Shown here: positions 1 to 64,000 of the stretch, one piece after another
Numbering within the stretch: the first letter of the stretch is position 1
Layout: each line of letters begins with the position of its first letter
IMG/VR virus record: IMGVR_UViG_3300049460_000196
Coordinates: 32,001-96,000 of that record
Source of the DNA: a virus
Direction: 5' to 3' (one strand)
DNA: 64,000 bases
Notes under the pieces: generated by a model
Database searches by the model: none
The model's input: only the letters and a program-made list of their open reading frames with translations
Told to the model about the DNA's origin: nothing
Translations under genes and position numbers: made by a program

Positions 1-1094
1 TCCAGCTTACGCGAGTTCAGCTTGTCGCCCATGCCGGACATCAGGTCGTCAAAGACGTCGCCTTCGATGATCTTACGGGTGGCGCGGTTCACATAGATCA
101 GGTTGTTCACCGTGATATCGTTCACGTTAGCGTAACGACGACGCAGTGCCGAGGTCAGGCCCAGTTCTTCCAGCTTTGCCTTGGCGTTGGCGATCATGGA
201 TTTGGTCACAAGCGCGGTCGGGCGCTTGTACTTGCTGCCGTGGACTTTGTCTTCGAACTTGGCGACGGCCACTTCCAGGTCGACGCCGTCGGTCAGGTCT
301 TCAACCAGCGTACCGATCACGTCGTTGCGGAATTTGGCCAGCGCACCGTGCAAACCCTTGGTTTTCTGCCAGGCGAACAGGCGTTTGCCATCGGCGTCCA
401 GCTTCAGGTATTCTTTTTGCAGCTTCGCGAACTGGTCGAGCAGCGGTTTCTTTTCGGCGCCCTTGTACAGGGAGTTGCTATTGACCAGATCTTGCACGGC
501 CGAAACAGCGTCAGGCGCCAGCTCTGCCAGGCCGCGAGCAAACACGTCGCGGTGAGCGCGCAGATCACCCAGACGGCTTTCACGGCTTGGGGTGCTGTTC
601 TTCGGCACGTGGTAGGCCGCAGGAATGTTCACGAAGAAGTGTTCCCACGTTTTCACGCCGTCGGTCAGTTGTTCGAAGTTCTTGTCGGTGCCGGCGGTGC
701 GCTCTTCGTGCAGGAAGTAATCCGCAATTGCGCGTGGCTCGATGGCGCCGGTCAGTTCGCCTGCTTCGTTTTTCACAGCGGCGTTTTTGATCAGTTTGGA
801 CATCGCATCCACGACTGCCTGGTATTCAGGCTCGTTCTTGACCACGATGTCCCACAGGCTCACGACCTTGTTGTCGATGATCGCTACCACATCGCCGACG
901 GCGCGGATGAACTGCTTGCAGCACGAACAGTCGTGCGAGGTACGTTCGCGGTAATGCGGATTGGAACCGGTTGGGAAGCTGTTCAGGTAAGTGTCCCACA
1001 GCTCGTCTTTCTCGACGGCTACGCGGAACATCTCATATTTTTGCATGGCCGCAAATTGCGTTGCCACGGCTGTTTTTAATGCGTGAAAGTGCAT
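1..1094 (-). CDS. Conserved phage hypothetical protein (runs off left edge)
   Basis: Manual translation from ATG at 1094: MHFHALKTAVATQFAAMQKYEMFRVAVEKDELWDTYLNSFPTGSNPHYRERTSHDCSCCKQFI; SD-like GAAGGAG upstream; absent from the ORF track because it has no stop in the window. Confidence 0.85.
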   Translation of the reverse strand, partial: MHFHALKTAVATQFAAMQKYEMFRVAVEKDELWDTYLNSFPTGSNPHYRERTSHDCSCCKQFIRAVGDVVAIIDNKVVSLWDIVVKNEPEYQAVVDAMSKLIKNAAVKNEAGELTGAIEPRAIADYFLHEERTAGTDKNFEQLTDGVKTWEHFFVNIPAAYHVPKNSTPSRESRLGDLRAHRDVFARGLAELAPDAVSAVQDLVNSNSLYKGAEKKPLLDQFAKLQKEYLKLDADGKRLFAWQKTKGLHGALAKFRNDVIGTLVEDLTDGVDLEVAVAKFEDKVHGSKYKRPTALVTKSMIANAKAKLEELGLTSALRRRYANVNDITVNNLIYVNRATRKIIEGDVFDDLMSGMGDKLNSRKL

Positions 1095-1186
1095 TCCCGT
1101 TTCTCCTTCGTTTTAAAGTAACGCAATTATACACAAAATTTCATTAGTGTGGCACAATTTTTCAAATATTTTTGCCATGTGGTATT

Positions 1187-1534
1187 TCATAGCACATAGA
1201 CGCGCTTGCCATGAAAACTTACCCACTGCACGTCATGCACTGGAGCAAGAGTTCGCCTGTTAACAAATGAATCGTACTTATATGGATCATACGTGATTTG
1301 CTCTTTGAACACCAGAAGGGGCGTGGTATCAACTATGGTCCCCACTATACCAGCATGAACATTCTTTCGACGTTCAGCCAACACTCGTTTGCGACCGGCC
1401 ATCGATACCTTGCAAGTACAGTCGGTCAAGGTCAACATGTTGGTATGGCGAATGACTTTACCTTTCATCTCGCCTTCTAGTGCTTTGACGGACCAGACCT
1501 TCTTGTGAAGGTTGTAATAGACGAATACTTTCAC
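1187..1534 (-). CDS. Phage hypothetical protein
   Basis: 115 aa ORF overlapping the stop of the upstream gene. Confidence 0.75.
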   Translation of the reverse strand: MKVFVYYNLHKKVWSVKALEGEMKGKVIRHTNMLTLTDCTCKVSMAGRKRVLAERRKNVHAGIVGTIVDTTPLLVFKEQITYDPYKYDSFVNRRTLAPVHDVQWVSFHGKRVYVL

Positions 1535-2043
1535 ACGCGGTTTTGCCAGCTGCGCATCAACTCATACACGAGAAGTTGTGTGGACGTCGTGACTTCACGT
1601 GATTTGGTAAGGTCTTGTTCAACCAACATTTCCAAGCTTACGTATTCTGGTGGACGAGTGTTACGCAGTTCGGCATCGAACCATTGCATCATGAATTCGT
1701 TAACGGCTTCTTTGAGAATGAATGGGCGCTCAGCCGCTCGTTTGCGTTGTTCAATCCGCCATTCATTTTGTCGTTCCAAAACTTCACCCAATGGCGTATC
1801 TGGATATTTGCGCCATGGTGCAGGAACCTGACCCTTTACTTGATTGTCAAGTTCAGCCAATTGATCCTCGTTGCTGGGATCAGGCAGTTTGTGCAGGAGA
1901 TTGTCTTGACGATGGCGGTTGCGACGATGCGCTTTTGCCTTGCGCAAAGGGATGCCAGTACGTGATGACTTGTTGTTTTCGCCGTATGTGTTACGACGAT
2001 CTTTCTTGAGACTGAGACGTTTCTTTTCTTGTGGTGTTTTCAT
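1531..2043 (-). CDS. Basic hypothetical protein
   Basis: 170 aa, Lys/Arg-rich N-terminus (KKRLSLKKDRRNTYGENNKSSR), SD upstream, directly after tRNA-Leu. Confidence 0.75.
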   Translation of the reverse strand: MKTPQEKKRLSLKKDRRNTYGENNKSSRTGIPLRKAKAHRRNRHRQDNLLHKLPDPSNEDQLAELDNQVKGQVPAPWRKYPDTPLGEVLERQNEWRIEQRKRAAERPFILKEAVNEFMMQWFDAELRNTRPPEYVSLEMLVEQDLTKSREVTTSTQLLVYELMRSWQNRV

Positions 2044-2056
2044 ACGTCACCTATCG

Positions 2057-2144
2057 TGGTCCGGGAAGCGGGATTCGAACCCGCAATCCTCTAAGGGCGG
2101 GAGATTTTAAGTCTCCAGTGTATAGCCATTTCCACCATTCCCGG
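2057..2144 (-). tRNA. tRNA-Leu(TAA)
   Basis: Cloverleaf; GGAGA-CT TAA AA-TCTCC; long variable arm; CCA encoded. Confidence 0.92.
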
Positions 2145-2146
2145 AT

Positions 2147-2374
2147 TTACCATTTACCTACTGGACATTTTTCATTCTTAAGCCAAGTTTTGGCATGAAC
2201 AAAACAACCACATTTCATACATGATGCAGTTGGCTTAAACAGCTCGGGACACGCACGACAAATATCCATACGTGCTTCTCGATCTGGAGCATCTAACTTC
2301 AGCTCGATGATTTTTTGTTCAGCGACATCTTTGACTTCTTCAACGCGCTTTTTCAGTTTGTCGATGAATGACAT
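2147..2374 (-). CDS. Small Cys-rich protein (DUF6171-like)
   Basis: CRAC...CMKCGC...CPVGKW motif. Confidence 0.65.
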   Translation of the reverse strand: MSFIDKLKKRVEEVKDVAEQKIIELKLDAPDREARMDICRACPELFKPTASCMKCGCFVHAKTWLKNEKCPVGKW

Positions 2375-2375
2375 A

Positions 2376-2963
2376 TTACAACCAGTTTACTACATATTGG
2401 ACTGGACCAGTACGCATTGCCATACCAGGCAAGTTCATTACTTGGCAGTGCTTCATTTCCCAGTCTCCAATGCGATCGTAGCCGCCATCAGCACTGTTTT
2501 GGACCAAGCAAGGGAAGGTGACGTCTGTCAGGAAATCATCCCGGTATACAATAGCAGCAGGCTTTCTGACTTCCATGGTAGCTTTGGTGACATGCAGACG
2601 CTGATCGAAGTCATAGAATTCATTAAACTTGATTGTGCGAACTTCACGTGTTTCCCAACCAGCTTCCTGGCTTTCGATCCAGGCCTCGTTTGACTCGAGT
2701 TCATCATCGTCGTCATACTTCACGTAGACGTCTTTCACCACTTGATTCCATGCACTCAAGTCTTCAATCTTACACAGGAAGGCCGTCAGCTCTTCAAGAT
2801 TGTTGGCCACGATATAGTAGCCACCACGAGCTGGTAAAATGGTAGACGGTTCTGAGGCTATCCGTCCAAACTCACTCAACGGAAGTTGTTCGGTATCAGC
2901 TTGCCATTTCTTATAAGCGGCAAGCTCTTGAGCACGATATTCTCCATCAGTCATGTCTACCAT
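2376..2963 (-). CDS. Hypothetical protein
   Basis: 195 aa ORF tiling with neighbours. Confidence 0.7.
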   Translation of the reverse strand: MVDMTDGEYRAQELAAYKKWQADTEQLPLSEFGRIASEPSTILPARGGYYIVANNLEELTAFLCKIEDLSAWNQVVKDVYVKYDDDDELESNEAWIESQEAGWETREVRTIKFNEFYDFDQRLHVTKATMEVRKPAAIVYRDDFLTDVTFPCLVQNSADGGYDRIGDWEMKHCQVMNLPGMAMRTGPVQYVVNWL

Positions 2964-2970
2964 CTTTCAA

Positions 2971-3354
2971 TTAATGCGCGGCTGCTGCCAGGGTTGCTTT
3001 GTAGAAGCTGGCAGTCTCGTGGAAGTGATGCGACCACTGCCATTCGTTCTTGAAGTACGCCTTGAATGCATCGCGATCCAGCACCAGCGAATCCTCAACG
3101 CCATATGACAGCATTTCCAGAATGTCGGAGTATTCAGCGCTGTGATCTTGTGGGGCGGTTATATGAATGGTAACTTCGGCAAAGTTACCAGCGGCGATCT
3201 GGTTACGGATACGGGTGAACTCGCTCAGCAGAACTGCTTCGTAGTCTGCTTTGGCTTCCGCATATGCGGCCAGGTGTTTTGCCTGACCTTCTTTGATTGC
3301 TTCGATGATATCGAGGCGTTTGACCGACAGTTGTTGTTGACGCAGGGTAATCAT
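2971..3354 (-). CDS. Hypothetical protein
   Basis: 127 aa ORF with SD AAGGA. Confidence 0.75.
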   Translation of the reverse strand: MITLRQQQLSVKRLDIIEAIKEGQAKHLAAYAEAKADYEAVLLSEFTRIRNQIAAGNFAEVTIHITAPQDHSAEYSDILEMLSYGVEDSLVLDRDAFKAYFKNEWQWSHHFHETASFYKATLAAAAH

Positions 3355-3363
3355 ATGGTTTCC

Positions 3364-3783
3364 TTACCAGTAGTGTGTAGGCTTAAATGGTATGGTATTT
3401 TTGTGCGCCTTACTAGTTTTCTGCCAGTATGGTTTATCATCTTTTACCGGTCGAATATGAATCTTGAATCCATCAATTCCATGCAGGCACAAAAGGGTAG
3501 CATCGACATCTGAATACAGCCGGAATATGAACGTATACTTGGCTTCATCTCTTTTGAAATTATGCGTCAGATTCAAATCATGAAGATAATATCGGTCAGT
3601 CGGCAATATCCCTTTCATCGCATCAGCTATTGCATGTATGACCTGAGAATCATACATGCGAATATATGGATATGTGGGATGGATATGTGACCGTACATAA
3701 GTGATGATGGCAAGATGCTTATTGGGGCATGAATTCCATTTTTGAGAAATCTTGGCTTTCGTCAGCAGTTCATTGATGTTCAT
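3364..3783 (-). CDS. Hypothetical protein
   Basis: 139 aa ORF tiling in operon. Confidence 0.6.
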   Translation of the reverse strand: MNINELLTKAKISQKWNSCPNKHLAIITYVRSHIHPTYPYIRMYDSQVIHAIADAMKGILPTDRYYLHDLNLTHNFKRDEAKYTFIFRLYSDVDATLLCLHGIDGFKIHIRPVKDDKPYWQKTSKAHKNTIPFKPTHYW

Positions 3784-4153
3784 GGTGCTTTGAGCTAATC
3801 GTTATATCTCCTGGAAGCACAAGTCGTATGAGGACTTCAGCTGCCTCATCTTCGACCTGCATCACCATTATGGATTCGCCCTGCTTGTTGCCCACTGCTT
3901 TCCATTCCATGCCAATTTCAAACCATGCTTCGCCCAACTGTTCAATTGCCAATTGATTTACTTTACGTCGCAGCAGACCAGGAGTACCAGATTTGGTGAA
4001 GGTCAGGAAACGAGTGTGCTCAGTTACGGGTGGTTGGCCCGGCTTTGCCTTCGTGGCGAATGGCATGCCATGCGTTGCAAGAGCATCCTGCATCTCATCA
4101 TCTGTTATTGAATTGATGCGCTCCATAGCATGCTTGAAAAACGCCTGGTTCAT
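3770..4153 (-). CDS. Hypothetical protein
   Basis: 127 aa ORF tiling in operon. Confidence 0.65.
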   Translation of the reverse strand: MNQAFFKHAMERINSITDDEMQDALATHGMPFATKAKPGQPPVTEHTRFLTFTKSGTPGLLRRKVNQLAIEQLGEAWFEIGMEWKAVGNKQGESIMVMQVEDEAAEVLIRLVLPGDITISSKHHEHQ

Positions 4154-4485
4154 TATCCTGGACCAAAGCTGTTGGTATGGCCTGGTGGGAGATGGCCATT
4201 GCTTGATGGTGCGACAATACCGCTTGGCCGCGCCAATTGCATCCGTTCATGTTTCTGATCACGAAGATGCTGATTCAACTCTTGCAATTCAATCAATATT
4301 CGACGGTTGATATCAACCAGGTCTTCCGATATTAATTGCATTTCGCGATCGTGATTTCTCATAGTATTGGGGCAAGTGGTAAGGTGCAGGATTCCCATAC
4401 GCACCAAGCACAGAAGGCAAGGAGGATGGTAGTGATGATGGAGAGTTTGAGTTTAGACATAAGTGTCCGAAAAGTGGTCTTTGAG

Positions 4486-4568
4486 TTGACGCCTACAAAT
4501 GAACCGGATTCGAACCGATGCACACGCCTCTCAGCGTAGCTCTGCCAACTGAGCTTACCAACCGTCAA
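4486..4568 (-). ncRNA. Anticodon-less tRNA mimic
   Basis: D arm GCTC-AGTTGGCA-GAGC and T arm ATCGG-TTCGAAT-CCGGT; anticodon stem ACGCT/GGCGT capped by a GAGA tetraloop; no CCA. Confidence 0.6.
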
Positions 4569-4719
4569 GCATCACATCCGTAATTATTGGCATGGCTTCG
4601 TCTAGAATTCCGCCATGTTTTCACTAGTTCAATTAATGCTGCCCGTCAAGCGTCAACTCAAAAACAACTGGCACCATAATACGCATATGGTGCCAATCTT
4701 TCAAGCTAGTGTTGCCAGC

Positions 4720-5106
4720 TTATTTGGCGAGTTTCTCGAACTCCAGACGTGCGGCCACTTCGGCGTCGTGCAGGTTGGAGCGAGCTTGTTTGACCTGCAT
4801 GGACGCGCCAACGATGGCTTCCATCTGCGCCTGGGTGAGTATAACGAACGGCCAATTCTCCAGCGTATAATCGCCAGCCGCTGTCATTCGAGTTTTTGCA
4901 TGACCTTCGTCGTTGTGCATCAGAGCCGAATGAACTTCTTCGGCGTTTTTGCAAAAGCGAGGGTTGTAGTAATAGAACGACATACCAGCAGGGGCGGTGA
5001 TAGTGGTGGTGCCTTCACCGATTTCGTTGCTGGCTACAGTGAACTGATTATCTTGGAAAATTCGTTGCATGTTGATCTCCTTGTAATGAACATATGGTAC
5101 GTTCAT
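4720..5106 (-). CDS. Hypothetical protein
   Basis: ORF; probable start at MQRIFQ behind SD AAGGAG. Confidence 0.7.
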   Translation of the reverse strand: MNVPYVHYKEINMQRIFQDNQFTVASNEIGEGTTTITAPAGMSFYYYNPRFCKNAEEVHSALMHNDEGHAKTRMTAAGDYTLENWPFVILTQAQMEAIVGASMQVKQARSNLHDAEVAARLEFEKLAK

Positions 5107-5129
5107 TCGCCAAAGAGATCAAGGCAAAG

Positions 5130-5336
5130 TCATTGCGCCTTTACGTCTGTGGCGTCATGGATCGTCGTACTAAGGTCATGAATAGTAGAACAGTTACCAC
5201 ACTTGATAAAAACTGCTGGTTTGAATTCCACGACCTCGTCTGACACGTCATGGCCCTTCGGATCAATCTGGAAGGTGAATTGATTGTTGCAGCCACAGTT
5301 TCCACATATGACGTGTAGTCTAGCGTTAGCCATCAA
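5130..5336 (-). CDS. Small zinc-ribbon protein
   Basis: CGNCGC...CGNC motifs. Confidence 0.7.
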   Translation of the reverse strand: MMANARLHVICGNCGCNNQFTFQIDPKGHDVSDEVVEFKPAVFIKCGNCSTIHDLSTTIHDATDVKAQ

Positions 5337-5781
5337 GTTCTACCATGGGAAAAGAAATGAAGCGACACATGATCGCTGGGCCAAATGCGAAACGACTGGA
5401 ACTAGTGACCACCGCTATCCGTTTGAATGGGGTCGCATTGGCAATCATCATCCCAAGCCGATTCGACAACCAAACAATGATATGATTGGTTTCCACACAA
5501 TCACGAACCGATACCAGCAATGTGTCCTGGCGTGTTTCTTGCGCATGTTCAATGATCAGATCAAACAAGGTATGGAATTCACTTGCCGTGTAATCGCAAT
5601 GCTGAGAAAAATCCAAGCGCACTGCATGATGTACTTTGTCAAGCAACAAATCCCATACCTGATTGGCTACCGTCATGCCATCGCATTGAATGATGGGATT
5701 GAACACGGGCACGTTGGTGCTCGCCACGGCCATGACAAGGTCGTCGATTGTGACTTGGAGTGTGGGATGCCGGATCATCAC
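5326..5781 (-). CDS. Hypothetical protein
   Basis: 151 aa ORF tiling in operon. Confidence 0.55.
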   Translation of the reverse strand: MMIRHPTLQVTIDDLVMAVASTNVPVFNPIIQCDGMTVANQVWDLLLDKVHHAVRLDFSQHCDYTASEFHTLFDLIIEHAQETRQDTLLVSVRDCVETNHIIVWLSNRLGMMIANATPFKRIAVVTSSSRFAFGPAIMCRFISFPMVELDG

Positions 5782-6314
5782 AGATTCATGTGGATCATAC
5801 GGTTGGTCAGCGGGGTTGGCACGCCATCGAAGACGATTTTGTGTTTGGAGATGAACACGAAACTGCCGCCATTTTGCACAATGCGCATCAGGCTAGGCCA
5901 CATCGCATAGTTGACTTTGAACGTCGCATCGTGGATGTCGAGGATCAACGTGTGCTCTGGTTGCATGATGGTCACGACTTCATCCAGCTCGTGCAGGAAC
6001 TCGTCATCCGTTTGGAAGCAGTTCAGGACTGGGTTGGCACGACCCAGTATTTCGCGAGTGAACCAAAGGGCGCCGCAGCCAGGTTTGGTCTGAATGGCCA
6101 CGCCGATGAACTGATTGGGCGACATTTGTTTGAACGCCTGCTCCAGGGTTGTGCGAATTTCCGAGCCCTTGTTCATGTTATCGATATTCTCACGGAAGCG
6201 AGTATTGCGGATGCCATACTGTTGGGAGGGATTCACGTCAAACTCCTGAATTTGTAATACCACAATATTACAAGCAAGTGAACGAAAAATCAACAAGAAG
6301 GTGGCCTGAGCCAC
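5778..6314 (-). CDS. Hypothetical protein (start uncertain)
   Basis: ORF coupled to downstream gene. Confidence 0.5.
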   Translation of the reverse strand: MAQATFLLIFRSLACNIVVLQIQEFDVNPSQQYGIRNTRFRENIDNMNKGSEIRTTLEQAFKQMSPNQFIGVAIQTKPGCGALWFTREILGRANPVLNCFQTDDEFLHELDEVVTIMQPEHTLILDIHDATFKVNYAMWPSLMRIVQNGGSFVFISKHKIVFDGVPTPLTNRMIHMNL

Positions 6315-6321
6315 CTTTTTA

Positions 6322-6741
6322 CTACAGACGGAAGATTTCGTTCAACCAGTCACGTGCTTCCGTGGACTCGTTGATCTTGTATGGGCCATGGATACGAGCG
6401 AAGCAGCCACGGCTATCAACTTTTTTCTGCATGTTGTCCTTGACCCAGTTAACATAGATGCGGTAAAGGTCTTCATCCAGGGCAGTGACGATGCCGATGG
6501 CCATAATGACCACTTTGTCAGAGCCCATGCCGTTCATGCGTTTGATGGCAATGCGGTCGCCTACTTGGATCTTGCTGTAACGATCGATTGATTTTTCATC
6601 CAAGGCACCTTTGATGCCGGGGCGGGATGGTTTGAGGCGGTCATCCATTTCCCAGTAACCACGAGAAATGAACTTTTCGGAGAGATCGAGATTTTGGTCG
6701 TCATTGGAAGACGCACCGACTACGAAGTATTGACGGGCCAT
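6322..6741 (-). CDS. Stand-alone domain resembling McrB-type N-terminal (PUA/EVE-like) modules
   Basis: YFVVGA...GYW...IQVGDRIAIK...IMAIGIV...VNWV pattern. Confidence 0.5.
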   Translation of the reverse strand: MARQYFVVGASSNDDQNLDLSEKFISRGYWEMDDRLKPSRPGIKGALDEKSIDRYSKIQVGDRIAIKRMNGMGSDKVVIMAIGIVTALDEDLYRIYVNWVKDNMQKKVDSRGCFARIHGPYKINESTEARDWLNEIFRL

Positions 6742-6816
6742 AGATGATCCTTTGTGTTACGTTGTGGTAAAAAGCGACCTAACGGTTCGCGACACAATTA
6801 TAACACAAAAGATCTT

Positions 6817-7374
6817 TTATGCTTCGCTCAAATACTTGTATGGGACACAGTCAACCAACCACACGCCGTTAGTTGACAAGTAGAAGGTGTGGCCATTTTC
6901 GACCATGCGATGAGCATCGACCTTATACATGAACAGTTCACCATGCCGTGTGCCGACATTGCTGGCAGTTTCCTGATTGGAACTGAGATGCACATAGTGG
7001 CGAGTTTTTGGAATCAAACCCATCTTGTTGATTTCAGATACGAACTTGGTTGCGGTGCCATGATACAGCGTATCTGGAGGTTCCGCGACATCGAACGTGA
7101 GGTCAACTTGTGGTGTTGAGTGGCCTTGATTGCAGCGAATTTGCAGTGTGTGTTGTTCACCGCGCATCGAGTAACGAGTCTTGGTGTCGCTGGCCACAAT
7201 TTGCAGCAGCTCTTCCATGGTAAGCGGGTGTTTATCCGCTGCCATCTTCGACAGCAGGGTATCAACATAGACCCAGCCCTGGATGTCCAGGATAATGTTG
7301 AGTTTTTCAGGAAAATGACGCAGGACGCCACTCATGTACACACTGAATTTTTCTAGTTCTTTTTGACTACGCAT
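6817..7374 (-). CDS. kptA: RNA 2'-phosphotransferase (Tpt1/KptA)
   Basis: Motifs LRH, DTKTRY, IRCNQGHS, LYHGT, RHYVHLS, NGVWL. Confidence 0.95.
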   Translation of the reverse strand: MRSQKELEKFSVYMSGVLRHFPEKLNIILDIQGWVYVDTLLSKMAADKHPLTMEELLQIVASDTKTRYSMRGEQHTLQIRCNQGHSTPQVDLTFDVAEPPDTLYHGTATKFVSEINKMGLIPKTRHYVHLSSNQETASNVGTRHGELFMYKVDAHRMVENGHTFYLSTNGVWLVDCVPYKYLSEA

Positions 7375-7387
7375 GATATTTCCATTT

Positions 7388-7490
7388 AACAGAATCGTTG
7401 CCCACTAACCATTGGAGCAGTCAGAGCCGGCTTTCACCAAGCCCCGACAGGAGTCGAACCTGCGATATTTTATTTGCTGTAACGATTCTA
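7388..7490 (-). ncRNA. Y-RNA(YrlA)-like permuted tRNA mimic, ACAGCAA family 1
   Basis: Closing stem AGAATCGTT/AACGATTCT, ACAGCAA, then T arm, closed acceptor hairpin, D-like arm. Confidence 0.75.
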
Positions 7491-7495
7491 TGAAT

Positions 7496-7624
7496 AACAG
7501 GATGGTGGTTTTTGCTGCTCTTACGAGCGATGCTGTCCTAACTTAGACTACAGCCCACAGGCCGACGGGATTCGATACCCGCACACACACCTTGAAATAG
7601 CGGTAAATTGCTGTGACCATCCTA
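7496..7624 (-). ncRNA. Y-RNA-like permuted tRNA mimic, ACAGCAA family 2
   Basis: AGGATGGT-C-ACAGCAA...T arm, acceptor hairpin, D arm...ACCATCCTGTT. Confidence 0.72.
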
Positions 7625-7673
7625 CAAACTTTAGACCACATGGTAGCACGTTTTTGCCACCATGCAACCTTTA

Positions 7674-7994
7674 TTACTTCCAGATGTTAACCGTGATTTC
7701 AACTACTGGATCCGTACAGTCACGATATGGCTTCAAGGGCAAATACCAGTCCTCGCAGTCGCCAAAGCTATATTTGCTCGACGTCCGCTGCACGAGTTTA
7801 TCCTCAAGCGCGTCTTTGACCAGATGATCGATGTAGCCATATTCTGATCCATAGGCATCTTCGAATTTCTCTATTCGGCGAGTGCTTACTTCTTGCACAT
7901 GACGACTATACTCTTCTTCGATGCCAGTTTCGTAATCGGTCAGGTATGTTACCTCAGTGAAACGCAGTATTTTGTGAACCATGTTATCAAGCAA
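7674..7994 (-). CDS. Hypothetical protein
   Basis: 106 aa ORF. Confidence 0.65.
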   Translation of the reverse strand: MLDNMVHKILRFTEVTYLTDYETGIEEEYSRHVQEVSTRRIEKFEDAYGSEYGYIDHLVKDALEDKLVQRTSSKYSFGDCEDWYLPLKPYRDCTDPVVEITVNIWK

Positions 7995-8181
7995 TGCTGA
8001 GCAATACCCTGGTTACCGATTGTGCGATTTCGGCAGTGCTCATGCCAACAGTGGTGACGTTTTGTTCGCCAGCATGGGCCAGATGATAGACCGAACGATA
8101 GATCAGGTCACGTTCATCTTCCGTTTTAGCAGCGGACAGGGCGGAGCGGTATTCGTGGATTTGTTTGGCCGAGATAGTCAT
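7987..8181 (-). CDS. Hypothetical protein
   Basis: 64 aa ORF with SD. Confidence 0.6.
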   Translation of the reverse strand: MTISAKQIHEYRSALSAAKTEDERDLIYRSVYHLAHAGEQNVTTVGMSTAEIAQSVTRVLLSIA

Positions 8182-8234
8182 GTTGTTCCTTGTTGTTTTT
8201 ATTCATGAAAAGGGCCCACCGAAGTGAGCCCTTG

Positions 8235-8376
8235 CGGGTTGTTTTGCCTTTAGGCCAGTGCATTAGACCACTCTGCCATCCTTGGGACGAAGCCTGAGGA
8301 GTGGGATTCGAACCCACGAAGTAAGCCTTGGCGAGGCTCCTTGCCGGCTTGTGTATTGTTTGCTGTACACAACCCA
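8235..8376 (-). ncRNA. Y-RNA-like permuted tRNA mimic, ACAGCAA family 3
   Basis: GGGTTGT...ACAGCAA; T arm GTGGG-TTCGAAT-CCCAC precedes Ser-type D arm TGGCAGAGTGGTCTAATGCA; closes with ACAACCC. Confidence 0.78.
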
Positions 8377-8381
8377 AAATT

Positions 8382-8530
8382 AACAGGATCGCGATGGATT
8401 GAACCATCTTTTAGTCGGGCGCGTCTACCGGTTTCGCCACAGACGAAAGATTTCGCTTTCGCCCGGGAGGGCTCGAACCTCCATGCCTTGCGGCACCTGA
8501 TTTCCGTTTAGTGTTGCTGCATCGATCCTA
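8382..8530 (-). ncRNA. Y-RNA-like permuted tRNA mimic, ACAGCAA family 4
   Basis: AGGATCG-AT-GCAGCAA; variable arm and T arm precede Leu-type D arm TGGCGAAACCGGTAGACGC; closes with CGATCCTGTT. Confidence 0.78.
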
Positions 8531-8549
8531 AAACTTGTTACTTGTCTGT

Positions 8550-8578
8550 ATTAGAACACGGCGTTTCTGGAGTGTCAA
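8550..8578 (-). promoter_or_regulatory. Sigma70-like promoter for the Y-like RNAs
   Basis: TTGACA-17 nt-TCTAAT. Confidence 0.65.
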
Positions 8579-8752
8579 CCTGTGCGACAACTGGTTTTTC
8601 ATCTTTGTTATCATCTTTCTTACCAAAGATAGCATCCCAACCAGTACGATACTTGTCGCTTGATGGTTTCGTCACCAGTGCTTCGCCAGTCACATCATTA
8701 TAGTGCATGTCAGTTCCTTAAAACCCATATGATACATGACGATCTCGTGTCG

Positions 8753-9286
8753 TCAATATGTATCAAATACCAGATGTATTCGTGTTTGATCACTGGCATT
8801 TACTGCGGTGTGCATTTCATTTGTCTTAAAACGATACAAACGCCCCACCGTTACCATACGTTCAATCTTATCGGCATTTACGAAAAAGCATCTGGGATTA
8901 GTATCGATGGGAATATGATACCGGAACTCTTCAACATCACGATGCAATGTATAGCAAGTCTTTGGTTGCAAATACATGAAGCGAATACGCCCAATATTCA
9001 CATTGTCAATTACCGCTTGTGCTTTCACGGCATCAATCACAGTTTCCATATAGGTGCCATGGAAGTGTTGATTCAATATCGCGAAGTCATGTGTGAACCG
9101 ATCAAAGACATTCAAGTCGTAGTTAAACAGCGGGCCTACACTTGAGAACCATCCTGAATCAGTTTGGGAATGTGTTACTGATAATTGCTGCCAGGTTTGG
9201 AATTCTGGCAGCAATGTAATATCTGGAATCGTACTTTTGATTCGTTGAGCAGCAAAAGTATTGGGGGTGGCGGTGATTGATTTCAT
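8753..9286 (-). CDS. Asp/Asn beta-hydroxylase-like 2OG-Fe(II) oxygenase
   Basis: GRIRFM...LHRD...RYHIPI.TN...HTAVN...RIHLV. Confidence 0.8.
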   Translation of the reverse strand: MKSITATPNTFAAQRIKSTIPDITLLPEFQTWQQLSVTHSQTDSGWFSSVGPLFNYDLNVFDRFTHDFAILNQHFHGTYMETVIDAVKAQAVIDNVNIGRIRFMYLQPKTCYTLHRDVEEFRYHIPIDTNPRCFFVNADKIERMVTVGRLYRFKTNEMHTAVNASDQTRIHLVFDTY

Positions 9287-9307
9287 ACGGGTATTTACCC
9301 GCTGGTA

Positions 9308-9565
9308 CTATTGCATTACCAGAACCTCGAAACCCAACTGCATCTTGTTCAACTCTGCAATCACATACGTGACGTAATCGAAATTTGGAACATTACGCAT
9401 TTGCGCCACCCGGGCGGCATCATCTGCGAATTTTACCAAACTATTGGCATCGCCGTCACTTACCTCATCAGGTATAGCCACCAAGACAAATTGTGGCGCA
9501 CGGCCCACCATTATGATACGCCGTACTGGCGTAATAGTGGCTTGGGGAATGTCTTTCAATTTCAT
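9308..9565 (-). CDS. Hypothetical protein
   Basis: 85 aa ORF. Confidence 0.6.
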   Translation of the reverse strand: MKLKDIPQATITPVRRIIMVGRAPQFVLVAIPDEVSDGDANSLVKFADDAARVAQMRNVPNFDYVTYVIAELNKMQLGFEVLVMQ

Positions 9566-9618
9566 TTTATCTTTCCGGCATTCAGGAAATCACATATTAC
9601 ATGGCACCAACCCAAAAA

Positions 9619-10224
9619 TCAAGTCTTAAATGAAAGATCATGTTCGACCTGTCTTGTCGCCCAAGCTCGTTCACTGCAATGAAAGCATTGACCACATGCT
9701 GGAATTGAGTCATGTTTCGGGCACGACCGAGTCAATTCCAATAATTCAGATAAGCCCAATGTCTCGTACAGGTAAATGGTTGCACGCTTATCGAAGGTAA
9801 CAAATGGAGTGGCATAACCACGATACTTATTATCCATCGCAGTTAAGGGACGAGATGGAGCTGGCCCCGTGTAATCCCAGTCAAACGGATTCTGGGTTAC
9901 ACCTGTGTACAGCCAATCCATAGTTTCCATCGTTTGATAGATGTCACGACGCAGCTTATTGTCGATCAACACGAACTCATGTTCACGAGACTTCAACTCT
10001 ACGTTGAATTGATTTTCTAACCAACCCAACGTATTGCTGATACTTGCATTCTTGAGACCATTACGGAAAACTGTATAGATCTTATCAGGCACCAACCCAT
10101 TTGCCAACAGTAGATACATGAGGATCACACTGTCAGCGCCACCGGAATACGAAATACCCGTTTGTCCTTCATGGATGGGTATTATCACATTCCGGTATGG
10201 AGTTGGATAAATGACTTCGCGCAT
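9619..10224 (-). CDS. QueC-like PP-loop ATPase
   Basis: SYSGGADS PP-loop and C-terminal TRSC...CGQCFHCSER zinc motif. Confidence 0.75.
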   Translation of the reverse strand: MREVIYPTPYRNVIIPIHEGQTGISYSGGADSVILMYLLLANGLVPDKIYTVFRNGLKNASISNTLGWLENQFNVELKSREHEFVLIDNKLRRDIYQTMETMDWLYTGVTQNPFDWDYTGPAPSRPLTAMDNKYRGYATPFVTFDKRATIYLYETLGLSELLELTRSCPKHDSIPACGQCFHCSERAWATRQVEHDLSFKT

Positions 10225-11819
10225 TACGATTTGATACCTTTACTTTGCACCGATTCTTGGTCAACCTCTTCCAAGAATGTGAAAGACGAACTCGCACTCA
10301 ATTCATCCAACAGTGGTTTAATATCGCTACCGGTGGCTTCCTTCGTTGCCAGGAAGAAGTAGATGGGTGGCGACACGAAGGTAATACCTGGGCATTCCAG
10401 CGTAACTCGGAACCACATTTGTTTCACCAGTACACCAACTCCCAAATCTGCATTTGGGTCAATACGAATTTGAACCACGCCCGTGTTAGTCACGAATGAT
10501 TTACTCATGATTGCTTCGATGGACTCGTTACCATACGATAACGAGAAGACTGCATTTTCGCCATTGGCTTGTGCCAACGTACTGGCCGGCATCAACATCT
10601 TGATGTCAACAAACATGCTATCATCCATTCCCAACACTTCAACACCCAGATATTGAATATTGTCATCTGGTAATGAGCTAGTATCTGGACGGTGCAAAAG
10701 CTTATTCTCAGCTTGCGACACATTGGTTTGCAAAATCAACGCATTCAATGTTGCGTCGTCGATGATGGCTTTGGTAACATCAGCTGACAATGGAGCACTT
10801 GAACGCAAACTATACAAGACACTTGCGACACCACTAACAAAAGCTGCCGAGAACGACGAACCAGTATTGGTGCTATATTGATTCGTTGTATTGATAGTTG
10901 GCACCGCAACCATGTCACCTGGTGCATATATGTCAATCTTTTTATTCACGCCATATACGTTGTAGAGCGCACGATCATCTTTCGAACTGGCGGCTACCGT
11001 AAACACACCTGGAATACCAGCTGGGGTAACATCGTCAATGTTGAGATCACTATTGCCAGCCGCAGCTACCACCGTGATACCAGCAGCCAAGAGGGCTGCG
11101 ATCTTTTCATCCAAGTAGGCACTACGCGGAATAGCCCAGCTCAGATTGACTACCTTTGGCACTGTTAGGGTGCTTGTGTGGTGAGATAAGATGGCGTCAA
11201 AGATGTCACCCAATTCACCAAGGGTTGGTTTGCGATCTTTGCTGCTGATCTTAACATTGCTGATTGTTGCGTGTGGATTCATACCCAATGTCGCACCTGC
11301 CACCAATGCCGCGATGGCGGTGCCGTGACCCAAGTCATCAGTGCCATCAGTATAGAAAGGCACGGAGAACAAGTCTTCAATAGCTGTATTGGCAAATTCA
11401 GCATGGGTGGCATCGATACCACTGTCCACGATGATCACTTCGACGGGACGTTGAGGTGTGATGTCGGCAAAATATGGATTAGGGATGAATGGACGATATC
11501 GATTTGCGATGCGATTTTCTGCCCATTTGTTAACTGTGTCATCAGCCAACATCTTGATAGGAGCATCAAATGGCTCCATCACTTCGCCTGCTTTGATGCG
11601 TGGAACTGGATCTGCTTCTTCCTCGGTGACCCAGGTACCGTCATCTTTACGGACGTGGAATTGAATGGCGTCGCCTTCAGTTTCCACTGTATCGATCCCA
11701 TCAAATTGTAGAGCAAGATTGATTAAGCCAATGTTTACTTTGTCAATAGATACTTCTCCGGTCATTGCCAGAAAAGCTGCTTCACGTTCCGATGTTTTGA
11801 ATGTGAGTTTTAAGAACAT
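10224..11819 (-). CDS. S8 subtilisin-like serine peptidase
   Basis: IVDSGID, GHGT, AAGN, GSSFSA catalytic motifs; start placed at MFLKLT behind GAGG. Confidence 0.88.
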   Translation of the reverse strand: MFLKLTFKTSEREAAFLAMTGEVSIDKVNIGLINLALQFDGIDTVETEGDAIQFHVRKDDGTWVTEEEADPVPRIKAGEVMEPFDAPIKMLADDTVNKWAENRIANRYRPFIPNPYFADITPQRPVEVIIVDSGIDATHAEFANTAIEDLFSVPFYTDGTDDLGHGTAIAALVAGATLGMNPHATISNVKISSKDRKPTLGELGDIFDAILSHHTSTLTVPKVVNLSWAIPRSAYLDEKIAALLAAGITVVAAAGNSDLNIDDVTPAGIPGVFTVAASSKDDRALYNVYGVNKKIDIYAPGDMVAVPTINTTNQYSTNTGSSFSAAFVSGVASVLYSLRSSAPLSADVTKAIIDDATLNALILQTNVSQAENKLLHRPDTSSLPDDNIQYLGVEVLGMDDSMFVDIKMLMPASTLAQANGENAVFSLSYGNESIEAIMSKSFVTNTGVVQIRIDPNADLGVGVLVKQMWFRVTLECPGITFVSPPIYFFLATKEATGSDIKPLLDELSASSSFTFLEEVDQESVQSKGIKS

Positions 11820-11820
11820 G

Positions 11821-12762
11821 TTATTCCTCTTTATTAATTTGGGCAAGCGCATGGCGCTCGCGTAGAACTTCCGTGATCTCTTCTGGAAGCTCCAATAAAC
11901 TATCGTATTCTGGATACTTACTGTGATGCGGTAATCTGAAAAACTTTTCAAATGCCCAGCCATCACCAGTCATATTGGCAAAATGTTCTTTCACCAATTC
12001 AAACCCTGTATACTTCTGTTGCTGTGGAATAACACTCAAACCCAATCTGTGCATACCGGTCACCTTCGCGATGTAGCGAAGTGCGATATCGGTTGGCATA
12101 TCGGGCTGAAACAGCATGAAAGGTAAGGCGATGTCAAGTGTATATCCAAGGAAATTTCCTACCAAAGGATATTTATTGATTTCAGCAAACGTCATCCAGA
12201 CACTATGACTGCGATTGGAAATGAACTCCCATTTGCCATCTCTTATACATGGTGGATTGCCGCCGCAAATAATAGCTGATGGAGCAAACCGTTCAATCAG
12301 CATTTCGTAGAAACGGCAATGGGCAGATAGCTGTGGCGATGGACAGTTGTATTTGACCACATAGGATGGAAGGTCGCGGCCCAGAAAACTCAATATGTTG
12401 AAGTCAACCAGCGTGTACTTGAATCTATGTGTTGTGCAAAAGGTGATGGCGGAAGAAACGTCATGGATATTCAGGTCATCACGAAATTGCATAATCACAA
12501 TGGTGAATTTCACATTAGCTCGTCGCAGCAAAAGGCATGCCGCCTGACTGTCAATCCCACCACTCAAGGCAACATATATGTTTGGCCCCAAAGATGCGGA
12601 AACGCTTGCTATTGACGCCTGCTGACGAGCCAGGAGTTCGGAAGGGATATAAGCACCAGTAAGTATATCAAATTGAGCGCCAGCTGACATCCGCCAAACC
12701 AGTTTGTTGACTGGTTCGACCGTGGGGGACAACCATTTTTCATGAAAAATACCTGGGGTCAT
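11821..12762 (-). CDS. PP-loop (adenine nucleotide alpha-hydrolase) protein
   Basis: IYVALSGGIDSQ motif. Confidence 0.7.
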   Translation of the reverse strand: MTPGIFHEKWLSPTVEPVNKLVWRMSAGAQFDILTGAYIPSELLARQQASIASVSASLGPNIYVALSGGIDSQAACLLLRRANVKFTIVIMQFRDDLNIHDVSSAITFCTTHRFKYTLVDFNILSFLGRDLPSYVVKYNCPSPQLSAHCRFYEMLIERFAPSAIICGGNPPCIRDGKWEFISNRSHSVWMTFAEINKYPLVGNFLGYTLDIALPFMLFQPDMPTDIALRYIAKVTGMHRLGLSVIPQQQKYTGFELVKEHFANMTGDGWAFEKFFRLPHHSKYPEYDSLLELPEEITEVLRERHALAQINKEE

Positions 12763-12809
12763 TATGATATTTATAATACTTTATTAGCATATTATTGTAC
12801 TAATGCAAC

Positions 12810-13472
12810 ATGATAAATATGAATATGATAAATCTCAATAACTTTAAGGGCATTATTGACTGGCCCACCTTTGGTTTCCTGCATAATGACAACATGCTGA
12901 GTGACGAAGATTTCGCACTCTTGAACGCATATGACTTCCGCAATTGCCAATTACCAGCAGCTGAAGGCAATCGACGAATGAAACAATTCTGGTTGAATCA
13001 ACCGTTCGACGAAAGTGATCCGGTTGAAATGCTGATCAAGCGATTGCTGACTCAACTCAATAGTTGGGACGTACTAAAAAAGTTGATTGAAGATTCTTTG
13101 GCGGCAAACAATCTGGTACCAAGTGATGTCTGGAATGGCACTATCGAGGACGTCGAATCACATTATCTGGGTGTCTTCTGTGCATTCAATGAAGACTCAG
13201 ATGCCTATTACCTGAAGCCACATCGAGACTCTCGCCCAGTAATGCAGCTTTACATCAGCCCAGATGGAGCACCGGTTGGTACACGTTTTCATGTGATGGA
13301 AGATCACAGTATAATGAAACAATTACCATTCAAGGCCAATACGGGATATTTTCAGCTACCATTGAAGCGCGGGGTTCATAGTGCCATGGGTGCGGACGGA
13401 GTCACGCGGCGGTCATTGCTGTTCGGTTGGAACATGATGTATAGCAATAATCTACACCATCGAAATATATGA
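12810..13472 (+). CDS. 2OG-Fe(II) oxygenase-like protein
   Basis: PHRD...GTRF...HS...RRSL; TAAATA late-promoter motif at start. Confidence 0.65.
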   Translation: MINMNMINLNNFKGIIDWPTFGFLHNDNMLSDEDFALLNAYDFRNCQLPAAEGNRRMKQFWLNQPFDESDPVEMLIKRLLTQLNSWDVLKKLIEDSLAANNLVPSDVWNGTIEDVESHYLGVFCAFNEDSDAYYLKPHRDSRPVMQLYISPDGAPVGTRFHVMEDHSIMKQLPFKANTGYFQLPLKRGVHSAMGADGVTRRSLLFGWNMMYSNNLHHRNI

Positions 13473-13551
13473 AGAAAGCCCGGAATTTGCTGAGTGGTTA
13501 ACCAGTCATGCGATCCAGTTCAAAACTGAGGTACCGTTCAAGAACCATCTA

Positions 13552-13779
13552 TTGGGAGTCACATATTATGCTGATTTTGTTTTTGACCATCTGAAGTTGA
13601 TTATTGAACTTGATGGTCGGCAACATCACCAAACTGTTGAATATGATTCCCGACGAGATGCGTATATTACCGCCAACTACGGGCTAAATGTGATTCGCAT
13701 AACTGCAAAGGAATATTTCAATAAAACAAGGGTCTCAGAGATTGAGACCCTTTTGATGCTACGCGGGGCAGGTCATTAG
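13552..13779 (+). pseudogene. DUF559/Vsr-like endonuclease fragment
   Basis: YYADF...LIIELDGRQH...RDAY...VIRI; frame extends upstream without a Met. Confidence 0.6.
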
Positions 13780-13780
13780 A

Positions 13781-13859
13781 CCGTCCGAGGGGATTCGAAC
13801 CCCTATTCCCAGCTCCAATTACGCTTCATGAGGTAGAAGCTCACGGCGGCTACAGACGG
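13781..13859 (-). tRNA. Atypical tRNA-Arg(TCT), D-loop displaced into the variable region, no CCA
   Basis: Acceptor CCGTCTG/CGGACGG, loop CT TCT AC, canonical T arm; TAATTGGA follows the anticodon arm. Confidence 0.6.
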
Positions 13860-13898
13860 TCTAATGACCCGCTCCCGATGTGGGAACAGGTCGGAGGA

Positions 13899-14231
13899 TT
13901 ACGATCCCAGGCGTTGATCCTTGTAGCACTCTGGGCAGTACGGAATATGACGAGTCTTGCCAGTCACAGCCAGATGATACGGATCGGCCACCACGTCATC
14001 AGTCGTGACGCTATGTGTTTTGCAGTGATGGGCAGTTGGCAGAGTATCGCCGCGGATAACTTTAGCCACCGTACCTGGGGTGACCAGATATTGTTCACGT
14101 GGGCCACCGTTAACGATGAAGTTACCGATTTTGGAATTTTCGAACAGGCCGAAGCCTTTGATTTTCAGATGGGTCTTGCCGATGACGTACTCGTAAGTTT
14201 TTTCGTCGACAGTAATTTTGCGATAAGACAT
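13899..14231 (-). CDS. Hypothetical protein with C-terminal CxxC
   Basis: 110 aa ORF with SD GAGG. Confidence 0.7.
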   Translation of the reverse strand: MSYRKITVDEKTYEYVIGKTHLKIKGFGLFENSKIGNFIVNGGPREQYLVTPGTVAKVIRGDTLPTAHHCKTHSVTTDDVVADPYHLAVTGKTRHIPYCPECYKDQRLGS

Positions 14232-14268
14232 TGTGATACCTCACTAAAAAGTGGTTGGGGTGAAACAT

Positions 14269-14348
14269 TGGTGCGCTTGTGTGGACTTGAACCACAGTGC
14301 GGGTGCAGCAAAAAACCGCCCCTGTTCTACCAGTTGAACTACAATCGC
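14269..14348 (-). tRNA. tRNA-like RNA with aberrant anticodon arm
   Basis: Normal D and T arms and CCA; anticodon region GGGGCGG-TTTTTT-GCTGCACC. Confidence 0.5.
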
Positions 14349-14384
14349 CATATACAACAAAAGCCGCTTGCGCGGCTTAGTTAT

Positions 14385-15273
14385 TTAGTACCACTGAGAT
14401 TACATGGTCCTCGTTGACGCTTCGAACATTATTAGCCAGGATTGCGTCCCAACCTTCTTTCGATATCCACTAGAGCCCCTTTCGGGTAATCTAGTACGCC
14501 AACATCATCGCCGTTTTAAGTCAGGCAGTAGACTTGACACAGGGTGCTATTCTACGACTTTCCATCCGTTGACATTCGACTGCCATTAGAGCTTGCGGGC
14601 CCTACGAACTTCTTTTCATAAACCAACTAGGCCTTGCGAGCTTCGCTGAACTTGATTAACTTTCGTCTCAAGTATTAGATGATTTTCACACCCTGCCGAG
14701 GTAGACTTTGCATTTTGTATAAGTAAACGGTTTGATCGTTCGCTCTTTCTCCAATGAAAGTGCCATTTCTGGCGTGCAACTCACTGCGACGTGCTACCTC
14801 AGCTGCTCCAAAGTCTTTTGGACTCCAGAATACAACACGCCACGTATCTTTCGCCTCGCGGGCTACCGGATCGTCTTTCTCGACTAATGTCCACACCCTT
14901 GCGGATAGTCCACCAACCGATAAAACTGCATCATACCTCTTGGGTGCGACCCCTCGAAACATAACACTACCTTTCCCCGTACAAGATGGCAAGTTGGATT
15001 TGTGATGAGACTCGGCTCCCGCCATGTTCTCCCTCAACTGATGTTCCCTAACGAGCAAGCCCGCTAGGCATCTAAGCCAAGGTTCTTTCCATCACTCTTG
15101 CGTCCCAATTATCTCCAGGATAACCTGAAGTGCTTCCTTTCGGAAGCCGGGTCGGCTTGCATAACAGAACCACTTGCATGGCGCGGCTGCGTGAGCTTGA
15201 CCGCTTTCCCCGGGTTGCCCCGGCTCTTCCTTCCAATATACGGCAAGCCGTATACCGTGGAGCTATGCCCCCA
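14385..15273 (-). ncRNA. Large structured ncRNA, GOLLD-like
   Basis: ~890 nt with no convincing ORF and many GNRA-capped hairpins; segments GTGTTGTATT...CAAAAG, GACTTAAAA and terminal GTAATCTCAG match my recollection of GOLLD; next to tRNAs. Confidence 0.6.
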
Positions 15274-15277
15274 AAAC

Positions 15278-15567
15278 TTGTTTTACTCATAAATTCTACA
15301 AATACCCATTAAAGGAACGGCTGATACTAATGGAGCGACCATTATAAGGTTGCGAACCTCGCAGTGAACAAGTCACCGGCATATCAACTATGCGTTAGTA
15401 TCGTCAGGCAGCCGCACTGGCTGTTACTCCCTATTGTCCACCCGCACACGGAACAATCAACTACCGCGGTCAGGTCGCGTGCCATCAGGCAGTAGGTAAT
15501 TGACGGCTAGGATTTACACCTAGTACGTTCCATTAATGAATACTCAGAAAACACATGAGTAAAACAA
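15278..15567 (-). ncRNA. ~290 nt structured ncRNA upstream of the GOLLD-like RNA
   Basis: 13 bp closing stem TTGTTTTACTCAT/ATGAGTAAAACAA plus nested stems; TTGACG-17-TAGAAT promoter at ~15644-15672. Confidence 0.55.
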
Positions 15568-15735
15568 ATTGCTTAAATTGTCCAAGAACATTTTGTTACG
15601 TTGCTTTGTAACCAGTGCTGCGTTGTGCATCACCACAGAACGTATTCTAAAGAAGCCATTTACATCCGTCAATACTTTTTTAGAAATAATTTACTTCTTT
15701 TTGCCAACTTATCAAAACACTAGTAACCACGAGCA

Positions 15736-16101
15736 TTAGTCCATGCCTGGATCTGGTGGCCTGTTGGGATCAGCATAGAACACATGGCGATCTTCAGCAA
15801 ATTTCCAAGCCTGAACATTACACACTAGACGAAGCATTACTACATCCGCAGGTGCCAAATCTTCTATGATGTAATAGTGGGTGTTGATACTGCGTGGATC
15901 AACACCTGCTAACTGGACACGTTGCTCGCGCCACAGTTTGCGAATATCATCCACACTCCAGTGGTCTAACCGATCACCCAGATAGCACGTTGAGTAGGCA
16001 TAATACCAGCGATCAGGAAACAGCCCGTCAAGGATTTCATGCAAACGCACGCACTCCACATAGGTGTGCTTGGCAGTGACACGGTTGTTGAGTAATGACA
16101 T
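15736..16101 (-). CDS. Hypothetical protein
   Basis: 121 aa ORF. Confidence 0.6.
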   Translation of the reverse strand: MSLLNNRVTAKHTYVECVRLHEILDGLFPDRWYYAYSTCYLGDRLDHWSVDDIRKLWREQRVQLAGVDPRSINTHYYIIEDLAPADVVMLRLVCNVQAWKFAEDRHVFYADPNRPPDPGMD

Positions 16102-16299
16102 CAGCCCAGCTTATTGTAGGCCATGAACAGTTCAGCGGCCAGCTCACATGCAGCCAAGATCAGGATGAAGATGCTCTCGTCAAAACTGACGAGACTTTTG
16201 GTGTTCATGTAGAGGTAGACGAATGCGAACAACATATTATTCTTATTCTTATCGTGTGAAGATGTTCAAGGGCCACTATGGGTGTGGCCCTTCTCAAAA

Positions 16300-16692
16300 T
16301 TATTCAAATTCCTGGTAGCATACAACCCGCTGCACAACACCATCGATAAACACAACAGCATCATCGCCATGTTTTGCTTTCCACAGTTGGGCGAAAGCAT
16401 CAAGGCTCAGATTGGTGGCATTGCGGGCATTATGAATATGAGTTGCATGCGACAAACTCAAAGTGCGTTCATGTATCCAGTCACGGGTGATGGGCAATTC
16501 CACTAACCCATTGACTTGCTGTTTCAGCTCAAGAAAATGAACTTGATACGCATCACCAAGAACATATTGTTTGATGCATGCCACCAGTTGCGGATTGTGC
16601 CGAAACGCTTTCCCTGCCTGCTTATGTCGGGTCAACTCACTAATCAATACGGGCACTACTTCATTAGGTATACGTTTTTGCTCAGTATTCAT
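16300..16692 (-). CDS. Hypothetical protein
   Basis: Start moved to MNTEQK to avoid overlap with the RNase P RNA. Confidence 0.6.
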   Translation of the reverse strand: MNTEQKRIPNEVVPVLISELTRHKQAGKAFRHNPQLVACIKQYVLGDAYQVHFLELKQQVNGLVELPITRDWIHERTLSLSHATHIHNARNATNLSLDAFAQLWKAKHGDDAVVFIDGVVQRVVCYQEFE

Positions 16693-16694
16693 GG

Positions 16695-17053
16695 TTTCCA
16701 ACGCCTCATAGCCGGGGTTCTGGTTCTCTTCCATCATTCATCTATGAGCATTACTGCTCATCCTCGCCGCCTTTCAAAACGGGTCATAGGTGCTACAACC
16801 CAGGCACTCGTCAGGTGGAGTCAACATGCCCTGTTTGTATTGCTGCGGAATCGTTGTGGTACAAGCGAAGCTTTTCCGTTCCCTATCTGATATCGAGTCG
16901 TTCAACACGGAGAACGGGGCACCGCAGAAGACACTTAGGCACATATATCAGTCAGTTTATCATTACTAGCTTCTCCCAACAGAGCGATAGCCCTACCTTG
17001 TGCAGCCCCGAACTTCCTCAAGCTTTCGCCTGCGATGGATCGAGCGTTGGAAA
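16695..17053 (-). ncRNA. rnpB: RNase P RNA
   Basis: P1 TTTCCAACGC/GCGTTGGAAA; CR-I GAGGAAGTTCGGGGC; CR-IV/V AGATGAATGAT...CAGAACCCCGGCTAT. Confidence 0.88.
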
Positions 17054-17159
17054 CTGTCGCCAGTATAAATGCTTTCCAGATTCGTATCAAGGATTATTTG
17101 ACGCCATGTGAAAACTTGATTACAAGGCTTTCGATAAATACTGTTTTAATGAGGTATTC

Positions 17160-17624
17160 ATGCGAGCTATCGAAATCTTCCAAAATTCAGTATTGAACGA
17201 ATCAGTTACTGAACAAATAATCGCCAAAGCACAGTCATTTGTTAATGCGGTAAAACGCATGAGTGGTATGGAGACCGCAATGGTGCAAGCTAATAGCTAT
17301 CAGCAAGAATTGTTGAATATTTTTGAGAACTGCGTAGATGCCGAAGATCTCAAAATGAAGATTCAGCAACTTGGTCAAACCATCACGATGTCACAAGTAC
17401 ATGAAGGTGTGGGATCCAAGATTGCCAAGGCATCACTGTTGACTCTGGCTGGTGTTGGTGCGGTAGTATGTGCCAAACTGGTCGGCATCTACAATCAAAT
17501 GGGCCAACCAGATGTTATTGACGGCAGTCATTTGAACATGGTTGGAGGTGTACTGTTTGGTGTTATTCCAGCCGTGTTATGTGCGATGCTGGCTATCTTT
17601 ATCGCCCTTGACAGCCGGGCTTGA
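17160..17624 (+). CDS. Late membrane protein
   Basis: TAAATA upstream, SD GAGG, two hydrophobic C-terminal segments. Confidence 0.7.
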   Translation: MRAIEIFQNSVLNESVTEQIIAKAQSFVNAVKRMSGMETAMVQANSYQQELLNIFENCVDAEDLKMKIQQLGQTITMSQVHEGVGSKIAKASLLTLAGVGAVVCAKLVGIYNQMGQPDVIDGSHLNMVGGVLFGVIPAVLCAMLAIFIALDSRA

Positions 17625-17737
17625 TGGCAAACAACCAATAAAATCAGGACACACTTGTTCTTCTTTTGGTGGATGAGTGGCCGAAAAATTAGTGCGGAAG
17701 ATCATTGGTCGTCCGCACTTGATGCAAGTATAACCCA

Positions 17738-18112
17738 TTAAATGGATACCGCCAACAGGTCAGTGGCCACAACATGTGGCGGCACGTTTGCACGTACATG
17801 ATGCTGAATCAACAGCATACCAATGTATTTGTCGAAGTTGCCGTCATCCGCGTCGTCTACCCAGCCGTTGTAAGGATACGTGGTTTCGTCGTATCCCTCT
17901 TCACCTTCCTGAAACTTCACTAATTCACTTACTGGCGTGGGATCGTCAATCTTCAGACTCAGCTTGTACTTAAAGTCACCGTCCTGATAGTCCAGCATCT
18001 TGTAGTCGTACTCCAATGCATCATCACGAAGCATCTGATACATCCAATCTGGCAAGTCATAGCCACGGATAGTGTGAATATAAGCTGGGCTGTGATCAGT
18101 TATTGCCAACAT
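17738..18112 (-). CDS. Hypothetical protein
   Basis: 124 aa acidic ORF. Confidence 0.65.
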   Translation of the reverse strand: MLAITDHSPAYIHTIRGYDLPDWMYQMLRDDALEYDYKMLDYQDGDFKYKLSLKIDDPTPVSELVKFQEGEEGYDETTYPYNGWVDDADDGNFDKYIGMLLIQHHVRANVPPHVVATDLLAVSI

Positions 18113-18115
18113 GAA

Positions 18116-18724
18116 TTATCCTTCAGATATTAAGCGCTTGATGGTCGCTGTGACCAATTGTGGATCGGCCTTCATTTGACGCATAACTTGCCCCATGAGC
18201 GAGCCGATTGCTTTGTCCTTACCAGACTTAAATTCCTGGACTGCCTTGGCATTCTGCGCCAAGACTGTTTTTACAATCGCATCCAGTTCACTCGTATCTG
18301 CCTCATCCAGTGCCGTAGAGGTCACCAAAACGTCTTCCAGCAAAAGTCCGATGTTGGACGTCAGCAGCACATCTTTCAGCAGCAAACGCGCCTGGTCTTT
18401 GCGAATCAGGTTTTTGTCGAGGAGCTGGGCAATTGCGAACAACGAACGCCCAGCACCATAGTGGTATTCTGGAATGTCGGTCAAGACCAAACCTGATTGA
18501 CTCAGTTGGCCTGACACGTCGTTGATCATGAACTTGTGGAAAACATCCAGATCAGAACTGAGGGTGAAACTTGCCGCATCTTTGCCGTGGAGATTAGCCA
18601 TGACAGCACGGTACATGAGTTCCTGATCTTTCATCACATTGATGTTTTGGTACAGTTTCAGCACCTCGGTATCATCAATGTGGGCAATACTGGCCACAAC
18701 AGCGGCAATTTCTAATTGTTTCAT
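18116..18724 (-). CDS. GatB/YqeY-domain protein
   Basis: C-terminal ELDAIVKTVLAQNAKAVQEFKSGKDKAIGSLMGQVMR; start moved to MKQLE, after the upstream RNA. Confidence 0.8.
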   Translation of the reverse strand: MKQLEIAAVVASIAHIDDTEVLKLYQNINVMKDQELMYRAVMANLHGKDAASFTLSSDLDVFHKFMINDVSGQLSQSGLVLTDIPEYHYGAGRSLFAIAQLLDKNLIRKDQARLLLKDVLLTSNIGLLLEDVLVTSTALDEADTSELDAIVKTVLAQNAKAVQEFKSGKDKAIGSLMGQVMRQMKADPQLVTATIKRLISEG

Positions 18725-18737
18725 ATACGTTAAATTC

Positions 18738-18968
18738 TGGTGGACGCGACGGGACTTGAACCCGCGTATTTCCTTGTACCCGGGCATTACTCCGGGATCT
18801 AACACAACTTGGAAAATCCGCTTCCCTTGCTGTTTATCGCCACCTGTTGCCAGGCCGCTATAGGTGCGGGGTAAAACCATGCGTTATGCCAGACTTGCGA
18901 CTTGGAACCCATTTTATTGGAACCCCTGCCTATTTTTAGGAGTGCATCGCCCTCTTTGCTACGCGCCC
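18738..18968 (-). ncRNA. Ala-acceptor tRNA-like RNA with ~160 nt in place of the anticodon loop (mini-tmRNA-like)
   Basis: GGGCGCG/CGCGTCC-A-CCA with G3-U70, D arm, T arm, long insert between TCCT and AGGA. Confidence 0.65.
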
Positions 18969-19145
18969 ATGTTCATATGGTATTGCCAGTTTACCGGGAA
19001 GTCAAGCGATCTATTACCGCCCAAGCTTTTAGCCGATCAATCTCGAGTGAAATTTCAAGATCCGTGTAACCTTCCAGTTCCATCACGGTGGCGATGTAGA
19101 AATATGGATCAGGCTGTAACGAAGCCCAGATTTTCTTGAGCCAAT

Positions 19146-19370
19146 TCATGATATCAACACTGCATTGGTGGAGATAACTTCGTTAATCAGTTCACGCTGT
19201 TTATCAGCCAAAGCCAAGGGAAACATGGGCGAATCGTATTGCTTCTGGGTTAAGTTGAAGGTTAGCTCAGCGGTCATCAACACACCAACACCCAACCCTT
19301 CCTGAAATTCTTTGGTGGCCCCGTTTACCACTACGGATAGCTTGTAGACTCGCTTGATCGTTTCGGTCAT
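19146..19370 (-). CDS. Hypothetical protein
   Basis: 74 aa, SD AGGAG. Confidence 0.65.
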   Translation of the reverse strand: MTETIKRVYKLSVVVNGATKEFQEGLGVGVLMTAELTFNLTQKQYDSPMFPLALADKQRELINEVISTNAVLIS

Positions 19371-19379
19371 AGCCAGCTC

Positions 19380-19628
19380 CTAGTGAACAGTGTTGTTGCC
19401 AGGCATTACCAGCGCATGATTGTTCCGGTACAGCAAGCCAGCATGAATCATATTCACTTCTTCCACAAACGCACGGATCTTTTCAGGCGATACCATGTCC
19501 TCTTCATGCGACTTGATATCTAGGACAAAAACTTCGACATCAAAGTCTGGTTTAGGCGGAAGAACTTCAGTCCGCTCACTCATGAATTTTTTCAACAGGT
19601 CACGCCATTCCAATTTCTTGTCGTCCAT
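19380..19628 (-). CDS. Hypothetical protein
   Basis: 82 aa, SD AAGGAG. Confidence 0.65.
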   Translation of the reverse strand: MDDKKLEWRDLLKKFMSERTEVLPPKPDFDVEVFVLDIKSHEEDMVSPEKIRAFVEEVNMIHAGLLYRNNHALVMPGNNTVH

Positions 19629-19682
19629 GATTGCTCCTTTTCTGATGTTTCATTTTACACGCAAGTGAACAATCATGCAAGC

Positions 19683-20057
19683 CTATTCTGGGAGATCGCT
19701 TGGGTGCATGCCATAGAGGTCAGCTACTGGTTCACGTAAGACAGTTTTGAGGTTGGCAACCAAATCTTCCAGATAAGCGAGGCGAGCTTCCAACTCGCTC
19801 TTTTGCTCTTTGTGCATGGCATGAGCAGTTGCATAAGTGTAGTCATCAGCATACGATAAACTACCGTAACCAGAAAGACTGTAACCAATCAATTGTGCGA
19901 ACTGATTTTGATCATCTTTGTCAACATCATCCATACAGGCGATGTCATTGAGGTTGATCACGTTGGTGTCAACTAACTGACGAATGATCTTATTGGCTTT
20001 GAAGCGAAGGGTGCCGTGCTGGTCGAGTTCCAGCGGCTGAATTGGATGTTTGGACAT
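19683..20057 (-). CDS. Phage hypothetical protein
   Basis: MSKHPIQPL...GTLRFKAN...QFAQLIGYSLSGY. Confidence 0.75.
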   Translation of the reverse strand: MSKHPIQPLELDQHGTLRFKANKIIRQLVDTNVINLNDIACMDDVDKDDQNQFAQLIGYSLSGYGSLSYADDYTYATAHAMHKEQKSELEARLAYLEDLVANLKTVLREPVADLYGMHPSDLPE

Positions 20058-20062
20058 GTTTT

Positions 20063-20134
20063 TGGTCCCTCGTACTGGAGTCGAACCAGTCAAGCACGCT
20101 TAGGAGGCACGCTGCTCAATCCCTGAGACGAGAG
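20063..20134 (-). tRNA. Compact tRNA-Arg(CCT)
   Basis: Acceptor CTCTCGT/ACGAGGG, 5-nt D loop, 6-bp anticodon stem, CT CCT AA, CCA. Confidence 0.75.
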
Positions 20135-20214
20135 GTAATGGTTAAGATATTGCCACTCTACTGGCAATACTTGATGCACACAATAATCTAAATACCAGTC
20201 ATTGGAGACATTAT

Positions 20215-20757
20215 ATGAAAATTCTTATCACAGGTGCAAGTCGGGGTATTGGTCTTGCCACAGCGTCTTTGCTGACGTCTATGGGGCATACCGTGATTGA
20301 TGCTAGTCGGAGTACCGGCCATGACATTCGTCGCCCACAATCATTCTTGAATCTACTGCGCGACTGCGATGTATTCATCAACAACGCATATTCATTCCAG
20401 GCACATTTCGCACAAACGGAAGTGCTATATGGCGCATATGATCTCTGGAAGGATACCAATAAACACATCATCAGTATTGGATCAAACTCAGCAGATGGCA
20501 TTAAGAATCATCCGCACCTATACGCCGTAGCCAAACATGCGTTGGATAAAGCATCCGAGCAATTGGCCAACACTGGATCGAAATGCCGTGTGACCAATGT
20601 GAGGTTTGGATTAGTTGACACCCAAATGAGTGCCAGTATTGTGGGATATCCTGGGCAGCGTCGTATCACTCCCCAGGAAGCCGCAGAGACGATTGTGTGG
20701 GCTACGAATCAGCCAAGTGGATTGCTGATGAAAACCACTACAGTGCAACCGTGTTGA
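20215..20757 (+). CDS. SDR-family NAD(P)-dependent oxidoreductase
   Basis: ITGASRGIG, NNA, YAVAK motifs; CTAAATA upstream. Confidence 0.9.
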   Translation: MKILITGASRGIGLATASLLTSMGHTVIDASRSTGHDIRRPQSFLNLLRDCDVFINNAYSFQAHFAQTEVLYGAYDLWKDTNKHIISIGSNSADGIKNHPHLYAVAKHALDKASEQLANTGSKCRVTNVRFGLVDTQMSASIVGYPGQRRITPQEAAETIVWATNQPSGLLMKTTTVQPC

Positions 20758-21129
20758 ATTACTGACGTGGCATTTTGCTGGTTTTGGTAGGCCAGGCAGC
20801 GGGATTACGGGCGGTATTGTACTTCTGTTCAGGAGCTGATTCGCGGATCATATTGATCGTCGTTGTCAGTGGAGATTCATGGCCGGGGGCAAACAACTTG
20901 CTAACTTTTACAACAACCGAGTTAATAAAGTTTTGTTTGGAAGTGTTTGGCATGATGGTCATCCAGCTAGTTAAGATAACGCAGTATAGTACCAAATGAA
21001 CAAAAGATCAACTTCTATTTGAAGACAGCCACCAACCCTGATCACAAAGTTGGTGCTGCGGAGAATCAGACCACCATCCAGAATAAACCAGATAGCCTGG
21101 GGAACGAGTGCTCCCGGGTCATTGAATTT

Positions 21130-21207
21130 TGGTGGTGATAGGCGGGATCGAACCGCCGACCTGCGGGTTATGAATCCGCCGCTCTAACCAGTCTGAGCTA
21201 TATCACC
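21130..21207 (-). tRNA. tRNA-Met(CAT)
   Basis: Cloverleaf, TT CAT AA, CCA. Confidence 0.88.
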
Positions 21208-21209
21208 TT

Positions 21210-21294
21210 TGGTGTCCTGGGCGGGACTCGAACCCGCACGCCTTTCGGCACCACCCCCTCAAAGTGGCGAGTCTACCAATTTCTCCACCAGGAC
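21210..21294 (-). tRNA. tRNA-Leu(GAG)
   Basis: Cloverleaf with long variable arm, CCA. Confidence 0.9.
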
Positions 21295-21339
21295 ATTTTG
21301 TATTGCATGTATTATAGAACCTATTTACTAGTCTTGCAA

Positions 21340-21735
21340 CTACAGCCGTTTGAAAATTCCTTCCAGGGCCTGATATTCAGTACCCTTCAGATCTTTTGTT
21401 GCCTTATTGGCTGCACGAATTGCTGAACGGCTACTCTTAACCTGATTGATCAACTCTGCCAATACCTTCGGATCCAAGCATTCAAATTCATGAAGAGCCA
21501 TGATACGGCTGCACCCATATTTACCCGTGAAAGAAGTGGTAACATGCAGATGCACGGCATCCAGATTTGCATTATAGCCAGCGAGGAAAATCCGGAAGAC
21601 GACATCGTGATTCTTTTTCGTTCTCGCAAGCAGGTATGGGCTCCATTGTGTTGGCTCAGTGACGGCGAGGTTCAACATATTGGCTTTCGCGACAAAGCGA
21701 TTCGCAACATCTTGTTGCACAGGATTGAGAATCAT
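21340..21735 (-). CDS. Hypothetical protein, paralog of the next gene
   Basis: Shares RF..KA, EFE..DPK.LA, SR.A.RAA.KA with 21744-22199. Confidence 0.7.
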   Translation of the reverse strand: MILNPVQQDVANRFVAKANMLNLAVTEPTQWSPYLLARTKKNHDVVFRIFLAGYNANLDAVHLHVTTSFTGKYGCSRIMALHEFECLDPKVLAELINQVKSSRSAIRAANKATKDLKGTEYQALEGIFKRL

Positions 21736-21743
21736 GTTGTACC

Positions 21744-22199
21744 TTAAATCAGCTTATTGATCAAGTCGTTGATCTTCACACCTTCAGCGCCGATGGCAAC
21801 CTGTAGGGCTTTCTTGGCTGCACGGTGAGCCGTACGACTGTCAGTGATTTGTTGGTGGAGCGCAGCCAAAGCCTTGGGATCAATGCGCTCAAATTCTTCA
21901 ATCGTGATGTACTTGATCGACTCATGGATGCCCGAAATACTTGATTGGACATGCTGGGTGATCTTTGGGCCGTTCGCACTCAATGGATCAGCACTCACAT
22001 TGAATTGGAACAGGATAGAACGGTTCTTGGCATGCCGGGCTTCGTGCGTCCAAGTATTCCACCAATTCATGGTTGATGTTGGATTACGAAAATCCAGAAC
22101 GAAGCCAATGTGTTCAGCTTTAAGGATAAAGCGATCGGCTAGTGCCTGCATGGCGGGATGAATGTTCATGTGAATACAAAAAGATTGACAATACCACAT
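21744..22199 (-). CDS. Hypothetical protein (probable start MNIHP)
   Basis: Paralog of 21340-21735. Confidence 0.65.
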   Translation of the reverse strand: MWYCQSFCIHMNIHPAMQALADRFILKAEHIGFVLDFRNPTSTMNWWNTWTHEARHAKNRSILFQFNVSADPLSANGPKITQHVQSSISGIHESIKYITIEEFERIDPKALAALHQQITDSRTAHRAAKKALQVAIGAEGVKINDLINKLI

Positions 22200-22242
22200 G
22201 GTACTGCCAATCTGGCAACTACTCTACTGGGGAGTTTTCACA

Positions 22243-22476
22243 TTATTGGAAAACTTTGGTGACGATCAGCATACGACCTGGATACTTGACCGAGCGAGTG
22301 GCGCCATCCAGATAGACTTTGCCATTTTTGATCTCAGTTACTTCCTTGATCTCGATGTCATACGACGTTGCGATTTTACCCAACACAACGCCACGGACGA
22401 CTTTGTCGCCAACCTTGTAGTCGTTACCCAGCATGTCTTTGGCTTCGGTACCGAGGAAATCGCTCTGGATGGTCAT
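22243..22476 (-). CDS. Small SH3-like phage protein
   Basis: KDMLGNDYKVGDKVV motif. Confidence 0.65.
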   Translation of the reverse strand: MTIQSDFLGTEAKDMLGNDYKVGDKVVRGVVLGKIATSYDIEIKEVTEIKNGKVYLDGATRSVKYPGRMLIVTKVFQ

Positions 22477-22539
22477 CTGCTACTCCGTGTTCGTTTATCT
22501 TGTTCCTATTATAGGCGTAGATGAACAAACAATCAAGTA

Positions 22540-22752
22540 TTAGTCACGTTTGTTTGCCAGTTCGTTCAACTGTTTGCTGAGGTCGGCGTCGGTTTCGGCG
22601 GTGATCACGCCCAGCTTAACCATGTTGTTCATGGTACCACGATACACTTCAAACTCGCGGTTATCGAACGACTCAACCATCACGTGCTCGCGACCAGTGT
22701 CGCTGTCGAAGGTGTCGTAGTTGTGTTTGATCTGCGCGTTGATGATATACAT
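22540..22752 (-). CDS. Hypothetical protein
   Basis: 70 aa, SD AGGAG, promoter upstream. Confidence 0.7.
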   Translation of the reverse strand: MYIINAQIKHNYDTFDSDTGREHVMVESFDNREFEVYRGTMNNMVKLGVITAETDADLSKQLNELANKRD

Positions 22753-22817
22753 GGTCGCTCCTGCATTTGTGTAGAATCACATTATAGACGCAGATGAACA
22801 GAAAATCAAGTAATATT

Positions 22818-23095
22818 TGGTGGACCAGAGCGGAATTGAACCGCCACGACGTCGCGAACGTCTTTCCCAGTGCGGAGGACTTGTACTCACCTGAGTAGCC
22901 CAGCGAAGCACCAATACATGATGCTTTGGTGGACTATGGGGACTCGAACCCCCTCTCCCTGGCCCGTAATGATCAGCCTCGTGGGGCTTGTCCCACAATC
23001 TCCGCCATTAGATGTAGCGGTGCTGAATCACGCTTCTGAAGCTACTCGCTTGAAGCCGATCATTACGAGCGACTGTTGCCAGTCACCCAGCTGGT
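22818..23095 (-). ncRNA. Tandem Ala-acceptor tRNA-like RNAs
   Basis: Two T arms, each followed by ...GTCC-A-CCA (ends at 22818 and 22927); 15 bp stem in the upstream unit; D arms atypical. Confidence 0.5.
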
Positions 23096-23380
23096 TTAAT
23101 GGTCTTTGCAGTGACTCAGGTCGCCACGTGATGGCTTTGCACCAGCACGATGTTGTTTCGACCAGTCGTAATCTGCACCCGCGGAGGTAGCACCAGCTTT
23201 ACCAACGCTGTTTGGGTTCTCGGATACCATAGTCACGAAACGAATCTTACCCGTTTCTTCACCTTCGCGGCGCAGAGCAGCCTGAAACTCCAGTGGCTCT
23301 GCCAACAGTACGGTATCAAACACGCGGGATTTTGCTTCCAGGCCGTCTTCGTGAACTTCCGACCAATAAATCATAAACAT
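23096..23380 (-). CDS. Hypothetical protein
   Basis: 94 aa, MVSENPNSVGK.G...YDWSK motif, SD GAGG. Confidence 0.7.
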   Translation of the reverse strand: MFMIYWSEVHEDGLEAKSRVFDTVLLAEPLEFQAALRREGEETGKIRFVTMVSENPNSVGKAGATSAGADYDWSKQHRAGAKPSRGDLSHCKDH

Positions 23381-23496
23381 TTTACTTCCTCTCTCTTTTC
23401 ATCTTTATATTTACAAGAGAGTATATGGTAAAATGGCCACATTTTCAACTGTTATTTCAGATGGGTGGGGAAAGTTGACTTTCCCCAGTTTACGCA

Positions 23497-24144
23497 CTAT
23501 GCAGCCTCACGCTCCAATTCGGCCATAGCCGTCTGGTATTCGTCATCGCTGTAGTAATGATTGCCCAGAACGTCTATCCAAACATTGGTAGTAGCATACT
23601 GATTGTTGTCGCAGAATTGAGCATCGACTTTGAATTGTTCACCATCAACCGAATAGGTTTTCGGTACAGTCACGTTATTGCAATAACGATCGACATGAAG
23701 GAACATTTGAGACAAGCGGGCATGACTTGCGACACGCGCTTTGGTGATGTCGCGAGTGAACTCAGTTACCTTCGCATCAACGGCATAAATGGGCTCCACG
23801 CCTTTATGATAAAACTTGACCAAGTATGCAGTCTTGGCTGGCTCGTAACGGAGTCGAGCATCGCGTCCGAGAACTTTCGTTTGACGAAACATGGTGGACA
23901 CACATTCGATAACCTCTGGTTTGAATCCTTCAGGGCCCACCAGTTTAACGTTCATCAAAAGCTCGCCTTTGTATTGGAGCCCGACCATATTATGACCGTG
24001 GGTATCAAGCAGCTTGCGAACGGCTTTGGCATGATGCTTGGTGCCCGTATATAGCGTCAATAGCGTATTGGGTTTGAACCCACGCTCCATCAATGCTGTA
24101 ACGGCCCGAACTGGATCTGAATCTACAATACGATGCGAAATCAT
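23497..24144 (-). CDS. Hypothetical protein
   Basis: 215 aa ORF. Confidence 0.7.
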   Translation of the reverse strand: MISHRIVDSDPVRAVTALMERGFKPNTLLTLYTGTKHHAKAVRKLLDTHGHNMVGLQYKGELLMNVKLVGPEGFKPEVIECVSTMFRQTKVLGRDARLRYEPAKTAYLVKFYHKGVEPIYAVDAKVTEFTRDITKARVASHARLSQMFLHVDRYCNNVTVPKTYSVDGEQFKVDAQFCDNNQYATTNVWIDVLGNHYYSDDEYQTAMAELEREAA

Positions 24145-24205
24145 GTGCTTCCCCGGTGCGTTAAAAAAAACACACTATACTGTAATTAATACAATGTTCA
24201 AAGCT

Positions 24206-24508
24206 CTACACTACTAAAACATCAATGAAGGCAGTTGGGGTATTGGTGGGTTCAGGAGGAAAGACGGCGGCCCATTGTGCGGCATAGCGCTCAATAGATT
24301 CGCCTAGAATGAATTTATAGCCAACCACACAACCATCACCAGTAAACGCATTCAGCGTCGTGATCAGGAGTTCATTGGTTGGTGTTTCTTCGTAGTCATC
24401 ACTCAATGAATATGAGTCGATGTTGTGTGATTCGAGCCATGACTTTGCTTCCGGGTAATCACCGAACCAGAGTCCGTAAATGGCAATGCCCGTGTATGCA
24501 ACTGTCAT
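24206..24508 (-). CDS. Hypothetical protein
   Basis: 100 aa ORF. Confidence 0.6.
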   Translation of the reverse strand: MTVAYTGIAIYGLWFGDYPEAKSWLESHNIDSYSLSDDYEETPTNELLITTLNAFTGDGCVVGYKFILGESIERYAAQWAAVFPPEPTNTPTAFIDVLVV

Positions 24509-24519
24509 AGTCTTTTATG

Positions 24520-24555
24520 TGGTAGGGAGAGGGGGACTTGAACCCCCACGCCACT
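24520..24555 (-). pseudogene. 3' half of a split tRNA-Leu
   Basis: GGCGT-GGGGG-TTCAAGT-CCCCC-TCTCCCT-A-CCA with no adjacent 5' half. Confidence 0.8.
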
Positions 24556-24557
24556 AT

Positions 24558-24642
24558 TGGTACCCTGAGCCGGAATCGAACCGGCACGCCTCACGGCGCT
24601 TGATTTTGAGTCAAGTGCGTCTACCAGTTCCGCCATCAGGGC
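24558..24642 (-). tRNA. tRNA-Leu(CAA), carried inside the split tRNA
   Basis: Canonical type II cloverleaf, CT CAA AA, CCA. Confidence 0.92.
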
Positions 24643-25091
24643 TCATTCTGTTTATATTGACTGCGTTTCTTACCAGTAAGAGCTTGAGCAATTTTCGCTC
24701 TATGTTCGGGAGATTTTGGCTTCCCTGCATTACCCTTACCAGCTTTACGTGCTTGCTCTACACCTCTACTCTGTGAGGCACATGCAGCTTCGTATCCATT
24801 CTTAGCGACATTCTGTTCCCAAAGCGTCATACCCGTATGGTCTACACGATCAATATAATTGTCTTTGTGCGTACCCCAATACAAATGATTGGGGTTACTG
24901 CATTTTTCATTATTGCAAGCATGACACAACAAAGTTGTGTGAGTTTCGGGTATGGTAGTTCCCAAAGTTGCTGCCAACAATCCGCGAAATTCAACTGATT
25001 TGCCACCACGTTCAACACATGGAAGTTCAAGAGCTAAATGACTACGGCGTTCTTCTCTACTCAGAAGCATATGGTCGATGATATTCATCAT
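24636..25091 (-). CDS. HNH/His-Cys-box-like homing endonuclease with NUMOD3
   Basis: LCHACNNEKCSNPNHLYWGTHKDN; KSPEHRAKIAQALTGKK; CTAAATA just upstream; stop overlaps tRNA 5' end. Confidence 0.85.
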   Translation of the reverse strand: MMNIIDHMLLSREERRSHLALELPCVERGGKSVEFRGLLAATLGTTIPETHTTLLCHACNNEKCSNPNHLYWGTHKDNYIDRVDHTGMTLWEQNVAKNGYEAACASQSRGVEQARKAGKGNAGKPKSPEHRAKIAQALTGKKRSQYKQNEP

Positions 25092-25106
25092 CTATTTAGT
25101 AAACAC

Positions 25107-25139
25107 GGCTGCTGTGTCTACCAATTCCACCATCCCCCA
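25107..25139 (-). pseudogene. 5' half of the split tRNA-Leu
   Basis: GGGGGA-TG-GTGGAATTGGTAGACAC-A-GCAGC; pairs with the acceptor strand at 24524-24530. Confidence 0.8.
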
Positions 25140-25152
25140 TAAGCGTATATTT

Positions 25153-25237
25153 TGGTGCCCAGAGCCGGAATCGAACCGGCACGCCTTGCGGCAGCGGATT
25201 TTGAGTCCGCCAAGTCTACCAGTTTCATCATCTGGGC
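25153..25237 (-). tRNA. tRNA-Leu(CAA)
   Basis: Type II cloverleaf, CCA. Confidence 0.92.
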
Positions 25238-25310
25238 GACAAAATATAAGTTCACGTGCTGCTAGTGCTCCGCATTATACATATCGGAGCCCAGTATGCC
25301 AAATGTTTTT

Positions 25311-25389
25311 TGGTGGATGCGGTGGGCATCGAACCCACAAAGCCCAAGATTTTAAGTCCCGGAGGTATGCCATTTCCCGTCACGCATCC
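25311..25389 (-). tRNA. tRNA-Leu(TAA), short variable region
   Basis: CT TAA AA loop, 6-nt variable region, CCA. Confidence 0.8.
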
Positions 25390-25415
25390 ATGGGATGACG
25401 CACGTCATCCATGTA

Positions 25416-25814
25416 TTACAGATACAGCCTGGTGTTCCAGTCGTTGTACTGGTCACCATCATAGGTGGTATTCCACCTAAACGAACGTTTAACCAGCTTC
25501 TTGTCCCACGTATATTCCACGCGATCAAAACTGTATTCAAACGAACTTACTACCGACTCGCCATCAACCAATACTGCTTGGCCATAGCGAACCTTATTGA
25601 GCATCTGATCAGGCTCAAAGAAAATTGTTCTCACTTCGTTATGCCAATCCGCAGGCACATAAAGGTCAATCAACTTCTGGACATTCTCAAATGTTGCATC
25701 CCATTGTTCAGGTATGCGAATGGTCTCCATGGCCATGTGTGTGCCATTCCAAGCCGCATACCGTATCTCAACGGACGGTTTGATTCTATATTGGGGAAGG
25801 GTTATGGGAAACAT
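25416..25814 (-). CDS. Hypothetical protein, paralog of the next gene
   Basis: ITLP.Y..KPSV and Q...K..Y.QA.L shared with 25822-26235. Confidence 0.7.
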   Translation of the reverse strand: MFPITLPQYRIKPSVEIRYAAWNGTHMAMETIRIPEQWDATFENVQKLIDLYVPADWHNEVRTIFFEPDQMLNKVRYGQAVLVDGESVVSSFEYSFDRVEYTWDKKLVKRSFRWNTTYDGDQYNDWNTRLYL

Positions 25815-25821
25815 CGTCTAT

Positions 25822-26235
25822 TTACCGAACATAGAAATACTTGGCATGATCTTCACCATTTGCACCAGTTCGACGTGAGCGTTTGGTGATCTTACCTGCA
25901 ACTCCCTTATTCATCGCAACATCAACTTGTTCATACGAGTATGACTCAACGTGCATAACCAGATCACCATCGTCGCTCAAATAGGCTTGATCATATTGAA
26001 GCTTGGGAATCAACTGGTCAGAAATGAAGGCCACATACGATACGGTATCATGAAATTGTGGAGGAACATGCTTGTGCATGAATGCTACTGCATTGTCGCG
26101 TGTTGGCGCAAGCTCAACGTCCTCGGACACCAGGATAGCCATGTTGCCACGAGTGTGCGACAAGCCATCGTCATACACCAGAAAAACGCTTGGCTTGTAG
26201 GCATACTTGGGTAAAGTGATCGACAAATCCATCAA
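25822..26235 (-). CDS. Hypothetical protein
   Basis: Paralog of 25416-25814. Confidence 0.7.
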   Translation of the reverse strand: MMDLSITLPKYAYKPSVFLVYDDGLSHTRGNMAILVSEDVELAPTRDNAVAFMHKHVPPQFHDTVSYVAFISDQLIPKLQYDQAYLSDDGDLVMHVESYSYEQVDVAMNKGVAGKITKRSRRTGANGEDHAKYFYVR

Positions 26236-26609
26236 ACACCCTTTGCGATGTCAGGATGTTTTGCCAGCAAAGTAGCCAACAGTTCTTTCTCTGCCGCCTC
26301 GTCTTTGGCTTTCTTCTTCAGTGCCTTTTCCTTACGGGTGAGATCAGCTTTTGCTTTACGTTGACGTTCTGCTTCTTCTTCCTTAGCAATAATATCCACG
26401 TAGTCGCGAACAGTTTTCTTGATGAAAGCTGCTTCGTCTGCTGGACGTTCAATGATCGAAAAGTTCATACGATGCGATGCACCATACAGCTTGTTATAGG
26501 TATCTTCGTCAACTTCAGTCCACTCAGTGATTGAATTTACGATCTGATCGCAATCATCACCATAATTATAGTAGAAGTCGCGAGTGGTTATAATGGCAAT
26601 TTTTCTCAT
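26232..26609 (-). CDS. Hypothetical protein with coiled-coil C-terminus
   Basis: 125 aa ORF. Confidence 0.75.
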   Translation of the reverse strand: MRKIAIITTRDFYYNYGDDCDQIVNSITEWTEVDEDTYNKLYGASHRMNFSIIERPADEAAFIKKTVRDYVDIIAKEEEAERQRKAKADLTRKEKALKKKAKDEAAEKELLATLLAKHPDIAKGV

Positions 26610-26625
26610 TTGCTCTTGTTATTGT

Positions 26626-26696
26626 TGGACCCACCTGCTGGGCTCGAACCAGCCTCACAGAGGTCGGAGCTCTGTGGCGTCTCCCTACGAGGTGAG
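26626..26696 (-). tRNA. Compact tRNA-Arg(CCG)
   Basis: Mini D arm CGT-AGGGAG-ACG, 7-bp anticodon stem, CT CCG AC, CCA. Confidence 0.72.
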
Positions 26697-26703
26697 TTAT
26701 GTT

Positions 26704-26787
26704 TGGTCTCGGTGACAGGAGTCGAACCTGCAAAAGCCTGGGGTCTAGACCCAGTAGGTGTACCTGATTTCCATGAGCCACACCGAG
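26704..26787 (-). tRNA. Atypical tRNA-Leu(TAG)
   Basis: Loop TC TAG AC, expanded acceptor-D connector, short variable region, CCA. Confidence 0.7.
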
Positions 26788-26796
26788 GTAATTCTA

Positions 26797-27045
26797 TTAT
26801 TCAACTATTTGATTTGCAGCCATCGTGGCATCGATTTTTCGTTGTTGATCCTGATCATATAATCGAACAAAAATTAGTTCAATACGTTGACTCCATTGCT
26901 GATCACGAATTTCCTTTTCAGTCTTCTCCGCTGAAGCAATGGCGAGATCAACAGCACGATCATCTGGAAAAATATGGACCACAGATGACGAAGCAAAATC
27001 ACCACCATTGACATGCTTGGTTATAATCAATACCGGACAAGTCAT
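26797..27045 (-). CDS. Hypothetical protein
   Basis: 82 aa ORF. Confidence 0.55.
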   Translation of the reverse strand: MTCPVLIITKHVNGGDFASSSVVHIFPDDRAVDLAIASAEKTEKEIRDQQWSQRIELIFVRLYDQDQQRKIDATMAANQIVE

Positions 27046-27224
27046 TTTCGTTTTTGTTGTTGATAAGCCAGGGTCATCACGTGTGTGATTTCGTCATCGT
27101 CGGTGTGATATACCTCACTACCATCTGCATACTTGACTTTACAATATTTCTTGCGGGAATCAAGTAAGTGGAGATCACCATACTCAACTGAAAGCATGAT
27201 GCGATTGCTCGTGATTTCAATCAT
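27042..27224 (-). CDS. Hypothetical protein
   Basis: 60 aa ORF, ATGA-coupled. Confidence 0.6.
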   Translation of the reverse strand: MIEITSNRIMLSVEYGDLHLLDSRKKYCKVKYADGSEVYHTDDDEITHVMTLAYQQQKRK

Positions 27225-27427
27225 ACCGGATAGCGGATGACTTCACCTGCCGCCAAGGCTTTAACTTGCTCAGCCAACTGTTCTTGAATCAGCAACAGCT
27301 CTGCTTTTGTGGTGATGTGTTTTTTGCTGTCGTCAGCAAAGATCACCATACAATCAACATTTTCTGGATGATCGTAATTGTAGTCTACCGACTTGATGTA
27401 CAGCGGATATTTGTCCATGTAAGCCAT
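27221..27427 (-). CDS. Hypothetical protein
   Basis: 68 aa, SD GAGGAG. Confidence 0.65.
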   Translation of the reverse strand: MAYMDKYPLYIKSVDYNYDHPENVDCMVIFADDSKKHITTKAELLLIQEQLAEQVKALAAGEVIRYPV

Positions 27428-27489
27428 TCAAATGCTCCTCGAAAGCATTATGGTAACAAGACAAATACTTGATGTCTAATTATGAATTC

Positions 27490-27565
27490 TGGTGCTGATG
27501 AAGGGGATCGAACCCTTGACCTCTTCCTTACCGAGAAAGTGCTCTTCCAACTGAGCTACATCAGC
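27490..27565 (-). tRNA. tRNA-Thr(GGT)
   Basis: Cloverleaf, TC GGT AA, CCA. Confidence 0.88.
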
Positions 27566-27596
27566 GTTGAAGGGACGGGAAGAACTCCCGTCCCTT

Positions 27597-28166
27597 TTAG
27601 TTACCTGGCAACAGGCGACTTTTCTTCTGCACACCAGCCAGCAAAAATTCCATCTGGTCAGCCAGGATGTTGCGGTTACGCATGATCAATCCTTCGTTAC
27701 GGTCAGGTACGTATGGTACGTACAAGAGTGGCATTTTTGCTTCTTCAGGAGTACGGTCAGCTTTACGACTGTTGCATGGCTCGCAAGCCGCAACAATGTT
27801 CTGCCATGTGAATGGACCACCACGCGAGTCTGGCATGATGTGTTCCATGCGCAGGTCATCTTTATGGAACTGACCACCGCAGTAAGCACAGGTGTGACGG
27901 TCACGAAGAACCAGAGCATCCTTGCTCAAAGCAATCGACAAGCGGTGACGCTGATCGCTCTTGCCCTTTACTGCGATAATGGTTGGCACTCGCATGGTGG
28001 ACTGGTCACCATCACGATTGTGACCTCCGCGCAGAGTGATCTGCTCATCGCCCATTTCCCAAAGAATCTTACCCAGCGATTGCAGGTAAGCGTAGTGTTC
28101 AATATCTGACCACTGGGTTGGCGTACCATACGCATCCAGTGTCAATATCCGTATCCGATCCAACAT
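27597..28166 (-). CDS. HNH endonuclease (McrA-like)
   Basis: RDRHTCAYCG...EHIMPDSRGG..TWQNIVAACEPCNSRKADRTP. Confidence 0.9.
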   Translation of the reverse strand: MLDRIRILTLDAYGTPTQWSDIEHYAYLQSLGKILWEMGDEQITLRGGHNRDGDQSTMRVPTIIAVKGKSDQRHRLSIALSKDALVLRDRHTCAYCGGQFHKDDLRMEHIMPDSRGGPFTWQNIVAACEPCNSRKADRTPEEAKMPLLYVPYVPDRNEGLIMRNRNILADQMEFLLAGVQKKSRLLPGN

Positions 28167-28248
28167 ATCGTACCTCCTTTCAGTTATCAGTTATTTAATC
28201 AAACAAAAGGCCCAGGAATTCCTGGGCCTTTTCAATTGTGTGTATCGC

Positions 28249-28653
28249 TTAGAGTGCAAGTAAGGGTGGTAAACCTATTCCTGCTCGCAACCTCTGACAA
28301 TCTGGATTCGGCGTACCATCATCCATCCAGACTGGAAATTCCCTACATACTGATGGACGGTTGGTGTAAATTGCACAACCGATACCACCGACACCAATCT
28401 CACCCTGGAGTGCAGAGCAGCGACCATTACCACATTCAGTACCAGTCATGCACGCCATGAAATCATTGACCTTAGATGTCAATGCAACGGGCACCGTACC
28501 ACCAACATCAGTCGTTTCACCCTGGTAGAATGAAACCCGGTAATGGGAGCAGCAAATGCCGCAAGTCAAGCATGGATTGTCTGGGCCGTCAGGCATGTCA
28601 ATAAAGACCTTGCCGTCATCCTGAACCCTGGATATTTGTTTGATCGTTTCCAT
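28249..28653 (-). CDS. YkgJ-family cysteine-cluster protein
   Basis: NPCLTCGICC...RC.AL.G...CAIY.NRPSVCREF. Confidence 0.85.
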   Translation of the reverse strand: METIKQISRVQDDGKVFIDMPDGPDNPCLTCGICCSHYRVSFYQGETTDVGGTVPVALTSKVNDFMACMTGTECGNGRCSALQGEIGVGGIGCAIYTNRPSVCREFPVWMDDGTPNPDCQRLRAGIGLPPLLAL

Positions 28654-28663
28654 GACGGCCTCG

Positions 28664-28966
28664 TCAGACCTTAATAGCAATGTTGACGTTATCCATTTCC
28701 ATAAGACCCTGGTGATACACATCTTCGCTATCGATGTACAGGCGAATTTCTTGGTTGTTCATGTTTGTGTCAACTTCCATCCACCAAGCTTCTTGGTCGC
28801 GTGGTGGATAACCAAATACACGAACAATCTCATGACTGATTTGCAGAATGTTGTGGGTATAAAAGTTGAAGCGGAAACCGAATTTGGATTTCTTGGGCTT
28901 GAATTCGTGCATGGCAACCTCGTGATTAGAAGTTGCCAGTTTAACTGGCAGAATGCTATTTTGCAA
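28664..28966 (-). CDS. Hypothetical protein
   Basis: 100 aa ORF. Confidence 0.55.
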   Translation of the reverse strand: MQNSILPVKLATSNHEVAMHEFKPKKSKFGFRFNFYTHNILQISHEIVRVFGYPPRDQEAWWMEVDTNMNNQEIRLYIDSEDVYHQGLMEMDNVNIAIKV

Positions 28967-28986
28967 ACGGCATTCTTCAGGTATAC

Positions 28987-29547
28987 TTAGATATATGCCG
29001 AACGAATCTGATCGTACAATTCAGCTTTGGCCTTTTGCTTACCGATTGGTCCAAGCTTGTTGATGGTGCGCAGATATGCGTTGAATGGCTGCAATACCGA
29101 TTCATATTTGTCTTCCACGTCCGGGCCTGGATTCGTCAATGCTTCAATGAGGACGGACAATACGGCATCTGCACCAGTGCCAACATGGTTGATCAAGGCA
29201 GTCATTACCGTATTTGGAGTTACACCCGCCATATCACCAACATAATCGGAAACGTTATCTGGGTTTGCAACCAAGAAGTCATACATTGAATCGCAGTAGT
29301 CTTTCATGAACGCTGGCAGATCAATACCGAACGACTCAAAAGTTCTCGGCTCAAAATTCTTTCGATCACCACGACGTTCAGCTGCTGCTTGTTTGTTACG
29401 GGTTCTGATGTTTTCAATCTCGCGGAATGCCGCATCGCGTGCTTTCGCATTTACTTCAGGACTGAATTCATCACTGTATTGCCACAAGCTCGAGAGCTTT
29501 GGGACTGGTTCAGCTTCCATTAATTGTTTGATTTCGTTGAATCGCAT
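28987..29547 (-). CDS. Late hypothetical protein
   Basis: MRFNEIKQLME start, TAAATA upstream. Confidence 0.7.
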   Translation of the reverse strand: MRFNEIKQLMEAEPVPKLSSLWQYSDEFSPEVNAKARDAAFREIENIRTRNKQAAAERRGDRKNFEPRTFESFGIDLPAFMKDYCDSMYDFLVANPDNVSDYVGDMAGVTPNTVMTALINHVGTGADAVLSVLIEALTNPGPDVEDKYESVLQPFNAYLRTINKLGPIGKQKAKAELYDQIRSAYI

Positions 29548-29582
29548 AAGATACTCCCATTAAGAGAGTATTTATCTTGTGG

Positions 29583-29658
29583 TGGTGCCCATTACCAGAA
29601 TCGAACTGATGGCCTCCTGATTACGAAACAGGCACTCTTCCAACTGAGCTAAATGGGC
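29583..29658 (-). tRNA. tRNA-Thr(CGT)
   Basis: Cloverleaf, TT CGT AA, CCA. Confidence 0.85.
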
Positions 29659-29659
29659 T

Positions 29660-29980
29660 TTAAACTTTGGCGCGAGCTACAAAGAGCTGCATGGCTTTCT
29701 GAATATCAATGCTGTACAGGTTAGGCCCAATCAACTCACTCATTGGTAAGTTGCGGCCAGGAGCCCGGTAGGCTTTGATCTGATGTACGTTATTGGCACT
29801 GAGGAATTGAATCAACTCAGCCAACAATCGACGAGTGATTACACCGTGAAGACCAGTCACCCAGACTACATGGGGTGTTTCCCACATGAGCGTACAAATG
29901 GCGTCATATGGTGCATACGGGTCGGTGGATGACTCGTTGAAGAATCGAACTTGCGAGGTTACCGTAGTGTGTCGAATCAT
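29660..29980 (-). CDS. Hypothetical protein
   Basis: 106 aa ORF. Confidence 0.65.
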   Translation of the reverse strand: MIRHTTVTSQVRFFNESSTDPYAPYDAICTLMWETPHVVWVTGLHGVITRRLLAELIQFLSANNVHQIKAYRAPGRNLPMSELIGPNLYSIDIQKAMQLFVARAKV

Positions 29981-30024
29981 ATTTCACCATAAATGTATTC
30001 CTGTATTTATGGTGAATCTATGGT

Positions 30025-30300
30025 TCATTTACTACATGTAATTGGCTGAACTGGATTGCCACGGAAACCTGGTTGATACACTTGCACCAAGGCCACGCCA
30101 CCAGCACCATTACTGGTATTCGACTTTTCCTGCGAAGCAACAGCAAACACGAAGCCACTCAAGCATACCGTGTTGACTGTTACCGTTGCATTGTTGTTAG
30201 TCTTAGTTGATACCGACTCTGGGCGAAACACAGGAGCAACGGCATCAGCCGCAAATGCGGTACTGGCGAGCAACAGGGTAGTGAGGATTACTTTTTTCAT
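30025..30300 (-). CDS. Small secreted protein
   Basis: Signal peptide MKKVILTTLLLASTAFA; two Cys. Confidence 0.75.
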   Translation of the reverse strand: MKKVILTTLLLASTAFAADAVAPVFRPESVSTKTNNNATVTVNTVCLSGFVFAVASQEKSNTSNGAGGVALVQVYQPGFRGNPVQPITCSK

Positions 30301-30312
30301 ATTTGATATTAT

Positions 30313-31065
30313 TGGGGGCGGGTGGAGGACTCGAACCTCCGACAACGTCCTTACAAGGGAATTGAGGGTTATGCTGTGACTATCCTGATCAGGATCGTGC
30401 CTTTCGGCTTCTACAGCTAAATAAGGTCGCGAGATTGCAGTCTCCACCTTTCTAACGCTTTCAAGGAGCATCAGCATGGATATTTATCCGCCAACTTTTC
30501 TTTATATAAAACAACACGCAATTACTGGCAAACTTTACTTTGGCAAAACCGCAAAGGACCCAGAAACTTATTTGGGATCAGGCACTTATTGGCGCAAGCA
30601 TATCAAAAAACATGGAACAGAACATGTCATTACTGTGTGGTATTGTTTGTTTTATGACACGACAACAATAAGTGAATTTGCATTATCATTTTCGGCAATG
30701 CACAACATTGTTGAATCTACAGATTGGGCAAATCTTAGGCCTGAAAATGGTCTAGATGGTAACCTTCCTGGAAATGTCCCGTGGAATGTCGGACTAGAAG
30801 CACACAATAAAGGCACAACCAGTCCAAACAAAGGGCGAACTTTGTCAGTTCGTTCTCAAGAACATAAAGACAAAATATCAGCAAGCTTAACTGGTAAAAC
30901 CAAGTCTAGTAAACCTCAACCCAATCGAAAAGCACGGGTACATGTAAAACACGACACCGTAATCTGCCCTCATTGCGGAAAAACTGGCGGAAGTAATATA
31001 ATGGGTAGGTGGCATTTTTCTAATTGTCCAGCTAAGACGTGCTCTACCAACTGAGCTAACCCGCC
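30313..31065 (-). tRNA. tRNA-Thr(TGT) interrupted by a ~680 nt insertion
   Basis: 5' half 31035-31065 (GGCGGGT..CGTCT) and 3' half 30313-30357 (CT TGT AA GGACG..ACCCGCC-C-CCA) are complementary. Confidence 0.8.
30476..31054 (+). CDS. GIY-YIG (Seg-like) homing endonuclease with NUMOD3
   Basis: FLYIKQH..TGKLYFGKT..Y.GSG; RSQEHKDKISASLTGK; CPHCGK; CTAAATA upstream. Confidence 0.88.
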   Translation: MDIYPPTFLYIKQHAITGKLYFGKTAKDPETYLGSGTYWRKHIKKHGTEHVITVWYCLFYDTTTISEFALSFSAMHNIVESTDWANLRPENGLDGNLPGNVPWNVGLEAHNKGTTSPNKGRTLSVRSQEHKDKISASLTGKTKSSKPQPNRKARVHVKHDTVICPHCGKTGGSNIMGRWHFSNCPAKTCSTN

Positions 31066-31075
31066 CAAAAACTGT

Positions 31076-31447
31076 TTAGCAGCCTGCCGCAGGGCCGCGA
31101 TGTGCCATGCCGTAGGCAATGTGATCGGAATTACTACCCGCCTCTGCAAGCATTTTGGCCATGCGAGCGCGAGTCATATCATCTTCGAGACGTTTAGCTT
31201 CAGCTTCAGTCTGGATGGCAAGTTGCAGGTGATTGCCGATGATGTTCAGCTTTTCTTGAGTAATGCCGGTCGGTTTACTGACTTCCAGATAACCACGGAG
31301 CCAGTAAACGAAATCGCGAGAATTCATTGGAGTTAATCCTTGTTGTTGTTCAATAGCTAGACGTCGAATCCCGTCTACCAGTGCCTGTAATAAGACTTGT
31401 TTGCTCATCATGTGGCAACTATACAACAACAAGGTGGTACCATGCAA
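31076..31447 (-). CDS. Hypothetical protein (start uncertain)
   Basis: DFVYWLRGYLE motif. Confidence 0.6.
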   Translation of the reverse strand: MHGTTLLLYSCHMMSKQVLLQALVDGIRRLAIEQQQGLTPMNSRDFVYWLRGYLEVSKPTGITQEKLNIIGNHLQLAIQTEAEAKRLEDDMTRARMAKMLAEAGSNSDHIAYGMAHRGPAAGC

Positions 31448-31449
31448 GC

Positions 31450-31911
31450 TTACATGATATCCAGATAATCAAACCGTTCGTCAGGAGACATTGGCGCTTC
31501 TTCGCTCAACATCTTGGGATTGAACGCCTTCAGGAAAGCCTGAATGTCGGCTTGGGAAATGCTTGTGATCTCGTCGTAAACCTTGTACTGCCATTCCACG
31601 AGTTCACGCTCGGAGAGGCGATCAGGCATGACCACAACGTCGCAAGCATCGAAGCTCGACGCTGGGTTGCTCCAACCGAAGTCGTTTATCCTAGGACGAA
31701 TCTCGGCGAGAACGCTCGCAACATCGGACAGCTTAACGTTGCAGACCACAAGCTCGGTATGCGAACCTTTTGGACGCCAGCTTTGAGGCACTTCTCCGGT
31801 GCCGTCCCAATCCTCAACACCCTTGTTGATCCAGTACTGACCCGTTATCGCGATTTGAACCAGCATCGAGTGCTCCTTAAGATTGGAAGATCGTGGTGCC
31901 GTACAGTTCAT
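31450..31911 (-). CDS. Hypothetical protein (probable start MLVQ)
   Basis: ORF with SD AAGGAG. Confidence 0.7.
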   Translation of the reverse strand: MNCTAPRSSNLKEHSMLVQIAITGQYWINKGVEDWDGTGEVPQSWRPKGSHTELVVCNVKLSDVASVLAEIRPRINDFGWSNPASSFDACDVVVMPDRLSERELVEWQYKVYDEITSISQADIQAFLKAFNPKMLSEEAPMSPDERFDYLDIM

Positions 31912-32242
31912 CGATGGTAAGGAAATCTACCACTGGCCGTCGGCCATTAACGAAGCCAAAAATCAGGCTGATGTATTTGAAACCGTTGACCAGTTCGCGG
32001 TTCACGTCGACCGTGCATGGGTAACCAGCAGCACGAAACTTAGCTGCCAAGCGTTTCGCTGGCAACAGCTCGGATTTGTAGGGGTCAATCGTCAGGCGAG
32101 TAAAACCACCTTGCACAATCGACACATCACTTTTGTCGAACGTGTAACCAGCTGTTTGCATGAGTGCGACCATGTTGTTGATCGTCTTCTGTGCTTTTTT
32201 GCTTGGCTGTTTCATCTTCTGCTCCGCTTGTCTGTTTACCAT
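31877..32242 (-). CDS. Hypothetical protein (probable start MKQP)
   Basis: ORF with SD GGAG. Confidence 0.65.
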   Translation of the reverse strand: MVNRQAEQKMKQPSKKAQKTINNMVALMQTAGYTFDKSDVSIVQGGFTRLTIDPYKSELLPAKRLAAKFRAAGYPCTVDVNRELVNGFKYISLIFGFVNGRRPVVDFLTIDELYGTTIFQS

Positions 32243-32295
32243 GTTCCTATTATAGGTTCATTTGAAACATGAATCAAGCAAAAGATGAAAATATT

Positions 32296-32374
32296 TGGTA
32301 GCTGTGGTCGGCCTCGAACCGACAGAACCCTTTGTTTTGAGCAAAGGAGGTATTCCAATTCCCTTCACACAGCC
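32296..32374 (-). tRNA. tRNA-Leu(CAA), short variable region
   Basis: CT CAA AA, CCA. Confidence 0.8.
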
Positions 32375-32380
32375 ATTGTT

Positions 32381-32455
32381 TGGTGGAGCTAGTGGGACTC
32401 GAACCCACGACCTACGACATGCCATGCCGCCGCTCTCCCTCTGAGCTATAACCCC
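32381..32455 (-). tRNA. tRNA-Ala(GGC)
   Basis: G3-U70, AT GGC AT, CCA. Confidence 0.9.
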
Positions 32456-32461
32456 ATTGTT

Positions 32462-32545
32462 TGGTCCCCTGGGCGAGATTCGAACTCGCAAAAGCCTGCC
32501 TTCTGACGACAGTAGGTGTACCAGATTTCCACTAGCCACCAGGGG
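32462..32545 (-). tRNA. Atypical tRNA-Leu(CAG)
   Basis: Same architecture as 26704-26787; GT CAG AA. Confidence 0.72.
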
Positions 32546-32554
32546 TAAAAATAC

Positions 32555-32727
32555 GTATTAGGGAAGGCAGGTTGGATTCAGGGATTGCCGCCCCTTGCAC
32601 CAACTTTCGGACTTGGCCCATTAGCCGCACAGACAGGGAACGTCGACTCCCCTATCCAGCATCCGACACTACCGTTCGACTTCCACATCAGTGCCTGTTC
32701 CTACCAGGTTGCTGCCTTCTCTAATAC
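32555..32727 (-). ncRNA. Unknown structured RNA inside the tRNA array
   Basis: 16 bp closing stem GTATTAGAGAAGGCAG/CTGCCTTCCCTAATAC with internal hairpins. Confidence 0.55.
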
Positions 32728-32756
32728 ATACTTGGTATTTCATACTTGAAAAACTT

Positions 32757-32834
32757 TGGTGGATATGGGGAGACTCGAACTCCCACACGACGGTCTCTGA
32801 AACCGCCAGGTATACCAATTCCCTTCACATATCC
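32757..32834 (-). tRNA. tRNA-Leu(CAG), short variable region
   Basis: TT CAG AG, CCA. Confidence 0.8.
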
Positions 32835-32836
32835 TT

Positions 32837-32912
32837 TGGTGCTGTTAGTTGGACTCGAACCAACCACCTCATACCTACCAAGTATGTGCTCTGCCAGATG
32901 AGCTATAACAGC
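32837..32912 (-). tRNA. tRNA-Thr(GGT)
   Basis: Cloverleaf, CCA. Confidence 0.9.
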
Positions 32913-32913
32913 A

Positions 32914-32989
32914 TGGACCCACCAACACGACTCGAACGTGCGACCTCCTGAGTCGAAATCAGGCGCTCTTCCAACTGAGCTACGGTGGG
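32914..32989 (-). tRNA. tRNA-Arg(TCG)
   Basis: Cloverleaf with A20, TT TCG AC, CCA. Confidence 0.9.
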
Positions 32990-32990
32990 A

Positions 32991-33275
32991 TTAACTTTTG
33001 AACACGGAGTCTAACCACCAATGTGGGAACAAACCGTCCTCATACAACTCTTGCTTGAACAACGTGCCCAAGCACATATCCTCTTTCCACATTTTCACAT
33101 GGACATTCAGATACATTTTACCAACAGCATAACCATTATTGCCTGACACTGGTGTGCCAAATGATTCGCCGTTAAACAACTCCAACATAGCGTCATCGCT
33201 ATGATCTAACACATGATCCCAGTGACGAGAAAAGACTCTGTACACTTCGCACATGCGTTTGAACTTCTTACTCAC
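32991..33275 (-). CDS. Hypothetical protein
   Basis: 94 aa ORF, GTG start. Confidence 0.6.
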   Translation of the reverse strand: MSKKFKRMCEVYRVFSRHWDHVLDHSDDAMLELFNGESFGTPVSGNNGYAVGKMYLNVHVKMWKEDMCLGTLFKQELYEDGLFPHWWLDSVFKS

Positions 33276-33381
33276 ACCGTTGATGGTTAGCTTTGGCTGA
33301 CCTTTGTTGCGTTTAGCTGTGACATGGCATCCTCCAGGGTTATTATTCGATTTCTATAGTCACGACGAAAGACGATGAGTC

Positions 33382-33495
33382 TTAGATTGCCAGTGCTGCC
33401 AGGCGCAAGGTGGTCGTGGTTGCCAAACCCAGAGTCAGAGCGGTTGCGGTAACGGTTAGCGATAAGTCAGCTTTTACGTAAGTGCGGTTGCTCAT
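33382..33495 (-). CDS. Thr/Leu/Ala-rich micro-ORF (candidate leader peptide)
   Basis: SD GGAG; MSNRTYVKADLSLTVTATALTLGLATTTTLRLAALAI. Confidence 0.55.
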   Translation of the reverse strand: MSNRTYVKADLSLTVTATALTLGLATTTTLRLAALAI

Positions 33496-33517
33496 ATGAG
33501 ACTCCATGGGTTAAAAG

Positions 33518-33593
33518 TGGTGGTGATGAAGGGATTCGAACCCCCGGTCCTCTCCGTATGAAGGAGTTGCTTTACCAACTAAGCTACATCACC
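33518..33593 (-). tRNA. tRNA with CAT anticodon (Met or Ile2)
   Basis: TT CAT AC, CCA. Confidence 0.85.
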
Positions 33594-33884
33594 GTATTGA
33601 TTGTATTGCATAAACCAAGCTGGGCAGCGTTGCCCGCAAAGTCCATTCAAATTCAGGTCTTGTTTGATTCAAGCTTATTATATCACCCAAAGGAAATACT
33701 CGACCGTCTGGGTGCAAATAAGTGAATCGCATTTTGTTTGGATACCATTGGTAGAAAGTAGCTGGGCAAACCTTTGGATCATCCCTTGGGATCAGTATGC
33801 CAGTCACACCGCAGTCGCACAGGCGATGCGTCATAACTGCTGCAACTATCTTCTTAAATGTCTCTACCGTCATGGTATCATGTT

Positions 33885-33961
33885 TGGTTGCGGATGGGTG
33901 GATTCGAACCACCGACGTAGAGGTTATGAGCCTCCTCTTCTGACCACTGAATTACACCGCA
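33885..33961 (-). tRNA. tRNA with CAT anticodon (fMet-like, bulged acceptor)
   Basis: CT CAT AA, CCA. Confidence 0.75.
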
Positions 33962-34051
33962 TTTGTTTGATCGACCCTCTTGCGAGGATGGCACTTTCTA
34001 CAGCAGCCACTCCGTCTGTGAGCTTACGCTCGATCACTAAGCCGAAACCTG

Positions 34052-34360
34052 TTATCGTTTGACCAACTTACCGTCAACGACTTTAAATTCTTCATCTTCG
34101 AGTGGATGTGGCTCATCCACTTTGCTATCTGGGGTTGCCAATGCAGGATTGAGAACCTTTACTGTCTCCCAGAGCTTCCAGTCTATCGAATCAATTTTGG
34201 TTTGCATCTGTGCCAACTTATCGTTGATGCCCTGGAGGCCATATGCCATCACACGAAACATCTCAAGTTGAACTTCAATTTGCAAACGCTGCAATATTAC
34301 GGGATCTTCTGAATCCAAAGCATTCCGGTAACTCTTTACTGTATTTTCTATATCGCTCAT
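34052..34360 (-). CDS. Hypothetical protein
   Basis: 102 aa ORF with promoter upstream. Confidence 0.7.
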   Translation of the reverse strand: MSDIENTVKSYRNALDSEDPVILQRLQIEVQLEMFRVMAYGLQGINDKLAQMQTKIDSIDWKLWETVKVLNPALATPDSKVDEPHPLEDEEFKVVDGKLVKR

Positions 34361-34428
34361 ATGTCTCTCGCAGGATCAAGTCCTTTCTTGTTATTATACG
34401 GACAAGAGACAACAGTGCAATATATGAT

Positions 34429-34505
34429 TGGTGGACAAGACCAGGAATCGAACCCGGCTTCCTCCGCCCTACTTCCAAGGCGACTGATTAGCGGATCACT
34501 TGCCC
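34429..34505 (-). tRNA. Ala-acceptor tRNA-like RNA with irregular anticodon arm
   Basis: GGGCAAG/CTTGTCC (G3-U70), T arm, CCA; loop region TTGGAAGTAG. Confidence 0.55.
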
Positions 34506-34511
34506 AATGAC

Positions 34512-34587
34512 TGGTTGTTGAGAACGGGATCGAACCGTTGACCTGAGGTTTATCGAACCCCTGCTCTACCGACTGAGCTACTCAACA
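34512..34587 (-). tRNA. tRNA-Ile(GAT)
   Basis: TC GAT AA, CCA. Confidence 0.85.
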
Positions 34588-34593
34588 TCATAT

Positions 34594-34657
34594 AACTGGA
34601 TGCCATTCTTTGGTTTTCGGAAAAGGAAAATTTAGAAAGGTTTGCTGTTGGCATCCA
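34594..34657 (-). ncRNA. ACAGCAA family 5 (short, pyrimidine-rich loop)
   Basis: TGGATGCC-A-ACAGCAA...GGCATCCAGTT. Confidence 0.65.
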
Positions 34658-34724
34658 AAACTTGGTAGGATAAGTCAAGTATTCCCTTTGGCGGGGAACG
34701 TAGTTTATCAAACTTATCCAAAAC

Positions 34725-34809
34725 TGGTACCCTGGGCGAGACTCGAACTCGCAAACCTTACGGCACATGGACCTGAACCATGCGTGTCTTCCAATTCCAC
34801 CACCAGGGC
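34725..34809 (-). tRNA. tRNA-Leu(CAG)
   Basis: Type II cloverleaf, CCA. Confidence 0.9.
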
Positions 34810-34824
34810 ATTACTGTATTACTA

Positions 34825-35027
34825 TCAAGTCGCGTGCTGCTACGCCAAAGGAGAGCTGCCCATACGCCGCCCAAGACGACTTTTGGCTACATGCTTCTAT
34901 CAACATTTATCCCTGCCACATCACCATTCTATACCACCACTAGGGTTCGGCATTATGGCATTTCGCGGCTCGGGTGCTTCGCTCCACTCATTAAGGATGG
35001 CTGCTTCTAAGCCAACCACAAGCTTGA
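34825..35027 (-). ncRNA. 23S rRNA GTPase-associated-centre (H43-H44, L11-binding) mimic
   Basis: GTTGGCTTAGAAGCAGCCATC matches 23S helix 43; GCGTAGCAGC resembles the helix 44 loop; closed by TCAAG/CTTGA. Confidence 0.75.
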
Positions 35028-35063
35028 CTCAAGTACCTGACTGGCTGTCAGGATTTGGAGAAA

Positions 35064-35139
35064 TGGTAGTTCCTGACGGGTTCGAACCATCGACATCCAC
35101 TTTGTAAGAGTGGCGCTCTACCAGCTGAGCTAAGGAACC
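35064..35139 (-). tRNA. tRNA-Val(TAC)
   Basis: Cloverleaf, CCA. Confidence 0.92.
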
Positions 35140-35141
35140 AT

Positions 35142-35217
35142 TGGGGTGAAGGATGGGGATCGAACCCACGACGACCGGAATCACAATCCGGGACTCTACC
35201 ACTGAGCTACCTACACC
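35142..35217 (-). tRNA. tRNA-His(GTG)
   Basis: G-1, C73, CCA. Confidence 0.92.
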
Positions 35218-35227
35218 ATTGAAACTG

Positions 35228-35896
35228 TTACGGAAACTTCATCTTTCGACCAAGCTTCCAATTTCGAGAAAGCCACAAATCAATGTCTTCTCGATTTATC
35301 TTTATCGTGCGCTTTTCTATTTCAGAAAATATCCACATAGTGCCATACTGCGAGTTACCAGTACCGCGTGCGCTTTTTGATACGTTATCTCCAATTTTCT
35401 TCTTGGTTTCTTCGGTATGATTTTTACCTTTAAAACTGGGAGGCGGCGTGCCTGGTAAATTGGCTATGCCTGCTGATGATCTATTGGTTTTTGTTTGTTT
35501 TGCCCATTCGGGGTCATTATCTCTCAACCATTGCTGCCTTTGTTGACTGATCTTATTCTTGGCAGTTTGACGACATGAATCGGCATTAATGATATTGTTA
35601 GGCCAACTGCTACCACCTAAAGATATGTTCATACACATCGGATCAGTTAGCATTTCGGCACACACCAATTCTGCTTCGCGTTCTCTCAACCACTCCCTAC
35701 TGAAGTAATGCTCGAGAATCGCACATACGTGATTTTCCTTACCGTGAACATTAACTGATCGCCCAAGCAGTTTGCCAGAACCAATATAACCGTCATTCAG
35801 GTCATAAGTGCTGTGCATACCCAAGTAATATTTTCCAGTCACAATGCACGTGGTGCGATATATGTAATGATACTGTCTGTTGGTCATATCCGCCAT
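35228..35896 (-). CDS. GIY-YIG (Seg-like) homing endonuclease with NUMOD3
   Basis: HYIYRTTC.VTGKYYLGMHST...YIGSG; FKGKNHTEETKKKI. Confidence 0.9.
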   Translation of the reverse strand: MADMTNRQYHYIYRTTCIVTGKYYLGMHSTYDLNDGYIGSGKLLGRSVNVHGKENHVCAILEHYFSREWLREREAELVCAEMLTDPMCMNISLGGSSWPNNIINADSCRQTAKNKISQQRQQWLRDNDPEWAKQTKTNRSSAGIANLPGTPPPSFKGKNHTEETKKKIGDNVSKSARGTGNSQYGTMWIFSEIEKRTIKINREDIDLWLSRNWKLGRKMKFP

Positions 35897-35933
35897 TGTA
35901 TATGACCATTGATATGGTGCAATAAAGTATTAA

Positions 35934-36007
35934 GGGGTGGCCACCGAGAATTGAACTCGAGTAAACGGGATCACAACCCGCGTCATTAACCACTATGATA
36001 TGGCCAC
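35934..36007 (-). tRNA. tRNA-His(GTG), second copy lacking G-1 and full CCA
   Basis: Cloverleaf, TT GTG AT. Confidence 0.8.
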
Positions 36008-36080
36008 ACCTTAATACTCTAAAGTGACGGTTACGAGCTCCGTCAATCGCTCTATATTGCGCTCGCTTTCTACTACTGTT

Positions 36081-36154
36081 TGGCAGGCCATGAGGGAATC
36101 GAACCCCCGTCCTTGGTTTTGGAGACCAGTACACTACCGTTGTGCTAATGACCT
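36081..36154 (-). tRNA. tRNA-Trp(CCA)
   Basis: Cloverleaf, CCA. Confidence 0.9.
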
Positions 36155-36160
36155 AATGTA

Positions 36161-36243
36161 TGGCAGGAGCTGTGGGACTCGAACCCACGTGGATTTCTCG
36201 ACGGCTTTGGAGACCGTTGCAATCGCCGCTATGCGAAACTCCT
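36161..36243 (-). tRNA. tRNA-Trp(CCA), long variable region
   Basis: CT CCA AA; 12-nt variable region. Confidence 0.82.
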
Positions 36244-36325
36244 GTTGAAACTAATTGTACCTGAGCCTCGAATTCCACGACGCCAGTCTATCCTTCAGGT
36301 ACGTTTTGACGTATTGCTTGGCAGC

Positions 36326-36658
36326 TTACGCTGCTTTGTCTGGATATTGCTCATCCAGAATATCGATGTAATACAGTGGGCTCATGCCAGGTTCCAGGAA
36401 ATGGACCTTGCTGAAGCCGTTTGCTTCATCGATCATGCTATCTTGTGGCTGGATGGCGCCGGCATACTTACGGAAGCCTGGCTTGTTCATCATCTTGCCT
36501 GTTGCTGGATCAATGGAACCCCATTCAGTCCAGTCTGTTTTACTACGACCATCAATCGGTTCAACGAAGTAGCGTTTGCCAGTACGTTGCGAGTTGACGA
36601 TAAAACGACCAGTGTCGTCTGTGTTGGTAAGGAACCGTTTAAGGAAGTCGGCATTCAT
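36326..36658 (-). CDS. Phage hypothetical protein
   Basis: MNADFLKRFLTNTDDTGRFIV.SQRTGKRYFVEPI. Confidence 0.75.
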   Translation of the reverse strand: MNADFLKRFLTNTDDTGRFIVNSQRTGKRYFVEPIDGRSKTDWTEWGSIDPATGKMMNKPGFRKYAGAIQPQDSMIDEANGFSKVHFLEPGMSPLYYIDILDEQYPDKAA

Positions 36659-36711
36659 GTTATTATTCTCGGGTTGATTTAAAATCTCCGAGACATTGTC
36701 ATCGGAGCAGC

Positions 36712-36738
36712 TTAGATTGTGATGACAAAGTGGTACAT
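36712..36738 (-). CDS. Micro-ORF MYHFVITI (candidate leader)
   Basis: SD GGAGG; ORF segment TTGTCATC pairs with downstream GATGACAA. Confidence 0.45.
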   Translation of the reverse strand: MYHFVITI

Positions 36739-36769
36739 GATAGCCTCCATGGCTGGTTAATAAAATGTT

Positions 36770-36846
36770 TGGAGCGGATAGCGAGGTTCGAACTCGCGAC
36801 ATTCACGTTGGCAACGTGATGCTCTACCAGACTGAGCTATATCCGC
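36770..36846 (-). tRNA. tRNA-Gly(GCC)
   Basis: Cloverleaf, U73, CCA. Confidence 0.92.
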
Positions 36847-36852
36847 ATTGTT

Positions 36853-36927
36853 TGGCGACGCCTAGGGGGATCGAACCCCTGACCTTCGGATGGACAATCC
36901 ACTGCTCTTCCGCTGAGCTAAGGCGCC
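36853..36927 (-). tRNA. tRNA-Asp(GTC)
   Basis: TT GTC CA, G73, CCA. Confidence 0.85.
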
Positions 36928-36980
36928 AATTTGTTAGGAAATTTCCTTAAAGATGATTTGCATTCATGTTTAAAGAAACT

Positions 36981-37056
36981 TGGTGGACGCGGTGGGGTTC
37001 GAACCCACGACCTTCGGATTAAGAGTCCGTTACTCTACCAGCTGAGTTACACGTCC
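36981..37056 (-). tRNA. tRNA-Lys(CTT)
   Basis: Cloverleaf, CCA. Confidence 0.92.
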
Positions 37057-37062
37057 GTACTG

Positions 37063-37138
37063 TGGTGGAAGTGGAGGGACTCGAACCCCCGTCGCACCGG
37101 TTAAGAGCCGGGCCTCTAGCCTGTTGAGTTACACTTCC
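37063..37138 (-). tRNA. tRNA-Lys(CTT)
   Basis: Cloverleaf, CCA. Confidence 0.88.
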
Positions 37139-37151
37139 AAGTGTATTTGAT

Positions 37152-37239
37152 TGGTGGGAGCAGTGGGGATCGAACCCACTCTGGACTTTCGTCTCGCCGG
37201 ATTAAAAGTCCGGTGCCTACCCAATTCGGCATTACTCCC
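37152..37239 (-). tRNA. tRNA-Lys(TTT) with long variable arm
   Basis: CT TTT AA; variable hairpin GAC-GAAA-GTC. Confidence 0.82.
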
Positions 37240-37249
37240 TGTGAAACAA

Positions 37250-37324
37250 TGGTAGGGCCGCAGGAGCTCGAATCCTGTTTGTCTGGTTAAAAGCCAGATA
37301 CTTCACCATTAAAGTTTCAACCCC
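37250..37324 (-). tRNA. tRNA-Lys(TTT)
   Basis: CT TTT AA, CCA. Confidence 0.85.
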
Positions 37325-37395
37325 TTTGATTTGACGTGGCACACGTCGATCTCGGGGGTGGCAGGAGCAATCCAATCAAACAACTACACTTGGAA

Positions 37396-37440
37396 TTACT
37401 TAGTCACCCCCGAAAGTTTGCCAGATTTGTCACTTTCCAT
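37396..37440 (-). CDS. Lys-containing micro-ORF MESDKSGKLSGVTK (candidate leader)
   Basis: SD AAAGGAG; 3' part TCGGGGGTGAC pairs with GCCACCCCCGA at 37342-37352. Confidence 0.55.
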   Translation of the reverse strand: MESDKSGKLSGVTK

Positions 37441-37470
37441 GACAGGCTCCTTTCAGAAATGTAATTTGGA

Positions 37471-37593
37471 TATTGCGATTTACCAGGTATCCCAATGACG
37501 AGACCAATCGCTCCAACAGGCTGGAGTTCCAGATGATGCGCATTCAACTCGCGTTGACCATACGTGCCACTCACGGCATAACACCTCGCAATA
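37471..37593 (-). ncRNA. Unknown structured RNA
   Basis: Closing stem TATTGCGA/TCGCAATA with internal hairpins. Confidence 0.4.
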
Positions 37594-37598
37594 AAACT

Positions 37599-37674
37599 TG
37601 GTGGAGGATATCGGGATCGAACCGATGACCTTTAGCTTGCAAAGCTACTGCTCTCCCAGCTGAGCTAATCCCCC
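37599..37674 (-). tRNA. tRNA-Ala(TGC)
   Basis: Canonical, G3-U70. Confidence 0.93.
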
Positions 37675-37764
37675 AGGGTGGCAATGTTTGTACCGGTATG
37701 GCAAACATCACCCGCACATGCCGACTAGAACCTTTTCAGGGGATGAGGACATGAACGTTTAACT

Positions 37765-37841
37765 TGGTCTCCAGTGCAAGATTCGAACTTGCGCCCCATG
37801 GTCCCAAACCACGTGGATTAACCTGACTTTCCTAACCGGAG
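37765..37841 (-). tRNA. tRNA-Pro(TGG)
   Basis: TT TGG GA, CCA. Confidence 0.88.
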
Positions 37842-37850
37842 ATAAAAACT

Positions 37851-37890
37851 TGGTATCTAGTACTGGTCTCGAACCAGTGACCTCATCGAT
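37851..37890 (-). pseudogene. 3' half (nt 37-76) of a split tRNA, probably Val(GAC)
   Basis: AT-CGATG-AGGTC-T arm-ACTAGAT-A-CCA. Confidence 0.85.
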
Positions 37891-38148
37891 TTAATCGATT
37901 GTACCGTTGACTTTTATTTGTACAAGATCGCTAAACATTTTAGAGATCCCACTCAACTCATTCAAATAATCTTCCGTCAACTTATCGTCTTCGGTTAATT
38001 CAACTTTTAAATTAAGTTCAGCTCTTTGTTCTTGTACTTGTTTGTGAATAAGTGCAGTGGCCACTTGCAATGTGTCGATTGGTAAACTACTCGCCAACAT
38101 AGCTACTGCATTCCGAAGTGCCAATATTTGTACTTGAGTTGATGACAT
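37891..38148 (-). CDS. Hypothetical protein (cassette cargo)
   Basis: 85 aa, SD AAGGAG; stop lies exactly at the insertion junction. Confidence 0.7.
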   Translation of the reverse strand: MSSTQVQILALRNAVAMLASSLPIDTLQVATALIHKQVQEQRAELNLKVELTEDDKLTEDYLNELSGISKMFSDLVQIKVNGTID

Positions 38149-38207
38149 ATGATTCTCCTTTAGAACAAACAGGATGCACATGTTTTTGTCATACCGCAAT
38201 ATTATTC

Positions 38208-38282
38208 TGGTACTCACGGAAGGAATTGAACCTTCGACCCTCTCCACGTCAAGGAGGCATTCTACCACTGAACTACGTGAGC
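38208..38282 (-). tRNA. tRNA-Val(GAC), carried in the cassette
   Basis: TT GAC GT loop, CCA. Confidence 0.88.
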
Positions 38283-38283
38283 A

Positions 38284-38637
38284 TTATCTTTTCTTGTTAC
38301 CCCAGGTAGGGGTCTGTCTGTGGCAGTTTGGACACAGAAATCTCAAATTATCTGGATGATTGTTGGTCTTTACCCCATCCATATGGTCGATATCCAAACT
38401 AAGTGGTTTACCGCACCAGTCACTTACTGCACAACATGAACAGGCATAACCGTCGCGTTCCGTTAAGAACTTGATCATCGCCGGGCTATTATAATGAACA
38501 GCACCTTGCAATATTTTCGGTTTGGTAACCGATATCCAGGTAAATGCGTGTTGGCATTTGTTCGAGCAGTATTTGCCATTAAATGCTGGCGGTTTATACT
38601 TTGTTGGTTTACCACAATTGATACATGATCTTTCCAT
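38284..38637 (-). CDS. HNH endonuclease
   Basis: CINCG..YCSNKC; LDIDHMDGVKTNNHPDNLRFLCPNCH; TATAAATA upstream. Confidence 0.9.
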   Translation of the reverse strand: MERSCINCGKPTKYKPPAFNGKYCSNKCQHAFTWISVTKPKILQGAVHYNSPAMIKFLTERDGYACSCCAVSDWCGKPLSLDIDHMDGVKTNNHPDNLRFLCPNCHRQTPTWGNKKR

Positions 38638-38675
38638 ATAAGCACCTTTTCAGGTATTTATAAGAGCGATCTGGT

Positions 38676-38710
38676 TCAACGATGTGCTCTACCAACTGAG
38701 CTAACTAGAT
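38676..38710 (-). pseudogene. 5' half (nt 1-35) of the split tRNA
   Basis: ATCTAGT-TA-D arm-CATCG-TT-GA; pairs with the 3' half at 37851. Confidence 0.85.
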
Positions 38711-38719
38711 ATTGAAACT

Positions 38720-38794
38720 TGGCAGCGAATCTAGGGCTCGAACCTAGGACCTTGAGATTCAAAATCTCCTGCTCTACCTCTGAGCTAATCCGCA
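38720..38794 (-). tRNA. tRNA-Gln(TTG)
   Basis: Cloverleaf, G73, CCA. Confidence 0.88.
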
Positions 38795-38803
38795 ACTGAA
38801 ACT

Positions 38804-38883
38804 TGGCGACCTAGATGGGTATCGAACCCACCTGAATATCTTCCGTGACAGGGAAGTGACCACTCCATGCAGTCCCCTAGGCC
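38804..38883 (-). tRNA. tRNA-Asp(GTC)
   Basis: CT GTC AC, CCA. Confidence 0.85.
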
Positions 38884-38900
38884 ATATTACTAATTGTCAA

Positions 38901-38972
38901 TGGTCCCTCGTGATGGAGTCGAACCACCCTATTAGCGTTCGTAGCGCCAATGCCGTATCCCACGGACGAGAG
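38901..38972 (-). tRNA. Compact tRNA-Arg(ACG)
   Basis: Same architecture as 20063-20134; CT ACG AA. Confidence 0.75.
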
Positions 38973-38984
38973 AAATATTCTTAG

Positions 38985-39070
38985 TTGCGGGCCCTGGATT
39001 TGAACCAGGACAAGCATTAGATGTCTCGGGATTATGAGCCCCGCGTGTTACCAGGTTACACTAACCCGCG
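38985..39070 (-). tRNA. Initiator tRNA-fMet(CAT) with long variable region, no CCA
   Basis: C1-A72 mismatch, G-rich anticodon stem, 17-nt variable region. Confidence 0.75.
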
Positions 39071-39100
39071 ACTAAGAATACTTGGTATTACATACTTGAA

Positions 39101-39179
39101 TGGTGCGTCAGGCAGGGTTCGAACCTGCATGTGTCCAGTTACCTTTCGCCTGGTTCGTAGCCAAGGGGGATACTGACGC
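39101..39179 (-). tRNA. Atypical tRNA-Arg(ACG), D-loop displaced into the variable region
   Basis: GCGTCAG-TA-TCCCC-CTTGG-CT ACG AA-CCAGG-CGAAAGGTAACTGGACACAT-T arm-CTGACGC-A-CCA. Confidence 0.68.
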
Positions 39180-39181
39180 TT

Positions 39182-39256
39182 TGGTAGTTCCTGTTGGGAT
39201 CGAACCAACGACCTTCGCCTTGTAAGGGCGCTGCGCTACCTCTGCGCCAAGGAACC
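39182..39256 (-). tRNA. tRNA-Val(TAC)
   Basis: Cloverleaf, CCA. Confidence 0.9.
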
Positions 39257-39272
39257 ATTGCATTGTTGATTG

Positions 39273-39349
39273 TGGTCGCTTCTGATAGTATCGACGTATC
39301 GTCTACCCCTCTTCACGGGGCCGCTAGTACCATTCTCAGCTAAGAAGCA
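39273..39349 (-). tRNA. tRNA-Phe(GAA), divergent T loop
   Basis: GT GAA GA loop; T loop GTCGATA. Confidence 0.65.
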
Positions 39350-39382
39350 AGTTTTTATCAACAACGATTTACTACAAAAATC

Positions 39383-39457
39383 TGGCAGGGAATGTTGGGC
39401 TTGAACCAACGACCTTCGGATTCAGAATCCGCTGCTCTACCTCTGAGCTAATCCCCA
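39383..39457 (-). tRNA. tRNA-Gln(CTG)
   Basis: Cloverleaf, CCA. Confidence 0.88.
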
Positions 39458-39474
39458 ACTGTGTACTACTAAAC

Positions 39475-39549
39475 TGGTGCCCCAGGATGGAATCGAACCA
39501 CCGCACGCTGCTTACAAAACAGCACCTCTACCATTAAGGATACAAGGGC
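39475..39549 (-). tRNA. tRNA-Thr(TGT)
   Basis: TT TGT AA, CCA. Confidence 0.85.
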
Positions 39550-39562
39550 GTAATATCGTTTG

Positions 39563-39647
39563 CTCCGAGAGCTGGATTCGAACCAGCGGCGGCCTTTACG
39601 GCGACGGATTAACAGTCCGGTCTCTGCTACCACTCGAGTACCTCGGA
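39563..39647 (-). tRNA. tRNA-Asn(GTT) with long variable arm, no CCA
   Basis: CT GTT AA; variable hairpin GCC-GTAAA-GGC. Confidence 0.8.
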
Positions 39648-39675
39648 GCAAACAATACTACCTATAAATCATATG

Positions 39676-39748
39676 CTGTCAAGACTGGGCTCGAACCAGT
39701 GACCCGATGATTAACAGTCATCTGCTCTACCAACTGAGCTACATGACA
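39676..39748 (-). tRNA. tRNA-Asn(GTT), no CCA
   Basis: Canonical cloverleaf. Confidence 0.88.
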
Positions 39749-39766
39749 GCATATGATTCATAAACT

Positions 39767-39844
39767 TGGTGGTGTTGGGCGGCCTCGAACCGCCAAGCAA
39801 CAGGATCTCGACCTGTTAGGTATACCAATTCCCTTCACAACACC
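39767..39844 (-). tRNA. tRNA-Leu(GAG), short variable region
   Basis: TC GAG AT loop, CCA. Confidence 0.75.
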
Positions 39845-39845
39845 T

Positions 39846-39922
39846 TGGTAGTCCCTGTTGGATTTGAACCAACGACCTATGCGTTATCAACACATTGCTC
39901 TAACCAGCTGAGCTAAGGAACC
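39846..39922 (-). tRNA. tRNA-Ile(GAT)
   Basis: Cloverleaf, CCA. Confidence 0.92.
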
Positions 39923-39930
39923 TTCGTATT

Positions 39931-39990
39931 AACGGGATGACTTTTGGTTTCTGTTTTCAAAAGAAGTTTTTAGTTGCTGTACGCATCCCA
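39931..39990 (-). ncRNA. ACAGCAA family 6 (short)
   Basis: GGGATG-CGT-ACAGCAA...CATCCCGTT. Confidence 0.6.
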
Positions 39991-40012
39991 TAAGTCTTGC
40001 GACTCATTTTCT

Positions 40013-40088
40013 TGGCTAGGGTTGATGGACTCGAACCACCGACATACGGGATCAAAACCCGCTGTTCTACCAACTGAACTAAACCCCA
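40013..40088 (-). tRNA. tRNA-Gln(TTG)
   Basis: Cloverleaf, CCA. Confidence 0.9.
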
Positions 40089-40099
40089 ACTGTAAACCA

Positions 40100-40174
40100 T
40101 GGTCGTTGATATTGGTATCGAACCAATCTCTATGCCTTATCAAGACATTGCTAATCCATCTCAGCTAATCAACG
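40100..40174 (-). tRNA. tRNA-Ile(GAT)
   Basis: TT GAT AA, CCA. Confidence 0.85.
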
Positions 40175-40184
40175 ATTTAATACT

Positions 40185-40261
40185 TGGCGGAACAGACGGG
40201 GCTCGAACCCGCGACCTTCGCCGTGACAGGGCGACGCTCTAACCAACTGAGCTACTGCTCC
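40185..40261 (-). tRNA. tRNA-Asp(GTC)
   Basis: Canonical cloverleaf. Confidence 0.93.
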
Positions 40262-40305
40262 AACGACATGCAGGGCAGTTTTGCCTCACATCATGTTATG
40301 AAATC

Positions 40306-40376
40306 TGGTGGACCGTACGGGACTCGAACCCGTGATAGAGCATTGCAAGTGCCCCGCCAACCCCTGAAGACAGCCC
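40306..40376 (-). tRNA. Compact tRNA-Ala(TGC)
   Basis: G3-U70, reduced D arm, 6-bp anticodon stem, CCA. Confidence 0.7.
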
Positions 40377-40396
40377 AGAAATCTTATTACTAAACT

Positions 40397-40472
40397 TGGT
40401 GCAGTCAACTGGTATCGAACCAGTATCCCCGGACTTTCAAACCGTCGCATAGACCATCTTTGCTATGACTGC
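40397..40472 (-). tRNA. tRNA-Phe(GAA)
   Basis: TT GAA AG, CCA. Confidence 0.8.
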
Positions 40473-40502
40473 ATGAAACTTGATTGCTCAAGTTCTAAAA
40501 CT

Positions 40503-40577
40503 TGGTGCCCCCGGTTGGTATCGAACCAACCTCTACGACTTTTCAGGCCGTCGCTAATCCATCTCAGCTACAGGGGC
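40503..40577 (-). tRNA. tRNA-Phe(GAA)
   Basis: CT GAA AA, CCA. Confidence 0.88.
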
Positions 40578-40604
40578 ATATTCACATTATTCAAATTCAC
40601 TATG

Positions 40605-40678
40605 TCAGATGTGAAGGGATCGAACCTTCGACCTCATGGTCCCAAACCACGCGCTCTCCCTGGCTGAGCTAACACCTG
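40605..40678 (-). tRNA. tRNA-Pro(TGG), no CCA; first tRNA of the array
   Basis: Canonical cloverleaf. Confidence 0.88.
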
Positions 40679-40874
40679 ACATAATAAACTTGAATAATGT
40701 GTGTAAATGAATGTCGATGAACTGATCTTCATTTACACACATGAACTTGATTTTACTATCCGCGTTATCGCCGCGTGTTCATCCCAAGTTCCGCCCATTT
40801 GACTCTCTTTTAAGTGTGAGCCGAGGATCTCGTTCCCTCATTTTCACTGTACTGCTTGCTGCTTTTCGTGTCCC

Positions 40875-40913
40875 AAAACAAAAAACCCCGGGACTTTTCA
40901 GTTTCCCGGGGTT
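40875..40913 (-). terminator. Intrinsic terminator (attenuator) before the tRNA array
   Basis: AACCCCGGGA-loop-TCCCGGGGTT followed by TTTTGTTTT. Confidence 0.85.
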
Positions 40914-40932
40914 CTGTGGAGGAGCTTAGACT

Positions 40933-41079
40933 TTACATCTTCGCTCGTCCCTTAATCCCGGGCACGGTAATATTAAACAACTTCGCATCAATCGCCAGCG
41001 GCCAGACAGCCATACGCACGGTCGCTGGAAGGCGGCGTGTCGCTTGCTGTTTAGGTTGATGGAAATTGAAGGCGTTCAT
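40933..41079 (-). CDS. 48 aa candidate attenuator leader peptide
   Basis: MNAFNFHQPKQQATRRLPATVRMAVWPLAIDAKLFNITVPGIKGRAKM; stop 20 nt before the terminator; contains CCCGGGA complementary to the terminator arms. Confidence 0.7.
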   Translation of the reverse strand: MNAFNFHQPKQQATRRLPATVRMAVWPLAIDAKLFNITVPGIKGRAKM

Positions 41080-41207
41080 TTTAATTTACTCGTTTCTCTC
41101 GAAAAGTTTATGCAGGGAACAACATTGCTCTCTGCTTCATATCTATTTAGTTAAGTGACTCAAATCCCTGCACAAAAGCACAGAAAACTGAGGTTTTAAC
41201 AAATAGC

Positions 41208-41342
41208 AACAAGTTTTAAGCCGTTCACTGTGGAAATTCGCATCCCACGTAATCGCCGCTGTACTATCCCCGCCGCCCCAGCACTACAAGAGCGCCTCAA
41301 ATGCGATTCACCGGCAGGAAACATGAAAGCTTAAAACTTGTT
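41208..41342 (-). ncRNA. Unknown structured RNA with its own promoter
   Basis: 14 bp closing stem AACAAGTTTTAAGC/GCTTAAAACTTGTT; TTGACA-17-TAGAGT at ~41359-41387. Confidence 0.55.
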
Positions 41343-41422
41343 ACCACTTAGTTTGTAACACTCTACAGCATAATTTATAAATGTCAAGAATTATTTTTGC
41401 CTTCTTGTCATTTATTTTCAGC

Positions 41423-41525
41423 TGTTAGGTTTGCCCCTGTCTGTTACCCAGGACTACTAGGCTATCGACCTGCGAACAAGTCTAAGCGCTCCATCTCGGG
41501 CGGATGATCAGAGGCAAACCTAACA
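41423..41525 (-). ncRNA. Unknown rod-like RNA with its own promoter
   Basis: Stem TGTTAGGTTTGCC/GGCAAACCTAACA; TTGACT-17-TAAAGT at ~41572-41600. Confidence 0.5.
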
Positions 41526-41703
41526 ACTGGCAATTTACTGCGTGCCACTTTGTTGCTGCATCATGTGTTGAACTTTACAGAACTAATTTCGTAAAGTCAA
41601 ACACTTTTTGAAATCTTTTTACAACAACGACATCTTGCTGTTTTGCTGCAACAGAAGCCACTTTACATGGCTTCCTGTGTCTGGTCAAATATGCTTTGAC
41701 TTT

Positions 41704-41950
41704 AACTGGATGGTCCGACGGTCGTTTTTACTGTTTATCGTGGAGTCCTCAGTAACGTAACTGTTGATGTCTTCCCCGGATCTAACCGAGCGTCAATCAA
41801 CCAGCCCTTTATAGTTACTGCCATCGACTACACTATGGCACCTCGCTGCACCATGCGTCTAGTTCACGTCCTACTAGCAAATAGTTGAGTCTCAAGTATT
41901 GCTACAATCTCCCAACACATCATTTTTAGGTGAGTTGCTGTACCCATCCA
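41704..41950 (-). ncRNA. ACAGCAA family 7 (long cargo)
   Basis: TGGATGG-GT-ACAGCAA...CCATCCAGTT. Confidence 0.6.
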
Positions 41951-42019
41951 AGGGTGTCAGATCGTTGATGCTTGCGTGATAGTTGCCTATCCCATGTGGT
42001 CCAACGATCCAACAAATTT

Positions 42020-42335
42020 AACAGGATTAGCTGTTTCCCTTTTCATTTAAGCGCACGTCAGGATCCATATACGCCGAGATGGATTACCATCATCATCTAG
42101 GTTTCTGTCTAGCCCATACAGGGTTCTCGTCCCCGACACAGTGTGAAGAACAGGTGGTTTTCACAACCCATTCGATCTTGTCACACGCACAGTTCTCCTC
42201 GTCCTCAACAATCCGCTTCAAAGCCACAGACAACTTCCGGCTCCACGAACTTTCCCACGCTGTCATAGTAGTTGAGGTGGAAAACAACACTTTTAAAGTT
42301 GGCTTTTTTAGTGTGTTTTGCTGTATCTAATCCTA
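42020..42335 (-). ncRNA. ACAGCAA family 8 (long cargo)
   Basis: AGGATTAG-AT-ACAGCAA...CTAATCCTGTT; TTGCAT-17-TATATT promoter upstream. Confidence 0.6.
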
Positions 42336-42424
42336 CCAGCGATTTCCGGATTAACGTTGTCGCCAGGTCACTAATATAACGTACTGGTACTCGTGATGCA
42401 ATAACTTTTTGAATTCTTTTTGAA

Positions 42425-42907
42425 TTATTCGGTCTGGCTCTCGTAAGGCATCTTGCCAGCTGCCAGACGGCGCATGATGTGGCGCATTTCAACAGGCTCA
42501 AACATGCGATCTTGCGCGTCCAGTGACGCATCCTTGAATGCAGTCATCTTGTACTCTTTGCCGCCCAGGAAGATACGATTCATAGCTCCCTCTGGGTTAT
42601 TGGGCAAGTAACGATGCCATACCAGTTTAGTGCCAGTGTCGTCACCAGCAACAACCACGAAGGAGCCAGCTGACGACATATAACCGTCGCGCAGGGCGGC
42701 GCCTATTACAATGTGGGTGAGGCCTTGACGCTCACACAGCGCCTTGACAGCAAGCCAGTGCTTTTCCATCACAGACGAACTGAACTGGAAGCTGTCTGGA
42801 TGGCCGTAGAAATAGGAGGTGGGGAAGGTGATGGTTTGGTCACCGATGCCGGTCAATACACGGTTTGGAATTCCGTTCGCATCGTAGGTGATTTTGCGCT
42901 TGGCCAT
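42425..42907 (-). CDS. Hypothetical protein
   Basis: 160 aa, SD GGAG. Confidence 0.75.
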   Translation of the reverse strand: MAKRKITYDANGIPNRVLTGIGDQTITFPTSYFYGHPDSFQFSSSVMEKHWLAVKALCERQGLTHIVIGAALRDGYMSSAGSFVVVAGDDTGTKLVWHRYLPNNPEGAMNRIFLGGKEYKMTAFKDASLDAQDRMFEPVEMRHIMRRLAAGKMPYESQTE

Positions 42908-42965
42908 TCATTGCTCCGTTGTGTTCAGATGTTCCTATTATAGACACAAATGAACAAAGGATCAA

Positions 42966-43889
42966 CTAGAAGGACCAGGTTTGTCCAACCAATTTTGCAA
43001 GCCAGACGTGACATTCACGCGCCAGACCAACCTCCATGGCATCGATCATCTTTTGCATATGAGCATCGCCGTGCTGTTCACGGAAATATGCAAACACATC
43101 AGCTTTGCGGATCAATGAGTAGTATTCGCCGCTTCCAAGATGATTTTTACTGTCTTTCAAGGCCGCAAAGCGCTGAGCCCATTCGCTTACGGGCAATAGC
43201 GAAATCTTACCGGTTATGATATACTGAGCAATTAATTCAGAGAAACAATCAGCTGTATTGTTTAACGCAATCTTACGGGCGCACCTGGTATTTTGCAGCA
43301 CCATCAGGGTTGGTCGCCATGCATCTGGATACATATCGCACTCTTCTGGCGGGCTCTCAAATTCTGCCTGTCGAGCTTTTCCAGTTTCAATTTCATAACG
43401 ATACTGCCGTGGTTGGCCATCTGAGGCTAGCTGACAATATTCGATCATACATTCACGTACTACTTGAAAGACATGACCATTCTCCAGACGGCGACCGATA
43501 GCTTGGTTGGGGCGATAGATTAAGTTCAGATGCCCAATACGATGGGCCAGCATCCATGCTGTGAACGGCATGTAATTGCTTATGCCCGTTATATTATTGC
43601 AATAAATGAGCTGAATACTGTTGGGGGCTTCCTGCTGTTGTTCAAGTTCAGCAGCTTTGAAGAACTCGTGATCAAGGCCCATCATGGCCTTGTTGTTTGC
43701 CAACGGATGAATTTTGAAGCGAAAATCGAAGGGAGTTTTGTTAAACGAACTGAGAATCTTTGCTCTCCCAGAGCTAGATACTATGGGCAGTATGTCGTCA
43801 GTTGTAAGCTGGGCGGAGCTCATCTTACCATCTTCCCGGTAACGAGGAGTGTTTATTTCACCACATACTTGTAAGGACGATATGCTCAT
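42966..43889 (-). CDS. Hypothetical protein
   Basis: 307 aa with PFTAWMLAHRIGH motif. Confidence 0.7.
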   Translation of the reverse strand: MSISSLQVCGEINTPRYREDGKMSSAQLTTDDILPIVSSSGRAKILSSFNKTPFDFRFKIHPLANNKAMMGLDHEFFKAAELEQQQEAPNSIQLIYCNNITGISNYMPFTAWMLAHRIGHLNLIYRPNQAIGRRLENGHVFQVVRECMIEYCQLASDGQPRQYRYEIETGKARQAEFESPPEECDMYPDAWRPTLMVLQNTRCARKIALNNTADCFSELIAQYIITGKISLLPVSEWAQRFAALKDSKNHLGSGEYYSLIRKADVFAYFREQHGDAHMQKMIDAMEVGLARECHVWLAKLVGQTWSF

Positions 43890-43998
43890 AAGCGACTTTC
43901 ATTTAAGATATGCCATTATAGCAAGATCTCATAATCAAGTCAACAAATGAAAAAGCCCCAGGAATTCCTGGGGCTGATGATCCGAAGATCAGTACAGC

Positions 43999-44445
43999 TT
44001 AGAAGCCGTAACGAACGCCGACAGCAACTTGATTGCCGCCCAGAGCGCGGATTTGGCTTTCGGTACGCAGGTAACCGTATTCACCAACAACGCTGACATG
44101 CTTGGTCAGTGGGTAAGCGGCTTCCAGAGCCACTTTCGCACCGTAGCCATTCAGACCCTTGGTTGCATCCAGGTAATTGACACCAGCTTTGGCGGTCACG
44201 ACAGTCGAACCCAGTTTTGCTACCGGATAGCCAACAGCTACACCATAGTTGGTTACACGGTGGGTACCAGTAACATCACGGGTGACCGATGCTTCGCCTT
44301 TCAGCGGGCCAAAGGTTTCACCAACGACAACACCAGCGTTGTTGGTTTCGGTACCGTAGTTACGACCACCAACAGCGGTCAGTTCGGTTGCGGATGCTGC
44401 GGTTGCAGCCAGGATCAGGGCGGTTGCCAGAATAGTTTTAGTCAT
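43999..44445 (-). CDS. Outer-membrane beta-barrel protein
   Basis: Signal peptide, amphipathic strands, C-terminal beta-signal VGVRYGF. Confidence 0.8.
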   Translation of the reverse strand: MTKTILATALILAATAASATELTAVGGRNYGTETNNAGVVVGETFGPLKGEASVTRDVTGTHRVTNYGVAVGYPVAKLGSTVVTAKAGVNYLDATKGLNGYGAKVALEAAYPLTKHVSVVGEYGYLRTESQIRALGGNQVAVGVRYGF

Positions 44446-44572
44446 TTTGTAGTTTCCTATTGTACGGCTGAAGCTAATCTTCAGCACGGCCATCATTGTA
44501 CTGGTCTGGCCCTAATAGTCAAAATAATAATGGCGAGGATCTCCTCGCCATTTTGTTACAGCATGTTACTTA

Positions 44573-46177
44573 TTACTTGAACACAGCAACACTAGCCTTG
44601 ACATTGAGACCAATATCATTGACCTTGTCAACAATCTCACCATCACGGAAGCCAACAATATTGAGTACCTTGTAATAGCCTTTGCTCGCCTGGGTTTGAT
44701 CATGGAAACATTCATGAGTGGTATTCAATTCACCCATCCAATTCTTCGACGGTCCACTGCTAGCCAGGAAGGTAATGCGCTCATCATCCACCTTCATACA
44801 CACCAAAATCGTCTCGTCATGTGGGGCCCACTCACTTGCGGCAGTCTTGATGTCAACCACTCGTTTACCATAAAGAACCATGGTGGCGGGCAAAATGGCC
44901 CAACCCTTACTCCGACGATAATCAGCCATCGAATTGCGAGCTTCATCCACTTCCTGATCTTCACTGACACTTTGGACTAATACGTGACGACCTGGTGGCA
45001 AATTGCATTCTTCCACTATTGGATCCATATCATCAGTCTCAAACACATAGACAGTTGCTCCAACGGGCTTCTGCTCATCAAAGACCGTAGGCGATGGAGT
45101 ATGACCTTCAGCCATTGATTTCACGGAAGCAGACGGCATACCACCAATCATAGCACTATAGACAGCCGCCGCACAACGACGTAACTCTGAACTTGAGAAA
45201 CCACCCATCGACAACGCACCACGCAAAGCCTCAGCACCCTTACCAAGCTGTGTCTGACTAGGCGTCAACTTCACCATCTTCTCTGGTGTCGCAACCATGA
45301 CATCCTCGTCAATTGCCTGACCTTTCCTCATAGCATCTAATGCGGAAAGAATGGCAGTATGTTCTGCTTGTACTTGTGGATCAAAGTAATCACGATAACA
45401 TCCAGAACCAATATCTGAATGTACAACCGGCGGCATTTGACCCGACCGAATCGCATTAGCGGCCATGGCCATCATCGCCGAATCCGGACCATTCCAACGC
45501 TCGTCTGGATCATCATACTCAGGATCATAGTCAGCTGCAAGCTTGGCATAGTTGCCCAAGAATGTATCAATACGGTCAGCCAAATCCTGACCGGCTATTG
45601 ACTCATCAACAATGGCAGCTTCTGGAGCCACAGCACCTGCCATAAAATCTTCATCAGTGGTCTTTGGTAACTTGTCATTGTAGAACGTACCAACACCATC
45701 CATAAACGAACCCACCTTCTCACCCTGCGCATTCAGGGCAATATAGCAACGCGATCCAATACCCACAGGATCACGCTCAATAGTGAAACCATAATGATCG
45801 CACATATGACGGAAGGCAGCAGTGGTATGAGTGGTGGTGAATCGACCAACCTGATAGGTGTTTTCCATGGACTCCTTGACACTCGGCTGCAAATCCTCAA
45901 CAGTTACATTACCTGGTGTAATCTTGGCCTTGTAATGATACCAAATATGATTGAACGTTTCCTCATCAGGAAAGTACATGCAGGTATCCTCAACATCCAA
46001 TGCAACACCATCACGCTTGGCCGCAATATCACGAACTTTATTCGCCAACTCCGCATTGGCAAACTTCAAATACTTGGTGTAACGAACACCAGCATCCTCG
46101 ATAATCTGATTGGCTTCATCCGACTCATAAATGGATGACTCAATCTCACGAAGACTCTCTTGAATTGTTTTATACAT
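44573..46177 (-). CDS. Large acidic late protein (possible virion internal protein)
   Basis: 534 aa; recurring (I/V)xE-S/D sites resemble prohead-protease sites (inference). Confidence 0.65.
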   Translation of the reverse strand: MYKTIQESLREIESSIYESDEANQIIEDAGVRYTKYLKFANAELANKVRDIAAKRDGVALDVEDTCMYFPDEETFNHIWYHYKAKITPGNVTVEDLQPSVKESMENTYQVGRFTTTHTTAAFRHMCDHYGFTIERDPVGIGSRCYIALNAQGEKVGSFMDGVGTFYNDKLPKTTDEDFMAGAVAPEAAIVDESIAGQDLADRIDTFLGNYAKLAADYDPEYDDPDERWNGPDSAMMAMAANAIRSGQMPPVVHSDIGSGCYRDYFDPQVQAEHTAILSALDAMRKGQAIDEDVMVATPEKMVKLTPSQTQLGKGAEALRGALSMGGFSSSELRRCAAAVYSAMIGGMPSASVKSMAEGHTPSPTVFDEQKPVGATVYVFETDDMDPIVEECNLPPGRHVLVQSVSEDQEVDEARNSMADYRRSKGWAILPATMVLYGKRVVDIKTAASEWAPHDETILVCMKVDDERITFLASSGPSKNWMGELNTTHECFHDQTQASKGYYKVLNIVGFRDGEIVDKVNDIGLNVKASVAVFK

Positions 46178-46185
46178 GTTTCCCC

Positions 46186-46677
46186 CTAGAAACCATTATC
46201 TGTGATTTTAGTATGCTCCGGAATACTTGATACAATGAATAACGAATTATCCGTCAGATCACCAACTCTCTTGTAGGTGGGATACTTGGTCAATAGCGAA
46301 CTGACTAGACGACGATACAACGATTGACGGCTAACCTCATCAGCACTAAATGCCAAATACTCAGGCTTCACGGCAATCATAAACTCATCAATGACCCGCA
46401 ACACACAAGCGAATACCTGAGCAGCATTCCCGGTATTGGTAACGCTAGTATCAAACACTTGACCAGATGCAGACTCAACCAATAACTCGAAACGGACATC
46501 CCATCCAGGACCAAACTCAGTCAAGTTCTCATCATCCCGGCTAAACGTAATCTGATACCGCTTATCAGTTACCTGAAACGCAGCAACATGACGCTTCGAT
46601 GTGCTGACCTCCCACGTATACGGAACACGACTGTCAAATAACTCCAAGAGAGAACTATACCTCATAAATATCCCCAA
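46186..46677 (-). CDS. Hypothetical late protein
   Basis: LLELFD..., TNTGNAAQVFA.V, R.SLYRR motifs. Confidence 0.7.
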   Translation of the reverse strand: MGIFMRYSSLLELFDSRVPYTWEVSTSKRHVAAFQVTDKRYQITFSRDDENLTEFGPGWDVRFELLVESASGQVFDTSVTNTGNAAQVFACVLRVIDEFMIAVKPEYLAFSADEVSRQSLYRRLVSSLLTKYPTYKRVGDLTDNSLFIVSSIPEHTKITDNGF

Positions 46678-46705
46678 TTAACAACATACTTAAAAGGGTA
46701 TTTAT

Positions 46706-47215
46706 ATGCGTGGCGATATCGTGGCAATGCTCCACTACGAAGCAAAAGTGAAACCTGAAGTCAAAAAATTGGTCGACAATATAATGAACATGACCACTCA
46801 AGACATCGAAAACGCCCAAGTACCACTGCCCTGGTACAGACAAGCCCTCCTGATCCTGAAAAACAGAACCACAATCCAATCAACTATTACATTCGGGGAA
46901 AATGCAGATCCCTTGGGATGGATCGCAAGATGGCATGACGTGGACTCCGACCTGATGATCGATCGAAATAACACAATTGAAATAAAAACTAATACCCTGG
47001 TATGGTTCCCAGACTCAGGTGGCGTCTGGATCGAATCACTGTTCAGCCAAATAATCGACCCACGACTCTCAACACTACATCAAACCGAAATCCTAACAAA
47101 GAGCCAATACATGATACGATACCGCGAACGACTCAACGGCCTCGTACCAGAATCAATCATCGACCTCACAAACGGTGCCAGCACAGCTCCAAGATTCACT
47201 ATCACACGACACTAA
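46706..47215 (+). CDS. Hypothetical protein
   Basis: 169 aa ORF. Confidence 0.55.
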   Translation: MRGDIVAMLHYEAKVKPEVKKLVDNIMNMTTQDIENAQVPLPWYRQALLILKNRTTIQSTITFGENADPLGWIARWHDVDSDLMIDRNNTIEIKTNTLVWFPDSGGVWIESLFSQIIDPRLSTLHQTEILTKSQYMIRYRERLNGLVPESIIDLTNGASTAPRFTITRH

Positions 47216-47227
47216 ATCGTCACACAA

Positions 47228-47719
47228 TCAACGAACACGAGTCAACATCGCACCTACATCATCCACCGGACCACGCCACAACCATACACGATCCCTGGTA
47301 CTAATGAGACCAGGTAACCCCAACTCCAACACCCGCTTGGTGAAATCAACAAATAAACTAGGCAACCAACTCCACTGATTACCCGGAATACTCTCCCCAA
47401 TACCAGGTAATTCACTCATCTCCTGATACGCTGAAGTGACATTGCATGCACCAAAGGGAATCAAATACTCCTCAGGTCCATAATTACGAGTTACATATAA
47501 TATCTCCCACTCCTGACGAAACCTCTTATCCACTACCATACGCAACTCAATACGAGGAACAGGCAAACCACTTCCATCCTCACAACGATGACGACACCAC
47601 GACCAATCACGATCATCTATCAACTTGTCCCGTCTCGCTATCTCATTCCGTAATCCCTCCAACTCCTGATCACGTATGTCCATCAACTCCTGCATACGAG
47701 CTAATACCCTATCACTCAC
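47228..47719 (-). CDS. Hypothetical protein
   Basis: 163 aa ORF. Confidence 0.65.
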   Translation of the reverse strand: MSDRVLARMQELMDIRDQELEGLRNEIARRDKLIDDRDWSWCRHRCEDGSGLPVPRIELRMVVDKRFRQEWEILYVTRNYGPEEYLIPFGACNVTSAYQEMSELPGIGESIPGNQWSWLPSLFVDFTKRVLELGLPGLISTRDRVWLWRGPVDDVGAMLTRVR

Positions 47720-47892
47720 ACTATACCCCCTTGTAAAAACTTACTCACCTATTGCCATATGATTAATACCTTCATGAGGAAGGAAGAGATCATGAAATAT
47801 GATTCTTGAAGAATTATGTCAGAAATGACACACCTGATGTCGTAAACTCCAGGTAGGTATTTCAAAACTTGATCGATTTCTGCTTGATTTCG

Positions 47893-48318
47893 TCAAGAAT
47901 CACAAAAATGCAGTTTCCTAAATTTCGCGTCAGGCTTGTTATGGCACATGCGAATCGTCCATTCGCCCATAGCGTCTTTCCTTATCAACTTGTGATAACT
48001 TACCTTAATCATATCCCCACCAACTTCCACATAGACGCGATATCGCTCACTCGCGAACTTCTCCATGGCCATACATGCTTCTGTGAACTGAACCAGTCCC
48101 AGGTGTAAGTGCATGAACTCTTCATCCTCCAGCATGGTGTCAGGAAACGACAGTCGGTGGTCGCATTTGAGTTTTTCGTGCCAGGTGCGAGGTGGCTTAG
48201 GATCGAAGATTGAAGGCGATTCTGGCCAGCGGCCATTCGATAAGCGTTTGTATGTCATGTTGATAATGGTACACTGCTGTTCATCTATGTGCAAGCCTAG
48301 TCGTAAAAAAGCCCACAC
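47893..48318 (-). CDS. Hypothetical protein (start uncertain)
   Basis: ORF. Confidence 0.5.
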   Translation of the reverse strand: MWAFLRLGLHIDEQQCTIINMTYKRLSNGRWPESPSIFDPKPPRTWHEKLKCDHRLSFPDTMLEDEEFMHLHLGLVQFTEACMAMEKFASERYRVYVEVGGDMIKVSYHKLIRKDAMGEWTIRMCHNKPDAKFRKLHFCDS

Positions 48319-48357
48319 GATGTGGGCTTACTGGGAGTCATCCAGCAGTCGTTTGAC

Positions 48358-48585
48358 TTACTGGTGACCTCTGGTGACGTCCGTGGCGACATCCAGCATC
48401 TGGAGATCGTGGCCGTATTCTGGACGGATAACATTCATGCCATCGCGAGTCCATTCCACTTCTTTACCATTGACCGTGCCATACACGGAAGTGGCATTGA
48501 AGCCCAGGATTGTCGGCCGGCCACCACCACGAGTTACTACTGGGTGGCCTTGCTGCCAGAGCAAAAGATCGAACGGTGCGTTCAT
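48358..48585 (-). CDS. Hypothetical protein
   Basis: GHPVVTR.G...WTRDG...DL.M. Confidence 0.6.
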   Translation of the reverse strand: MNAPFDLLLWQQGHPVVTRGGGRPTILGFNATSVYGTVNGKEVEWTRDGMNVIRPEYGHDLQMLDVATDVTRGHQ

Positions 48586-48587
48586 GA

Positions 48588-49028
48588 TTAGTTGATCGTC
48601 CGTTTGATTGGATTGACTGGTACTGAGTTTGGTGCATGCGAAGCCTCGTAGGCTTCGCAGCGTTTTGCAAGCTGCGAATAGTAGTCGGCTTTGGCGTTGG
48701 CCTCGCGTTCCATCTTGTAGATGGATTCCAGACTTACCACCAGGCCGGTGCGCTCGCGGAAGTTGGTCTGGATCGCATCCAGCAGCCGAGCTTCAAATCG
48801 CGTGTAGCCTTCTTCCGTGATCTTGAACGCATCGTGTTGGCGTTCGTTTGCCGTCACAGCGTCTGTGATGAAAAATAACCAGCCGTCGTTCGGGTTGATC
48901 GTGCCCGTATAACGAGCGACCATGCCGATGTCGCGGGCATCAACGTGCATGTTGCCCGAAACTTCGTGGTTGTTCAGGTTGAAGAAGGTATCGTGAAAAC
49001 GCTTGGCCAGCTCTTGAATGCGAATCAT
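48588..49028 (-). CDS. Hypothetical protein
   Basis: 146 aa, SD AAGGA. Confidence 0.7.
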   Translation of the reverse strand: MIRIQELAKRFHDTFFNLNNHEVSGNMHVDARDIGMVARYTGTINPNDGWLFFITDAVTANERQHDAFKITEEGYTRFEARLLDAIQTNFRERTGLVVSLESIYKMEREANAKADYYSQLAKRCEAYEASHAPNSVPVNPIKRTIN

Positions 49029-49371
49029 AGCATTGTTCCTTGTTGTTTACCAATAACGCAATGGTAACACCAAATGGTTAAAAAGCAAACAGCTGATATT
49101 CAGTTGTGGTTTGCCACACTAACCAGAACATGACGATTCAATATATCCATTAGTAAACCCACATACGAGCCATATTTTTGACGAGCATGGCTGTGGTTGA
49201 TTGGATAGGCGCGATGAATCAAGCGCACATGGGCGCGATATTGTTCAGCACAGCAATGGCGGAAAATTTCCTTGCTGTCAGCCATAGTGACTCCTGGTAT
49301 GTCGTCTCCGTTGTAGATTGCACGGAACAACAGCAGGATGCGATCGTCATATGGTGACGGCAGGTCAACGT

Positions 49372-50214
49372 TCATTTATGATTCCAATGCAATTTTGTGG
49401 TCAGCAGGTCGAAGAAGTTCCACTCTGGGGCATGAAGGAGGGTGACTTTCTTTTCCAGGCGGTTCACTTCAACGGTATATTGGGTTGCATCGTCAGGCCA
49501 ACATTGCTCGATATTGACGCCGTCTGCCTTGATAGACAGGTCTCGGCCCGGCTTGCGCTTTACTTGGACCTTGATCGTATTCTTGCCACCTACCACCATA
49601 GGGCGAGCACTCATGCTCATTGCGGCCAAGTGTATGATTTCTACAACATCAAGATCTGGTTCAATTATAGCACCACCACTGAATAACGCATAAGCGGTCG
49701 ATCCTGTCGGCGTGGAGATGATTACGCCGTTGCTTTTGTGATTGCCCGCATAAGAGTCGCCCACATGAAGATCGTAGTCCACGATCGAGTCGCTGTAACG
49801 GTCACTAACCACGATTTCATTCATAGCCACATACTCTTTGCCGCAAATGTTCACGGTGAGCAGTGTGCGACGATCTCGCTTGAAAGCTTGTGGATTGCGC
49901 AGCCGTTCAAAGAACTTGTGCGAGTCTTCACGGTCAAGCGGCAACAGGTCAGTGAGGAAGCCCAAGTTGCCAATGTTCACGCCGATGATTGGAATATCCA
50001 GCTCGACTGCTTTCTTGGCTGCAACCAGAACCGTACCATCGCCGCCGATGGGGATCATGACGGTATGGGCTGAATCGGTTACTTGATCGAGATCGCGGAT
50101 TACTTGGAATCCATGAATCTTTGCATGACGTTCGAGGTCATCTGCAATGCGTAGCGAATCTTCGACGCGATTGCCGCCGACTTTTGTTTGTATCAGTATT
50201 GTGGTGAATGTCAT
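49372..50214 (-). CDS. nadK: NAD kinase
   Basis: GGDGT, GNLGFL, NE, STPTGSTAYAL motifs. Confidence 0.95.
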   Translation of the reverse strand: MTFTTILIQTKVGGNRVEDSLRIADDLERHAKIHGFQVIRDLDQVTDSAHTVMIPIGGDGTVLVAAKKAVELDIPIIGVNIGNLGFLTDLLPLDREDSHKFFERLRNPQAFKRDRRTLLTVNICGKEYVAMNEIVVSDRYSDSIVDYDLHVGDSYAGNHKSNGVIISTPTGSTAYALFSGGAIIEPDLDVVEIIHLAAMSMSARPMVVGGKNTIKVQVKRKPGRDLSIKADGVNIEQCWPDDATQYTVEVNRLEKKVTLLHAPEWNFFDLLTTKLHWNHK

Positions 50215-50276
50215 GATGACCTCATAAAAAATCCTTGTTCATTATAACACGAACAAGGATTTGGTTCAATGCCGTT

Positions 50277-50651
50277 TTACCAGTCCCAAGTCCAACGGCC
50301 AATCAGTTCCAACATGGCTTCTTCCATACAGGCATTCACATCGTCTTGTGTGAACTTATGCTTACCTGAGTCTGCCTTATCTTGCAAGCGCTCTATGATG
50401 TCATCAATGCTTTTGGATTGATGACGGTCGATATCAAAATCATCGTACGGCGAATCAAAGATACAGCTTGCATGGTTGAGTGGAACCTCGCTGTCGTCGA
50501 CATCACGCCGCCAGTCGTCTGGAGCCAGCAGGAAAGTGCGCCACCGTTCAGCGAGTGGATGATCTTTATTGGTGATGAAGGTGTACCAATCAGTCTTGAT
50601 TGTTGAAGCAGATTTGACGTATTCGTGAATACGAGTTTCAATTTCGTTCAT
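50277..50651 (-). CDS. Hypothetical protein, paralog of the next gene
   Basis: FI..K..PL..RW..FL.AP.DWR; FDSPYD.F; NAC.EEA. Confidence 0.75.
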   Translation of the reverse strand: MNEIETRIHEYVKSASTIKTDWYTFITNKDHPLAERWRTFLLAPDDWRRDVDDSEVPLNHASCIFDSPYDDFDIDRHQSKSIDDIIERLQDKADSGKHKFTQDDVNACMEEAMLELIGRWTWDW

Positions 50652-50706
50652 GTTATTGTTATTATGGTGAACGTTAAAAAGCCCGGACCAGCCGGGCGCT
50701 TACGGG

Positions 50707-51078
50707 TTACTGATCGTAAAACCAGGAACCCAGATTCTTTTTGATTGCTTCTTCCTTGCAAGCGTTCAGTTCTATCTCCGTGAATTCGCCGTCTTCAACG
50801 AACTCTTCCAGCTTGTCGAAAAGCTCTTTGACAGTCATGGTCTGTTCCAGGTCCATATGGAAGTGATCATACGGGCTGTCGAACTTCTTGTAGGCAGTTG
50901 GCAATGGAACACCGCCGTCGCTGTGTTTTTTGCGCCAATCAGATGGTGCTGCCAGGAACGCTTCCCAACGATCATCCAGCGGTTGTTTCTTGTCGTTGAT
51001 GAACTTTGTCCAATCAGGGACAATAGTCTTGCTCAATGCCACGTAAGTGTTGATGCGTTCCAGAACAGTTTGGGTCAT
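50707..51078 (-). CDS. Hypothetical protein
   Basis: Paralog of 50277-50651. Confidence 0.75.
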   Translation of the reverse strand: MTQTVLERINTYVALSKTIVPDWTKFINDKKQPLDDRWEAFLAAPSDWRKKHSDGGVPLPTAYKKFDSPYDHFHMDLEQTMTVKELFDKLEEFVEDGEFTEIELNACKEEAIKKNLGSWFYDQ

Positions 51079-51129
51079 GTTTTGCTTTCGATAGTCACAA
51101 AAAGGGCCACTTGCGTGGCCCCCAAGGTA

Positions 51130-52704
51130 TTACTGATTTGCGCGAGCGCGGACTTCTTCCAGATCGTATTCTTTCAGGATTTGACCGTTGTACCACACGT
51201 CTTGCATGACTTCGGTGTGATCCTCGGTCATGTCTTCGATACGGATGGTCATGTACTCGCCGACCTTGCTTTGCACCACGGTCAAGCGACCTGCTTTGCT
51301 ACGCTTACCCGAGTCGGTGATTGGATCCTTGAACACGTCGACCCATACGCCGTCAACTTCGGCCGCGCACGTCTTTTCAGCGAACTTGTAGGTATCGCGG
51401 TTGACTTGTTGCAGCAGACCACCACCCTGACCGAAGACCATGTTTTCGATCGAGAAGCCGGCCGATTTCACTGCCATGCAAATGCGCTCGAAATCTTCAG
51501 GTTTCGACAAGCCGTCACCTTGCAGGATGCGGACAACGTTCAGGACTTTGTAGCCCTTGCTGTTGACCGTAACGCCGAAGCCTTCTTCGAAGATCTTCAG
51601 CAGTTCCAGGATGACCGTGACTGCGTCGCCGCTGTCTGGACGAACAACCAGCTTGATGCCTTTGTCCAGGATCTTTTGGCGCAGATCGCCTTTCGCGAAT
51701 TCACGTGCCAGGTTGAAGATGTCGTAGCCGTCGCTGACGATCGAGATCAACGTACCGACACCAAAGCGGCCGAATTCGTCGATGATGTCGTTCACGGTTT
51801 TCAGCTCGCCGTCACGACCACGCATGGTCATGATGCTGTGTTCAGTTGCGAACACGCTGTAGGCCGACATTTCGCTGTTGTAGTACGTGTTCGCGAACAG
51901 CGCACCCGTGATAGTGTCGGTGCCCATTGCACCCGTTGCCAGGTGAGCGGCGCCGCCGATACCAGCCGATACGATGCTCGAAACGCCGCGGGCGCCGAAG
52001 TCGTGGAACATGAACGCAATTGCTTCAGCGATCGACAGATCCGAGGTTTCGCTGATGTACTTCTTCAGGATGTTACGAACGGTCATGGAACGCGACGCAA
52101 CCGTCGTTGGGTACCAGACTGCACGCAGCATCGAGGTCTCGAAGTATGCGACCATCCAGGCGAGTTCTGGGTCGGTGCTTTCGATGGTGACCAGCGCATT
52201 GCGGGAGTCGATCACCATACCTTCTGGCAGAGCGCGGATGCGCAGTGGCAGGTGGCCGCCGTAGACGTTGACCACTTTTTCCCAGTCTGCGCGGGGGAAG
52301 ATTTCTTTGCCGCCGATGATGTGCTTCTCGAAGAACGCTTCAGCCTGATCGATCATTTCCATGGTGATCGGGCGCAGACGTTTGATCCAGATTTGCAGAC
52401 CGAAGAACAGCACTTTCTCCGCAAACGAACGCGGTTCGATGTAGCTGAACGCACCGGTCACGCCCAAACGGCCGTACATTGCTTGGTGGCACAGCTTGTA
52501 CGAGTCAACGTCCAGGATGACGTTGTCTTCAGGCTTTTCGATCGTGCGGGGATCACCCAGCAGTTTCAGATCAGCCCACAGTTTAGCGCGACGGATGGAG
52601 TCGGCGATGAACTGGTCAGCTTGTGCTTTAGCGGCATCCAGGGTGGCTACCGATACGGCTTGTTTGGTATAGCTGGTTTCGATTACGTTGTCTTCAGTTT
52701 TCAT
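51130..52704 (-). CDS. nadV: Nicotinamide phosphoribosyltransferase
   Basis: DSYK, WYPTTVA, HDFGARG, ATEHS, RPDSGD, QGDG, KDPITD.GK.SK.G. Confidence 0.95.
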   Translation of the reverse strand: MKTEDNVIETSYTKQAVSVATLDAAKAQADQFIADSIRRAKLWADLKLLGDPRTIEKPEDNVILDVDSYKLCHQAMYGRLGVTGAFSYIEPRSFAEKVLFFGLQIWIKRLRPITMEMIDQAEAFFEKHIIGGKEIFPRADWEKVVNVYGGHLPLRIRALPEGMVIDSRNALVTIESTDPELAWMVAYFETSMLRAVWYPTTVASRSMTVRNILKKYISETSDLSIAEAIAFMFHDFGARGVSSIVSAGIGGAAHLATGAMGTDTITGALFANTYYNSEMSAYSVFATEHSIMTMRGRDGELKTVNDIIDEFGRFGVGTLISIVSDGYDIFNLAREFAKGDLRQKILDKGIKLVVRPDSGDAVTVILELLKIFEEGFGVTVNSKGYKVLNVVRILQGDGLSKPEDFERICMAVKSAGFSIENMVFGQGGGLLQQVNRDTYKFAEKTCAAEVDGVWVDVFKDPITDSGKRSKAGRLTVVQSKVGEYMTIRIEDMTEDHTEVMQDVWYNGQILKEYDLEEVRARANQ

Positions 52705-52727
52705 GATAATTCCTATCAATGTTAAAA

Positions 52728-52750
52728 CCCGACTGGTCTATCCTGTCGGG
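52728..52750 (-). promoter_or_regulatory. GGATAGACC hairpin in the nadV leader
   Basis: CCCGAC-AGGATAGACCA-GTCGGG. Confidence 0.7.
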
Positions 52751-52812
52751 GGTGCTACGGTTTAAATTAATGCCATATTGTGGCGCAATGGCTTCTACGA
52801 GTCAAGCACTGA

Positions 52813-53961
52813 TTACTGATATTTTTTCAACTGGCTCAGTGCGTACAGGAGCATGTCGTAGTGATCTTCGAAGAACTGGATGCGCGACAGCATGTGAACA
52901 GGAACCCAGATTGCTTCTTTGGCGTCGTCACTGCCTTTTACTTTAGGCAGACCTTTGCCATCGCTTGGCAGCACGATGATTTGTGCAGTAGTGATGACGC
53001 GACCACGGCGGGAACGGTTGACGGCGTCGAAGACTTTTTCTTCCTTGATGCAGCCGCGAATCAGTGCTTCGGGCAGCTTGATCTTGGTTTCTTCGAACAG
53101 TTCACGGATGCCGCATTCGAGCATGCTTGCATCAGCTTTGATCAGCTCGCCCTTCTTGTTCGTGTAGGTCTTGGCGTTGACGAATCCGCCTGGGAATGCC
53201 AACAGGTTTTTGCCTGGATTGGACTTACGGCGGATCAGCAGGACGTGACCATCTTTGAACACGATTGCGTCGCCGGTGTTGAACGTGATCGGATATGGCA
53301 GGTGCTCGAATTGCTTGCGATAGTCCCGGATGTACTTGGCTTCGTCAACCACGTATTGGTAGTTGGTCGAAGTCAGGAAGCGTTCCAGGAAACGCGCAGT
53401 TGCGCTTGGTACAACACCTTTGAACAGGTTCAGATTGCACTTCGGGCTGAAGTACAGTTCGCGGATAGTGGTTGCATCCAGGATTTCCACCAGCGGCATT
53501 TCGATCGGCTCGCCCCACTGCGGGAACATCTTCAGGTAGAAGCTCGAATCGTCTTTGCTGTGGCCGATCAACTTCACGTTGTCGCCGAGCAGCAGCGGCT
53601 GAACTTGTGCTGCGACGTCCATGCCCCAGCCTGCATTGCTGTAACGTTGGTTTTCTACAGAGATGAACTTCAGGCGGTCGTCCAGATCATCGACTGGAAT
53701 GTTGCGAGCGATGCATGCGTCGTGGATGCTTTCGCGGATCACTTCCATGCGTTCGTCTTGCGTGAACGGATTGTCTTCGTCACGCGGTTCGTTCGCAGAA
53801 CCCACTGCCACGATCACACGGTAGGCCAGCGTCATGGCGTGCATGATCGTTTCCAGGTGTGCATTATGGAATGGTTGGAAGCGGCCAATGTAGATGACCG
53901 TGTCATACGCATATTTGATAGCCTGCGCAATAGGCTTGAGGGTTGGTGCTGCGGTTGTCAT
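52813..53961 (-). CDS. nadM: Bifunctional NMN adenylyltransferase / Nudix hydrolase (NadM-Nudix)
   Basis: YIGRFQPFHNAH, NPF, GHSKDDSSFYL; Nudix PGGF...RELFEET, DDAKEAIW, FEDH. Confidence 0.95.
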   Translation of the reverse strand: MTTAAPTLKPIAQAIKYAYDTVIYIGRFQPFHNAHLETIMHAMTLAYRVIVAVGSANEPRDEDNPFTQDERMEVIRESIHDACIARNIPVDDLDDRLKFISVENQRYSNAGWGMDVAAQVQPLLLGDNVKLIGHSKDDSSFYLKMFPQWGEPIEMPLVEILDATTIRELYFSPKCNLNLFKGVVPSATARFLERFLTSTNYQYVVDEAKYIRDYRKQFEHLPYPITFNTGDAIVFKDGHVLLIRRKSNPGKNLLAFPGGFVNAKTYTNKKGELIKADASMLECGIRELFEETKIKLPEALIRGCIKEEKVFDAVNRSRRGRVITTAQIIVLPSDGKGLPKVKGSDDAKEAIWVPVHMLSRIQFFEDHYDMLLYALSQLKKYQ

Positions 53962-53982
53962 GATAATTCCTATCAAGTTATG

Positions 53983-54005
53983 CTCAACTGGTCTATCCGG
54001 TCGAG
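53983..54005 (-). promoter_or_regulatory. GGATAGACC hairpin in the nadM leader
   Basis: CTCGAC-CGGATAGACCA-GTTGAG. Confidence 0.7.
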
Positions 54006-54067
54006 GTACTACTGGTGGGTTTATTGCCACACCGTCATGCTACTGGCTTCAGGCCAGTTACGCAAGA

Positions 54068-54454
54068 TTACTTGGCAATTTGCTCGTCGAGTGCTGCGAC
54101 TTGTGCAAGCAATGCCGTACGTTCTGTGATCAGTTTTTGGTTATCTGCTTCTTCAGCAGCACGGATGCGTTGAGCTTTGAGCTCTGGATCGTGTGCAATG
54201 ACAGTAACTTCTCGCAGGACGATTTCCCCGCCGCTACCCCAGCTCCAGAAGTCTGGATGGGCGATAGCCATATAGATCACATCTTCCAGCATACCGGAAA
54301 ACAGACCAATTTTGGTACCATTGTAGCCACGGTCATCACCCTCGCCAATGACTTCCCAGACGCCAATAGTGTCGAGTGGGATATGCGCGAGGTGCCGCTT
54401 AAAAAAGTTACCGCTGATGAAACTTTGAAGACGCTTGTGCGTGGTAATACTCAT
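54068..54454 (-). CDS. Hypothetical protein
   Basis: GVWEV.GE...FWSWGSGGEI; coiled-coil end. Confidence 0.7.
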   Translation of the reverse strand: MSITTHKRLQSFISGNFFKRHLAHIPLDTIGVWEVIGEGDDRGYNGTKIGLFSGMLEDVIYMAIAHPDFWSWGSGGEIVLREVTVIAHDPELKAQRIRAAEEADNQKLITERTALLAQVAALDEQIAK

Positions 54455-54483
54455 GATTAATATGAATCCCATATTAAAGTTGA

Positions 54484-54507
54484 TAGCGTCGGGTCTATCC
54501 CTTGCTA
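54484..54507 (-). promoter_or_regulatory. GGATAGACC hairpin, third copy
   Basis: TAGCAA-GGGATAGACCC-GACGCTA. Confidence 0.6.
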
Positions 54508-54647
54508 GTTGTATTTAGGATACTGGCTTACCAGATAAAAGTCAAATACTTTATGACTAGTTAACCTACTTGTATATGTCAATAACCGCCGTGTATAGGA
54601 CAAATCTCAAATGAATAAATATTGAAAAATAATCCAGGTGCATTGAT

Positions 54648-55010
54648 ATGAGTTACACTCCTCTTAAGTTGATTGAAAATCTCACAGTTAAAGATATCAA
54701 TCTCACTTCGTCCGTCACTATGACCACAACCGAAGACCCCGTTGTGGTTGACGAATTTCCGATTGGTACTTATCGATCAGCAAAATACGAAACCCAAGTC
54801 AGTGACGGGACCAATTTCCAAATATCCGAAATTAGAGTGTTACACGATGGAGCCCTCGCCTACATGACTGAGTACGGCGTGATCACGAACGCTTCCTTGA
54901 TGGGGACGTTTGTGGTAACTATATCAAATGGATTATTGCAGTTGATGTTCACTCCGGTGGACGCATCAAGCAAAACCATCAAGATTGCTCGATCAACAAT
55001 AACAATCTAA
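54648..55010 (+). CDS. Virion structural protein (YRSAKY domain)
   Basis: YRSAKY..Q...E..VLHDG; TAAATA upstream. Confidence 0.75.
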   Translation: MSYTPLKLIENLTVKDINLTSSVTMTTTEDPVVVDEFPIGTYRSAKYETQVSDGTNFQISEIRVLHDGALAYMTEYGVITNASLMGTFVVTISNGLLQLMFTPVDASSKTIKIARSTITI

Positions 55011-55020
55011 AGGAAACGTT

Positions 55021-56553
55021 ATGTCGATCAATAAAGATCTCGTATTAAAAACCGGGCTTGCTCTCGGTACCACTATCACTAAAGTTAACGGAGTCGCGTT
55101 GACCGACGGCCAATTACTTATTGGCAATTCTGCAACTGGCGCTATGTCAGTTGCCACTCTGGCATCATTAAATGGGGCATCCATCACGAACGGCAATGGC
55201 ACCATTTCGGTGTCCACGAATGCTACCAATCTCAATACAGTTTCAACCATTGTTGCCCGTGATGGCTCTGGTAATTTCTCTGCTGGTACAATTACCGCTG
55301 CACTGACTGGTAATGCTACCTCGGCAACCACAGCAGCGGCACTCACAACCGCCCGCACAATTAATGGTACGGCATTTGACGGTACTGCCAATATCACATT
55401 TACGACTGATGCTACCGCCGAGGGTACCACGAACAAATACTACTTGGATTCGCGTGCGCGTGCTGCAATCTCTGTATCGGGTTCGTTGGCGTACAACTCG
55501 TCCACTGGTGTGCTTTCATACACCACACCAGTAACCACGGTGTTTGGACGTACTGGTGCGATTGTGATGTCGTCAAGTGATGTTACCACGGCACTGGGCT
55601 ATACTCCAGTGAATGCCGCTTTGTTGGGTGCAAACAGTGGTGTCGCAACGCTTGATAGTACGGGCAAATTGACGACTAGCCAGATGCCAGCCGCATTGGT
55701 TGGTGCTGTGGTTTATCAAGGTACATGGAATGCAAATACCAACACACCAACTCTTGCGAGTGGTACTGGCACGAAAGGTCAGTATTACAAGGTATCGGTT
55801 GCGGGCTCTACCAGCATCGATGGTATCACGAACTGGCAAGTCAACGATTCCATTATCTTCGATGGTACAACTTGGGACAAACTCGATGGTGATACGAATG
55901 AAGTATATTCCTTCAACACTCGTACGGGCGCAGTAACTCTGACCTCTGGTGATGTCACCACAGCTCTGGGTTTCACACCATACAATTCAACCAACCCATC
56001 GAACTTCATCACCTCAGCTGGCGCACCTGTTCAAACTGTTGCGGGTCGTACTGGCGCTGTAGTTCTTGCCAATACTGATATCTCGGGGTTGGGTACAATG
56101 TCAACCCATAATGCAACCGCAATTGCTGTTACGGGCGGTACAATCAATGGTACGACTATTGGTGCCACTACGCCATCAACAGGTGCGTTTACGACATTAG
56201 CAGTTATTTCACAAACCCTGAACAGTGTCGCTGCCAAAGCTGCATCGTCAACTGCGGTAACAACCACCTCTGCCACTGCGGTTGATTCATGGCCAGTAGC
56301 TTCGTTCCGCTCAGCTAAGTATGTGATTCAGGTTACGGATACAACAAACTCTGCCTATGAAGCAATCGAGATGTTGGTCATCCATGATGGTACCAACGTG
56401 CATGCTGTGACTTATGGCGACGTATTCACTGGTGCTGCTTCGATGGGGACATTCGATGCCACCATCTCGGCTGGTACTCTGACGCTCACATTTACTGCTC
56501 TGGTGGCATCAACCAAAGCCGTTAAGGTGAGTCGAGACGCGATCGCGGTTTAA
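55021..56553 (+). CDS. Tail-fibre-like protein
   Basis: T/S/G/A-rich; RDGSGNFSAGTITA, GRTGAV repeats, DVTTALGYTP; C-terminal FRSAKY domain. Confidence 0.85.
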   Translation: MSINKDLVLKTGLALGTTITKVNGVALTDGQLLIGNSATGAMSVATLASLNGASITNGNGTISVSTNATNLNTVSTIVARDGSGNFSAGTITAALTGNATSATTAAALTTARTINGTAFDGTANITFTTDATAEGTTNKYYLDSRARAAISVSGSLAYNSSTGVLSYTTPVTTVFGRTGAIVMSSSDVTTALGYTPVNAALLGANSGVATLDSTGKLTTSQMPAALVGAVVYQGTWNANTNTPTLASGTGTKGQYYKVSVAGSTSIDGITNWQVNDSIIFDGTTWDKLDGDTNEVYSFNTRTGAVTLTSGDVTTALGFTPYNSTNPSNFITSAGAPVQTVAGRTGAVVLANTDISGLGTMSTHNATAIAVTGGTINGTTIGATTPSTGAFTTLAVISQTLNSVAAKAASSTAVTTTSATAVDSWPVASFRSAKYVIQVTDTTNSAYEAIEMLVIHDGTNVHAVTYGDVFTGAASMGTFDATISAGTLTLTFTALVASTKAVKVSRDAIAV

Positions 56554-56614
56554 GCCCTCGGTAATGTAATCAAGGGGAGCCGTGCTCCCCTTCTTTGATG
56601 GATAGTGAAATCAA

Positions 56615-57547
56615 ATGGCAACAAATAAAGACTTCTTGGTGAAAAATGGCCTGACGTTAGGTGGCACAATCACTAAGGTAAATGGGGCGGCTCCCACTAA
56701 TGGCCAACTCTTGATTGGTAATACCACCAATTCAAATTTCTCAGTTGGTACACTTACGGTATCAAACGGAGTACTGATTGTCAATGGTGCAGGCACTATT
56801 AGTCTCAGTACCAATGCAACTTCTAATAATACTGCTTCAACTATTGTATCTCGTGATGCCACTGGGAACTTTTCGGCTGGCACGATCACCGCTGCATTGT
56901 CAGGTAATGCGTCGACGGCAACCAAATTACAAGTTAGTCGAAATATGTCTATAACTGGCGATATTGTCCCAGTATCTAACCAAGTTGATTGGAGCACTGA
57001 CTACGTCTTCGATTTACAATTGACTGCTACTGGTGTGGCTGCGGGTACATACAATACGGTAACCCTTGATACCTCGGGCCGGGCAACTGCCGCACAGAAT
57101 GCCAATGGAACAGTGGCACAAAAAATTATTGGCGAAGTCGCACAGGTATCAGGCACCAGTCAGATCGCATATGGTAATACTGCACCGGTATCTACCGCAG
57201 GCACACAGATATGGTCTCAAGCATTTACGCCAAAGTCGGCGACCTCTGATATCGCAATTGAGTTTTCTGGGTTTGTTGACTCAGGTACCAACAATCGCTA
57301 TGTGACGCTTACCTGCTTCCGTGGTACAACCTTAATTGGGCTTACTTCTGCATATATCGCATCTACCAATAGTCCCAATGCGGTTTGTTTGCGATTGATG
57401 GATAATCCAAATACCACATCCAGTGTTACCTATTCTATGCGGATAGGCATATCAACATCTGGCAATACTTGGTATTTGGGTAAAAGTCAGGGCGCCACCT
57501 TTGGTGGTACTAATTGGTCTGGTTGGAGTATTACGGAGATTTATTGA
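56615..57547 (+). CDS. Tail-fibre-like protein
   Basis: N-terminus paralogous to 55021; TGVAAGTY..VT.D..GR.T. Confidence 0.8.
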   Translation: MATNKDFLVKNGLTLGGTITKVNGAAPTNGQLLIGNTTNSNFSVGTLTVSNGVLIVNGAGTISLSTNATSNNTASTIVSRDATGNFSAGTITAALSGNASTATKLQVSRNMSITGDIVPVSNQVDWSTDYVFDLQLTATGVAAGTYNTVTLDTSGRATAAQNANGTVAQKIIGEVAQVSGTSQIAYGNTAPVSTAGTQIWSQAFTPKSATSDIAIEFSGFVDSGTNNRYVTLTCFRGTTLIGLTSAYIASTNSPNAVCLRLMDNPNTTSSVTYSMRIGISTSGNTWYLGKSQGATFGGTNWSGWSITEIY

Positions 57548-58044
57548 TGGATTACATTTTAACACTTAGTCGCAAATTCCCTAACGTTCAAGCAACATGC
57601 TTTGGGGATCCTGAAACATACGATCATATCATTTGGGAAGATGGCGATCCGCTTCCATCTGAAGAAGTCATGCAGACTGCTTGGCTCCAGGTAATGAAGG
57701 ATCTCATGTGGGAATCAATCAAAGGCGAACGCGATCGCCGTAAAGCGGGTGGCGTGAAAGTTGGCAACTATTGGTTCCACTCAGACGATACCTCTCGTAT
57801 TCAACAAATAGCATTGGTCATGTTGGGCGCCAACATTCCCGCAGGCTTGCAATGGAAAACCATGGATGGCACATTCACCACCATGACGCAAACACTGGCG
57901 GGACAAATCTTCGGAGCAATCGTTATGAGTGACCAGAATGTTTTCGCAATTGCGGAACAAAAGAAAGCAGCTATGGAAACTCTTGAAGATCCATTGTCGT
58001 ATGACTATTTGTCTGACTGGCCCATTATTTACGGCGAGCAATAA
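57547..58044 (+). CDS. DUF4376-like tail-fibre assembly protein
   Basis: IK.ERDRRK.GGVKVG..WFHSD..SRIQ...WKTMDG. Confidence 0.8.
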   Translation: MDYILTLSRKFPNVQATCFGDPETYDHIIWEDGDPLPSEEVMQTAWLQVMKDLMWESIKGERDRRKAGGVKVGNYWFHSDDTSRIQQIALVMLGANIPAGLQWKTMDGTFTTMTQTLAGQIFGAIVMSDQNVFAIAEQKKAAMETLEDPLSYDYLSDWPIIYGEQ

Positions 58045-58073
58045 ATACTAAAATTAACCATTTGAGGTGACTC

Positions 58074-58691
58074 ATGTTTTATAAAATAGTATCGTTTTTT
58101 GCCAAGATCATTGGCAAAATCAACTGGGGTGGCAATCGATACAAGATGACCAACGCCGAACTTGAACTGATCCGTAATATGTTGAAAGACAATTACTACA
58201 TCATTTTGACTCGCCACGATGGTCACCTGTCAACCTATGCCATCTCTTTGGCACACAAGTACCTGACTGGTAACTGGGGTCATTACGCTCACGCACTTAT
58301 GAATCTGGAAGGCAATGATGTATCTGCCGACTCAGATTATCGCTTCATTGAAGCTACGGGCAAAGGCGTTCATTACTCGTACTTCATGGATGTATTTGAT
58401 TGCGACTCCGTGGCATTGCTGAAGCCAAAGAGTATGACTATCGAACGTTGGAGTATTGTGATGGAAAAATTGAAGGACAACTTAGGTAAGCCATATGACA
58501 CCATGTTTGACTTGGCAGACGAATCCAAGATGTCATGTGTTGAATTGATCCGTAGCGCACTCATGAGTGAGCCCAACTACGCGGTCGACTATGCAAACTT
58601 CGAGGCAATGATCCAGAAGAGCAGTAACTTGGATCCAAATATGTTCTACGAATGTCCTGACTTCGAGCTTGTTTGGGAGTCACGCCACTAA
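58074..58691 (+). CDS. Permuted papain-like NlpC/P60 (YiiX/YebB-like) enzyme
   Basis: HYAHA...IEA...GV; GKPYD..F...SCVELI. Confidence 0.8.
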   Translation: MFYKIVSFFAKIIGKINWGGNRYKMTNAELELIRNMLKDNYYIILTRHDGHLSTYAISLAHKYLTGNWGHYAHALMNLEGNDVSADSDYRFIEATGKGVHYSYFMDVFDCDSVALLKPKSMTIERWSIVMEKLKDNLGKPYDTMFDLADESKMSCVELIRSALMSEPNYAVDYANFEAMIQKSSNLDPNMFYECPDFELVWESRH

Positions 58692-58715
58692 TAATAAAGC
58701 CCGGAATTCCGGGCT

Positions 58716-59660
58716 TTATGCTGGGATCTTACCAACCACACATATGATGTAATTCATCGCCATATATGGTGGCAAAACAGCGGGCATCGTCACACTGACG
58801 GGCACATTGATAGGTTGTGACGAACCGGTACTGACGATGGTTGGAGCACCACCCGTAAATTGGACGCTTTCGTCAAAAGGCTTTAATGTGGCATTCGCAG
58901 CGTTGGTGCTATATATTCTATTTGCTGGACCGGCAGCAGACGCTAATACCAAGGTATTGTTGGGACTTAGATCTGTGGCTGAGCCAGTATTTACTGGTAT
59001 GTGGATGGTAACCGTGCCAGTAAGTGTCCCAGCCAAAGCATTGTGAGTATGTGATGGTAATTGCGAGGGATCGGTCAGTGTGAAGGTACTCGTTGAATTC
59101 AATGTGGTGCTATTGGTGCCACCAATTGATCCGAACGTATAGGTATCAAGTGGCCCCGTTCCTTGTTGGATTACAACTCGACCACGGAGATCTGGTAATG
59201 AAAATGTAGTTATACCATCTCCACCAAATTGGTTTCCGATCACATTGAATAGAGCTGAATGGTCATTGATCAGTAGTGATTGACCTTGGCACAGCATCCA
59301 GTTGGTAGGAGCAAAATTAAAGGCAATTGCCTTCATTTCCCCAATAAAACTGACAGCATTGAGTGCTTGATCGACATATGACTTGGTGGACGCATGTAGG
59401 GGTGCGGTTGGTAGGCCGCTTAAGGTAAGCGAGCCTGTCATGGTGTCGCCAGCCCGGTTGACAGGAATCAAATTTAAGGCCGTGGTTATGGTTGTGAAAT
59501 TTAACTCGGTTAGCTCAACTATTGATTGATTTCCATCGTCCTTGATGAAAAACATCTTGCCGTCATACGTATTGATAGCTACTTCGCCAAGATGCAAATC
59601 GCTCAATACTGGTTTTTTGTTTTGAACAGCTGACTTCTTTAATACAATACGTATAGCCAT
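58716..59660 (-). CDS. Tail-collar-domain fibre protein
   Basis: IGE..AIAFNFAP.NWMLCQGQ...FGGDGITTFSLPDLRGR. Confidence 0.85.
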   Translation of the reverse strand: MAIRIVLKKSAVQNKKPVLSDLHLGEVAINTYDGKMFFIKDDGNQSIVELTELNFTTITTALNLIPVNRAGDTMTGSLTLSGLPTAPLHASTKSYVDQALNAVSFIGEMKAIAFNFAPTNWMLCQGQSLLINDHSALFNVIGNQFGGDGITTFSLPDLRGRVVIQQGTGPLDTYTFGSIGGTNSTTLNSTSTFTLTDPSQLPSHTHNALAGTLTGTVTIHIPVNTGSATDLSPNNTLVLASAAGPANRIYSTNAANATLKPFDESVQFTGGAPTIVSTGSSQPINVPVSVTMPAVLPPYMAMNYIICVVGKIPA

Positions 59661-59671
59661 ATATTACCTCG

Positions 59672-60160
59672 TTAAATGCAATGCCACCCATCCCCAAATA
59701 CTAGTGTGATACTATATCGTGGTGTCGAGACCACATATGTGGTCTCGCCATCAATTGTCTCGCTGCCATAAGGATGCAATGTGATGGTTTTTGTCTCTGA
59801 GACATTGCCACCCTCGTCCTTGATCACGAAACTTTTATTCTCTATACCTGGTGGCAAGTAGATATCCACCGAACCGTTACGATTGACACCCAGGTAATAT
59901 TGTTGATTAGTAGCAGTGAATTCGGCGGTGGTAATTACGGTACGATTCAAGGAAACGTTTCCTTGTTCAAGCCATACACCAGAACGCATTTGAAATAAAC
60001 TGGGCGAAGATCCATAGCGAATAAAGAGATCGCCATCGTTGCCTGACACTGAATCCTCATCGGGATTACCTGTTCCTTGACGGATTGTTGGGCCGACTTG
60101 TCCTATACGGAAATAGGGCATGATCGTGCCTGCCAATCTCTGAAATACTGATAAACCCAT
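59672..60160 (-). CDS. Structural protein
   Basis: IKDEGG...ITL.P...ETIDG pattern. Confidence 0.7.
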   Translation of the reverse strand: MGLSVFQRLAGTIMPYFRIGQVGPTIRQGTGNPDEDSVSGNDGDLFIRYGSSPSLFQMRSGVWLEQGNVSLNRTVITTAEFTATNQQYYLGVNRNGSVDIYLPPGIENKSFVIKDEGGNVSETKTITLHPYGSETIDGETTYVVSTPRYSITLVFGDGWHCI

Positions 60161-60338
60161 TTACACCCTCGTCATGTTCTTGTTGTTGGTCGTGATACCT
60201 TTTGTGACATTTTAATAACATCCGCGCAACATATCAAAATGATATGGCGAAAAATCGACTTTGGTATTTATGAAACATGGAACCTCAAAATATTCACCTG
60301 CACGCTAAATACGTTTGTTCACTTCCTGAGGTCTTCCC

Positions 60339-61562
60339 ATGTTCATTATTCCTATCCTGGTCATGTTGGTGGCCAGTTATATTGGATACCGTCTGTACCA
60401 ATCACATCTGCAAGATAGTATTCATCCACCAACCAAACCCGAAATCCCAAACGTACCATTTGACAAGTCAGTCAAAGTTCAATTCATCCTCAAACAACGC
60501 GAAACACTCTACGTTGATGAAAAAGAAGGTGATGGTAACTATTCATACGGCGTGCTGCACTCTGGTCTCTACAACAGTGCCAAGTTCATGAACGATATGC
60601 TGCTTGACCAAGGTTATCAGTCTGAAATCATTCACGTATTCGATAACAGTTTTATCGATCGCGAAGTAACACGTTTCCGCCCAAACATTGTCGTCATTGA
60701 AGCCTTCTGGGTGGTTCCAGAAAAGTTCGATGTGCTGGTCAAACTGCATCCGAAAGTTAAATTCATCATTCGCAATCATAGCAAGACTCCATTCTTGGCA
60801 AATGAGGGCATCGCGTTTGACTGGATCATGCGTTACAGCAATACGCCAAACGTCTACGTGAGTTCCAACTCACTCGACACAAACGAAGAAGTAATCGAGC
60901 TGCTCCACAGCATGCACGGCGATTGGTCATACGAAGATGCCGCTGCTCGTTGCCCATTCCTGCCAAACTATTATCCAGTTGAATTCAACACCAAGTTGCA
61001 TGAAGAACGTATCAAGACCCCAGGTGTTATCAACATTGGTTGCTTCGGTGCCATTCGTCCATTGAAGAATCAGATGATTCAAGCAATCGCGGCAATCGCA
61101 TTTGCGGAACGTCATAGCTTGAAATTGCGTTTCCACATTAATGGCAACCGTATCGAAGGCAATGGCAATCAAGTTCTGAAAAATCTGCGTAATCTGTTCA
61201 GCCACCTGGAACATGAACTGGTTGAAAACGCATGGATGCCACATGACAAGTTCATGACTCTGGTGGCAAGCATGGATATGGGCATGCAAGTCAGCTATAC
61301 GGAGACATTTAATATCGTGGCTGCTGATATGATTGCTCAAGGTGTGCCTGTTGTGGTGAGCAAGGAAATTGATTGGGTTGATCCACAATTCTATGCTGAT
61401 CCAAATAGCTGCGATGATATCGTGCGAGTAATGGATCATATCTTTGAATGTGCGCAAACACAGGATAGTTTCAAGATGCTCAAGAGCACATTTGATAACA
61501 TTCACTACTACGACGAAAAGACCATCTATCATTGGAAGACAATGATAGAACAGTTGAAATAA
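60339..61562 (+). CDS. Glycosyltransferase (GT-B-like)
   Basis: GCFGAIRPLKNQ, ETFNIVAAD...GVPVV; N-terminal hydrophobic segment. Confidence 0.8.
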   Translation: MFIIPILVMLVASYIGYRLYQSHLQDSIHPPTKPEIPNVPFDKSVKVQFILKQRETLYVDEKEGDGNYSYGVLHSGLYNSAKFMNDMLLDQGYQSEIIHVFDNSFIDREVTRFRPNIVVIEAFWVVPEKFDVLVKLHPKVKFIIRNHSKTPFLANEGIAFDWIMRYSNTPNVYVSSNSLDTNEEVIELLHSMHGDWSYEDAAARCPFLPNYYPVEFNTKLHEERIKTPGVINIGCFGAIRPLKNQMIQAIAAIAFAERHSLKLRFHINGNRIEGNGNQVLKNLRNLFSHLEHELVENAWMPHDKFMTLVASMDMGMQVSYTETFNIVAADMIAQGVPVVVSKEIDWVDPQFYADPNSCDDIVRVMDHIFECAQTQDSFKMLKSTFDNIHYYDEKTIYHWKTMIEQLK

Positions 61563-61664
61563 AAAACAGGGGGAGCATCTGCTCCCCTTATTCATACAGG
61601 TTAACTTAGTTGTTCATCTGTTAGAAACTCAGATAAATATTGGTCTCTAACATAGGAGACATTT

Positions 61665-63479
61665 ATGGCTAATACAAAGAATTTTGGATTAGACGGCGTT
61701 GCTTCATCCTTGCAATTGGGCAAGGGTGGCCAGCATGTGGTCAGCGAGGGTGGTAAGATTTCCGCCAAGTCTGCTGATGGCACAACTCTGGTTAACGTGC
61801 AAGCTGCTGATCCAGTAGCACCTAGCGACGTAGTCACCAAGCAGGTCCTCGATGCAGTTGATGGTGCTGCAATCAAACTCGGTAACCCTACCGATGCAAG
61901 TCTGGCTGATGGCGCAGTGCCACTCACCAGCACAACAACCGTGGTTAATGCGGTTGATCAACTGAACGAAATCTTGGGTAAACTCGTTCCAGTAGCACCA
62001 ACTAACTTCCCTGCTGGTCAAACACTGACTGTTACTAGCGTGGGTACTACACCATTGCTGGCTTCTGGTTCAGTTCCAGATAATACTTCAGGTGGCACTT
62101 TGCCTGTTGTGGCTGGTGCTTCGGTCACTCGTATTACTGCTGCTACTGTTTCGTCGAACGTAATTGGCGACAACGGTACAACTGGTTTCGTGGGTCCAGG
62201 TGACTCCGGTACCCTGCAAGCTTTGGTAAACAATGCCGTTGCTGATTCACAAGTTATGGCAACTGGCTCACAAAACAAGTCAGGTGTTCTGACCATCAGT
62301 AATGATCAAGCATATCCACTGGCAACTCCTGGTTTCTGGGAGAGCTTCCGTGCGCAAGTCGCAGGTGCTGCTGCAACTCAAGGTTGGAACCGCATCAAGT
62401 TGAATCACACTGGTGCCGGTGCAACCAACGATGTGTACTTTGTTCGTGACAACATTACCGCCAACCCAGTAGTATCGGCTGGTACCGTTGTTGAAGGCAC
62501 GGCTGGTACATTGGCTTACTCGTCAGGTGTTCCACACTATGGCACAGGCGCAAGTTTGACAATTGGTTTCACTGCATCGAATCTGGCTGGTGAGACTTAC
62601 AAGAGTGGCACAATCTTGTCGACAGCGCCAACAACCGCTGGCGCATTCACAACCGTTAATTATGCTGCTGGTTCGGGTGGTCTGCCTGCAATCCTGGCTC
62701 GTCAAACTACTTCGTTCACCGCATCTGGTTTGTCATTGCCAATCGATGGTACCAACTTCCACAACACTACCCAAGTTTCGGCTTTGGCAAGCAATGTGAA
62801 CGGTACAGGTTCGACCACTATTGGTCCAATCGTACTGGTTAAACGTGGTACAACTAGTCGTGTTGACGAACTGTCCTTCCCAGTATCGATTGCTGTCAAC
62901 GGTGGCGTCACTGGTAACGGTTTCCGCGTCGTAATGGGCAACAATGATAATCCGGCTGACGACAAGTCCGGTTTGACTGCCACTGACTGGATCCAAGCAA
63001 ATGCGATTTCAGCATGGGATGCAACTGTAGTGGGCGGTGTTCTGAAAAATGACACCACGAACTACACAACTGGTTATCTGCCAGTTGGTCCTAACCTGTC
63101 AACCCAAAATGCAAGTCAGTACATCACTATCGCCGTGCGTCGTACTGCTGTGTCGAAGTTTGATATCGCGGTAACTGGTTCATATGCGGGTATGTGGGTT
63201 AAACTGCCAGGCGTAACTGATAGCAAGACTACAAGTGCAAATGGTTGGTACTCGATGTCAACTCTGTACGGTGGTGCTGGTTTCCCAGGTGATACTGGTG
63301 GTGCTAACGGTTCGTTGGGTTGCGCTTTGGGTGCGGTTGCAAGCGGTAGTGGTTCGTTCACTTGCACATTCGGTACTCTGAGTTCCACCTCATCCGCAAA
63401 TAACCTGATCTTGGTTCGCATCAAGCTGAACGCTGGTCAGAGTATTTCGGCATTGAGCTTTGTTCCAGCCACACGCTAA
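61665..63479 (+). CDS. Virion structural protein
   Basis: 604 aa, G/T/S/A-rich; TAAATA and SD upstream. Confidence 0.75.
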   Translation: MANTKNFGLDGVASSLQLGKGGQHVVSEGGKISAKSADGTTLVNVQAADPVAPSDVVTKQVLDAVDGAAIKLGNPTDASLADGAVPLTSTTTVVNAVDQLNEILGKLVPVAPTNFPAGQTLTVTSVGTTPLLASGSVPDNTSGGTLPVVAGASVTRITAATVSSNVIGDNGTTGFVGPGDSGTLQALVNNAVADSQVMATGSQNKSGVLTISNDQAYPLATPGFWESFRAQVAGAAATQGWNRIKLNHTGAGATNDVYFVRDNITANPVVSAGTVVEGTAGTLAYSSGVPHYGTGASLTIGFTASNLAGETYKSGTILSTAPTTAGAFTTVNYAAGSGGLPAILARQTTSFTASGLSLPIDGTNFHNTTQVSALASNVNGTGSTTIGPIVLVKRGTTSRVDELSFPVSIAVNGGVTGNGFRVVMGNNDNPADDKSGLTATDWIQANAISAWDATVVGGVLKNDTTNYTTGYLPVGPNLSTQNASQYITIAVRRTAVSKFDIAVTGSYAGMWVKLPGVTDSKTTSANGWYSMSTLYGGAGFPGDTGGANGSLGCALGAVASGSGSFTCTFGTLSSTSSANNLILVRIKLNAGQSISALSFVPATR

Positions 63480-63490
63480 GGAGATAATAT

Positions 63491-64000
63491 ATGTCAATTC
63501 TTGATACATCAAAAGTAGACTTCTTGTGGAAGAAGGTTATCTACGGCGTTGGTAAAACTGACGGCTCCGGTGCTAAGTCGGGTTCAAATGAAACAGTGGC
63601 AAGCCCACTGCCAGTATTTGCTAGTCAAATCTGGGCACAAGCTAGCAACATTCCTGCTTCGCCACCAGCATCGACTGGTGGCGTGGTTCAAGTGTACACG
63701 GGTGCTGCCCGTATTGCTGCAACCAAGGATGCAACTTCGACCCTGAACGTAACCTGGATTTCTGGTCTTACCGACTGGATCCCAGCAACATTCAGTGCGA
63801 ACTACAGCGTGAAAGTTTATGCTGGTGATCCACAGACGACTGGTGTTCAGATCTTCCCAGACACCAACAATGAAGAGTATGTGTTCGACTACGCTTCCGG
63901 TACTCTGCATTTCCCTAACACGGTTCCAGCAGGCGTTGTTGCTAACGGCGTGTACTTGGTTGGTTATCGTTATGTTGGTACCAAAGGTCTGACTGGTGCT
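63491..64000 (+). CDS. Virion structural protein (runs off right edge)
   Basis: MSILDTSKVDFLWKKVIYGVGKTD...; SD AAGGAG. Confidence 0.75.
   Translation, partial: MSILDTSKVDFLWKKVIYGVGKTDGSGAKSGSNETVASPLPVFASQIWAQASNIPASPPASTGGVVQVYTGAARIAATKDATSTLNVTWISGLTDWIPATFSANYSVKVYAGDPQTTGVQIFPDTNNEEYVFDYASGTLHFPNTVPAGVVANGVYLVGYRYVGTKGLTGA

What the first reader, a model, noticed from the sequence alone, without database searches (positions are those of the whole stretch)
7388..42335. Eight modular RNAs sharing one handle (stem plus RCAGCAA) with different cargo
Seen: copies start at 7388, 7496, 8235, 8382, 34594, 39931, 41704 and 42020. Each opens with a 6-9 bp stem (mostly RGRAT.../...ATYCNGTT), then 0-3 nt and (A/G)CAGCAA. 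Stem sequences differ but stay paired. Cargo is a permuted tRNA (4 copies), a short loop (2) or 200-290 nt of structure (2). Known: Y RNAs join a Ro60-binding stem to an effector module. Inference: one protein docks on many RNA adaptors. No Ro/TROVE gene is in this window.
Basis: partly seen in the sequence, partly recalled or inferred. Interest (0 to 1): 0.8.

Follow-up and report, generated by a model that had tools for sequence, protein, structure and literature searches.

The report
Ro60-like protein's CAGCAA-handle partner RNAs
A fragment of a huge phage carries at least eleven small RNA genes that share one short "handle" but carry different tRNA-like parts; they are most likely partner RNAs of a Ro60-shaped protein encoded 21 kb before the window, a pairing that recurs in many phages and bacteria but that I found in neither Rfam nor the papers I searched.

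Summary
All eight copies are real, at the stated places, on the minus strand. Three more lie in the same 113-kb virus record outside the window. Shuffles give about 0.05 copies.

The handle is U-N-GGAU-nnnn-NCAGCAA ... nnnn-AUCC-N'-GUUA: a 7-bp helix with covarying pairs, a mismatch, then a U-A pair.

Cargo is as described:
- a circularly permuted tRNA body in four copies;
- a short hairpin in two copies;
- 223 or 290 nt of structure in two copies.

The window has no Ro gene. The record does, at G000 9368-10783 (minus), with a handle copy in its leader. It is a DUF2828/DUF7788 protein. Its predicted fold matches Ro60 over its full length, although Pfam TROVE does not hit it.

Three lines link the RNAs to this protein:
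- Handle-anchored records: all 12 that are at least 26% complete encode the protein.
- Protein-anchored phage loci: 66 of 80 carry handles, 153 on the gene's strand and none on the other.
- Distant bacterial homologues: CAGCAA is about tenfold enriched upstream.

So this is a Y-RNA-like system with a new handle. Matches to YrlA and to Dictyostelium Class I RNA stay below Rfam's thresholds. Binding and expression are untested. The scan has noted this family before on other DNA (241 notes, at least 182 genomes).

The parts
7386..7490 (-). Copy D: handle UAGAAUCGUU/AACGAUUCUGUUAA + ACAGCAA. Cargo is a permuted tRNA body: T arm, acceptor stem closed by a 9-nt loop, then D arm.
   Evidence: An 18-nt stretch is identical to a resident tRNA T arm.
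7494..7624 (-). Copy C: handle UAGGAUGGUC/ACCAUCCUGUUAU + ACAGCAA. Cargo is a T arm, a closed acceptor, a D-like arm and an extra small hairpin. It lies 3 nt upstream of copy D (tandem).
   Evidence: Weak YrlA hit, 15.7 bits, on the tRNA-like part.
8232..8376 (-). Copy B: variant handle UGGGUUGU/ACAACCCG + ACAGCAA. The 3' tail is GCAA, not GUUA. Cargo is a long-variable-arm (class II-like) permuted tRNA body. A GC-rich hairpin with a T run follows at about 8233-8207.
   Evidence: The hairpin matches terminator parts of Rfam sRNA models.
8380..8530 (-). Copy A: handle UAGGAUCG/CGAUCCUGUUAA + GCAGCAA. Cargo is a variable-arm hairpin, a T arm, a 10-bp closed acceptor, a D arm and a second T-arm-like hairpin. 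It lies 3 nt upstream of copy B (tandem).
34592..34658 (-). Copy E: 67-nt short form, handle UUGGAUGCCA/UGGCAUCCAGUUAU + ACAGCAA, with a small U/A-rich hairpin as cargo. It sits between tRNA genes.
39927..39991 (-). Copy F: 65-nt short form, handle AUGGGAUG/CAUCCCGUUAA + ACAGCAA (the -1 pair is G-C). It sits between tRNA genes.
41702..41951 (-). Copy H: handle UUGGAUGG/CCAUCCAGUUAA + ACAGCAA enclosing 223 nt of structured cargo. The cargo has no Rfam match and no sequence relative in the fetched loci.
42018..42335 (-). Copy G: handle UAGGAUUAG/CUAAUCCUGUUAA + ACAGCAA enclosing 290 nt of structured cargo. By eye, a TTGCAT-17-TATATT promoter-like site lies about 40 nt upstream; the scan did not list it.

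Best explanation
These are partner RNAs, Y-RNA-like adaptors, of a phage-encoded Ro60-like ring protein of the DUF2828/DUF7788 family. Its gene lies at G000 9368-10783 on the minus strand, 21 kb before the window.

The RNAs are transcribed from the minus strand together with the tRNA arrays. Some sit in tandem, 3 nt apart, so they would need to be cut into units.

In each RNA the 5' and 3' ends pair into a 7-bp helix (N-GGAU-nn with nn-AUCC-N'), followed by a mismatch and a U-A pair. Next to the helix lie an unpaired NCAGCAA on the 5' strand, an A-rich 3' strand, and a GUU(A) tail. I propose that the protein docks on this handle, much as Ro60 docks on the terminal stem of a Y RNA.

The variable cargo is then displayed: a tRNA elbow made of T arm, D arm and closed acceptor; an anticodon-arm-like hairpin; or a larger fold. 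The likely purpose is to tether tRNA-handling or RNA-repair enzymes, or to act as bait for host nucleases that cut tRNAs. The copy in the gene's own leader would let the protein limit its own synthesis.

Shown here: the motif, the covariation, the strand bias, the co-occurrence with the gene, and the Ro60-like fold.
Inferred: binding, processing, and the biological role.
For: Motif and helix:
- 9 strict copies, all on one strand, against about 0.05 in shuffles.
- A test anchored only on the 5' half in protein-anchored phage loci gives 138 hits on the gene's strand and 0 on the other. 95 of 99 unique hits have AUCCNGU downstream.
- Positions that the search did not force still pair: 95/95, 94/95 and 92/95, with 3-4 pair types each.
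- The conserved U.G pair and other G.U pairs are pairs only as RNA of this strand.

Protein:
- Pfam DUF7788 6e-43 and DUF2828 2.5e-28. The DxSxS MIDAS motif is invariant in 24 homologues.
- AlphaFold model pLDDT 82, pTM 0.80.
- The 13 best Foldseek PDB hits are all Ro60/TROVE/Rsr, over the full length, E as low as 7e-10, TM about 0.6.

Linkage:
- Of 36 IMG/VR records found by the RNA pattern alone, 17 encode the protein. These include all 12 that are at least 26% complete and 4 of 4 that are at least 90% complete.
- Of 80 loci found by the protein alone, 66 carry handles. 144 of 153 handles lie upstream of the gene. 53 of 74 loci have one within 150 nt of the start codon.
- In bacterial and MAG homologues at 31-53% identity, CAGCAA occurs 115 times in the 600 nt upstream on the sense strand, against 10 antisense and 14 shuffled. 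84 of these have a closing stem of at least 7 bp.

Precedent: Ro60 genes of bacteria and phages have Y RNAs next to them on the same strand, some with tRNA-like domains (PMC4201824, PMC12135203).

Context: neighbours in relatives include a metallophosphoesterase, an AAA_33 kinase, a DSP phosphatase and RtcB, all RNA-repair-type enzymes.
Against: - No binding or expression data exist.
- The handle lacks the Ro60-contact motif GNCGAAN0-1G/GGUCCGA. Pfam TROVE does not match the protein, so the docking mode cannot be carried over from Ro60.
- In this record most copies lie 28-95 kb from the gene, not next to it.
- The record is only about 27% complete, so another co-varying partner protein could be missed.
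- Protein-anchored loci contain the gene by construction. Only the RNA-anchored set tests the association independently.
- No RNA-repair enzyme was found in this fragment.
Confidence: 0.7

Rival explanations
1. The handle is a processing or stabilising module. It would be a clamp that marks units of polycistronic tRNA-array transcripts for a host or phage endonuclease and protects the ends. It would work without the DUF2828 protein, which only happens to live in the same tRNA/RNA-repair islands.
For: Copies sit in tandem 2-3 nt apart and between tRNAs, so cleavage at the conserved U-N-GGAU start and GUU(A) end is needed in any case. Most copies in this record are far from the gene.
Against: The handle follows the gene into very different genomes, where the stem sequence changes but CAGCAA stays. 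It is concentrated just upstream of the gene on the same strand. All adequately complete handle-bearing records have the gene. No other same-strand neighbour among those clustered (ORFs of 90 aa or more) is shared across clades.
Confidence: 0.13
2. The tRNA-body copies are real permuted or split tRNA genes. They would be matured, through circularisation or by joining with the anticodon-arm copies, into working tRNAs, with the handle as the joining or splice structure.
For: T and D arms match resident tRNAs in permuted order. About a third of short cargos in relatives carry anticodon-loop-like 7-nt loops (23 of 63, against 1.3 in shuffles). A tRNA-Thr gene in the window is interrupted by an insert holding an inverted handle-like hairpin.
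Against: The tRNA-body copies have no anticodon loop. Their acceptor stems are closed by loops without CCA. Cargo can instead be 220-290 nt of unrelated structure, or nearly nothing. YrlA shows the same permuted layout without being a tRNA (PMC4201824). No splicing endonuclease or ligase was found in the fragment.
Confidence: 0.05
3. The element acts mainly in cis as a leader that regulates the DUF2828 gene, for example as an operator for an unrelated factor. The dispersed copies would be decayed or parasitic duplicates.
For: 53 of 74 loci have a copy within 150 nt of the start codon. This record has one in the leader.
Against: Dispersed copies keep perfect handles with compensatory changes and carry elaborate, different cargo. 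Many lie kilobases away, in tRNA arrays. That points to selection on trans-acting RNAs.
Confidence: 0.07
4. It is a DNA-level site, such as a recombination or protein-binding inverted repeat, that needs no RNA pairing.
For: Short conserved words (GGAT, ATCC, CAGCAA, GTTA) could in principle be DNA sites.
Against: Orientation is absolute (138:0 and 153:0). Arms 30-290 nt apart covary. G.U pairs, including a conserved U.G, are pairs on this strand only.
Confidence: 0.02

Closest known systems
Bacterial and phage Ro60 (Rsr) with the Y RNAs YrlA/YrlB and phiLo Yrl1/Yrl2 (Rfam RF02553; Chen et al. 2014, PMC4201824; PMC12135203)
   Same: - A ring protein made of a HEAT-repeat ring plus a vWA domain with a MIDAS motif.
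- Small RNAs encoded near it on the same strand.
- The RNA ends pair into a stem, with a conserved unpaired motif on the 5' strand.
- Modular design: YrlA-like forms carry a permuted tRNA body (T arm, closed acceptor, D arm), and YrlB-like forms are short.
   Different: - The protein belongs to DUF2828/DUF7788 and is not matched by Pfam TROVE.
- The handle is GGAU-stem plus NCAGCAA, not GNCGAAN0-1G/CGAA.
- The Rfam YrlA model scores only 15.7 bits in the window and 37.7 bits in a relative, against a threshold of 69, and only through the tRNA body.
- There are many more copies per genome (at least 11 here), spread through tRNA arrays.
- Cargo also includes anticodon-arm mimics and folds of 220-290 nt.
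Dictyostelium Class I RNAs (Rfam RF01414; Kjellin et al. 2021, PMC7919456)
   Same: [quoted passage not shown]
- A conserved unpaired motif ending in ACAGCAA follows the 5' stem strand directly.
- An A-rich stretch precedes the 3' strand, and the RNA ends in CUG.
- The middle is variable, and short forms are about 60 nt.
- Short forms are the only Rfam hit in their region, over the full length of the model.
   Different: - Scores are 21-27 bits against a gathering score of 41.5.
- U3 of the 11-nt motif is not conserved here.
- Class I RNAs were reported as unique to dictyostelids, with an RRM protein (Rnp1A) as the known binder, and without tRNA-like cargo.
- I could not test whether dictyostelids have a DUF2828 protein that binds them.
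Circularly permuted tRNA genes (Cyanidioschyzon merolae type; from my own knowledge)
   Same: The 3' half (T arm) is encoded before the 5' half (D arm).
   Different: Here the acceptor stem is closed by a loop, there is no anticodon loop and no BHB splice motif, and the ends pair in the handle. These are tRNA mimics, not tRNA precursors.

Membership tests
Ro60/TROVE protein family | Match to Pfam TROVE (PF05731) | tested here: not met
   No match at E<=1 in the whole record. The protein matches DUF2828 and DUF7788 instead. vWA_Ro60 scores only 15.3 bits, below its cut-off.
Ro60/TROVE protein family | Helical-repeat ring followed by a vWA domain with a MIDAS motif | tested here: met
   The AF2 model (pLDDT 82, pTM 0.80) has Ro60/Rsr/phage Ro60 as its 13 best PDB matches over the full length. 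DxSxS is invariant in 24 homologues.
Ro60/TROVE protein family | Binds Y RNAs through their terminal stem | not testable with these tools
   Only genomic linkage is shown.
YrlA Y RNA (RF02553) | Reaches the Rfam gathering score of 69 bits | tested here: not met
   15.7 bits on copy C. 37.7 bits on a relative in L147, from the tRNA body only.
YrlA Y RNA (RF02553) | GNCGAAN0-1G motif near the 5' end (PMC4201824) | tested here: not met
   The conserved motif is NCAGCAA.
YrlA Y RNA (RF02553) | tRNA-like domain: T arm, closed acceptor stem, D arm, in that order | tested here: met
   Copies A, B, C and D in the window, and K outside it.
YrlA Y RNA (RF02553) | Encoded within about 4 kb of the Ro60 gene on the same strand | tested here: inconclusive
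   Same strand in every case. One copy is in the gene's leader, but the window's eight copies lie 28-64 kb away. In relatives most are adjacent.
Dictyostelium Class I RNA (RF01414) | Short stem joining the 5' and 3' ends, with a conserved motif directly after the 5' strand (C6, C9, A10, A11 near invariant) | tested here: met
   The handle helix covaries. CAGCAA is invariant in the aligned short forms, with a few single-base variants elsewhere. The defining features are taken from PMC7919456.
Dictyostelium Class I RNA (RF01414) | Reaches the Rfam gathering score of 41.5 bits | tested here: not met
   21.0 bits on this record's copy I. 26.8 and 21.7 bits on bacterial copies.
Dictyostelium Class I RNA (RF01414) | About 60 nt with a variable, unstructured middle; DUSE promoter; dictyostelid host | tested here: not met
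   Only E, F and I are about 65-72 nt. The others carry 74-290 nt of structured cargo. The host is a phage.
Permuted tRNA genes | Can be matured into a tRNA with an anticodon loop and a free acceptor end | tested here: not met
   There is no anticodon loop, and the acceptor stem is closed by a 3-9 nt loop.

The most novel reading that the evidence does not exclude
The CAGCAA handle is the universal docking site of the whole DUF2828 branch of Ro60-like proteins, in phages, bacteria and eukaryotes. The Class I RNAs of social amoebae, unexplained since 2004 and thought unique to dictyostelids, would belong to this same ancient RNP family. In phages the system would have been expanded into a kit of tRNA-part mimics used in the conflict over tRNA cleavage and repair.
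Probability: 0.3. Interest if true: 0.9.

Novelty: new variant of a known kind. Interest (0 to 1): 0.72.

Why it matters
Ro60 with its Y RNAs is a classic RNA-surveillance particle and a human autoantigen. Bacterial and phage versions are only beginning to be studied.

This finding gives DUF2828, a large family with no function reported in the papers I could search, a concrete and testable RNA partner with a simple signature. It shows that a Y-RNA-like design can be multiplied into a dozen adaptors per genome, each displaying a different tRNA part. That points to a role in tRNA repair or in decoying host nucleases that cut tRNAs.

The handle also resembles Dictyostelium Class I RNAs. This suggests a direct experiment on an old open question: what those RNAs bind.

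Tried and rejected
- Pfam TROVE on the whole record: no hit. The protein was found only by reading the ORF after the leader copy.
- Megablast of 5 kb of the window against GenBank phages: no match.
- Sequence search of the protein and its profile against PDB: only marginal vWA hits. The fold search was needed.
- Rfam at gathering level: only tRNAs and GOLLD. Permissive Rfam search of cargos G and H: nothing credible.
- BLAST of G and H against all fetched loci: no relatives.
- Promoter and terminator scans: little above background.
- Search for a second protein partner conserved next to the gene across clades: none.
- RtcB, AAA_33 kinase and Rnl2-type ligase in this fragment: none.
- Papers on DUF2828: none on function.
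- Looking for a dictyostelid DUF2828 protein: the 'longer' homologue search gave fungi and a dinoflagellate, and the Atlas gave only viral clusters. This link stays untested.
- Hammerhead, twister and other ribozymes, CRISPR-repeat mimics and K-turns were considered from the motif and dropped, because nothing in the sequence or in Rfam fits them.
Full report
**Where the window lies.** The window is bases 32001-96000 of a 113,103-base IMG/VR virus record that CheckV rates about 27% complete. It is therefore a piece of a phage of roughly 400 kb. ARAGORN finds 50 tRNA genes in the window, plus one doubtful tmRNA call, all on the minus strand. My ARAGORN run on the whole record finds 55 tRNA genes. 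Rfam adds a GOLLD RNA at 14391-14843. Everything below is read on the minus strand.

Reverse-complementing the eight places gives eight RNAs with one common frame:

U-N-GGAU-nnnn-(A/G)CAGCAA - cargo - nnnn-AUCC-N'-GUUA(A/U)

- A strict scan of the record finds nine such elements, all on the minus strand. Twenty shuffles gave zero, with a single 1.
- Two more (F at 39991-39927 and B at 8376-8232) fit the register with small deviations.
- Three extra copies lie outside the window: G000 10931-10805, 100868-100797 and 105890-105765.

**The helix is an RNA helix.**
- I anchored a test on the 5' half alone (GGATNNNNNCAGCAA) in 80 phage loci that had been fetched through a protein, not through the RNA. 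This gave 138 hits on one strand and none on the other.
- 95 of 99 unique hits have ATCCNGT within 350 nt downstream.
- Positions that the search did not force still pair. The -1 pair is paired in 95/95 (A-U, G-C, U-A). Inner pair 1 is paired in 94/95, with four pair types. Inner pair 2 is paired in 92/95.
- The third inner position is usually a mismatch (G.A in 36 of 95). The fourth is U-A or U.G in 69 of 95 and paired in 74 of 95.
- An alignment of 53 distinct short forms gives the same picture, and it collapses when the partner columns are slid.
- A conserved U.G at the outer end, and other G.U pairs, are pairs only in RNA of this strand. This, with the absolute strand bias, excludes a DNA-site reading.

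**The cargo is as described.**
- A, B, C and D have, in order: a linker, sometimes a long variable-arm hairpin, a T arm with the GGUUCGA-type loop, an acceptor-like stem closed by a 3-9 nt loop, and a D arm. K, outside the window, has the same layout.
- BLAST against the record's own tRNAs matches their T arms at tRNA positions about 46-75 and K's D arm at positions 8-25. The order is circularly permuted, and the handle stands where the anticodon stem would be.
- E and F are 65-67 nt with small hairpins.
- G and H enclose 290 and 223 nt of predicted structure. They have no Rfam match and no relatives among the fetched loci.
- A/B and C/D are tandem pairs 3 nt apart, so the units must be cut from longer transcripts.

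**The partner protein.** The window has no Ro gene and Pfam TROVE finds nothing in the record.
- The copy at G000 10931-10805 lies in the leader of a 471-aa ORF (L037:9368-10783, minus).
- The ORF matches DUF7788 (6e-43) and DUF2828 (2.5e-28), and only faintly vWA_Ro60.
- An alignment of 24 homologues keeps a DxSxS MIDAS motif.
- The AlphaFold model (pLDDT 82, pTM 0.80) has Ro60 proteins as its 13 best Foldseek hits in the PDB, over the full length at TM about 0.6. They are Xenopus and human Ro60, Thermus phage phiLo Ro60 and Deinococcus Rsr. Ordinary vWA domains follow far behind.
- It is therefore a Ro60-fold protein of a family that the TROVE model does not reach.

**Linkage, tested in both directions.**
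- RNA to protein: the pattern GGATNNNNACAGCAA-N30-60-ATCCNGTTAA finds 36 IMG/VR stretches, all with paired stems. 17 of the 36 records encode the protein. These include all 12 records at least 26% complete and 4 of 4 at least 90% complete. Every record without the gene is at most 24% complete.
- Protein to RNA: of 80 phage loci fetched by the protein alone, 66 carry handles. All 153 handles lie on the gene's strand and 144 lie upstream. 53 of 74 loci have one ending within 150 nt of the start codon.
- Distant relatives: in 79 loci from bacterial assemblies (31-56% identity; Lachnospiraceae, Erysipelotrichaceae, Chloroflexota and others) the stem sequence changes by clade (GGUU, GGCU, GUGAC, AGAC...), but CAGCAA persists. 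It occurs 115 times in the 600 nt upstream on the sense strand, against 10 antisense and 14 after shuffling. 84 of these have a closing stem of at least 7 bp.
- No other same-strand protein-coding neighbour among those clustered (ORFs of 90 aa or more) is shared across clades.
- Neighbours that recur within clades are RNA-repair-type enzymes: a metallophosphoesterase, an AAA_33 kinase, a DSP phosphatase, an RNase H-like protein and RtcB.

**How it most likely works.** The closest precedent is Ro60 with Y RNAs. Bacterial and phage Ro60 genes have Y RNAs beside them on the same strand. YrlA joins a Ro60-binding stem, with a GNCGAAN0-1G motif on its 5' strand, to a tRNA-like domain, and YrlB is a short form (PMC4201824). 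Phage phiLo Ro60 binds two upstream Yrl RNAs and recruits host PNPase (PMC12135203). I therefore read the handle as the docking site of the DUF2828 protein and the cargo as the displayed module.

In relatives, 23 of 63 distinct short cargos carry a hairpin with a 7-nt loop of anticodon-loop form (Y-U-NNN-R-N), against 1.3 in shuffles. UUU is the commonest 'anticodon'. Together with the tRNA-elbow cargos and the repair-enzyme neighbours, this suggests one of two roles: tethering tRNA-handling enzymes, or baiting host nucleases that cut tRNAs. The leader copy suggests autoregulation. All of this paragraph is inference. Only the anatomy, the covariation, the linkage and the fold are shown.

**Comparison with known families.**
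- The RNAs are not members of YrlA. The Rfam model scores 15.7 bits in the window and 37.7 bits in a relative, against a threshold of 69, and it aligns only the tRNA body. The contact motif also differs.
- The handle closely resembles Dictyostelium Class I RNAs. These have a short terminal stem whose structure, not sequence, is conserved, an 11-nt motif that in the Rfam consensus ends in ACAGCAA directly after the 5' strand, a variable middle, a length of about 60 nt, and a CUG end (PMC7919456).
- RF01414 is the only Rfam hit on this record's short copy I (21 bits, full model length). It also hits two bacterial copies (26.8 and 21.7 bits). All are below the gathering score of 41.5.
- That paper reports Class I RNAs as unique to dictyostelids. 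Whether the likeness is homology, and whether dictyostelids have a DUF2828 protein that binds them, I could not test. The homologue search showed eukaryotic DUF2828+DUF7788 proteins in fungi and a dinoflagellate only.

**Novelty.** Aravind's survey notes that a small subset of jumbo phages have a ROT/TROVE protein with a tRNA-like partner (PMC7824862). I found no paper on the function of DUF2828 and no Rfam family for this handle. The finding is therefore a new variant of a known kind. This scan has already noted the same protein-RNA pairing on other DNA (241 notes in at least 182 genomes), and on this same record in overlapping windows.

**Limits.**
- There are no expression or binding data.
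- The record is a fragment.
- Promoter and terminator scans add little.
- By eye, sigma-70-like promoters precede copy G and the leader copy by about 35-40 nt, and a GC hairpin with a T run follows copy B.

Noticed in passing
window 30331-31057 (-): A tRNA-Thr(UGU) gene is split between the 5' strand of its anticodon stem and the loop by an insert of about 650 nt. The insert holds a 192-aa ORF on the opposite strand (30476-31054, +). Near its 3' end (about 30397-30371) it holds a handle in inverted topology: AUCCUGAUCAGGAU-AGUC-ACAGCAU. ARAGORN and Rfam do not call this tRNA.
   Followed up: partly
window 14391-14843 (-): GOLLD RNA, 203 bits against a threshold of 150, in the same tRNA-rich region. 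A ROOL RNA lies 1.6 kb downstream of a DUF2828 gene, followed by RtcB, in the bacterial locus L162 (8050-8569 and 8901-10103).
   Followed up: no
window 22538-23017 (-): ARAGORN calls a permuted tmRNA with the odd tag ASLKCIVVP. Rfam does not support it at gathering level, so it is probably a false call.
   Followed up: no
window 40680-41700 (-): Several sigma-70-like promoters (for example TTGACA-16-TAGAGT at 41387-41360 and TTGACT-17-TAAAGT at 41600-41572) are followed by apparently structured non-coding stretches. These lack a full handle and have no Rfam match. One begins with GAUGCAGCAA.
   Followed up: partly
L147:4669-4975, L070:5731-5981, L064:923-1057: In relatives, three or four handle RNAs stand head to tail, 2-8 nt apart, just before the DUF2828 gene. 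This implies precise cutting at the GUU(A)/U-N-GG junction.
   Followed up: partly
G005:C1:114281-116781 (record of L005): The DUF2828 homologue appears in two pieces about 1.1 kb apart (residues 9-134 and 125-468). It may be interrupted by an intron or a homing-endonuclease cassette.
   Followed up: no
window 8393-8408 region of copy A (-): Copy A carries a second T-arm-like hairpin (GAUGGUUCAAUCCAUC) between its D arm and the 3' handle strand, so this RNA shows two T-loop motifs.
   Followed up: no

What the first reader, a model, noticed from the sequence alone, without database searches (positions are those of the whole stretch)
13771..39179. Two tRNA-Arg genes with the D-loop moved to the variable region
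Seen: at 13781 (TCT) and 39101 (ACG) only a short linker separates the acceptor and anticodon stems, and a D-loop-like TAAYTGGA follows the anticodon arm. Two divergent copies share the layout, which argues for selection. Inference: a rewired tRNA fold that keeps the elbow and the Arg A20-like determinant.
Basis: partly seen in the sequence, partly recalled or inferred. Interest (0 to 1): 0.7.

Follow-up and report, generated by a model that had tools for sequence, protein, structure and literature searches.

The report
Phage arginine tRNAs with rewired D-arm
Both flagged genes are real, conserved phage arginine tRNAs that keep every tRNA part but place half of the D-stem and the whole D-loop after the anticodon arm, a non-cloverleaf layout that gene finders mostly miss and that I found in no paper.

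Summary
A third copy lies in the same 113-kb phage contig, outside the window.

They are not decayed genes. A motif scan of IMG/VR gave 78 distinct relatives, all with arginine anticodons. On 77 aligned sequences all helices covary (92.6% of cells paired, 62% when shuffled).

The "short linker" after the acceptor stem is one strand of a D-stem. Its partner lies just before the D-loop-like UAAYUGGA, behind the anticodon arm. A self-contained hairpin in the variable region is rejected (36% paired).

Two further correlations point to a normal L-shape and synthetase recognition:
- The base after GG is A in all arginine members and U in 20 isoleucine/CAU-type members plus one valine-like.
- The Levitt pair covaries: A15 with U48 in 78/78, G15 with C48 in 12/16.

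ARAGORN missed 74 of 78 members, and Rfam's tRNA model missed both window copies. The gene is unannotated in phiCbK and 35 other cultured-phage records. No paper was found.

Charging and expression are untested. This scan has already reported the same class on at least 16 other genomes.

The parts
13781..13859 (-). Copy 1: rewired tRNA-Arg(UCU), long subtype, 79 nt, no encoded CCA
   Evidence: Sequence; R1 score 75.5 bits. ARAGORN calls it 8 nt out of register as 13779-13867. Rfam's tRNA model gives no hit at E<=5.
13846..13852 (-). Copy 1, nt 8-14 (UAGC + CGC): descending strand of helix A and helix B, the D-stem equivalent
   Evidence: UAGC pairs with GCUG at 13810-13813. CGC pairs with GCG at 13822-13824. 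Both helices covary across the family.
13814..13821 (-). Copy 1 D-loop-like bulge UAAUUGGA (A14 A15 U16 U17 G18 G19 A20 equivalents)
   Evidence: A after GG goes with arginine anticodons.
13835..13837 (-). Copy 1 anticodon UCU in the 7-nt loop CUUCUAC
13771..13870 (-). Copy 1 with its leader-trailer extension: the acceptor helix is lengthened by about 10-13 bp and covers the discriminator
   Evidence: Fold at -47.5 kcal/mol, z -5.45. None of 78 relatives has this extension. Four other CCA-less tRNA genes of this phage do, with 13-23 bp.
13728..13752 (-). Intrinsic terminator-like hairpin plus U run, 18 nt after copy 1's extended helix
   Evidence: 10-bp stem, tail GTTTTATT.
39101..39179 (-). 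Copy 2: rewired tRNA-Arg(ACG), short subtype, 76 nt plus encoded CCA (39101-39103)
   Evidence: Sequence; R1 score 73.6 bits. Not called by ARAGORN or by Rfam's tRNA model.
39166..39169 (-). Copy 2, nt 11-14 (CCCC): descending D-stem strand; C11 and C12 pair with G38 and G37 (39142-39143)
   Evidence: The same columns read CGC/GCG, CAC/GUG, CGG/CCG and CUC/GAG in relatives.
39134..39141 (-). Copy 2 D-loop-like segment UAACUGGA, followed by CACAU whose U is the U48 equivalent
   Evidence: A15 goes with U48 in 78/78 relatives.
39156..39158 (-). Copy 2 anticodon ACG in loop CUACGAA

Best explanation
Both genes encode working elongator tRNA-Arg molecules of a phage-borne, non-cloverleaf class.

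The chain order is: acceptor 5' strand, U8 A9, the descending D-stem strand (canonical 22-25 equivalent), the anticodon arm, a 2-5 nt connector, the ascending D-stem strand (canonical 10-13 equivalent), the D-loop (A14 R15 Y16 U17 G18 G19 A20), a roughly 5-nt variable segment ending in Y48, the T arm, and the acceptor 3' strand. In short, segment 10-21 has been moved from in front of segment 22-43 to behind it.

The result is a three-way junction. The D-stem still stacks on the anticodon stem. The GG of the D-loop can still meet the T loop, and 15:48 can still pair, so the L-shape and elbow are kept.
- In the long subtype (copy 1), four more pairs (nt 8-11 with the 4 nt after the loop) close the D-loop as a bulge.
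- In the short subtype (copy 2), U8 and A9 stay free, as in ordinary tRNA.

Inferred, not shown: the RNAs are transcribed with the array and cut by RNase P. They are charged by the host arginyl-tRNA synthetase through A20, C35 and G36/U36, carried by EF-Tu on the intact 7+5 bp acceptor/T helix, and used to read CGU/CGC (copy 2) and AGA (copy 1).

Copy 1's extra leader-trailer helix follows a rule of this phage for genes that lack CCA. It is not a property of the fold.
For: - Covariation on 77 distinct sequences: 92.6% of cells paired against 62.0% shuffled; score 0.743 against 0.194; 0 of 500 shuffles reach it. Sliding the partners by 1-3 columns drops pairing to 37-46%.
- The D-stem pair in columns 13-39 has four pair types and 1 unpaired of 77. 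The helix A pair in columns 10-50 shows GC 21, AU 9, CG 1 and 0 unpaired.
- 78 distinct IMG/VR members carry only arginine anticodons: UCU 35, ACG 34, UCG 5, CCU 4. 50 of the 79 filter-passing sequences (78 members plus one chance hit) encode CCA.
- G15 members add the anticodons GCG and CCG.
- Identity switch: when the base after GG is not A, it is U in all 21 real members. Their anticodons are UAU 12, GAU 5, CAU 3 and one valine-like, with discriminator A.
- The phage's own canonical Arg(UCG) has GGA in its D-loop. Two of its three canonical Ile(GAU) genes have GGU; the third (40100-40174) reads GGA.
- Levitt pair: A15 goes with U48 in 78/78. G15 goes with C48 in 12, G in 3 and U in 1 of 16.
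- The orthologues in phiCbK and CcrColossus differ throughout the anticodon stem with full compensation, while the core is kept.
- Clean score gap for R1: members 56-89 bits, canonical tRNAs 30 or less.
- Every copy examined lies inside a tRNA array.
- No arginyl-tRNA synthetase gene (PF00750) in three complete carrier phage genomes, so the host enzyme is the only candidate.
- CGU plus CGC make up 137 of 187 arginine codons in 14 ORFs of the window. The only ACG-anticodon genes are copy 2 and one other non-canonical gene.
Against: - There is no direct evidence of transcription, processing, charging or ribosome use.
- The family was collected with a pattern that fixes GUAAYUGGA and GGUUCGAA, so the conservation of those letters in A1 is circular. 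Only the 18 extra hits found by the model and the cultured-phage copies show their natural variation: UAAGCGGA, UUAAAGGA, UAGCAGGA, UAAUGGA.
- In copy 2 and many short-subtype members the D-stem has only 2 Watson-Crick pairs plus C-A oppositions. Pair 14-38 is unpaired in 42 of 77 sequences.
- The comparative structures lie about 3 kcal/mol above the single-sequence minimum-energy folds.
- Copy 1 has U73, no CCA, and a helix that buries its 3' end.
- Related sequences share ancestry, so the counts are not independent events.
- An earlier check of the same claim on other DNA found that part of it fell. Which part is not visible to me.
Confidence: 0.8

Rival explanations
1. They are tRNA-shaped RNAs that are not used in translation. 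They could be decoys for a host or phage tRNA-directed nuclease, sponges for the arginyl-tRNA synthetase, or modules of the other tRNA-derived RNAs of this phage.
For: The phage is rich in odd tRNA-derived RNAs and RNA-repair genes: a GOLLD RNA, Tpt1/KptA, and permuted tRNA-like bodies noted by first readers. Copy 1 has no CCA and a locked acceptor end. Zooman carries a canonical Arg(ACG) right beside the rewired one, so the rewired copy is not strictly needed there.
Against: Members keep everything translation needs. They have 7+5 bp acceptor/T helices (99.6% and 99.5% paired), 7-nt anticodon loops beginning YU with the motifs seen ending in A or C, and an encoded CCA in 50 of 79. Six different arginine anticodons are represented. 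The position-20 letter switches with the anticodon's amino acid. A decoy has no need to track synthetase identity rules. Rfam's YrlA model does not hit either locus.
Confidence: 0.12
2. They are decaying pseudogenes: tRNA genes that lost the D-arm by deletion and picked up junk in the variable region.
For: Standard finders reject them. Large phage arrays do hold broken tRNA genes. This window has several irregular ones.
Against: There are 78 distinct relatives in unrelated contigs with compensatory changes in every helix, including the new one. A tertiary pair covaries. The gene is retained across 30 Caulobacter and 1 Brevundimonas phage records, at 79-85% identity between the CcrColossus/CcrPW copy and the others.
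Confidence: 0.02
3. The gene order is a precursor form. RNA cutting and rejoining, as in permuted or split tRNA genes, would restore a normal cloverleaf in the mature RNA.
For: This phage encodes Tpt1/KptA, an enzyme of RNA-ligation pathways (145.6 bits). First readers noted permuted tRNA-like bodies nearby.
Against: The order found (8-9, 22-43, 10-21, 45-48) is not a cyclic rotation of the normal order. Circularising and re-cutting therefore cannot restore it; two cuts and two joins in trans would be needed. Four complete carrier phage genomes (Zooman, Cp1R7A-A1, Mildred21, phiCbK) have no Tpt1. The new pairing itself covaries, which implies that the rewired form is the one that folds.
Confidence: 0.03

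Closest known systems
Canonical class I bacterial and phage tRNA-Arg (Rfam RF00005), e.g. this phage's own Arg(UCG) at 32914-32989
   Same: 7-bp acceptor, 5-bp T stem with a UUCGAAU-type loop, anticodon loop CU-NNN-A, D-loop letters A14 R15 Y16 U17 G18 G19 A20, and Y48 before the T stem. The identity set A20, C35, G/U36 is present.
   Different: Segment 10-21 (one D-stem strand plus the D-loop) lies 3' of the anticodon arm instead of 5' of it. The junction is three-way, not four-way. RF00005 gives no hit at E<=5.
D-arm-lacking mitochondrial tRNAs (e.g. metazoan mt-tRNA-Ser(AGY), nematode mt-tRNAs; review PMC7609411)
   Same: No hairpin between the acceptor and anticodon stems. The anticodon-side helix is extended.
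   Different: The mitochondrial forms have lost the D-loop and its GG contact with the T loop, and they need adapted partner proteins (established knowledge). Here the D-loop, the canonical T loop and the 15:48 pair are all kept, and the hosts are ordinary bacteria.
Allo-tRNAs and 8/4 or 9/3 tRNAs of bacteria and alphaproteobacterial phages (Mukai et al., PMC5389517)
   Same: Non-standard tRNAs found in phage tRNA clusters by metagenome mining.
   Different: Those keep the cloverleaf order and change helix lengths (8/4 or 9/3). These keep 7/5 and change the order of the strands.
Circularly permuted tRNA genes (Cyanidioschyzon merolae type; from general knowledge)
   Same: The gene order departs from the cloverleaf order.
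   Different: Permuted genes are cyclic rotations that are repaired by processing. This order is a transposition that no rotation can repair, and the new pairing is itself under selection.
Viral tRNA-like structures such as the TYMV 3' TLS (from general knowledge)
   Same: An L-shaped, synthetase-recognised RNA built with a chain topology different from that of tRNA.
   Different: A TLS is part of a genomic RNA and is not a decoding adaptor. These are free-standing genes with anticodons, located in tRNA arrays.

Membership tests
Elongator tRNA, cloverleaf definition (Rfam RF00005) | 7-bp acceptor stem formed by the two ends, plus a discriminator | tested here: met
   7/7 pairs in both copies. 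99.6% of cells paired in the family.
Elongator tRNA, cloverleaf definition (Rfam RF00005) | 5-bp T stem with a 7-nt UUCRANY loop directly before the acceptor 3' strand | tested here: met
   AGGGG/CCCCU with loop UUCGAAU in copy 1; GCAGG/CCUGC with loop UUCGAAC in copy 2. 99.5% paired.
Elongator tRNA, cloverleaf definition (Rfam RF00005) | Anticodon stem with a 7-nt loop, U33 and a purine at 37 | tested here: met
   Loops CUUCUAC and CUACGAA.
Elongator tRNA, cloverleaf definition (Rfam RF00005) | D-arm hairpin between nt 9 and nt 26 | tested here: not met
   Only 5 nt lie between A9 and the anticodon stem.
Elongator tRNA, cloverleaf definition (Rfam RF00005) | Score at or above the family's gathering threshold (29 bits) | tested here: not met
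   No RF00005 match at E<=5 at either locus in a 30-kb search.
Elongator tRNA, functional definition | Aminoacylated and used on the ribosome | not testable with these tools
   No RNA run holds the sequence.
Bacterial tRNA-Arg identity set (A20, C35, G36/U36; established knowledge) | C35 and G36 or U36 | tested here: met
   Anticodons UCU and ACG here. All 78 A-type relatives have NCG or NCU anticodons.
Bacterial tRNA-Arg identity set (A20, C35, G36/U36; established knowledge) | A at D-loop position 20, directly after G18 G19 | tested here: met
   GGA in both copies. A goes with arginine in 78/78. U goes with Ile-type/CAU in 20 of 21, plus one Val-like. The equivalence of position is inferred from the motif and the 15:48 covariation.
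   75.5 and 73.6 bits against 28 or less for canonical tRNAs. Both copies were among the 77 sequences R1 was built from, so they match it partly by construction. Independent support comes from carriers outside the training set, at 56-71 bits, and from the third copy, at 58.9 bits.
D-arm-lacking mitochondrial-type tRNA | Loss of the D-loop and of the D-loop/T-loop contact | tested here: not met
   A D-loop-like AAYUGGA and a canonical T loop are present, and 15:48 covaries.
Circularly permuted tRNA gene | The segment order is a cyclic rotation of the cloverleaf order | tested here: not met
   The order read is 1-9, 22-43, 10-21, 45-76, which is not a rotation.
YrlA / bacterial Y RNA tRNA-like module (RF02553) | Match to the family model | tested here: not met
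   The weak YrlA hits (22-27 bits) lie on other tRNA genes, none at these loci.

The most novel reading that the evidence does not exclude
The rewired core is a second, general tRNA architecture that arose in phages and spread by switching isotype. Under this reading it is kept because the changed chain path lets phage tRNAs escape host or phage tRNA-directed nucleases, or other enzymes that read the D-arm hairpin or variable loop, while still being charged by host synthetases.
Probability: 0.2. Interest if true: 0.92.

Novelty: new variant of a known kind. Interest (0 to 1): 0.8.

Why it matters
[quoted passage not shown] A review of non-canonical tRNAs lists nothing like this outside mitochondria (PMC7609411).

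These genes would be a natural case of an L-shaped adaptor built with a different chain topology and used with ordinary bacterial synthetases, EF-Tu, RNase P and ribosomes. That bears on several questions:
- how much of the cloverleaf is really required;
- how the arginyl- and isoleucyl-tRNA synthetases read the D-loop corner;
- the design of orthogonal tRNAs.

There is a practical side too. tRNA counts and codon-supply analyses of phages are incomplete. ARAGORN missed 74 of 78 members. The gene is unannotated in all 31 phiCbK-group records matched (30 of them listed) and in Zooman, A3Wally, Cp1R7A-A1, Mildred21 and related Streptomyces phages.

Because phiCbK and Caulobacter crescentus form a standard laboratory pair, the question can be tested directly.

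Tried and rejected
- Self-contained D-arm hairpin in the variable region (pre-loop paired with post-loop): only 36.1% of cells paired, so rejected.
- Rfam at permissive E-values over 12000-42000: no tRNA, tRNA-Sec or YrlA hit at either locus. There was only an antisense plastid-UTR hit on copy 2, which is noise.
- blastn of copy 1 against cultured phages: no match. Copy 2 found 11 records.
- Public sequencing runs: no RNA holder listed. The one full holder is a rhizosphere metagenome that may be the source of this DNA. Nothing was laid.
- Phage-encoded arginyl-tRNA synthetase (PF00750): none in this contig or in three complete carrier genomes.
- Tpt1/KptA as a possible repair route: present only in this phage, absent from four complete carrier genomes.
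- Cellular genomes: of the first 120 pattern hits in 596 Gb of bacterial and archaeal assemblies, only 8 are real members. All 8 sit on MAG contigs, each with tRNA genes around it: 13-25 in 8 kb for seven of them, and 3 in the 1-kb L137. I therefore do not claim the class is strictly phage-only, only that it travels in phage-type arrays.
- Literature: seven full-text searches and two papers read found no description. The library lacks most subscription journals, so this is not proof of absence.
- The compact Arg gene at 38901-38972 has no relative among cultured phages.
- Single-sequence folding does not recover the comparative structure. It lies 2.8 and 3.4 kcal/mol above the minimum-energy fold.

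Full report
**Setting.** The window is bases 32001-96000 of a single 113,103-bp IMG/VR virus record that CheckV rates 27% complete. A tail protein is about 45% identical to those of the phiCbK-like giant siphophages of Caulobacter and Brevundimonas. No cultured phage is close at the DNA level. On the minus strand, ARAGORN finds 50 tRNA genes and one tmRNA-like call. Rfam finds a GOLLD RNA (203 bits) and a sub-threshold RNase P-like RNA. Nearby proteins include Tpt1/KptA, a GatB/Yqey-domain protein and a QueC-like protein. This is a translation and RNA island of a large phage.

**The observation.** Both elements are as described.
- Copy 1 (13781-13859, minus strand) reads: acceptor CCGUCUG, UA, GCCGC, anticodon arm with loop CUUCUAC, then AAGCG-UAAUUGGA-GCUGGGAAU, T arm, and CGGACGG.
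- Copy 2 (39101-39179, minus strand) reads: GCGUCAG, UA, UCCCC, anticodon arm with loop CUACGAA, then CGAAAGG-UAACUGGA-CACAU, T arm, CUGACGC, A, CCA.
- Copy 2 exactly fills the gap between tRNA-Val and tRNA-Met.
- ARAGORN calls copy 1 in a shifted register and does not call copy 2.
- Rfam's tRNA model finds neither, even at E<=5.

**Relatives.**
101 of its 121 matches have a 6-7/7 acceptor pairing at the expected distance and a T stem.
- There are 78 distinct real sequences. Their anticodons are UCU 35, ACG 34, UCG 5 and CCU 4, all arginine. 50 of the 79 filter-passing sequences (the 78 plus one chance hit) encode CCA.
- A covariance model (R1) built from 77 sequences separates members (42-89 bits) from canonical tRNAs (30 bits or less).
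- R1 found a third copy in this phage, outside the window: G000:C1:18845-18920, UCU, loop UAAGCGGA, CCA encoded.

**Cultured phages carry it, unannotated.**
- Two copies in Microbacterium phage Zooman, one beside a canonical Arg(ACG).
- One copy in Mesorhizobium phage Cp1R7A-A1.
- Three to five copies in Streptomyces phage Mildred21.
- One copy each in phiCbK, CcrColossus, CcrPW and every other matched member of that group: 31 records, with no feature annotated under the match in the 30 listed.
- ARAGORN run on the 78 members with flanks missed 74 and called one correctly.

**Structure.** On alignment A1 the acceptor, anticodon and T helices covary as in any tRNA. Two further helices appear.
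- Helix B. The three nucleotides after position 10/11 pair with the three nucleotides immediately 5' of UAAYUGGA. One pair is invariant C-G. The next shows GC 34, CG 30, AU 8, UA 3, GU 1 and 1 unpaired. The third pairs in 35 of 77.
- Helix A, in the long subtype only. U8 A9 N10 N11 pair with the four nucleotides immediately 3' of the motif. Pair 10-50 shows GC 21, AU 9, CG 1 and none unpaired.
- Overall, 92.6% of cells are paired against 62.0% in shuffles, with 0 of 500 shuffles as high. Sliding the partners by 1-3 columns gives 37-46%.
- The alternative that the motif is the loop of a local hairpin gives 36% pairing and is rejected.

Copy 1 is the long subtype (UAGC/GCUG and CGC/GCG). Copy 2 is the short subtype (CC/GG, with U8 and A9 free).

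**Mapping to the canonical tRNA (inference from the pairing).**
- The strand just before the motif is followed by A14, as canonical 10-13 is.
- The strand after A9 runs straight into the anticodon stem, as canonical 22-26 does.
- So the order is 1-9, 22-43, connector, 10-21, 45-48, 49-76. The D-stem strand 10-13 and the D-loop have been moved behind the anticodon arm.
- In a canonical tRNA, residue 9 lies beside pair 12:23, residue 45 beside pair 10:25, and residue 21 beside 46-48 (established tRNA structure). The new joins therefore connect neighbours in space.

**Two tests of that reading.**
1. Identity.
   - I repeated the scan with any base except A after GG. The 21 real members all have U there. 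Their anticodons are UAU 12, GAU 5, CAU 3 and one valine-like, with discriminator A.
   - With A at that position, all 78 members are arginine.
   - In this phage's canonical genes, Arg(UCG) has AGUUGGAA. Two of its three Ile(GAU) genes have GGU after the loop's GG; the third (40100-40174) reads GGA.
   - Position 20 is the D-loop determinant of bacterial arginyl-tRNA synthetase (established knowledge). The letter therefore tracks the amino acid, as expected if synthetases read it.
2. Tertiary pairing.
   - With A as the second purine of the motif, the base before the T stem is U in 78/78.
   - In members found with G there (pattern GTAGYTGGA), it is C in 12, G in 3 (the phiCbK group) and U in 1 of 16. 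All of these again carry arginine anticodons.
   - This is the R15:Y48 Levitt pair of the canonical core.

**Where the class lives.** In the bacterial and archaeal genome collection, only 8 of the first 120 pattern hits are real. All 8 are on MAG contigs (four Blastocatellia, one Methyloligellaceae, one Bacteroidetes, two from one deltaproteobacterial MAG), each with tRNA genes around it: 13-25 in 8 kb for seven of them, and 3 in the 1-kb L137. The class therefore travels in phage-type tRNA arrays. I do not claim it is absent from cells.

**What is special here.**
- Copy 1's acceptor helix is extended by leader-trailer pairing (13771-13870; -47.5 kcal/mol, z -5.45).
- It lacks CCA and is followed by a terminator.
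- None of the 78 relatives has such an extension.
- In this window, CCA-less Met 38984, Asn 39562, Asn 39675 and Pro 40604 have 13-23 bp extensions, while CCA-encoding genes have 0-2 bp. CCA-less His 35934 and Gln 39383 scored no contiguous extension in my test.
- So the extended helix goes with lacking CCA in this phage (five of its seven CCA-less genes) and is not a property of the fold.
- Copy 2 and the non-canonical gene at 38901-38972 are the phage's only ACG-anticodon genes. CGU plus CGC are 137 of 187 arginine codons in 14 ORFs.

**Rivals.**
- Pseudogenes are excluded by the covariation.
- A repaired precursor is unlikely. The order is not a cyclic rotation, the new pairing is itself selected, and four complete carrier genomes lack Tpt1.
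- A non-translational decoy cannot be excluded without experiments. It does not explain the CCA ends, the full range of arginine anticodons, or the identity switch.
- No carrier phage examined encodes an arginyl-tRNA synthetase, so charging would fall to the host enzyme.

**Novelty and limits.**
- Seven full-text searches found no description. The 2020 review of non-canonical tRNAs and the allo-tRNA paper do not contain it.
- The library omits most subscription journals.
- This scan has already reported the same class on at least 16 other genomes with the same reading. One note says that a later check of the claim elsewhere found part of it fell, without saying which part.
- My conclusions rest on my own calls.
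- Nothing here shows expression or charging (one search found no RNA run).

Noticed in passing
window 14391-14843 (-): Full-length GOLLD RNA (Rfam RF02032, 203 bits, E 7e-56). It is followed by a terminator-like hairpin at 14361-14378 and lies about 520 nt upstream of copy 1.
   Followed up: partly
window 16692-17052 (-): Full-length match to bacterial RNase P RNA class A: 48.7 bits, below the gathering score of 100, E 2.7e-12. It may be a phage-encoded, divergent RNase P RNA sitting next to a very large tRNA array.
   Followed up: no
window 38901-38972 (-) and 26626-26696 (-): Two compact arginine tRNA genes (ACG, CCG) of another odd design. There is no 8-9 linker, a 3-bp D stem starts directly after the acceptor, the loop reads (U/A)GGGA(U/G)A, the anticodon stem has 6-7 bp, and the variable region is 2-3 nt. 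Both encode CCA. Rfam's tRNA model misses both. No relative was found among cultured phages.
   Followed up: partly
window 32462-32545 (-): An 84-nt tRNA-like gene with CCA. ARAGORN calls it Arg(CCU). It folds with a 5-bp D arm, a 7-nt spacer ACACCUA, and an anticodon-type loop GUCAGAA (CAG).
   Followed up: no
window 38984-39070, 39562-39647, 39675-39748, 40604-40678 (all -): Of the window's seven tRNA genes without encoded CCA, five (Met, Asn, Asn, Pro and copy 1) have 13-23 bp of leader-trailer pairing that extends the acceptor helix. CCA-encoding genes have 0-2 bp. CCA-less His 35934 and Gln 39383 scored 0 contiguous bp.
   Followed up: partly
window 6817-7374 (-), 18116-18880 (-), 9619-10224 (-), 11821-12762 (-): RNA and tRNA-related proteins near the array: Tpt1/KptA RNA 2'-phosphotransferase (145.6 bits), a GatB/Yqey-domain protein (68 bits), a QueC-like C-terminal match, and a weak PP-loop tRNA-methyltransferase-type match below cut-off.
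   Followed up: partly
L251, L258, L264, L293, L311, L317 and others (IMG/VR loci): The same rewired layout occurs with isoleucine-type anticodons (UAU, GAU) and CAU, always with GGU instead of GGA and with discriminator A. The cores are nearly identical to the short arginine subtype, which suggests isotype switching on one scaffold.
   Followed up: partly
G000:C1:18845-18920 (-), outside the window: Third rewired Arg(UCU) of this phage (58.9 bits). It is directly preceded by a fragment that looks like a canonical D-arm (AGCUCAGAUGGAUAGAGCA) without the rest of a tRNA.
   Followed up: no
window 22538-23017 (-) and 18738-18826 (-): ARAGORN reports a permuted tmRNA with tag ASLKCIVVP at the first site. 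Rfam gives a weak tmRNA hit (20.5 bits) at the second. Neither was verified.
   Followed up: no
window 34966-35023 (-): Weak match (19 bits, E 0.08) to positions 1178-1237 of the archaeal LSU rRNA model.
   Followed up: no

Follow-up and report, generated by a model that had tools for sequence, protein, structure and literature searches.

We have found a cassette composed of a nuclease gene and a complete tRNA gene inside a broken tRNA-Leu gene of an uncultured giant phage, and the evidence supports that this is a recurring strategy, as had been proposed in a preliminary description of the sequence. The family-level tests strengthen that proposal: the cassette recurs across phage loci, and different tRNA-Leu genes in unrelated phages contain identical copies of one of these cassettes, with the same tRNA junction positions. 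We interpret the locus, with a probability of roughly 0.77, as a free-standing homing-endonuclease cassette that is nested in its own target, has a spare tRNA instead of an intron and has been copied into a resident tRNA-Leu gene.

The window analysed here is the whole stretch of 64,000 nt, which is part of an IMG/VR virus record of 113 kb judged to be 27% complete. In the window, ARAGORN predicts 51 tRNA genes and a tmRNA-like gene, all of them on the minus strand, and Leu genes represent ∼16% of the tRNAs of the record. The locus runs on the minus strand from 25139 to 24520 in the order tRNA-Leu 5' part, leader with CTAAATA, nuclease ORF, intact tRNA-Leu(CAA) and tRNA-Leu 3' part. All of these parts had been placed correctly beforehand, with exact coordinates, and together with the elements just upstream they are, in the direction of reading:

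25274..25302, minus strand: sigma-70-like candidate promoter (TTGGCA, 17 nt, TATAAT; 11/12 matches), a consensus match only
25153..25237, minus strand: resident intact tRNA-Leu(CAA) number 1 (ARAGORN; Rfam 48.8 bits)
25113..25139, minus strand: 5' fragment of the broken tRNA-Leu (acceptor TGGGGGA, TG at positions 8-9, D arm GTGGAATTGGTAGACAC, A26)
25107..25112, minus strand: the six bases GCAGCC, somewhere within which the left junction falls according to the leader comparison across loci
25092..25106, minus strand: cassette leader GTGTTTACTAAATAG (15 nt, GTGTTTA-CTAAATA-G), its motif kept in most family loci
24636..25091, minus strand: endonuclease ORF of 151 aa with His-Me finger core, I-PpoI-like His-Cys box motif and NUMOD3-like C-terminal tail
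24558..24642, minus strand: carried intact tRNA-Leu(CAA) (ARAGORN; Rfam tRNA 57.1 bits vs a cut-off of 29)
24553..24557, minus strand: spacer ATAGT with the right junction, between the carried tRNA and the 3' fragment
24520..24552, minus strand: 3' fragment of the broken tRNA-Leu (33 nt: GGCGT, T arm GGGGG-TTCAAGT-CCCCC, acceptor TCTCCCT, A73, CCA)

The candidate promoter precedes a two-tRNA unit that now holds the cassette.

The two flanks of the cassette are halves of one class II, Leu-type tRNA. The acceptor strand of the 5' fragment pairs with that of the 3' fragment (24524-24530) at six of seven positions, namely positions 2-7 with 66-71, leaving a U-U at 1:72; by our own arithmetic the chance of at least 6/7 pairs is ∼0.013, the position being fixed by the T arm and the CCA. 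The T arm of the 3' fragment is perfect and the GGCGT before it corresponds to the final 5 nt of the variable arm. Moreover, an intact tRNA-Leu(CAA) on a contig from an unrelated phage (L024; acceptor GGGGGGA/TCTCCCC) is identical to the 5' fragment over the first 25 nt of the latter, and agrees with the broken gene at 29/32 and 27/33 positions, the latter for the 3' fragment. An origin of the halves from different genes can be discarded, as they pair in the window and in at least six other loci and covary between loci. The broken gene lacks the anticodon arm and most of the variable arm. The reported loss of the anticodon region is thus confirmed, this region being absent from both halves, and it corresponds to the standard junction pattern of the nuclease family. 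The six bases GCAGCC may represent either a remnant of the old anticodon-stem 5' strand together with position 32 or the start of the cassette; in the leader comparison across loci, the cassettes of relatives begin directly after tRNA position 26. We also considered an insertion into the variable loop of an arm-less tRNA body (GCCGTG...GGCGT), which was dismissed because its GTG is part of the leader that is conserved among the cassettes.

The carried tRNA-Leu(CAA) is predicted to form a class II cloverleaf with a long variable arm, discriminator A73 and an encoded CCA. The stop codon of the nuclease ORF (TGA, 24638-24636) falls within it, giving the 7-nt overlap that had been noticed previously. 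Its closest tRNA is the neighbouring resident tRNA-Leu(CAA) number 1, located 13 nt upstream of the broken gene (81% identity), and not the tRNAs of other cassettes, so that the carried tRNA could be of local origin or gene-converted. The name 'split-and-replace' given to this arrangement is adequate for the split gene and for the whole tRNA that is carried; a like-for-like replacement at the window locus would be less certain, as an 81%-identical tRNA-Leu(CAA) lies nearby and, with all other Leu anticodons represented, no tRNA-Leu(UAG) is found in the 113-kb record.

According to its sequence, the nuclease is a His-Me-finger protein with an I-PpoI-like box and a NUMOD3-type tail, which agrees in kind with the His-Cys/HNH type with NUMOD3 proposed for it. 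The motif CHACNNEKCSNPNHLYWGT aligns residue for residue with the I-PpoI His-Cys box over ∼27-31 aa, including the His, Cys and Asn positions of the box, although the E values against PDB are weak (0.04-0.5). All Pfam matches are below the cut-off (PF05551, 19.4 bits vs 27; HNH_3, 14.4 vs 24.8; and also NUMOD3), while HNH endonuclease families of PHROG match at 2e-9, 1e-8 and 2e-6. An AlphaFold2 model (pLDDT 79) has I-PpoI as the top match in two fold searches, with weak scores (Foldseek E 0.27; VIA Z 3.6 over 63 residues), and seven further rows among the top ten VIA matches are HNH-type nucleases. On this basis we assign the protein to the HNH / His-Me finger superfamily, and it may belong to the His-Cys box family. 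The GIY-YIG Seg family, to which SegB belongs, was rejected as Pfam and PHROG give only His-Me/HNH-type matches. The family comprises 200 clusters at 50% identity (E up to 1e-30) and is characterized by the invariant motif CHACNNEKCSNP-HLYWGT; the window ORF is intact and keeps every invariant residue. The dN/dS values of 0.07-0.15 in four gene pairs show that the family evolves under purifying selection. Placement of the window nuclease in the clade carrying TAA/CAA tRNAs was dropped, the tree being unresolved and the window protein lying on a long branch.

The association of this nuclease family with a downstream tRNA-Leu extends to many phages. In a first search of IMG/VR we found 22 loci with 44-53% protein identity, and the next gene was a tRNA-Leu in 20 of them. 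A second sample, obtained by a profile search of the same database, contained 80 loci, 53 of them distinct, with a tRNA-Leu directly after the nuclease in 62/80 loci and 40/53 distinct ones (UAA 23, UAG 16, CAA 1); among the 53 distinct loci, another tRNA comes next in seven and no tRNA in six. In 30 of these 53 the stop codon of the ORF falls within the tRNA, and a Leu-type 5' fragment is found upstream in 20. About seven distinct loci also keep a pairing 3' fragment, which we have seen in the window and in L004, L012, L017, L018, L067, L079 and L081. In every case the 5' piece ends just past the D stem and the 3' piece begins at or just before the T arm, and therefore the loss of the anticodon region is the rule and not an accident. 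We also examined the possibility of a 5'-end patch, in which the cassette would give a new 5' part and the downstream tRNA would be a chimera, but the 5' fragments form only 2-5/7 pairs with the 3' acceptor of the carried tRNA and pair instead with the separate downstream fragment. Cultured phages contain three homologues only, none with an adjacent tRNA-Leu, and no nested Leu layout was found among them.

Evidence for movement comes from the comparison of loci L017 and L018. Over 6.4 kb, their common sequence is one 734-nt stretch, which includes a 100% identical ORF and lies between unrelated flanks. The mismatches within the 734 nt sit in the tRNA halves, where the changes are compensatory (GCCCTGG/CTAGGGC vs GCCCAGA/TCTGGGC). 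Searches with the exact 5' fragments recovered the two resident genes intact in other contigs, and both are tRNA-Leu(UAG), the same anticodon as that of the carried tRNA. Contigs L043, L050 and L060 share the tRNA order of L012 and L017 (Cys/Gly, Leu(UAG), Ala, Pro, Val, Trp) and have at this site one intact tRNA-Leu(UAG), with no trace there of the nuclease or of the carried tRNA; the spare tRNA is hence missing from relatives with an empty site. Both presence/absence polymorphism and horizontal spread are then observed at the level of the family (L043/L050/L060 and L017/L018). L012 and L017 have identical flanks, cassettes that are 79% identical and different right junctions, indicating that this site was hit, or its cassette exchanged, more than once. 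Furthermore, the T arm of L017 is a mosaic with a 5' strand of the L018-type donor, a common loop and a 3' strand of resident type, a pattern that a recombination event within the T loop would produce. For L017 and L018, the stretches of homology at the crossovers would have been very short (∼7-10 nt). Locus L067 contains two stacked 3' remnants, which suggests repeated rounds of jumping.

For the window phage itself, we infer the insertion at its own site from the anatomy of the locus and from these other phages. No empty-site relative was found with the downstream 100-aa protein in IMG/VR and in a set of 5.8 billion proteins (self match only), and metagenome contigs contained no relatives when searched with a 30-nt pattern of the 5' fragment or with a profile of the two upstream paralogous proteins. 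A BLAST search of the region against cultured phages gave scattered tRNA matches only.

The mechanism that we propose would be as follows. A cassette of ∼550 bp, formed by the leader, the nuclease gene and a whole tRNA-Leu, would have been copied into a resident tRNA-Leu gene of a phage tRNA array, replacing the anticodon arm and most of the variable arm and leaving the D-arm and T-arm halves as flanks. We infer cleavage and homing by the nuclease: it would cut intact tRNA-Leu genes carried by co-infecting phages, within the central part that is absent from the occupied allele, and the break would be repaired from this allele, with the D-arm and T-arm halves functioning as short homology arms, so that the nuclease gene and the tRNA would be copied together. 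The carried tRNA, presumably uncut, would make up for the destroyed gene, which is the role that self-splicing has for intron-borne endonucleases. In the window the ORF is in neither a self-splicing intron nor an intein; it is a separate gene between tRNA sequences. Because its stop codon is inside the carried tRNA, maturation of this tRNA by RNase P would remove the stop from the mRNA and thereby hold down the amount of nuclease. A similar brake on expression has been proposed for T4 segB, where maturation of the downstream tRNA-Arg cuts between the last codon and the stop codon (PMC2330249).

We have also considered a wider proposal, according to which the nested form would be a self-contained gene drive for RNA genes with the halves as portable homology arms. 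As the D and T arms are conserved in every tRNA-Leu, such a cassette could jump without shared synteny between the tRNA-Leu genes of unrelated phages, and each jump would overwrite a resident tRNA, maybe with one for another codon. It would then be a main engine of tRNA-repertoire turnover, and many ordinary nuclease-next-to-tRNA pairs would be its decayed end state. We advance this proposal tentatively, giving it slightly less than an even chance.

The leader of the cassette bears on whether the window copy is still active. In most family loci a hairpin is predicted in the leader, with the Shine-Dalgarno sequence paired in its stem and TATAAATA or CTAAATA at the tip, and the motif resembles a T4-type late promoter. 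In T4, a hairpin that contains a late promoter covers the ribosome-binding site of endonuclease genes (PMC2330249), and most Leu-cassette leaders are in this respect like those of I-TevI/II/III and MobE (PMC2330249), although the Leu cassette has no intron and the interrupted gene is not restored by splicing. The window leader is short, with the ATG directly after CTAAATAG, and has neither a Shine-Dalgarno sequence nor a local hairpin; lacking the 3' strand of the hairpin, it is predicted instead to form 11 bp with the D arm of the tRNA fragment (z -3.2 in a 90-nt fold). CTAAATA as a promoter of the window phage was dismissed, since the 113-kb record shows no enrichment of it (17 sites over the two strands vs ∼27 expected, by our own estimate with even base composition). 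The window copy may be poorly expressed or a fossil.

The last option deserves consideration as a reading of its own, in which the cassette originated by a homing-type insertion but in the window phage is no longer mobile or expressed, being a decaying relic on the way to an ordinary nuclease-by-tRNA pair. The short leader without ribosome-binding site or local hairpin, the lack of CTAAATA enrichment, the U-U mismatch at 1:72 of the broken gene and the long branch of the window protein would all fit with such a relic, as would the fact that family members span every stage from both halves kept to none. However, the ORF is intact with all the invariant residues of the family, the 3' fragment retains a perfect T arm and the cassette forms part of a tRNA unit that is transcribed, with a strong promoter-like site ahead of it, itself a consensus match only. 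On balance we regard a dead relic as unlikely, at about one chance in four. We consider it less probable still that the nuclease serves mainly to exclude rival phages or to shut off the host by cutting their tRNA-Leu genes, with a linked and uncuttable tRNA sustaining translation and the nesting being a by-product. The tight linkage of the nuclease to a tRNA of the same amino-acid type would be expected in that case, and SegB-type nucleases do affect competition and defence evasion (PMC2330249; PMC13096335), but movement of the cassette itself is shown by its identical copy in unrelated phages and by the empty sites, and we found here no sign of activity on host DNA.

Three other explanations were considered, and we find each of them very improbable. 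Phage tRNA arrays are mosaic, and the carried tRNA is 81% like its neighbour, so one could imagine that duplication, deletion or illegitimate recombination within the array, with no participation of the nuclease, left tRNA pieces around a nuclease gene and a tRNA. This is already disfavoured by the order and tRNA junction positions that recur in independent loci, by the identical cassettes within unrelated flanks and by the covariation of the acceptor halves. No more credible is that the interrupted gene was a tRNA-like small RNA (a Y-RNA-like tRNA mimic with a CAGCA(A) module), so that no decoding function was lost. The 5' fragment does read ...GACACAGCAGCC, containing ACAGCAG, and there are many RNAs with such modules in the genome of the window phage, but here the motif is not preceded by a 7-8-bp handle helix and lacks a partner strand, the CAC is part of the D stem, the GTG after GCAGCC is the conserved cassette leader and the targets of the family in other phages are ordinary tRNA-Leu genes. 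Finally, group I introns occur in cyanobacterial tRNA-Leu genes, which would lend some plausibility to a gene split at the RNA level, with the insert removed or the halves joined in RNA to give a working tRNA. For the Leu case this is effectively refuted: with the anticodon arm and nearly all of the variable arm gone from both halves, neither splicing nor ligation could restore a tRNA, and in relatives, L012 and L017 among them, the 3' fragments are decaying. In addition, no Rfam intron family, group I included, matches at 24000-26000 or 20000-42000 with E up to 5; a group I intron in tRNA-Leu was accordingly rejected, the flanks having no anticodon arm.

The homing cassette that we favour has its closest counterpart in SegB of T4/T6, a free-standing GIY-YIG homing endonuclease in a tRNA gene cluster that recognises DNA of a T-arm motif and drives the inheritance of itself and of neighbouring tRNA genes (PMC2330249; PMC13096335). 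Both are intron-free nuclease genes among phage tRNA genes with a tRNA directly after them, both have a NUMOD3-type DNA-binding tail, and the cut that tRNA maturation makes before the segB stop codon parallels the location of the cassette stop inside the tRNA. They differ in the fold (GIY-YIG vs His-Me finger) and in that a broken copy of the presumed target surrounds the window cassette, which has a whole spare tRNA of the same amino-acid type; besides, the transfer of the Leu cassette seems not to need synteny outside the tRNA gene, judging from L017 and L018. F-TflI/II/IV of T5 are HNH nicking endonucleases in the T5 tRNA gene region for which a control by transcript processing has been suggested (PMC2330249), and like the Leu-cassette nuclease they are encoded by HNH-type genes embedded in a phage tRNA cluster; we found no description of them in split tRNA genes or with a replacement tRNA in the open-access literature searched. 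The best match in sequence and fold on the catalytic beta-beta-alpha-metal core is I-PpoI, although this likeness is weak (E 0.04-0.5, Z 3.6) and I-PpoI is a dimer from a group I intron of nuclear rDNA, whereas the phage protein has 150 aa and a NUMOD3 tail.

Parallels can also be found outside homing endonucleases of phages. Integrase-borne islands and prophages use tRNA genes as insertion sites and bring with them a copy of the 3' end that they displace. They resemble the Leu cassette in being mobile elements that target a tRNA gene and bring sequence that keeps the tRNA function, but the cassette has no integrase and no att repeats, its tRNA is whole and separate, and the old gene is left broken with its middle missing. 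In fungal mitochondria, mobile endonuclease ORFs insert at the end of a gene and bring a substitute coding end, as in Allomyces atp6. There too the endonuclease gene offsets its own damage by replacement sequence and not by splicing, but the affected genes are protein-coding and only the displaced part is supplied, whereas the Leu cassette replaces an RNA gene whole.

The open-access papers that we searched included work on SegB, on T5 and on homing endonucleases in general, and in them we found no description of the nested nuclease-plus-tRNA layout. Free-standing homing endonucleases are already known, and the nested form carrying a spare tRNA would be a variant of these, with a mechanism that we propose. 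To our knowledge, homing endonucleases have been thought to survive in essential genes only by means of introns or inteins or by residing beside the target. The layout described in this work would be a third solution, namely to break the target outright and bring a working copy. Because the cassette family recurs in dozens of wild phages, and once in identical form in two unrelated ones, the cassette resembles a gene drive of a splice-free, 'cut and replace' kind that has tRNA genes as its target. If the mechanism is true, it would account for the abundance of nuclease genes in phage tRNA clusters and would provide a concrete route by which tRNA genes pass between unrelated phages and rewrite their decoding capacity; the family would also be a source of natural compact nucleases (∼150 aa) with tRNA-gene specificity. 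With respect to annotation, half-tRNAs beside nuclease genes should be taken as insertion scars and not as sequencing noise.

A tRNA-Val case is located in the same window, at 37851-38710, in which the halves pair perfectly and the break is in the anticodon loop. The Leu cassette had been described as having the same order as this one, which is correct for the layout but not for CTAAATA, since the motif of the Val case is TATAAATA. Relatives of the Val-case nuclease likewise precede tRNA genes and 5' fragments.

Members of the nuclease family, that is, the homologues of the 151-aa His-Me-finger nuclease of the cassette, are also fused or adjacent to non-Leu tRNAs in six loci of other phages (L100, which is the same site as L006; L075; L110; L143; L131; and L135), and in these loci the stop of the nuclease ORF often lies inside the tRNA. 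As the partners found across the six loci are Arg(UCG), Trp, Gln, Asn, Glu and Arg(UCU) tRNAs, the tRNA partner of the family has switched several times. In another phage locus, L067, two different 3' tRNA remnants stand in tandem 90 nt downstream of the carried tRNA, the first reading ...CAGCCGCACCA and the second ...CCTGGGGCACCA. The first remnant has its match in a different cassette type, that of locus L005, at the 3' end of the carried tRNA, which suggests that one cassette inserted into the tRNA of an earlier one. In locus L024, we also observed, downstream of a tRNA-Met, a stretch (2130-2250) with two T-arm-like motifs together with matching ends (CTCTTGTT ... AACAAGAG); ARAGORN made no call here, and the stretch may be a further tRNA-like gene that is interrupted or composite.

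Within the window, a tRNA-Val gene is split in its anticodon loop and its halves pair perfectly, both in the acceptor stem (7/7) and in the anticodon stem (5/5).

Features of the split tRNA-Val gene (window coordinates, in transcribed order)
37851-38710, minus: whole layout
38710-38676, minus: tRNA-Val 5' half, ATCTAGT ... CATCG TTGA
38662-38655, minus: TATAAATA, 3' of the 5' half
38637-38284, minus: HNH ORF
38282-38208, minus: intact tRNA-Val(GAC), after the HNH ORF
between tRNA-Val(GAC) and the 3' half, minus: 86-aa ORF
37890-37851, minus: tRNA-Val 3' half

Relatives of this HNH protein also have tRNAs (Val, Asp, Leu or Phe) downstream, and in two of their loci (L027 and L033) a TAAATA motif follows the 5' tRNA fragments. 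Three further nuclease-like ORFs lie beside or within tRNA genes of the window.

Other nuclease-like ORFs and their tRNA genes (window coordinates)
35142-36007, minus: two complete, mutually dissimilar tRNA-His(GTG) genes flanking a 222-aa ORF
35896-35228, minus: the 222-aa ORF, SegE-like GIY-YIG with NUMOD3, matching phrog_314 (homing endonuclease, 2e-30)
28166-27597, minus: HNH_5 endonuclease ORF (Pfam, 4e-16)
30320-31060: tRNA-Thr-like gene with an insert of about 650 nt
30476-31054, plus, opposite to the tRNA-Thr-like gene: 192-aa ORF with a NUMOD3 motif, in the insert

The tRNA-His arrangement may represent the nuclease-plus-tRNA strategy in a form that is not nested or has been fully resolved. 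Downstream of the HNH_5 ORF come a GC-rich hairpin and, after it, tRNA-Thr(GGU), and no tRNA halves were visible around this unit (27490-28166, minus). The insert of the tRNA-Thr-like gene also contains a CACAGCA module.

The whole 113-kb record has 55 tRNA genes, among which the Leu anticodons are UAA (two), CAA (three), CAG (two) and GAG (two). UAG is the sole Leu anticodon missing from this set, and in other phages the resident genes that this cassette family has hit carry just this anticodon. Several tRNA-Leu genes of 77-79 nt, four in the window (25311-25389, 32296-32374, 32757-32834 and 39767-39844) and one in locus L043 (2716-2792), combine a Leu-type D arm with a short variable region, which is unusual when compared to bacterial-type tRNA-Leu; one of them scores higher with the Rfam tRNA-Sec model than with the Rfam tRNA model.

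At the left end of the cassette, its leader (GUGUUUACUAA) can form an 11-bp pairing with the D-arm sequence (UUGGUAGACAC) of the stranded 5' fragment of the broken tRNA-Leu gene (25096-25124, minus). In the same fold, codons 3-7 of the ORF pair with the acceptor strand, and the 90-nt fold has a z of -3.2. This structure may hide the start region of the nuclease ORF in read-through transcripts, or the pairing may be due to chance. The junction of the same fragment, CACAGCAGCC (25107-25116, minus), is similar to the (Y)RCAGCA(A) module of the Y-RNA-like small RNAs of this phage, a likeness that we judged to be probably coincidental.
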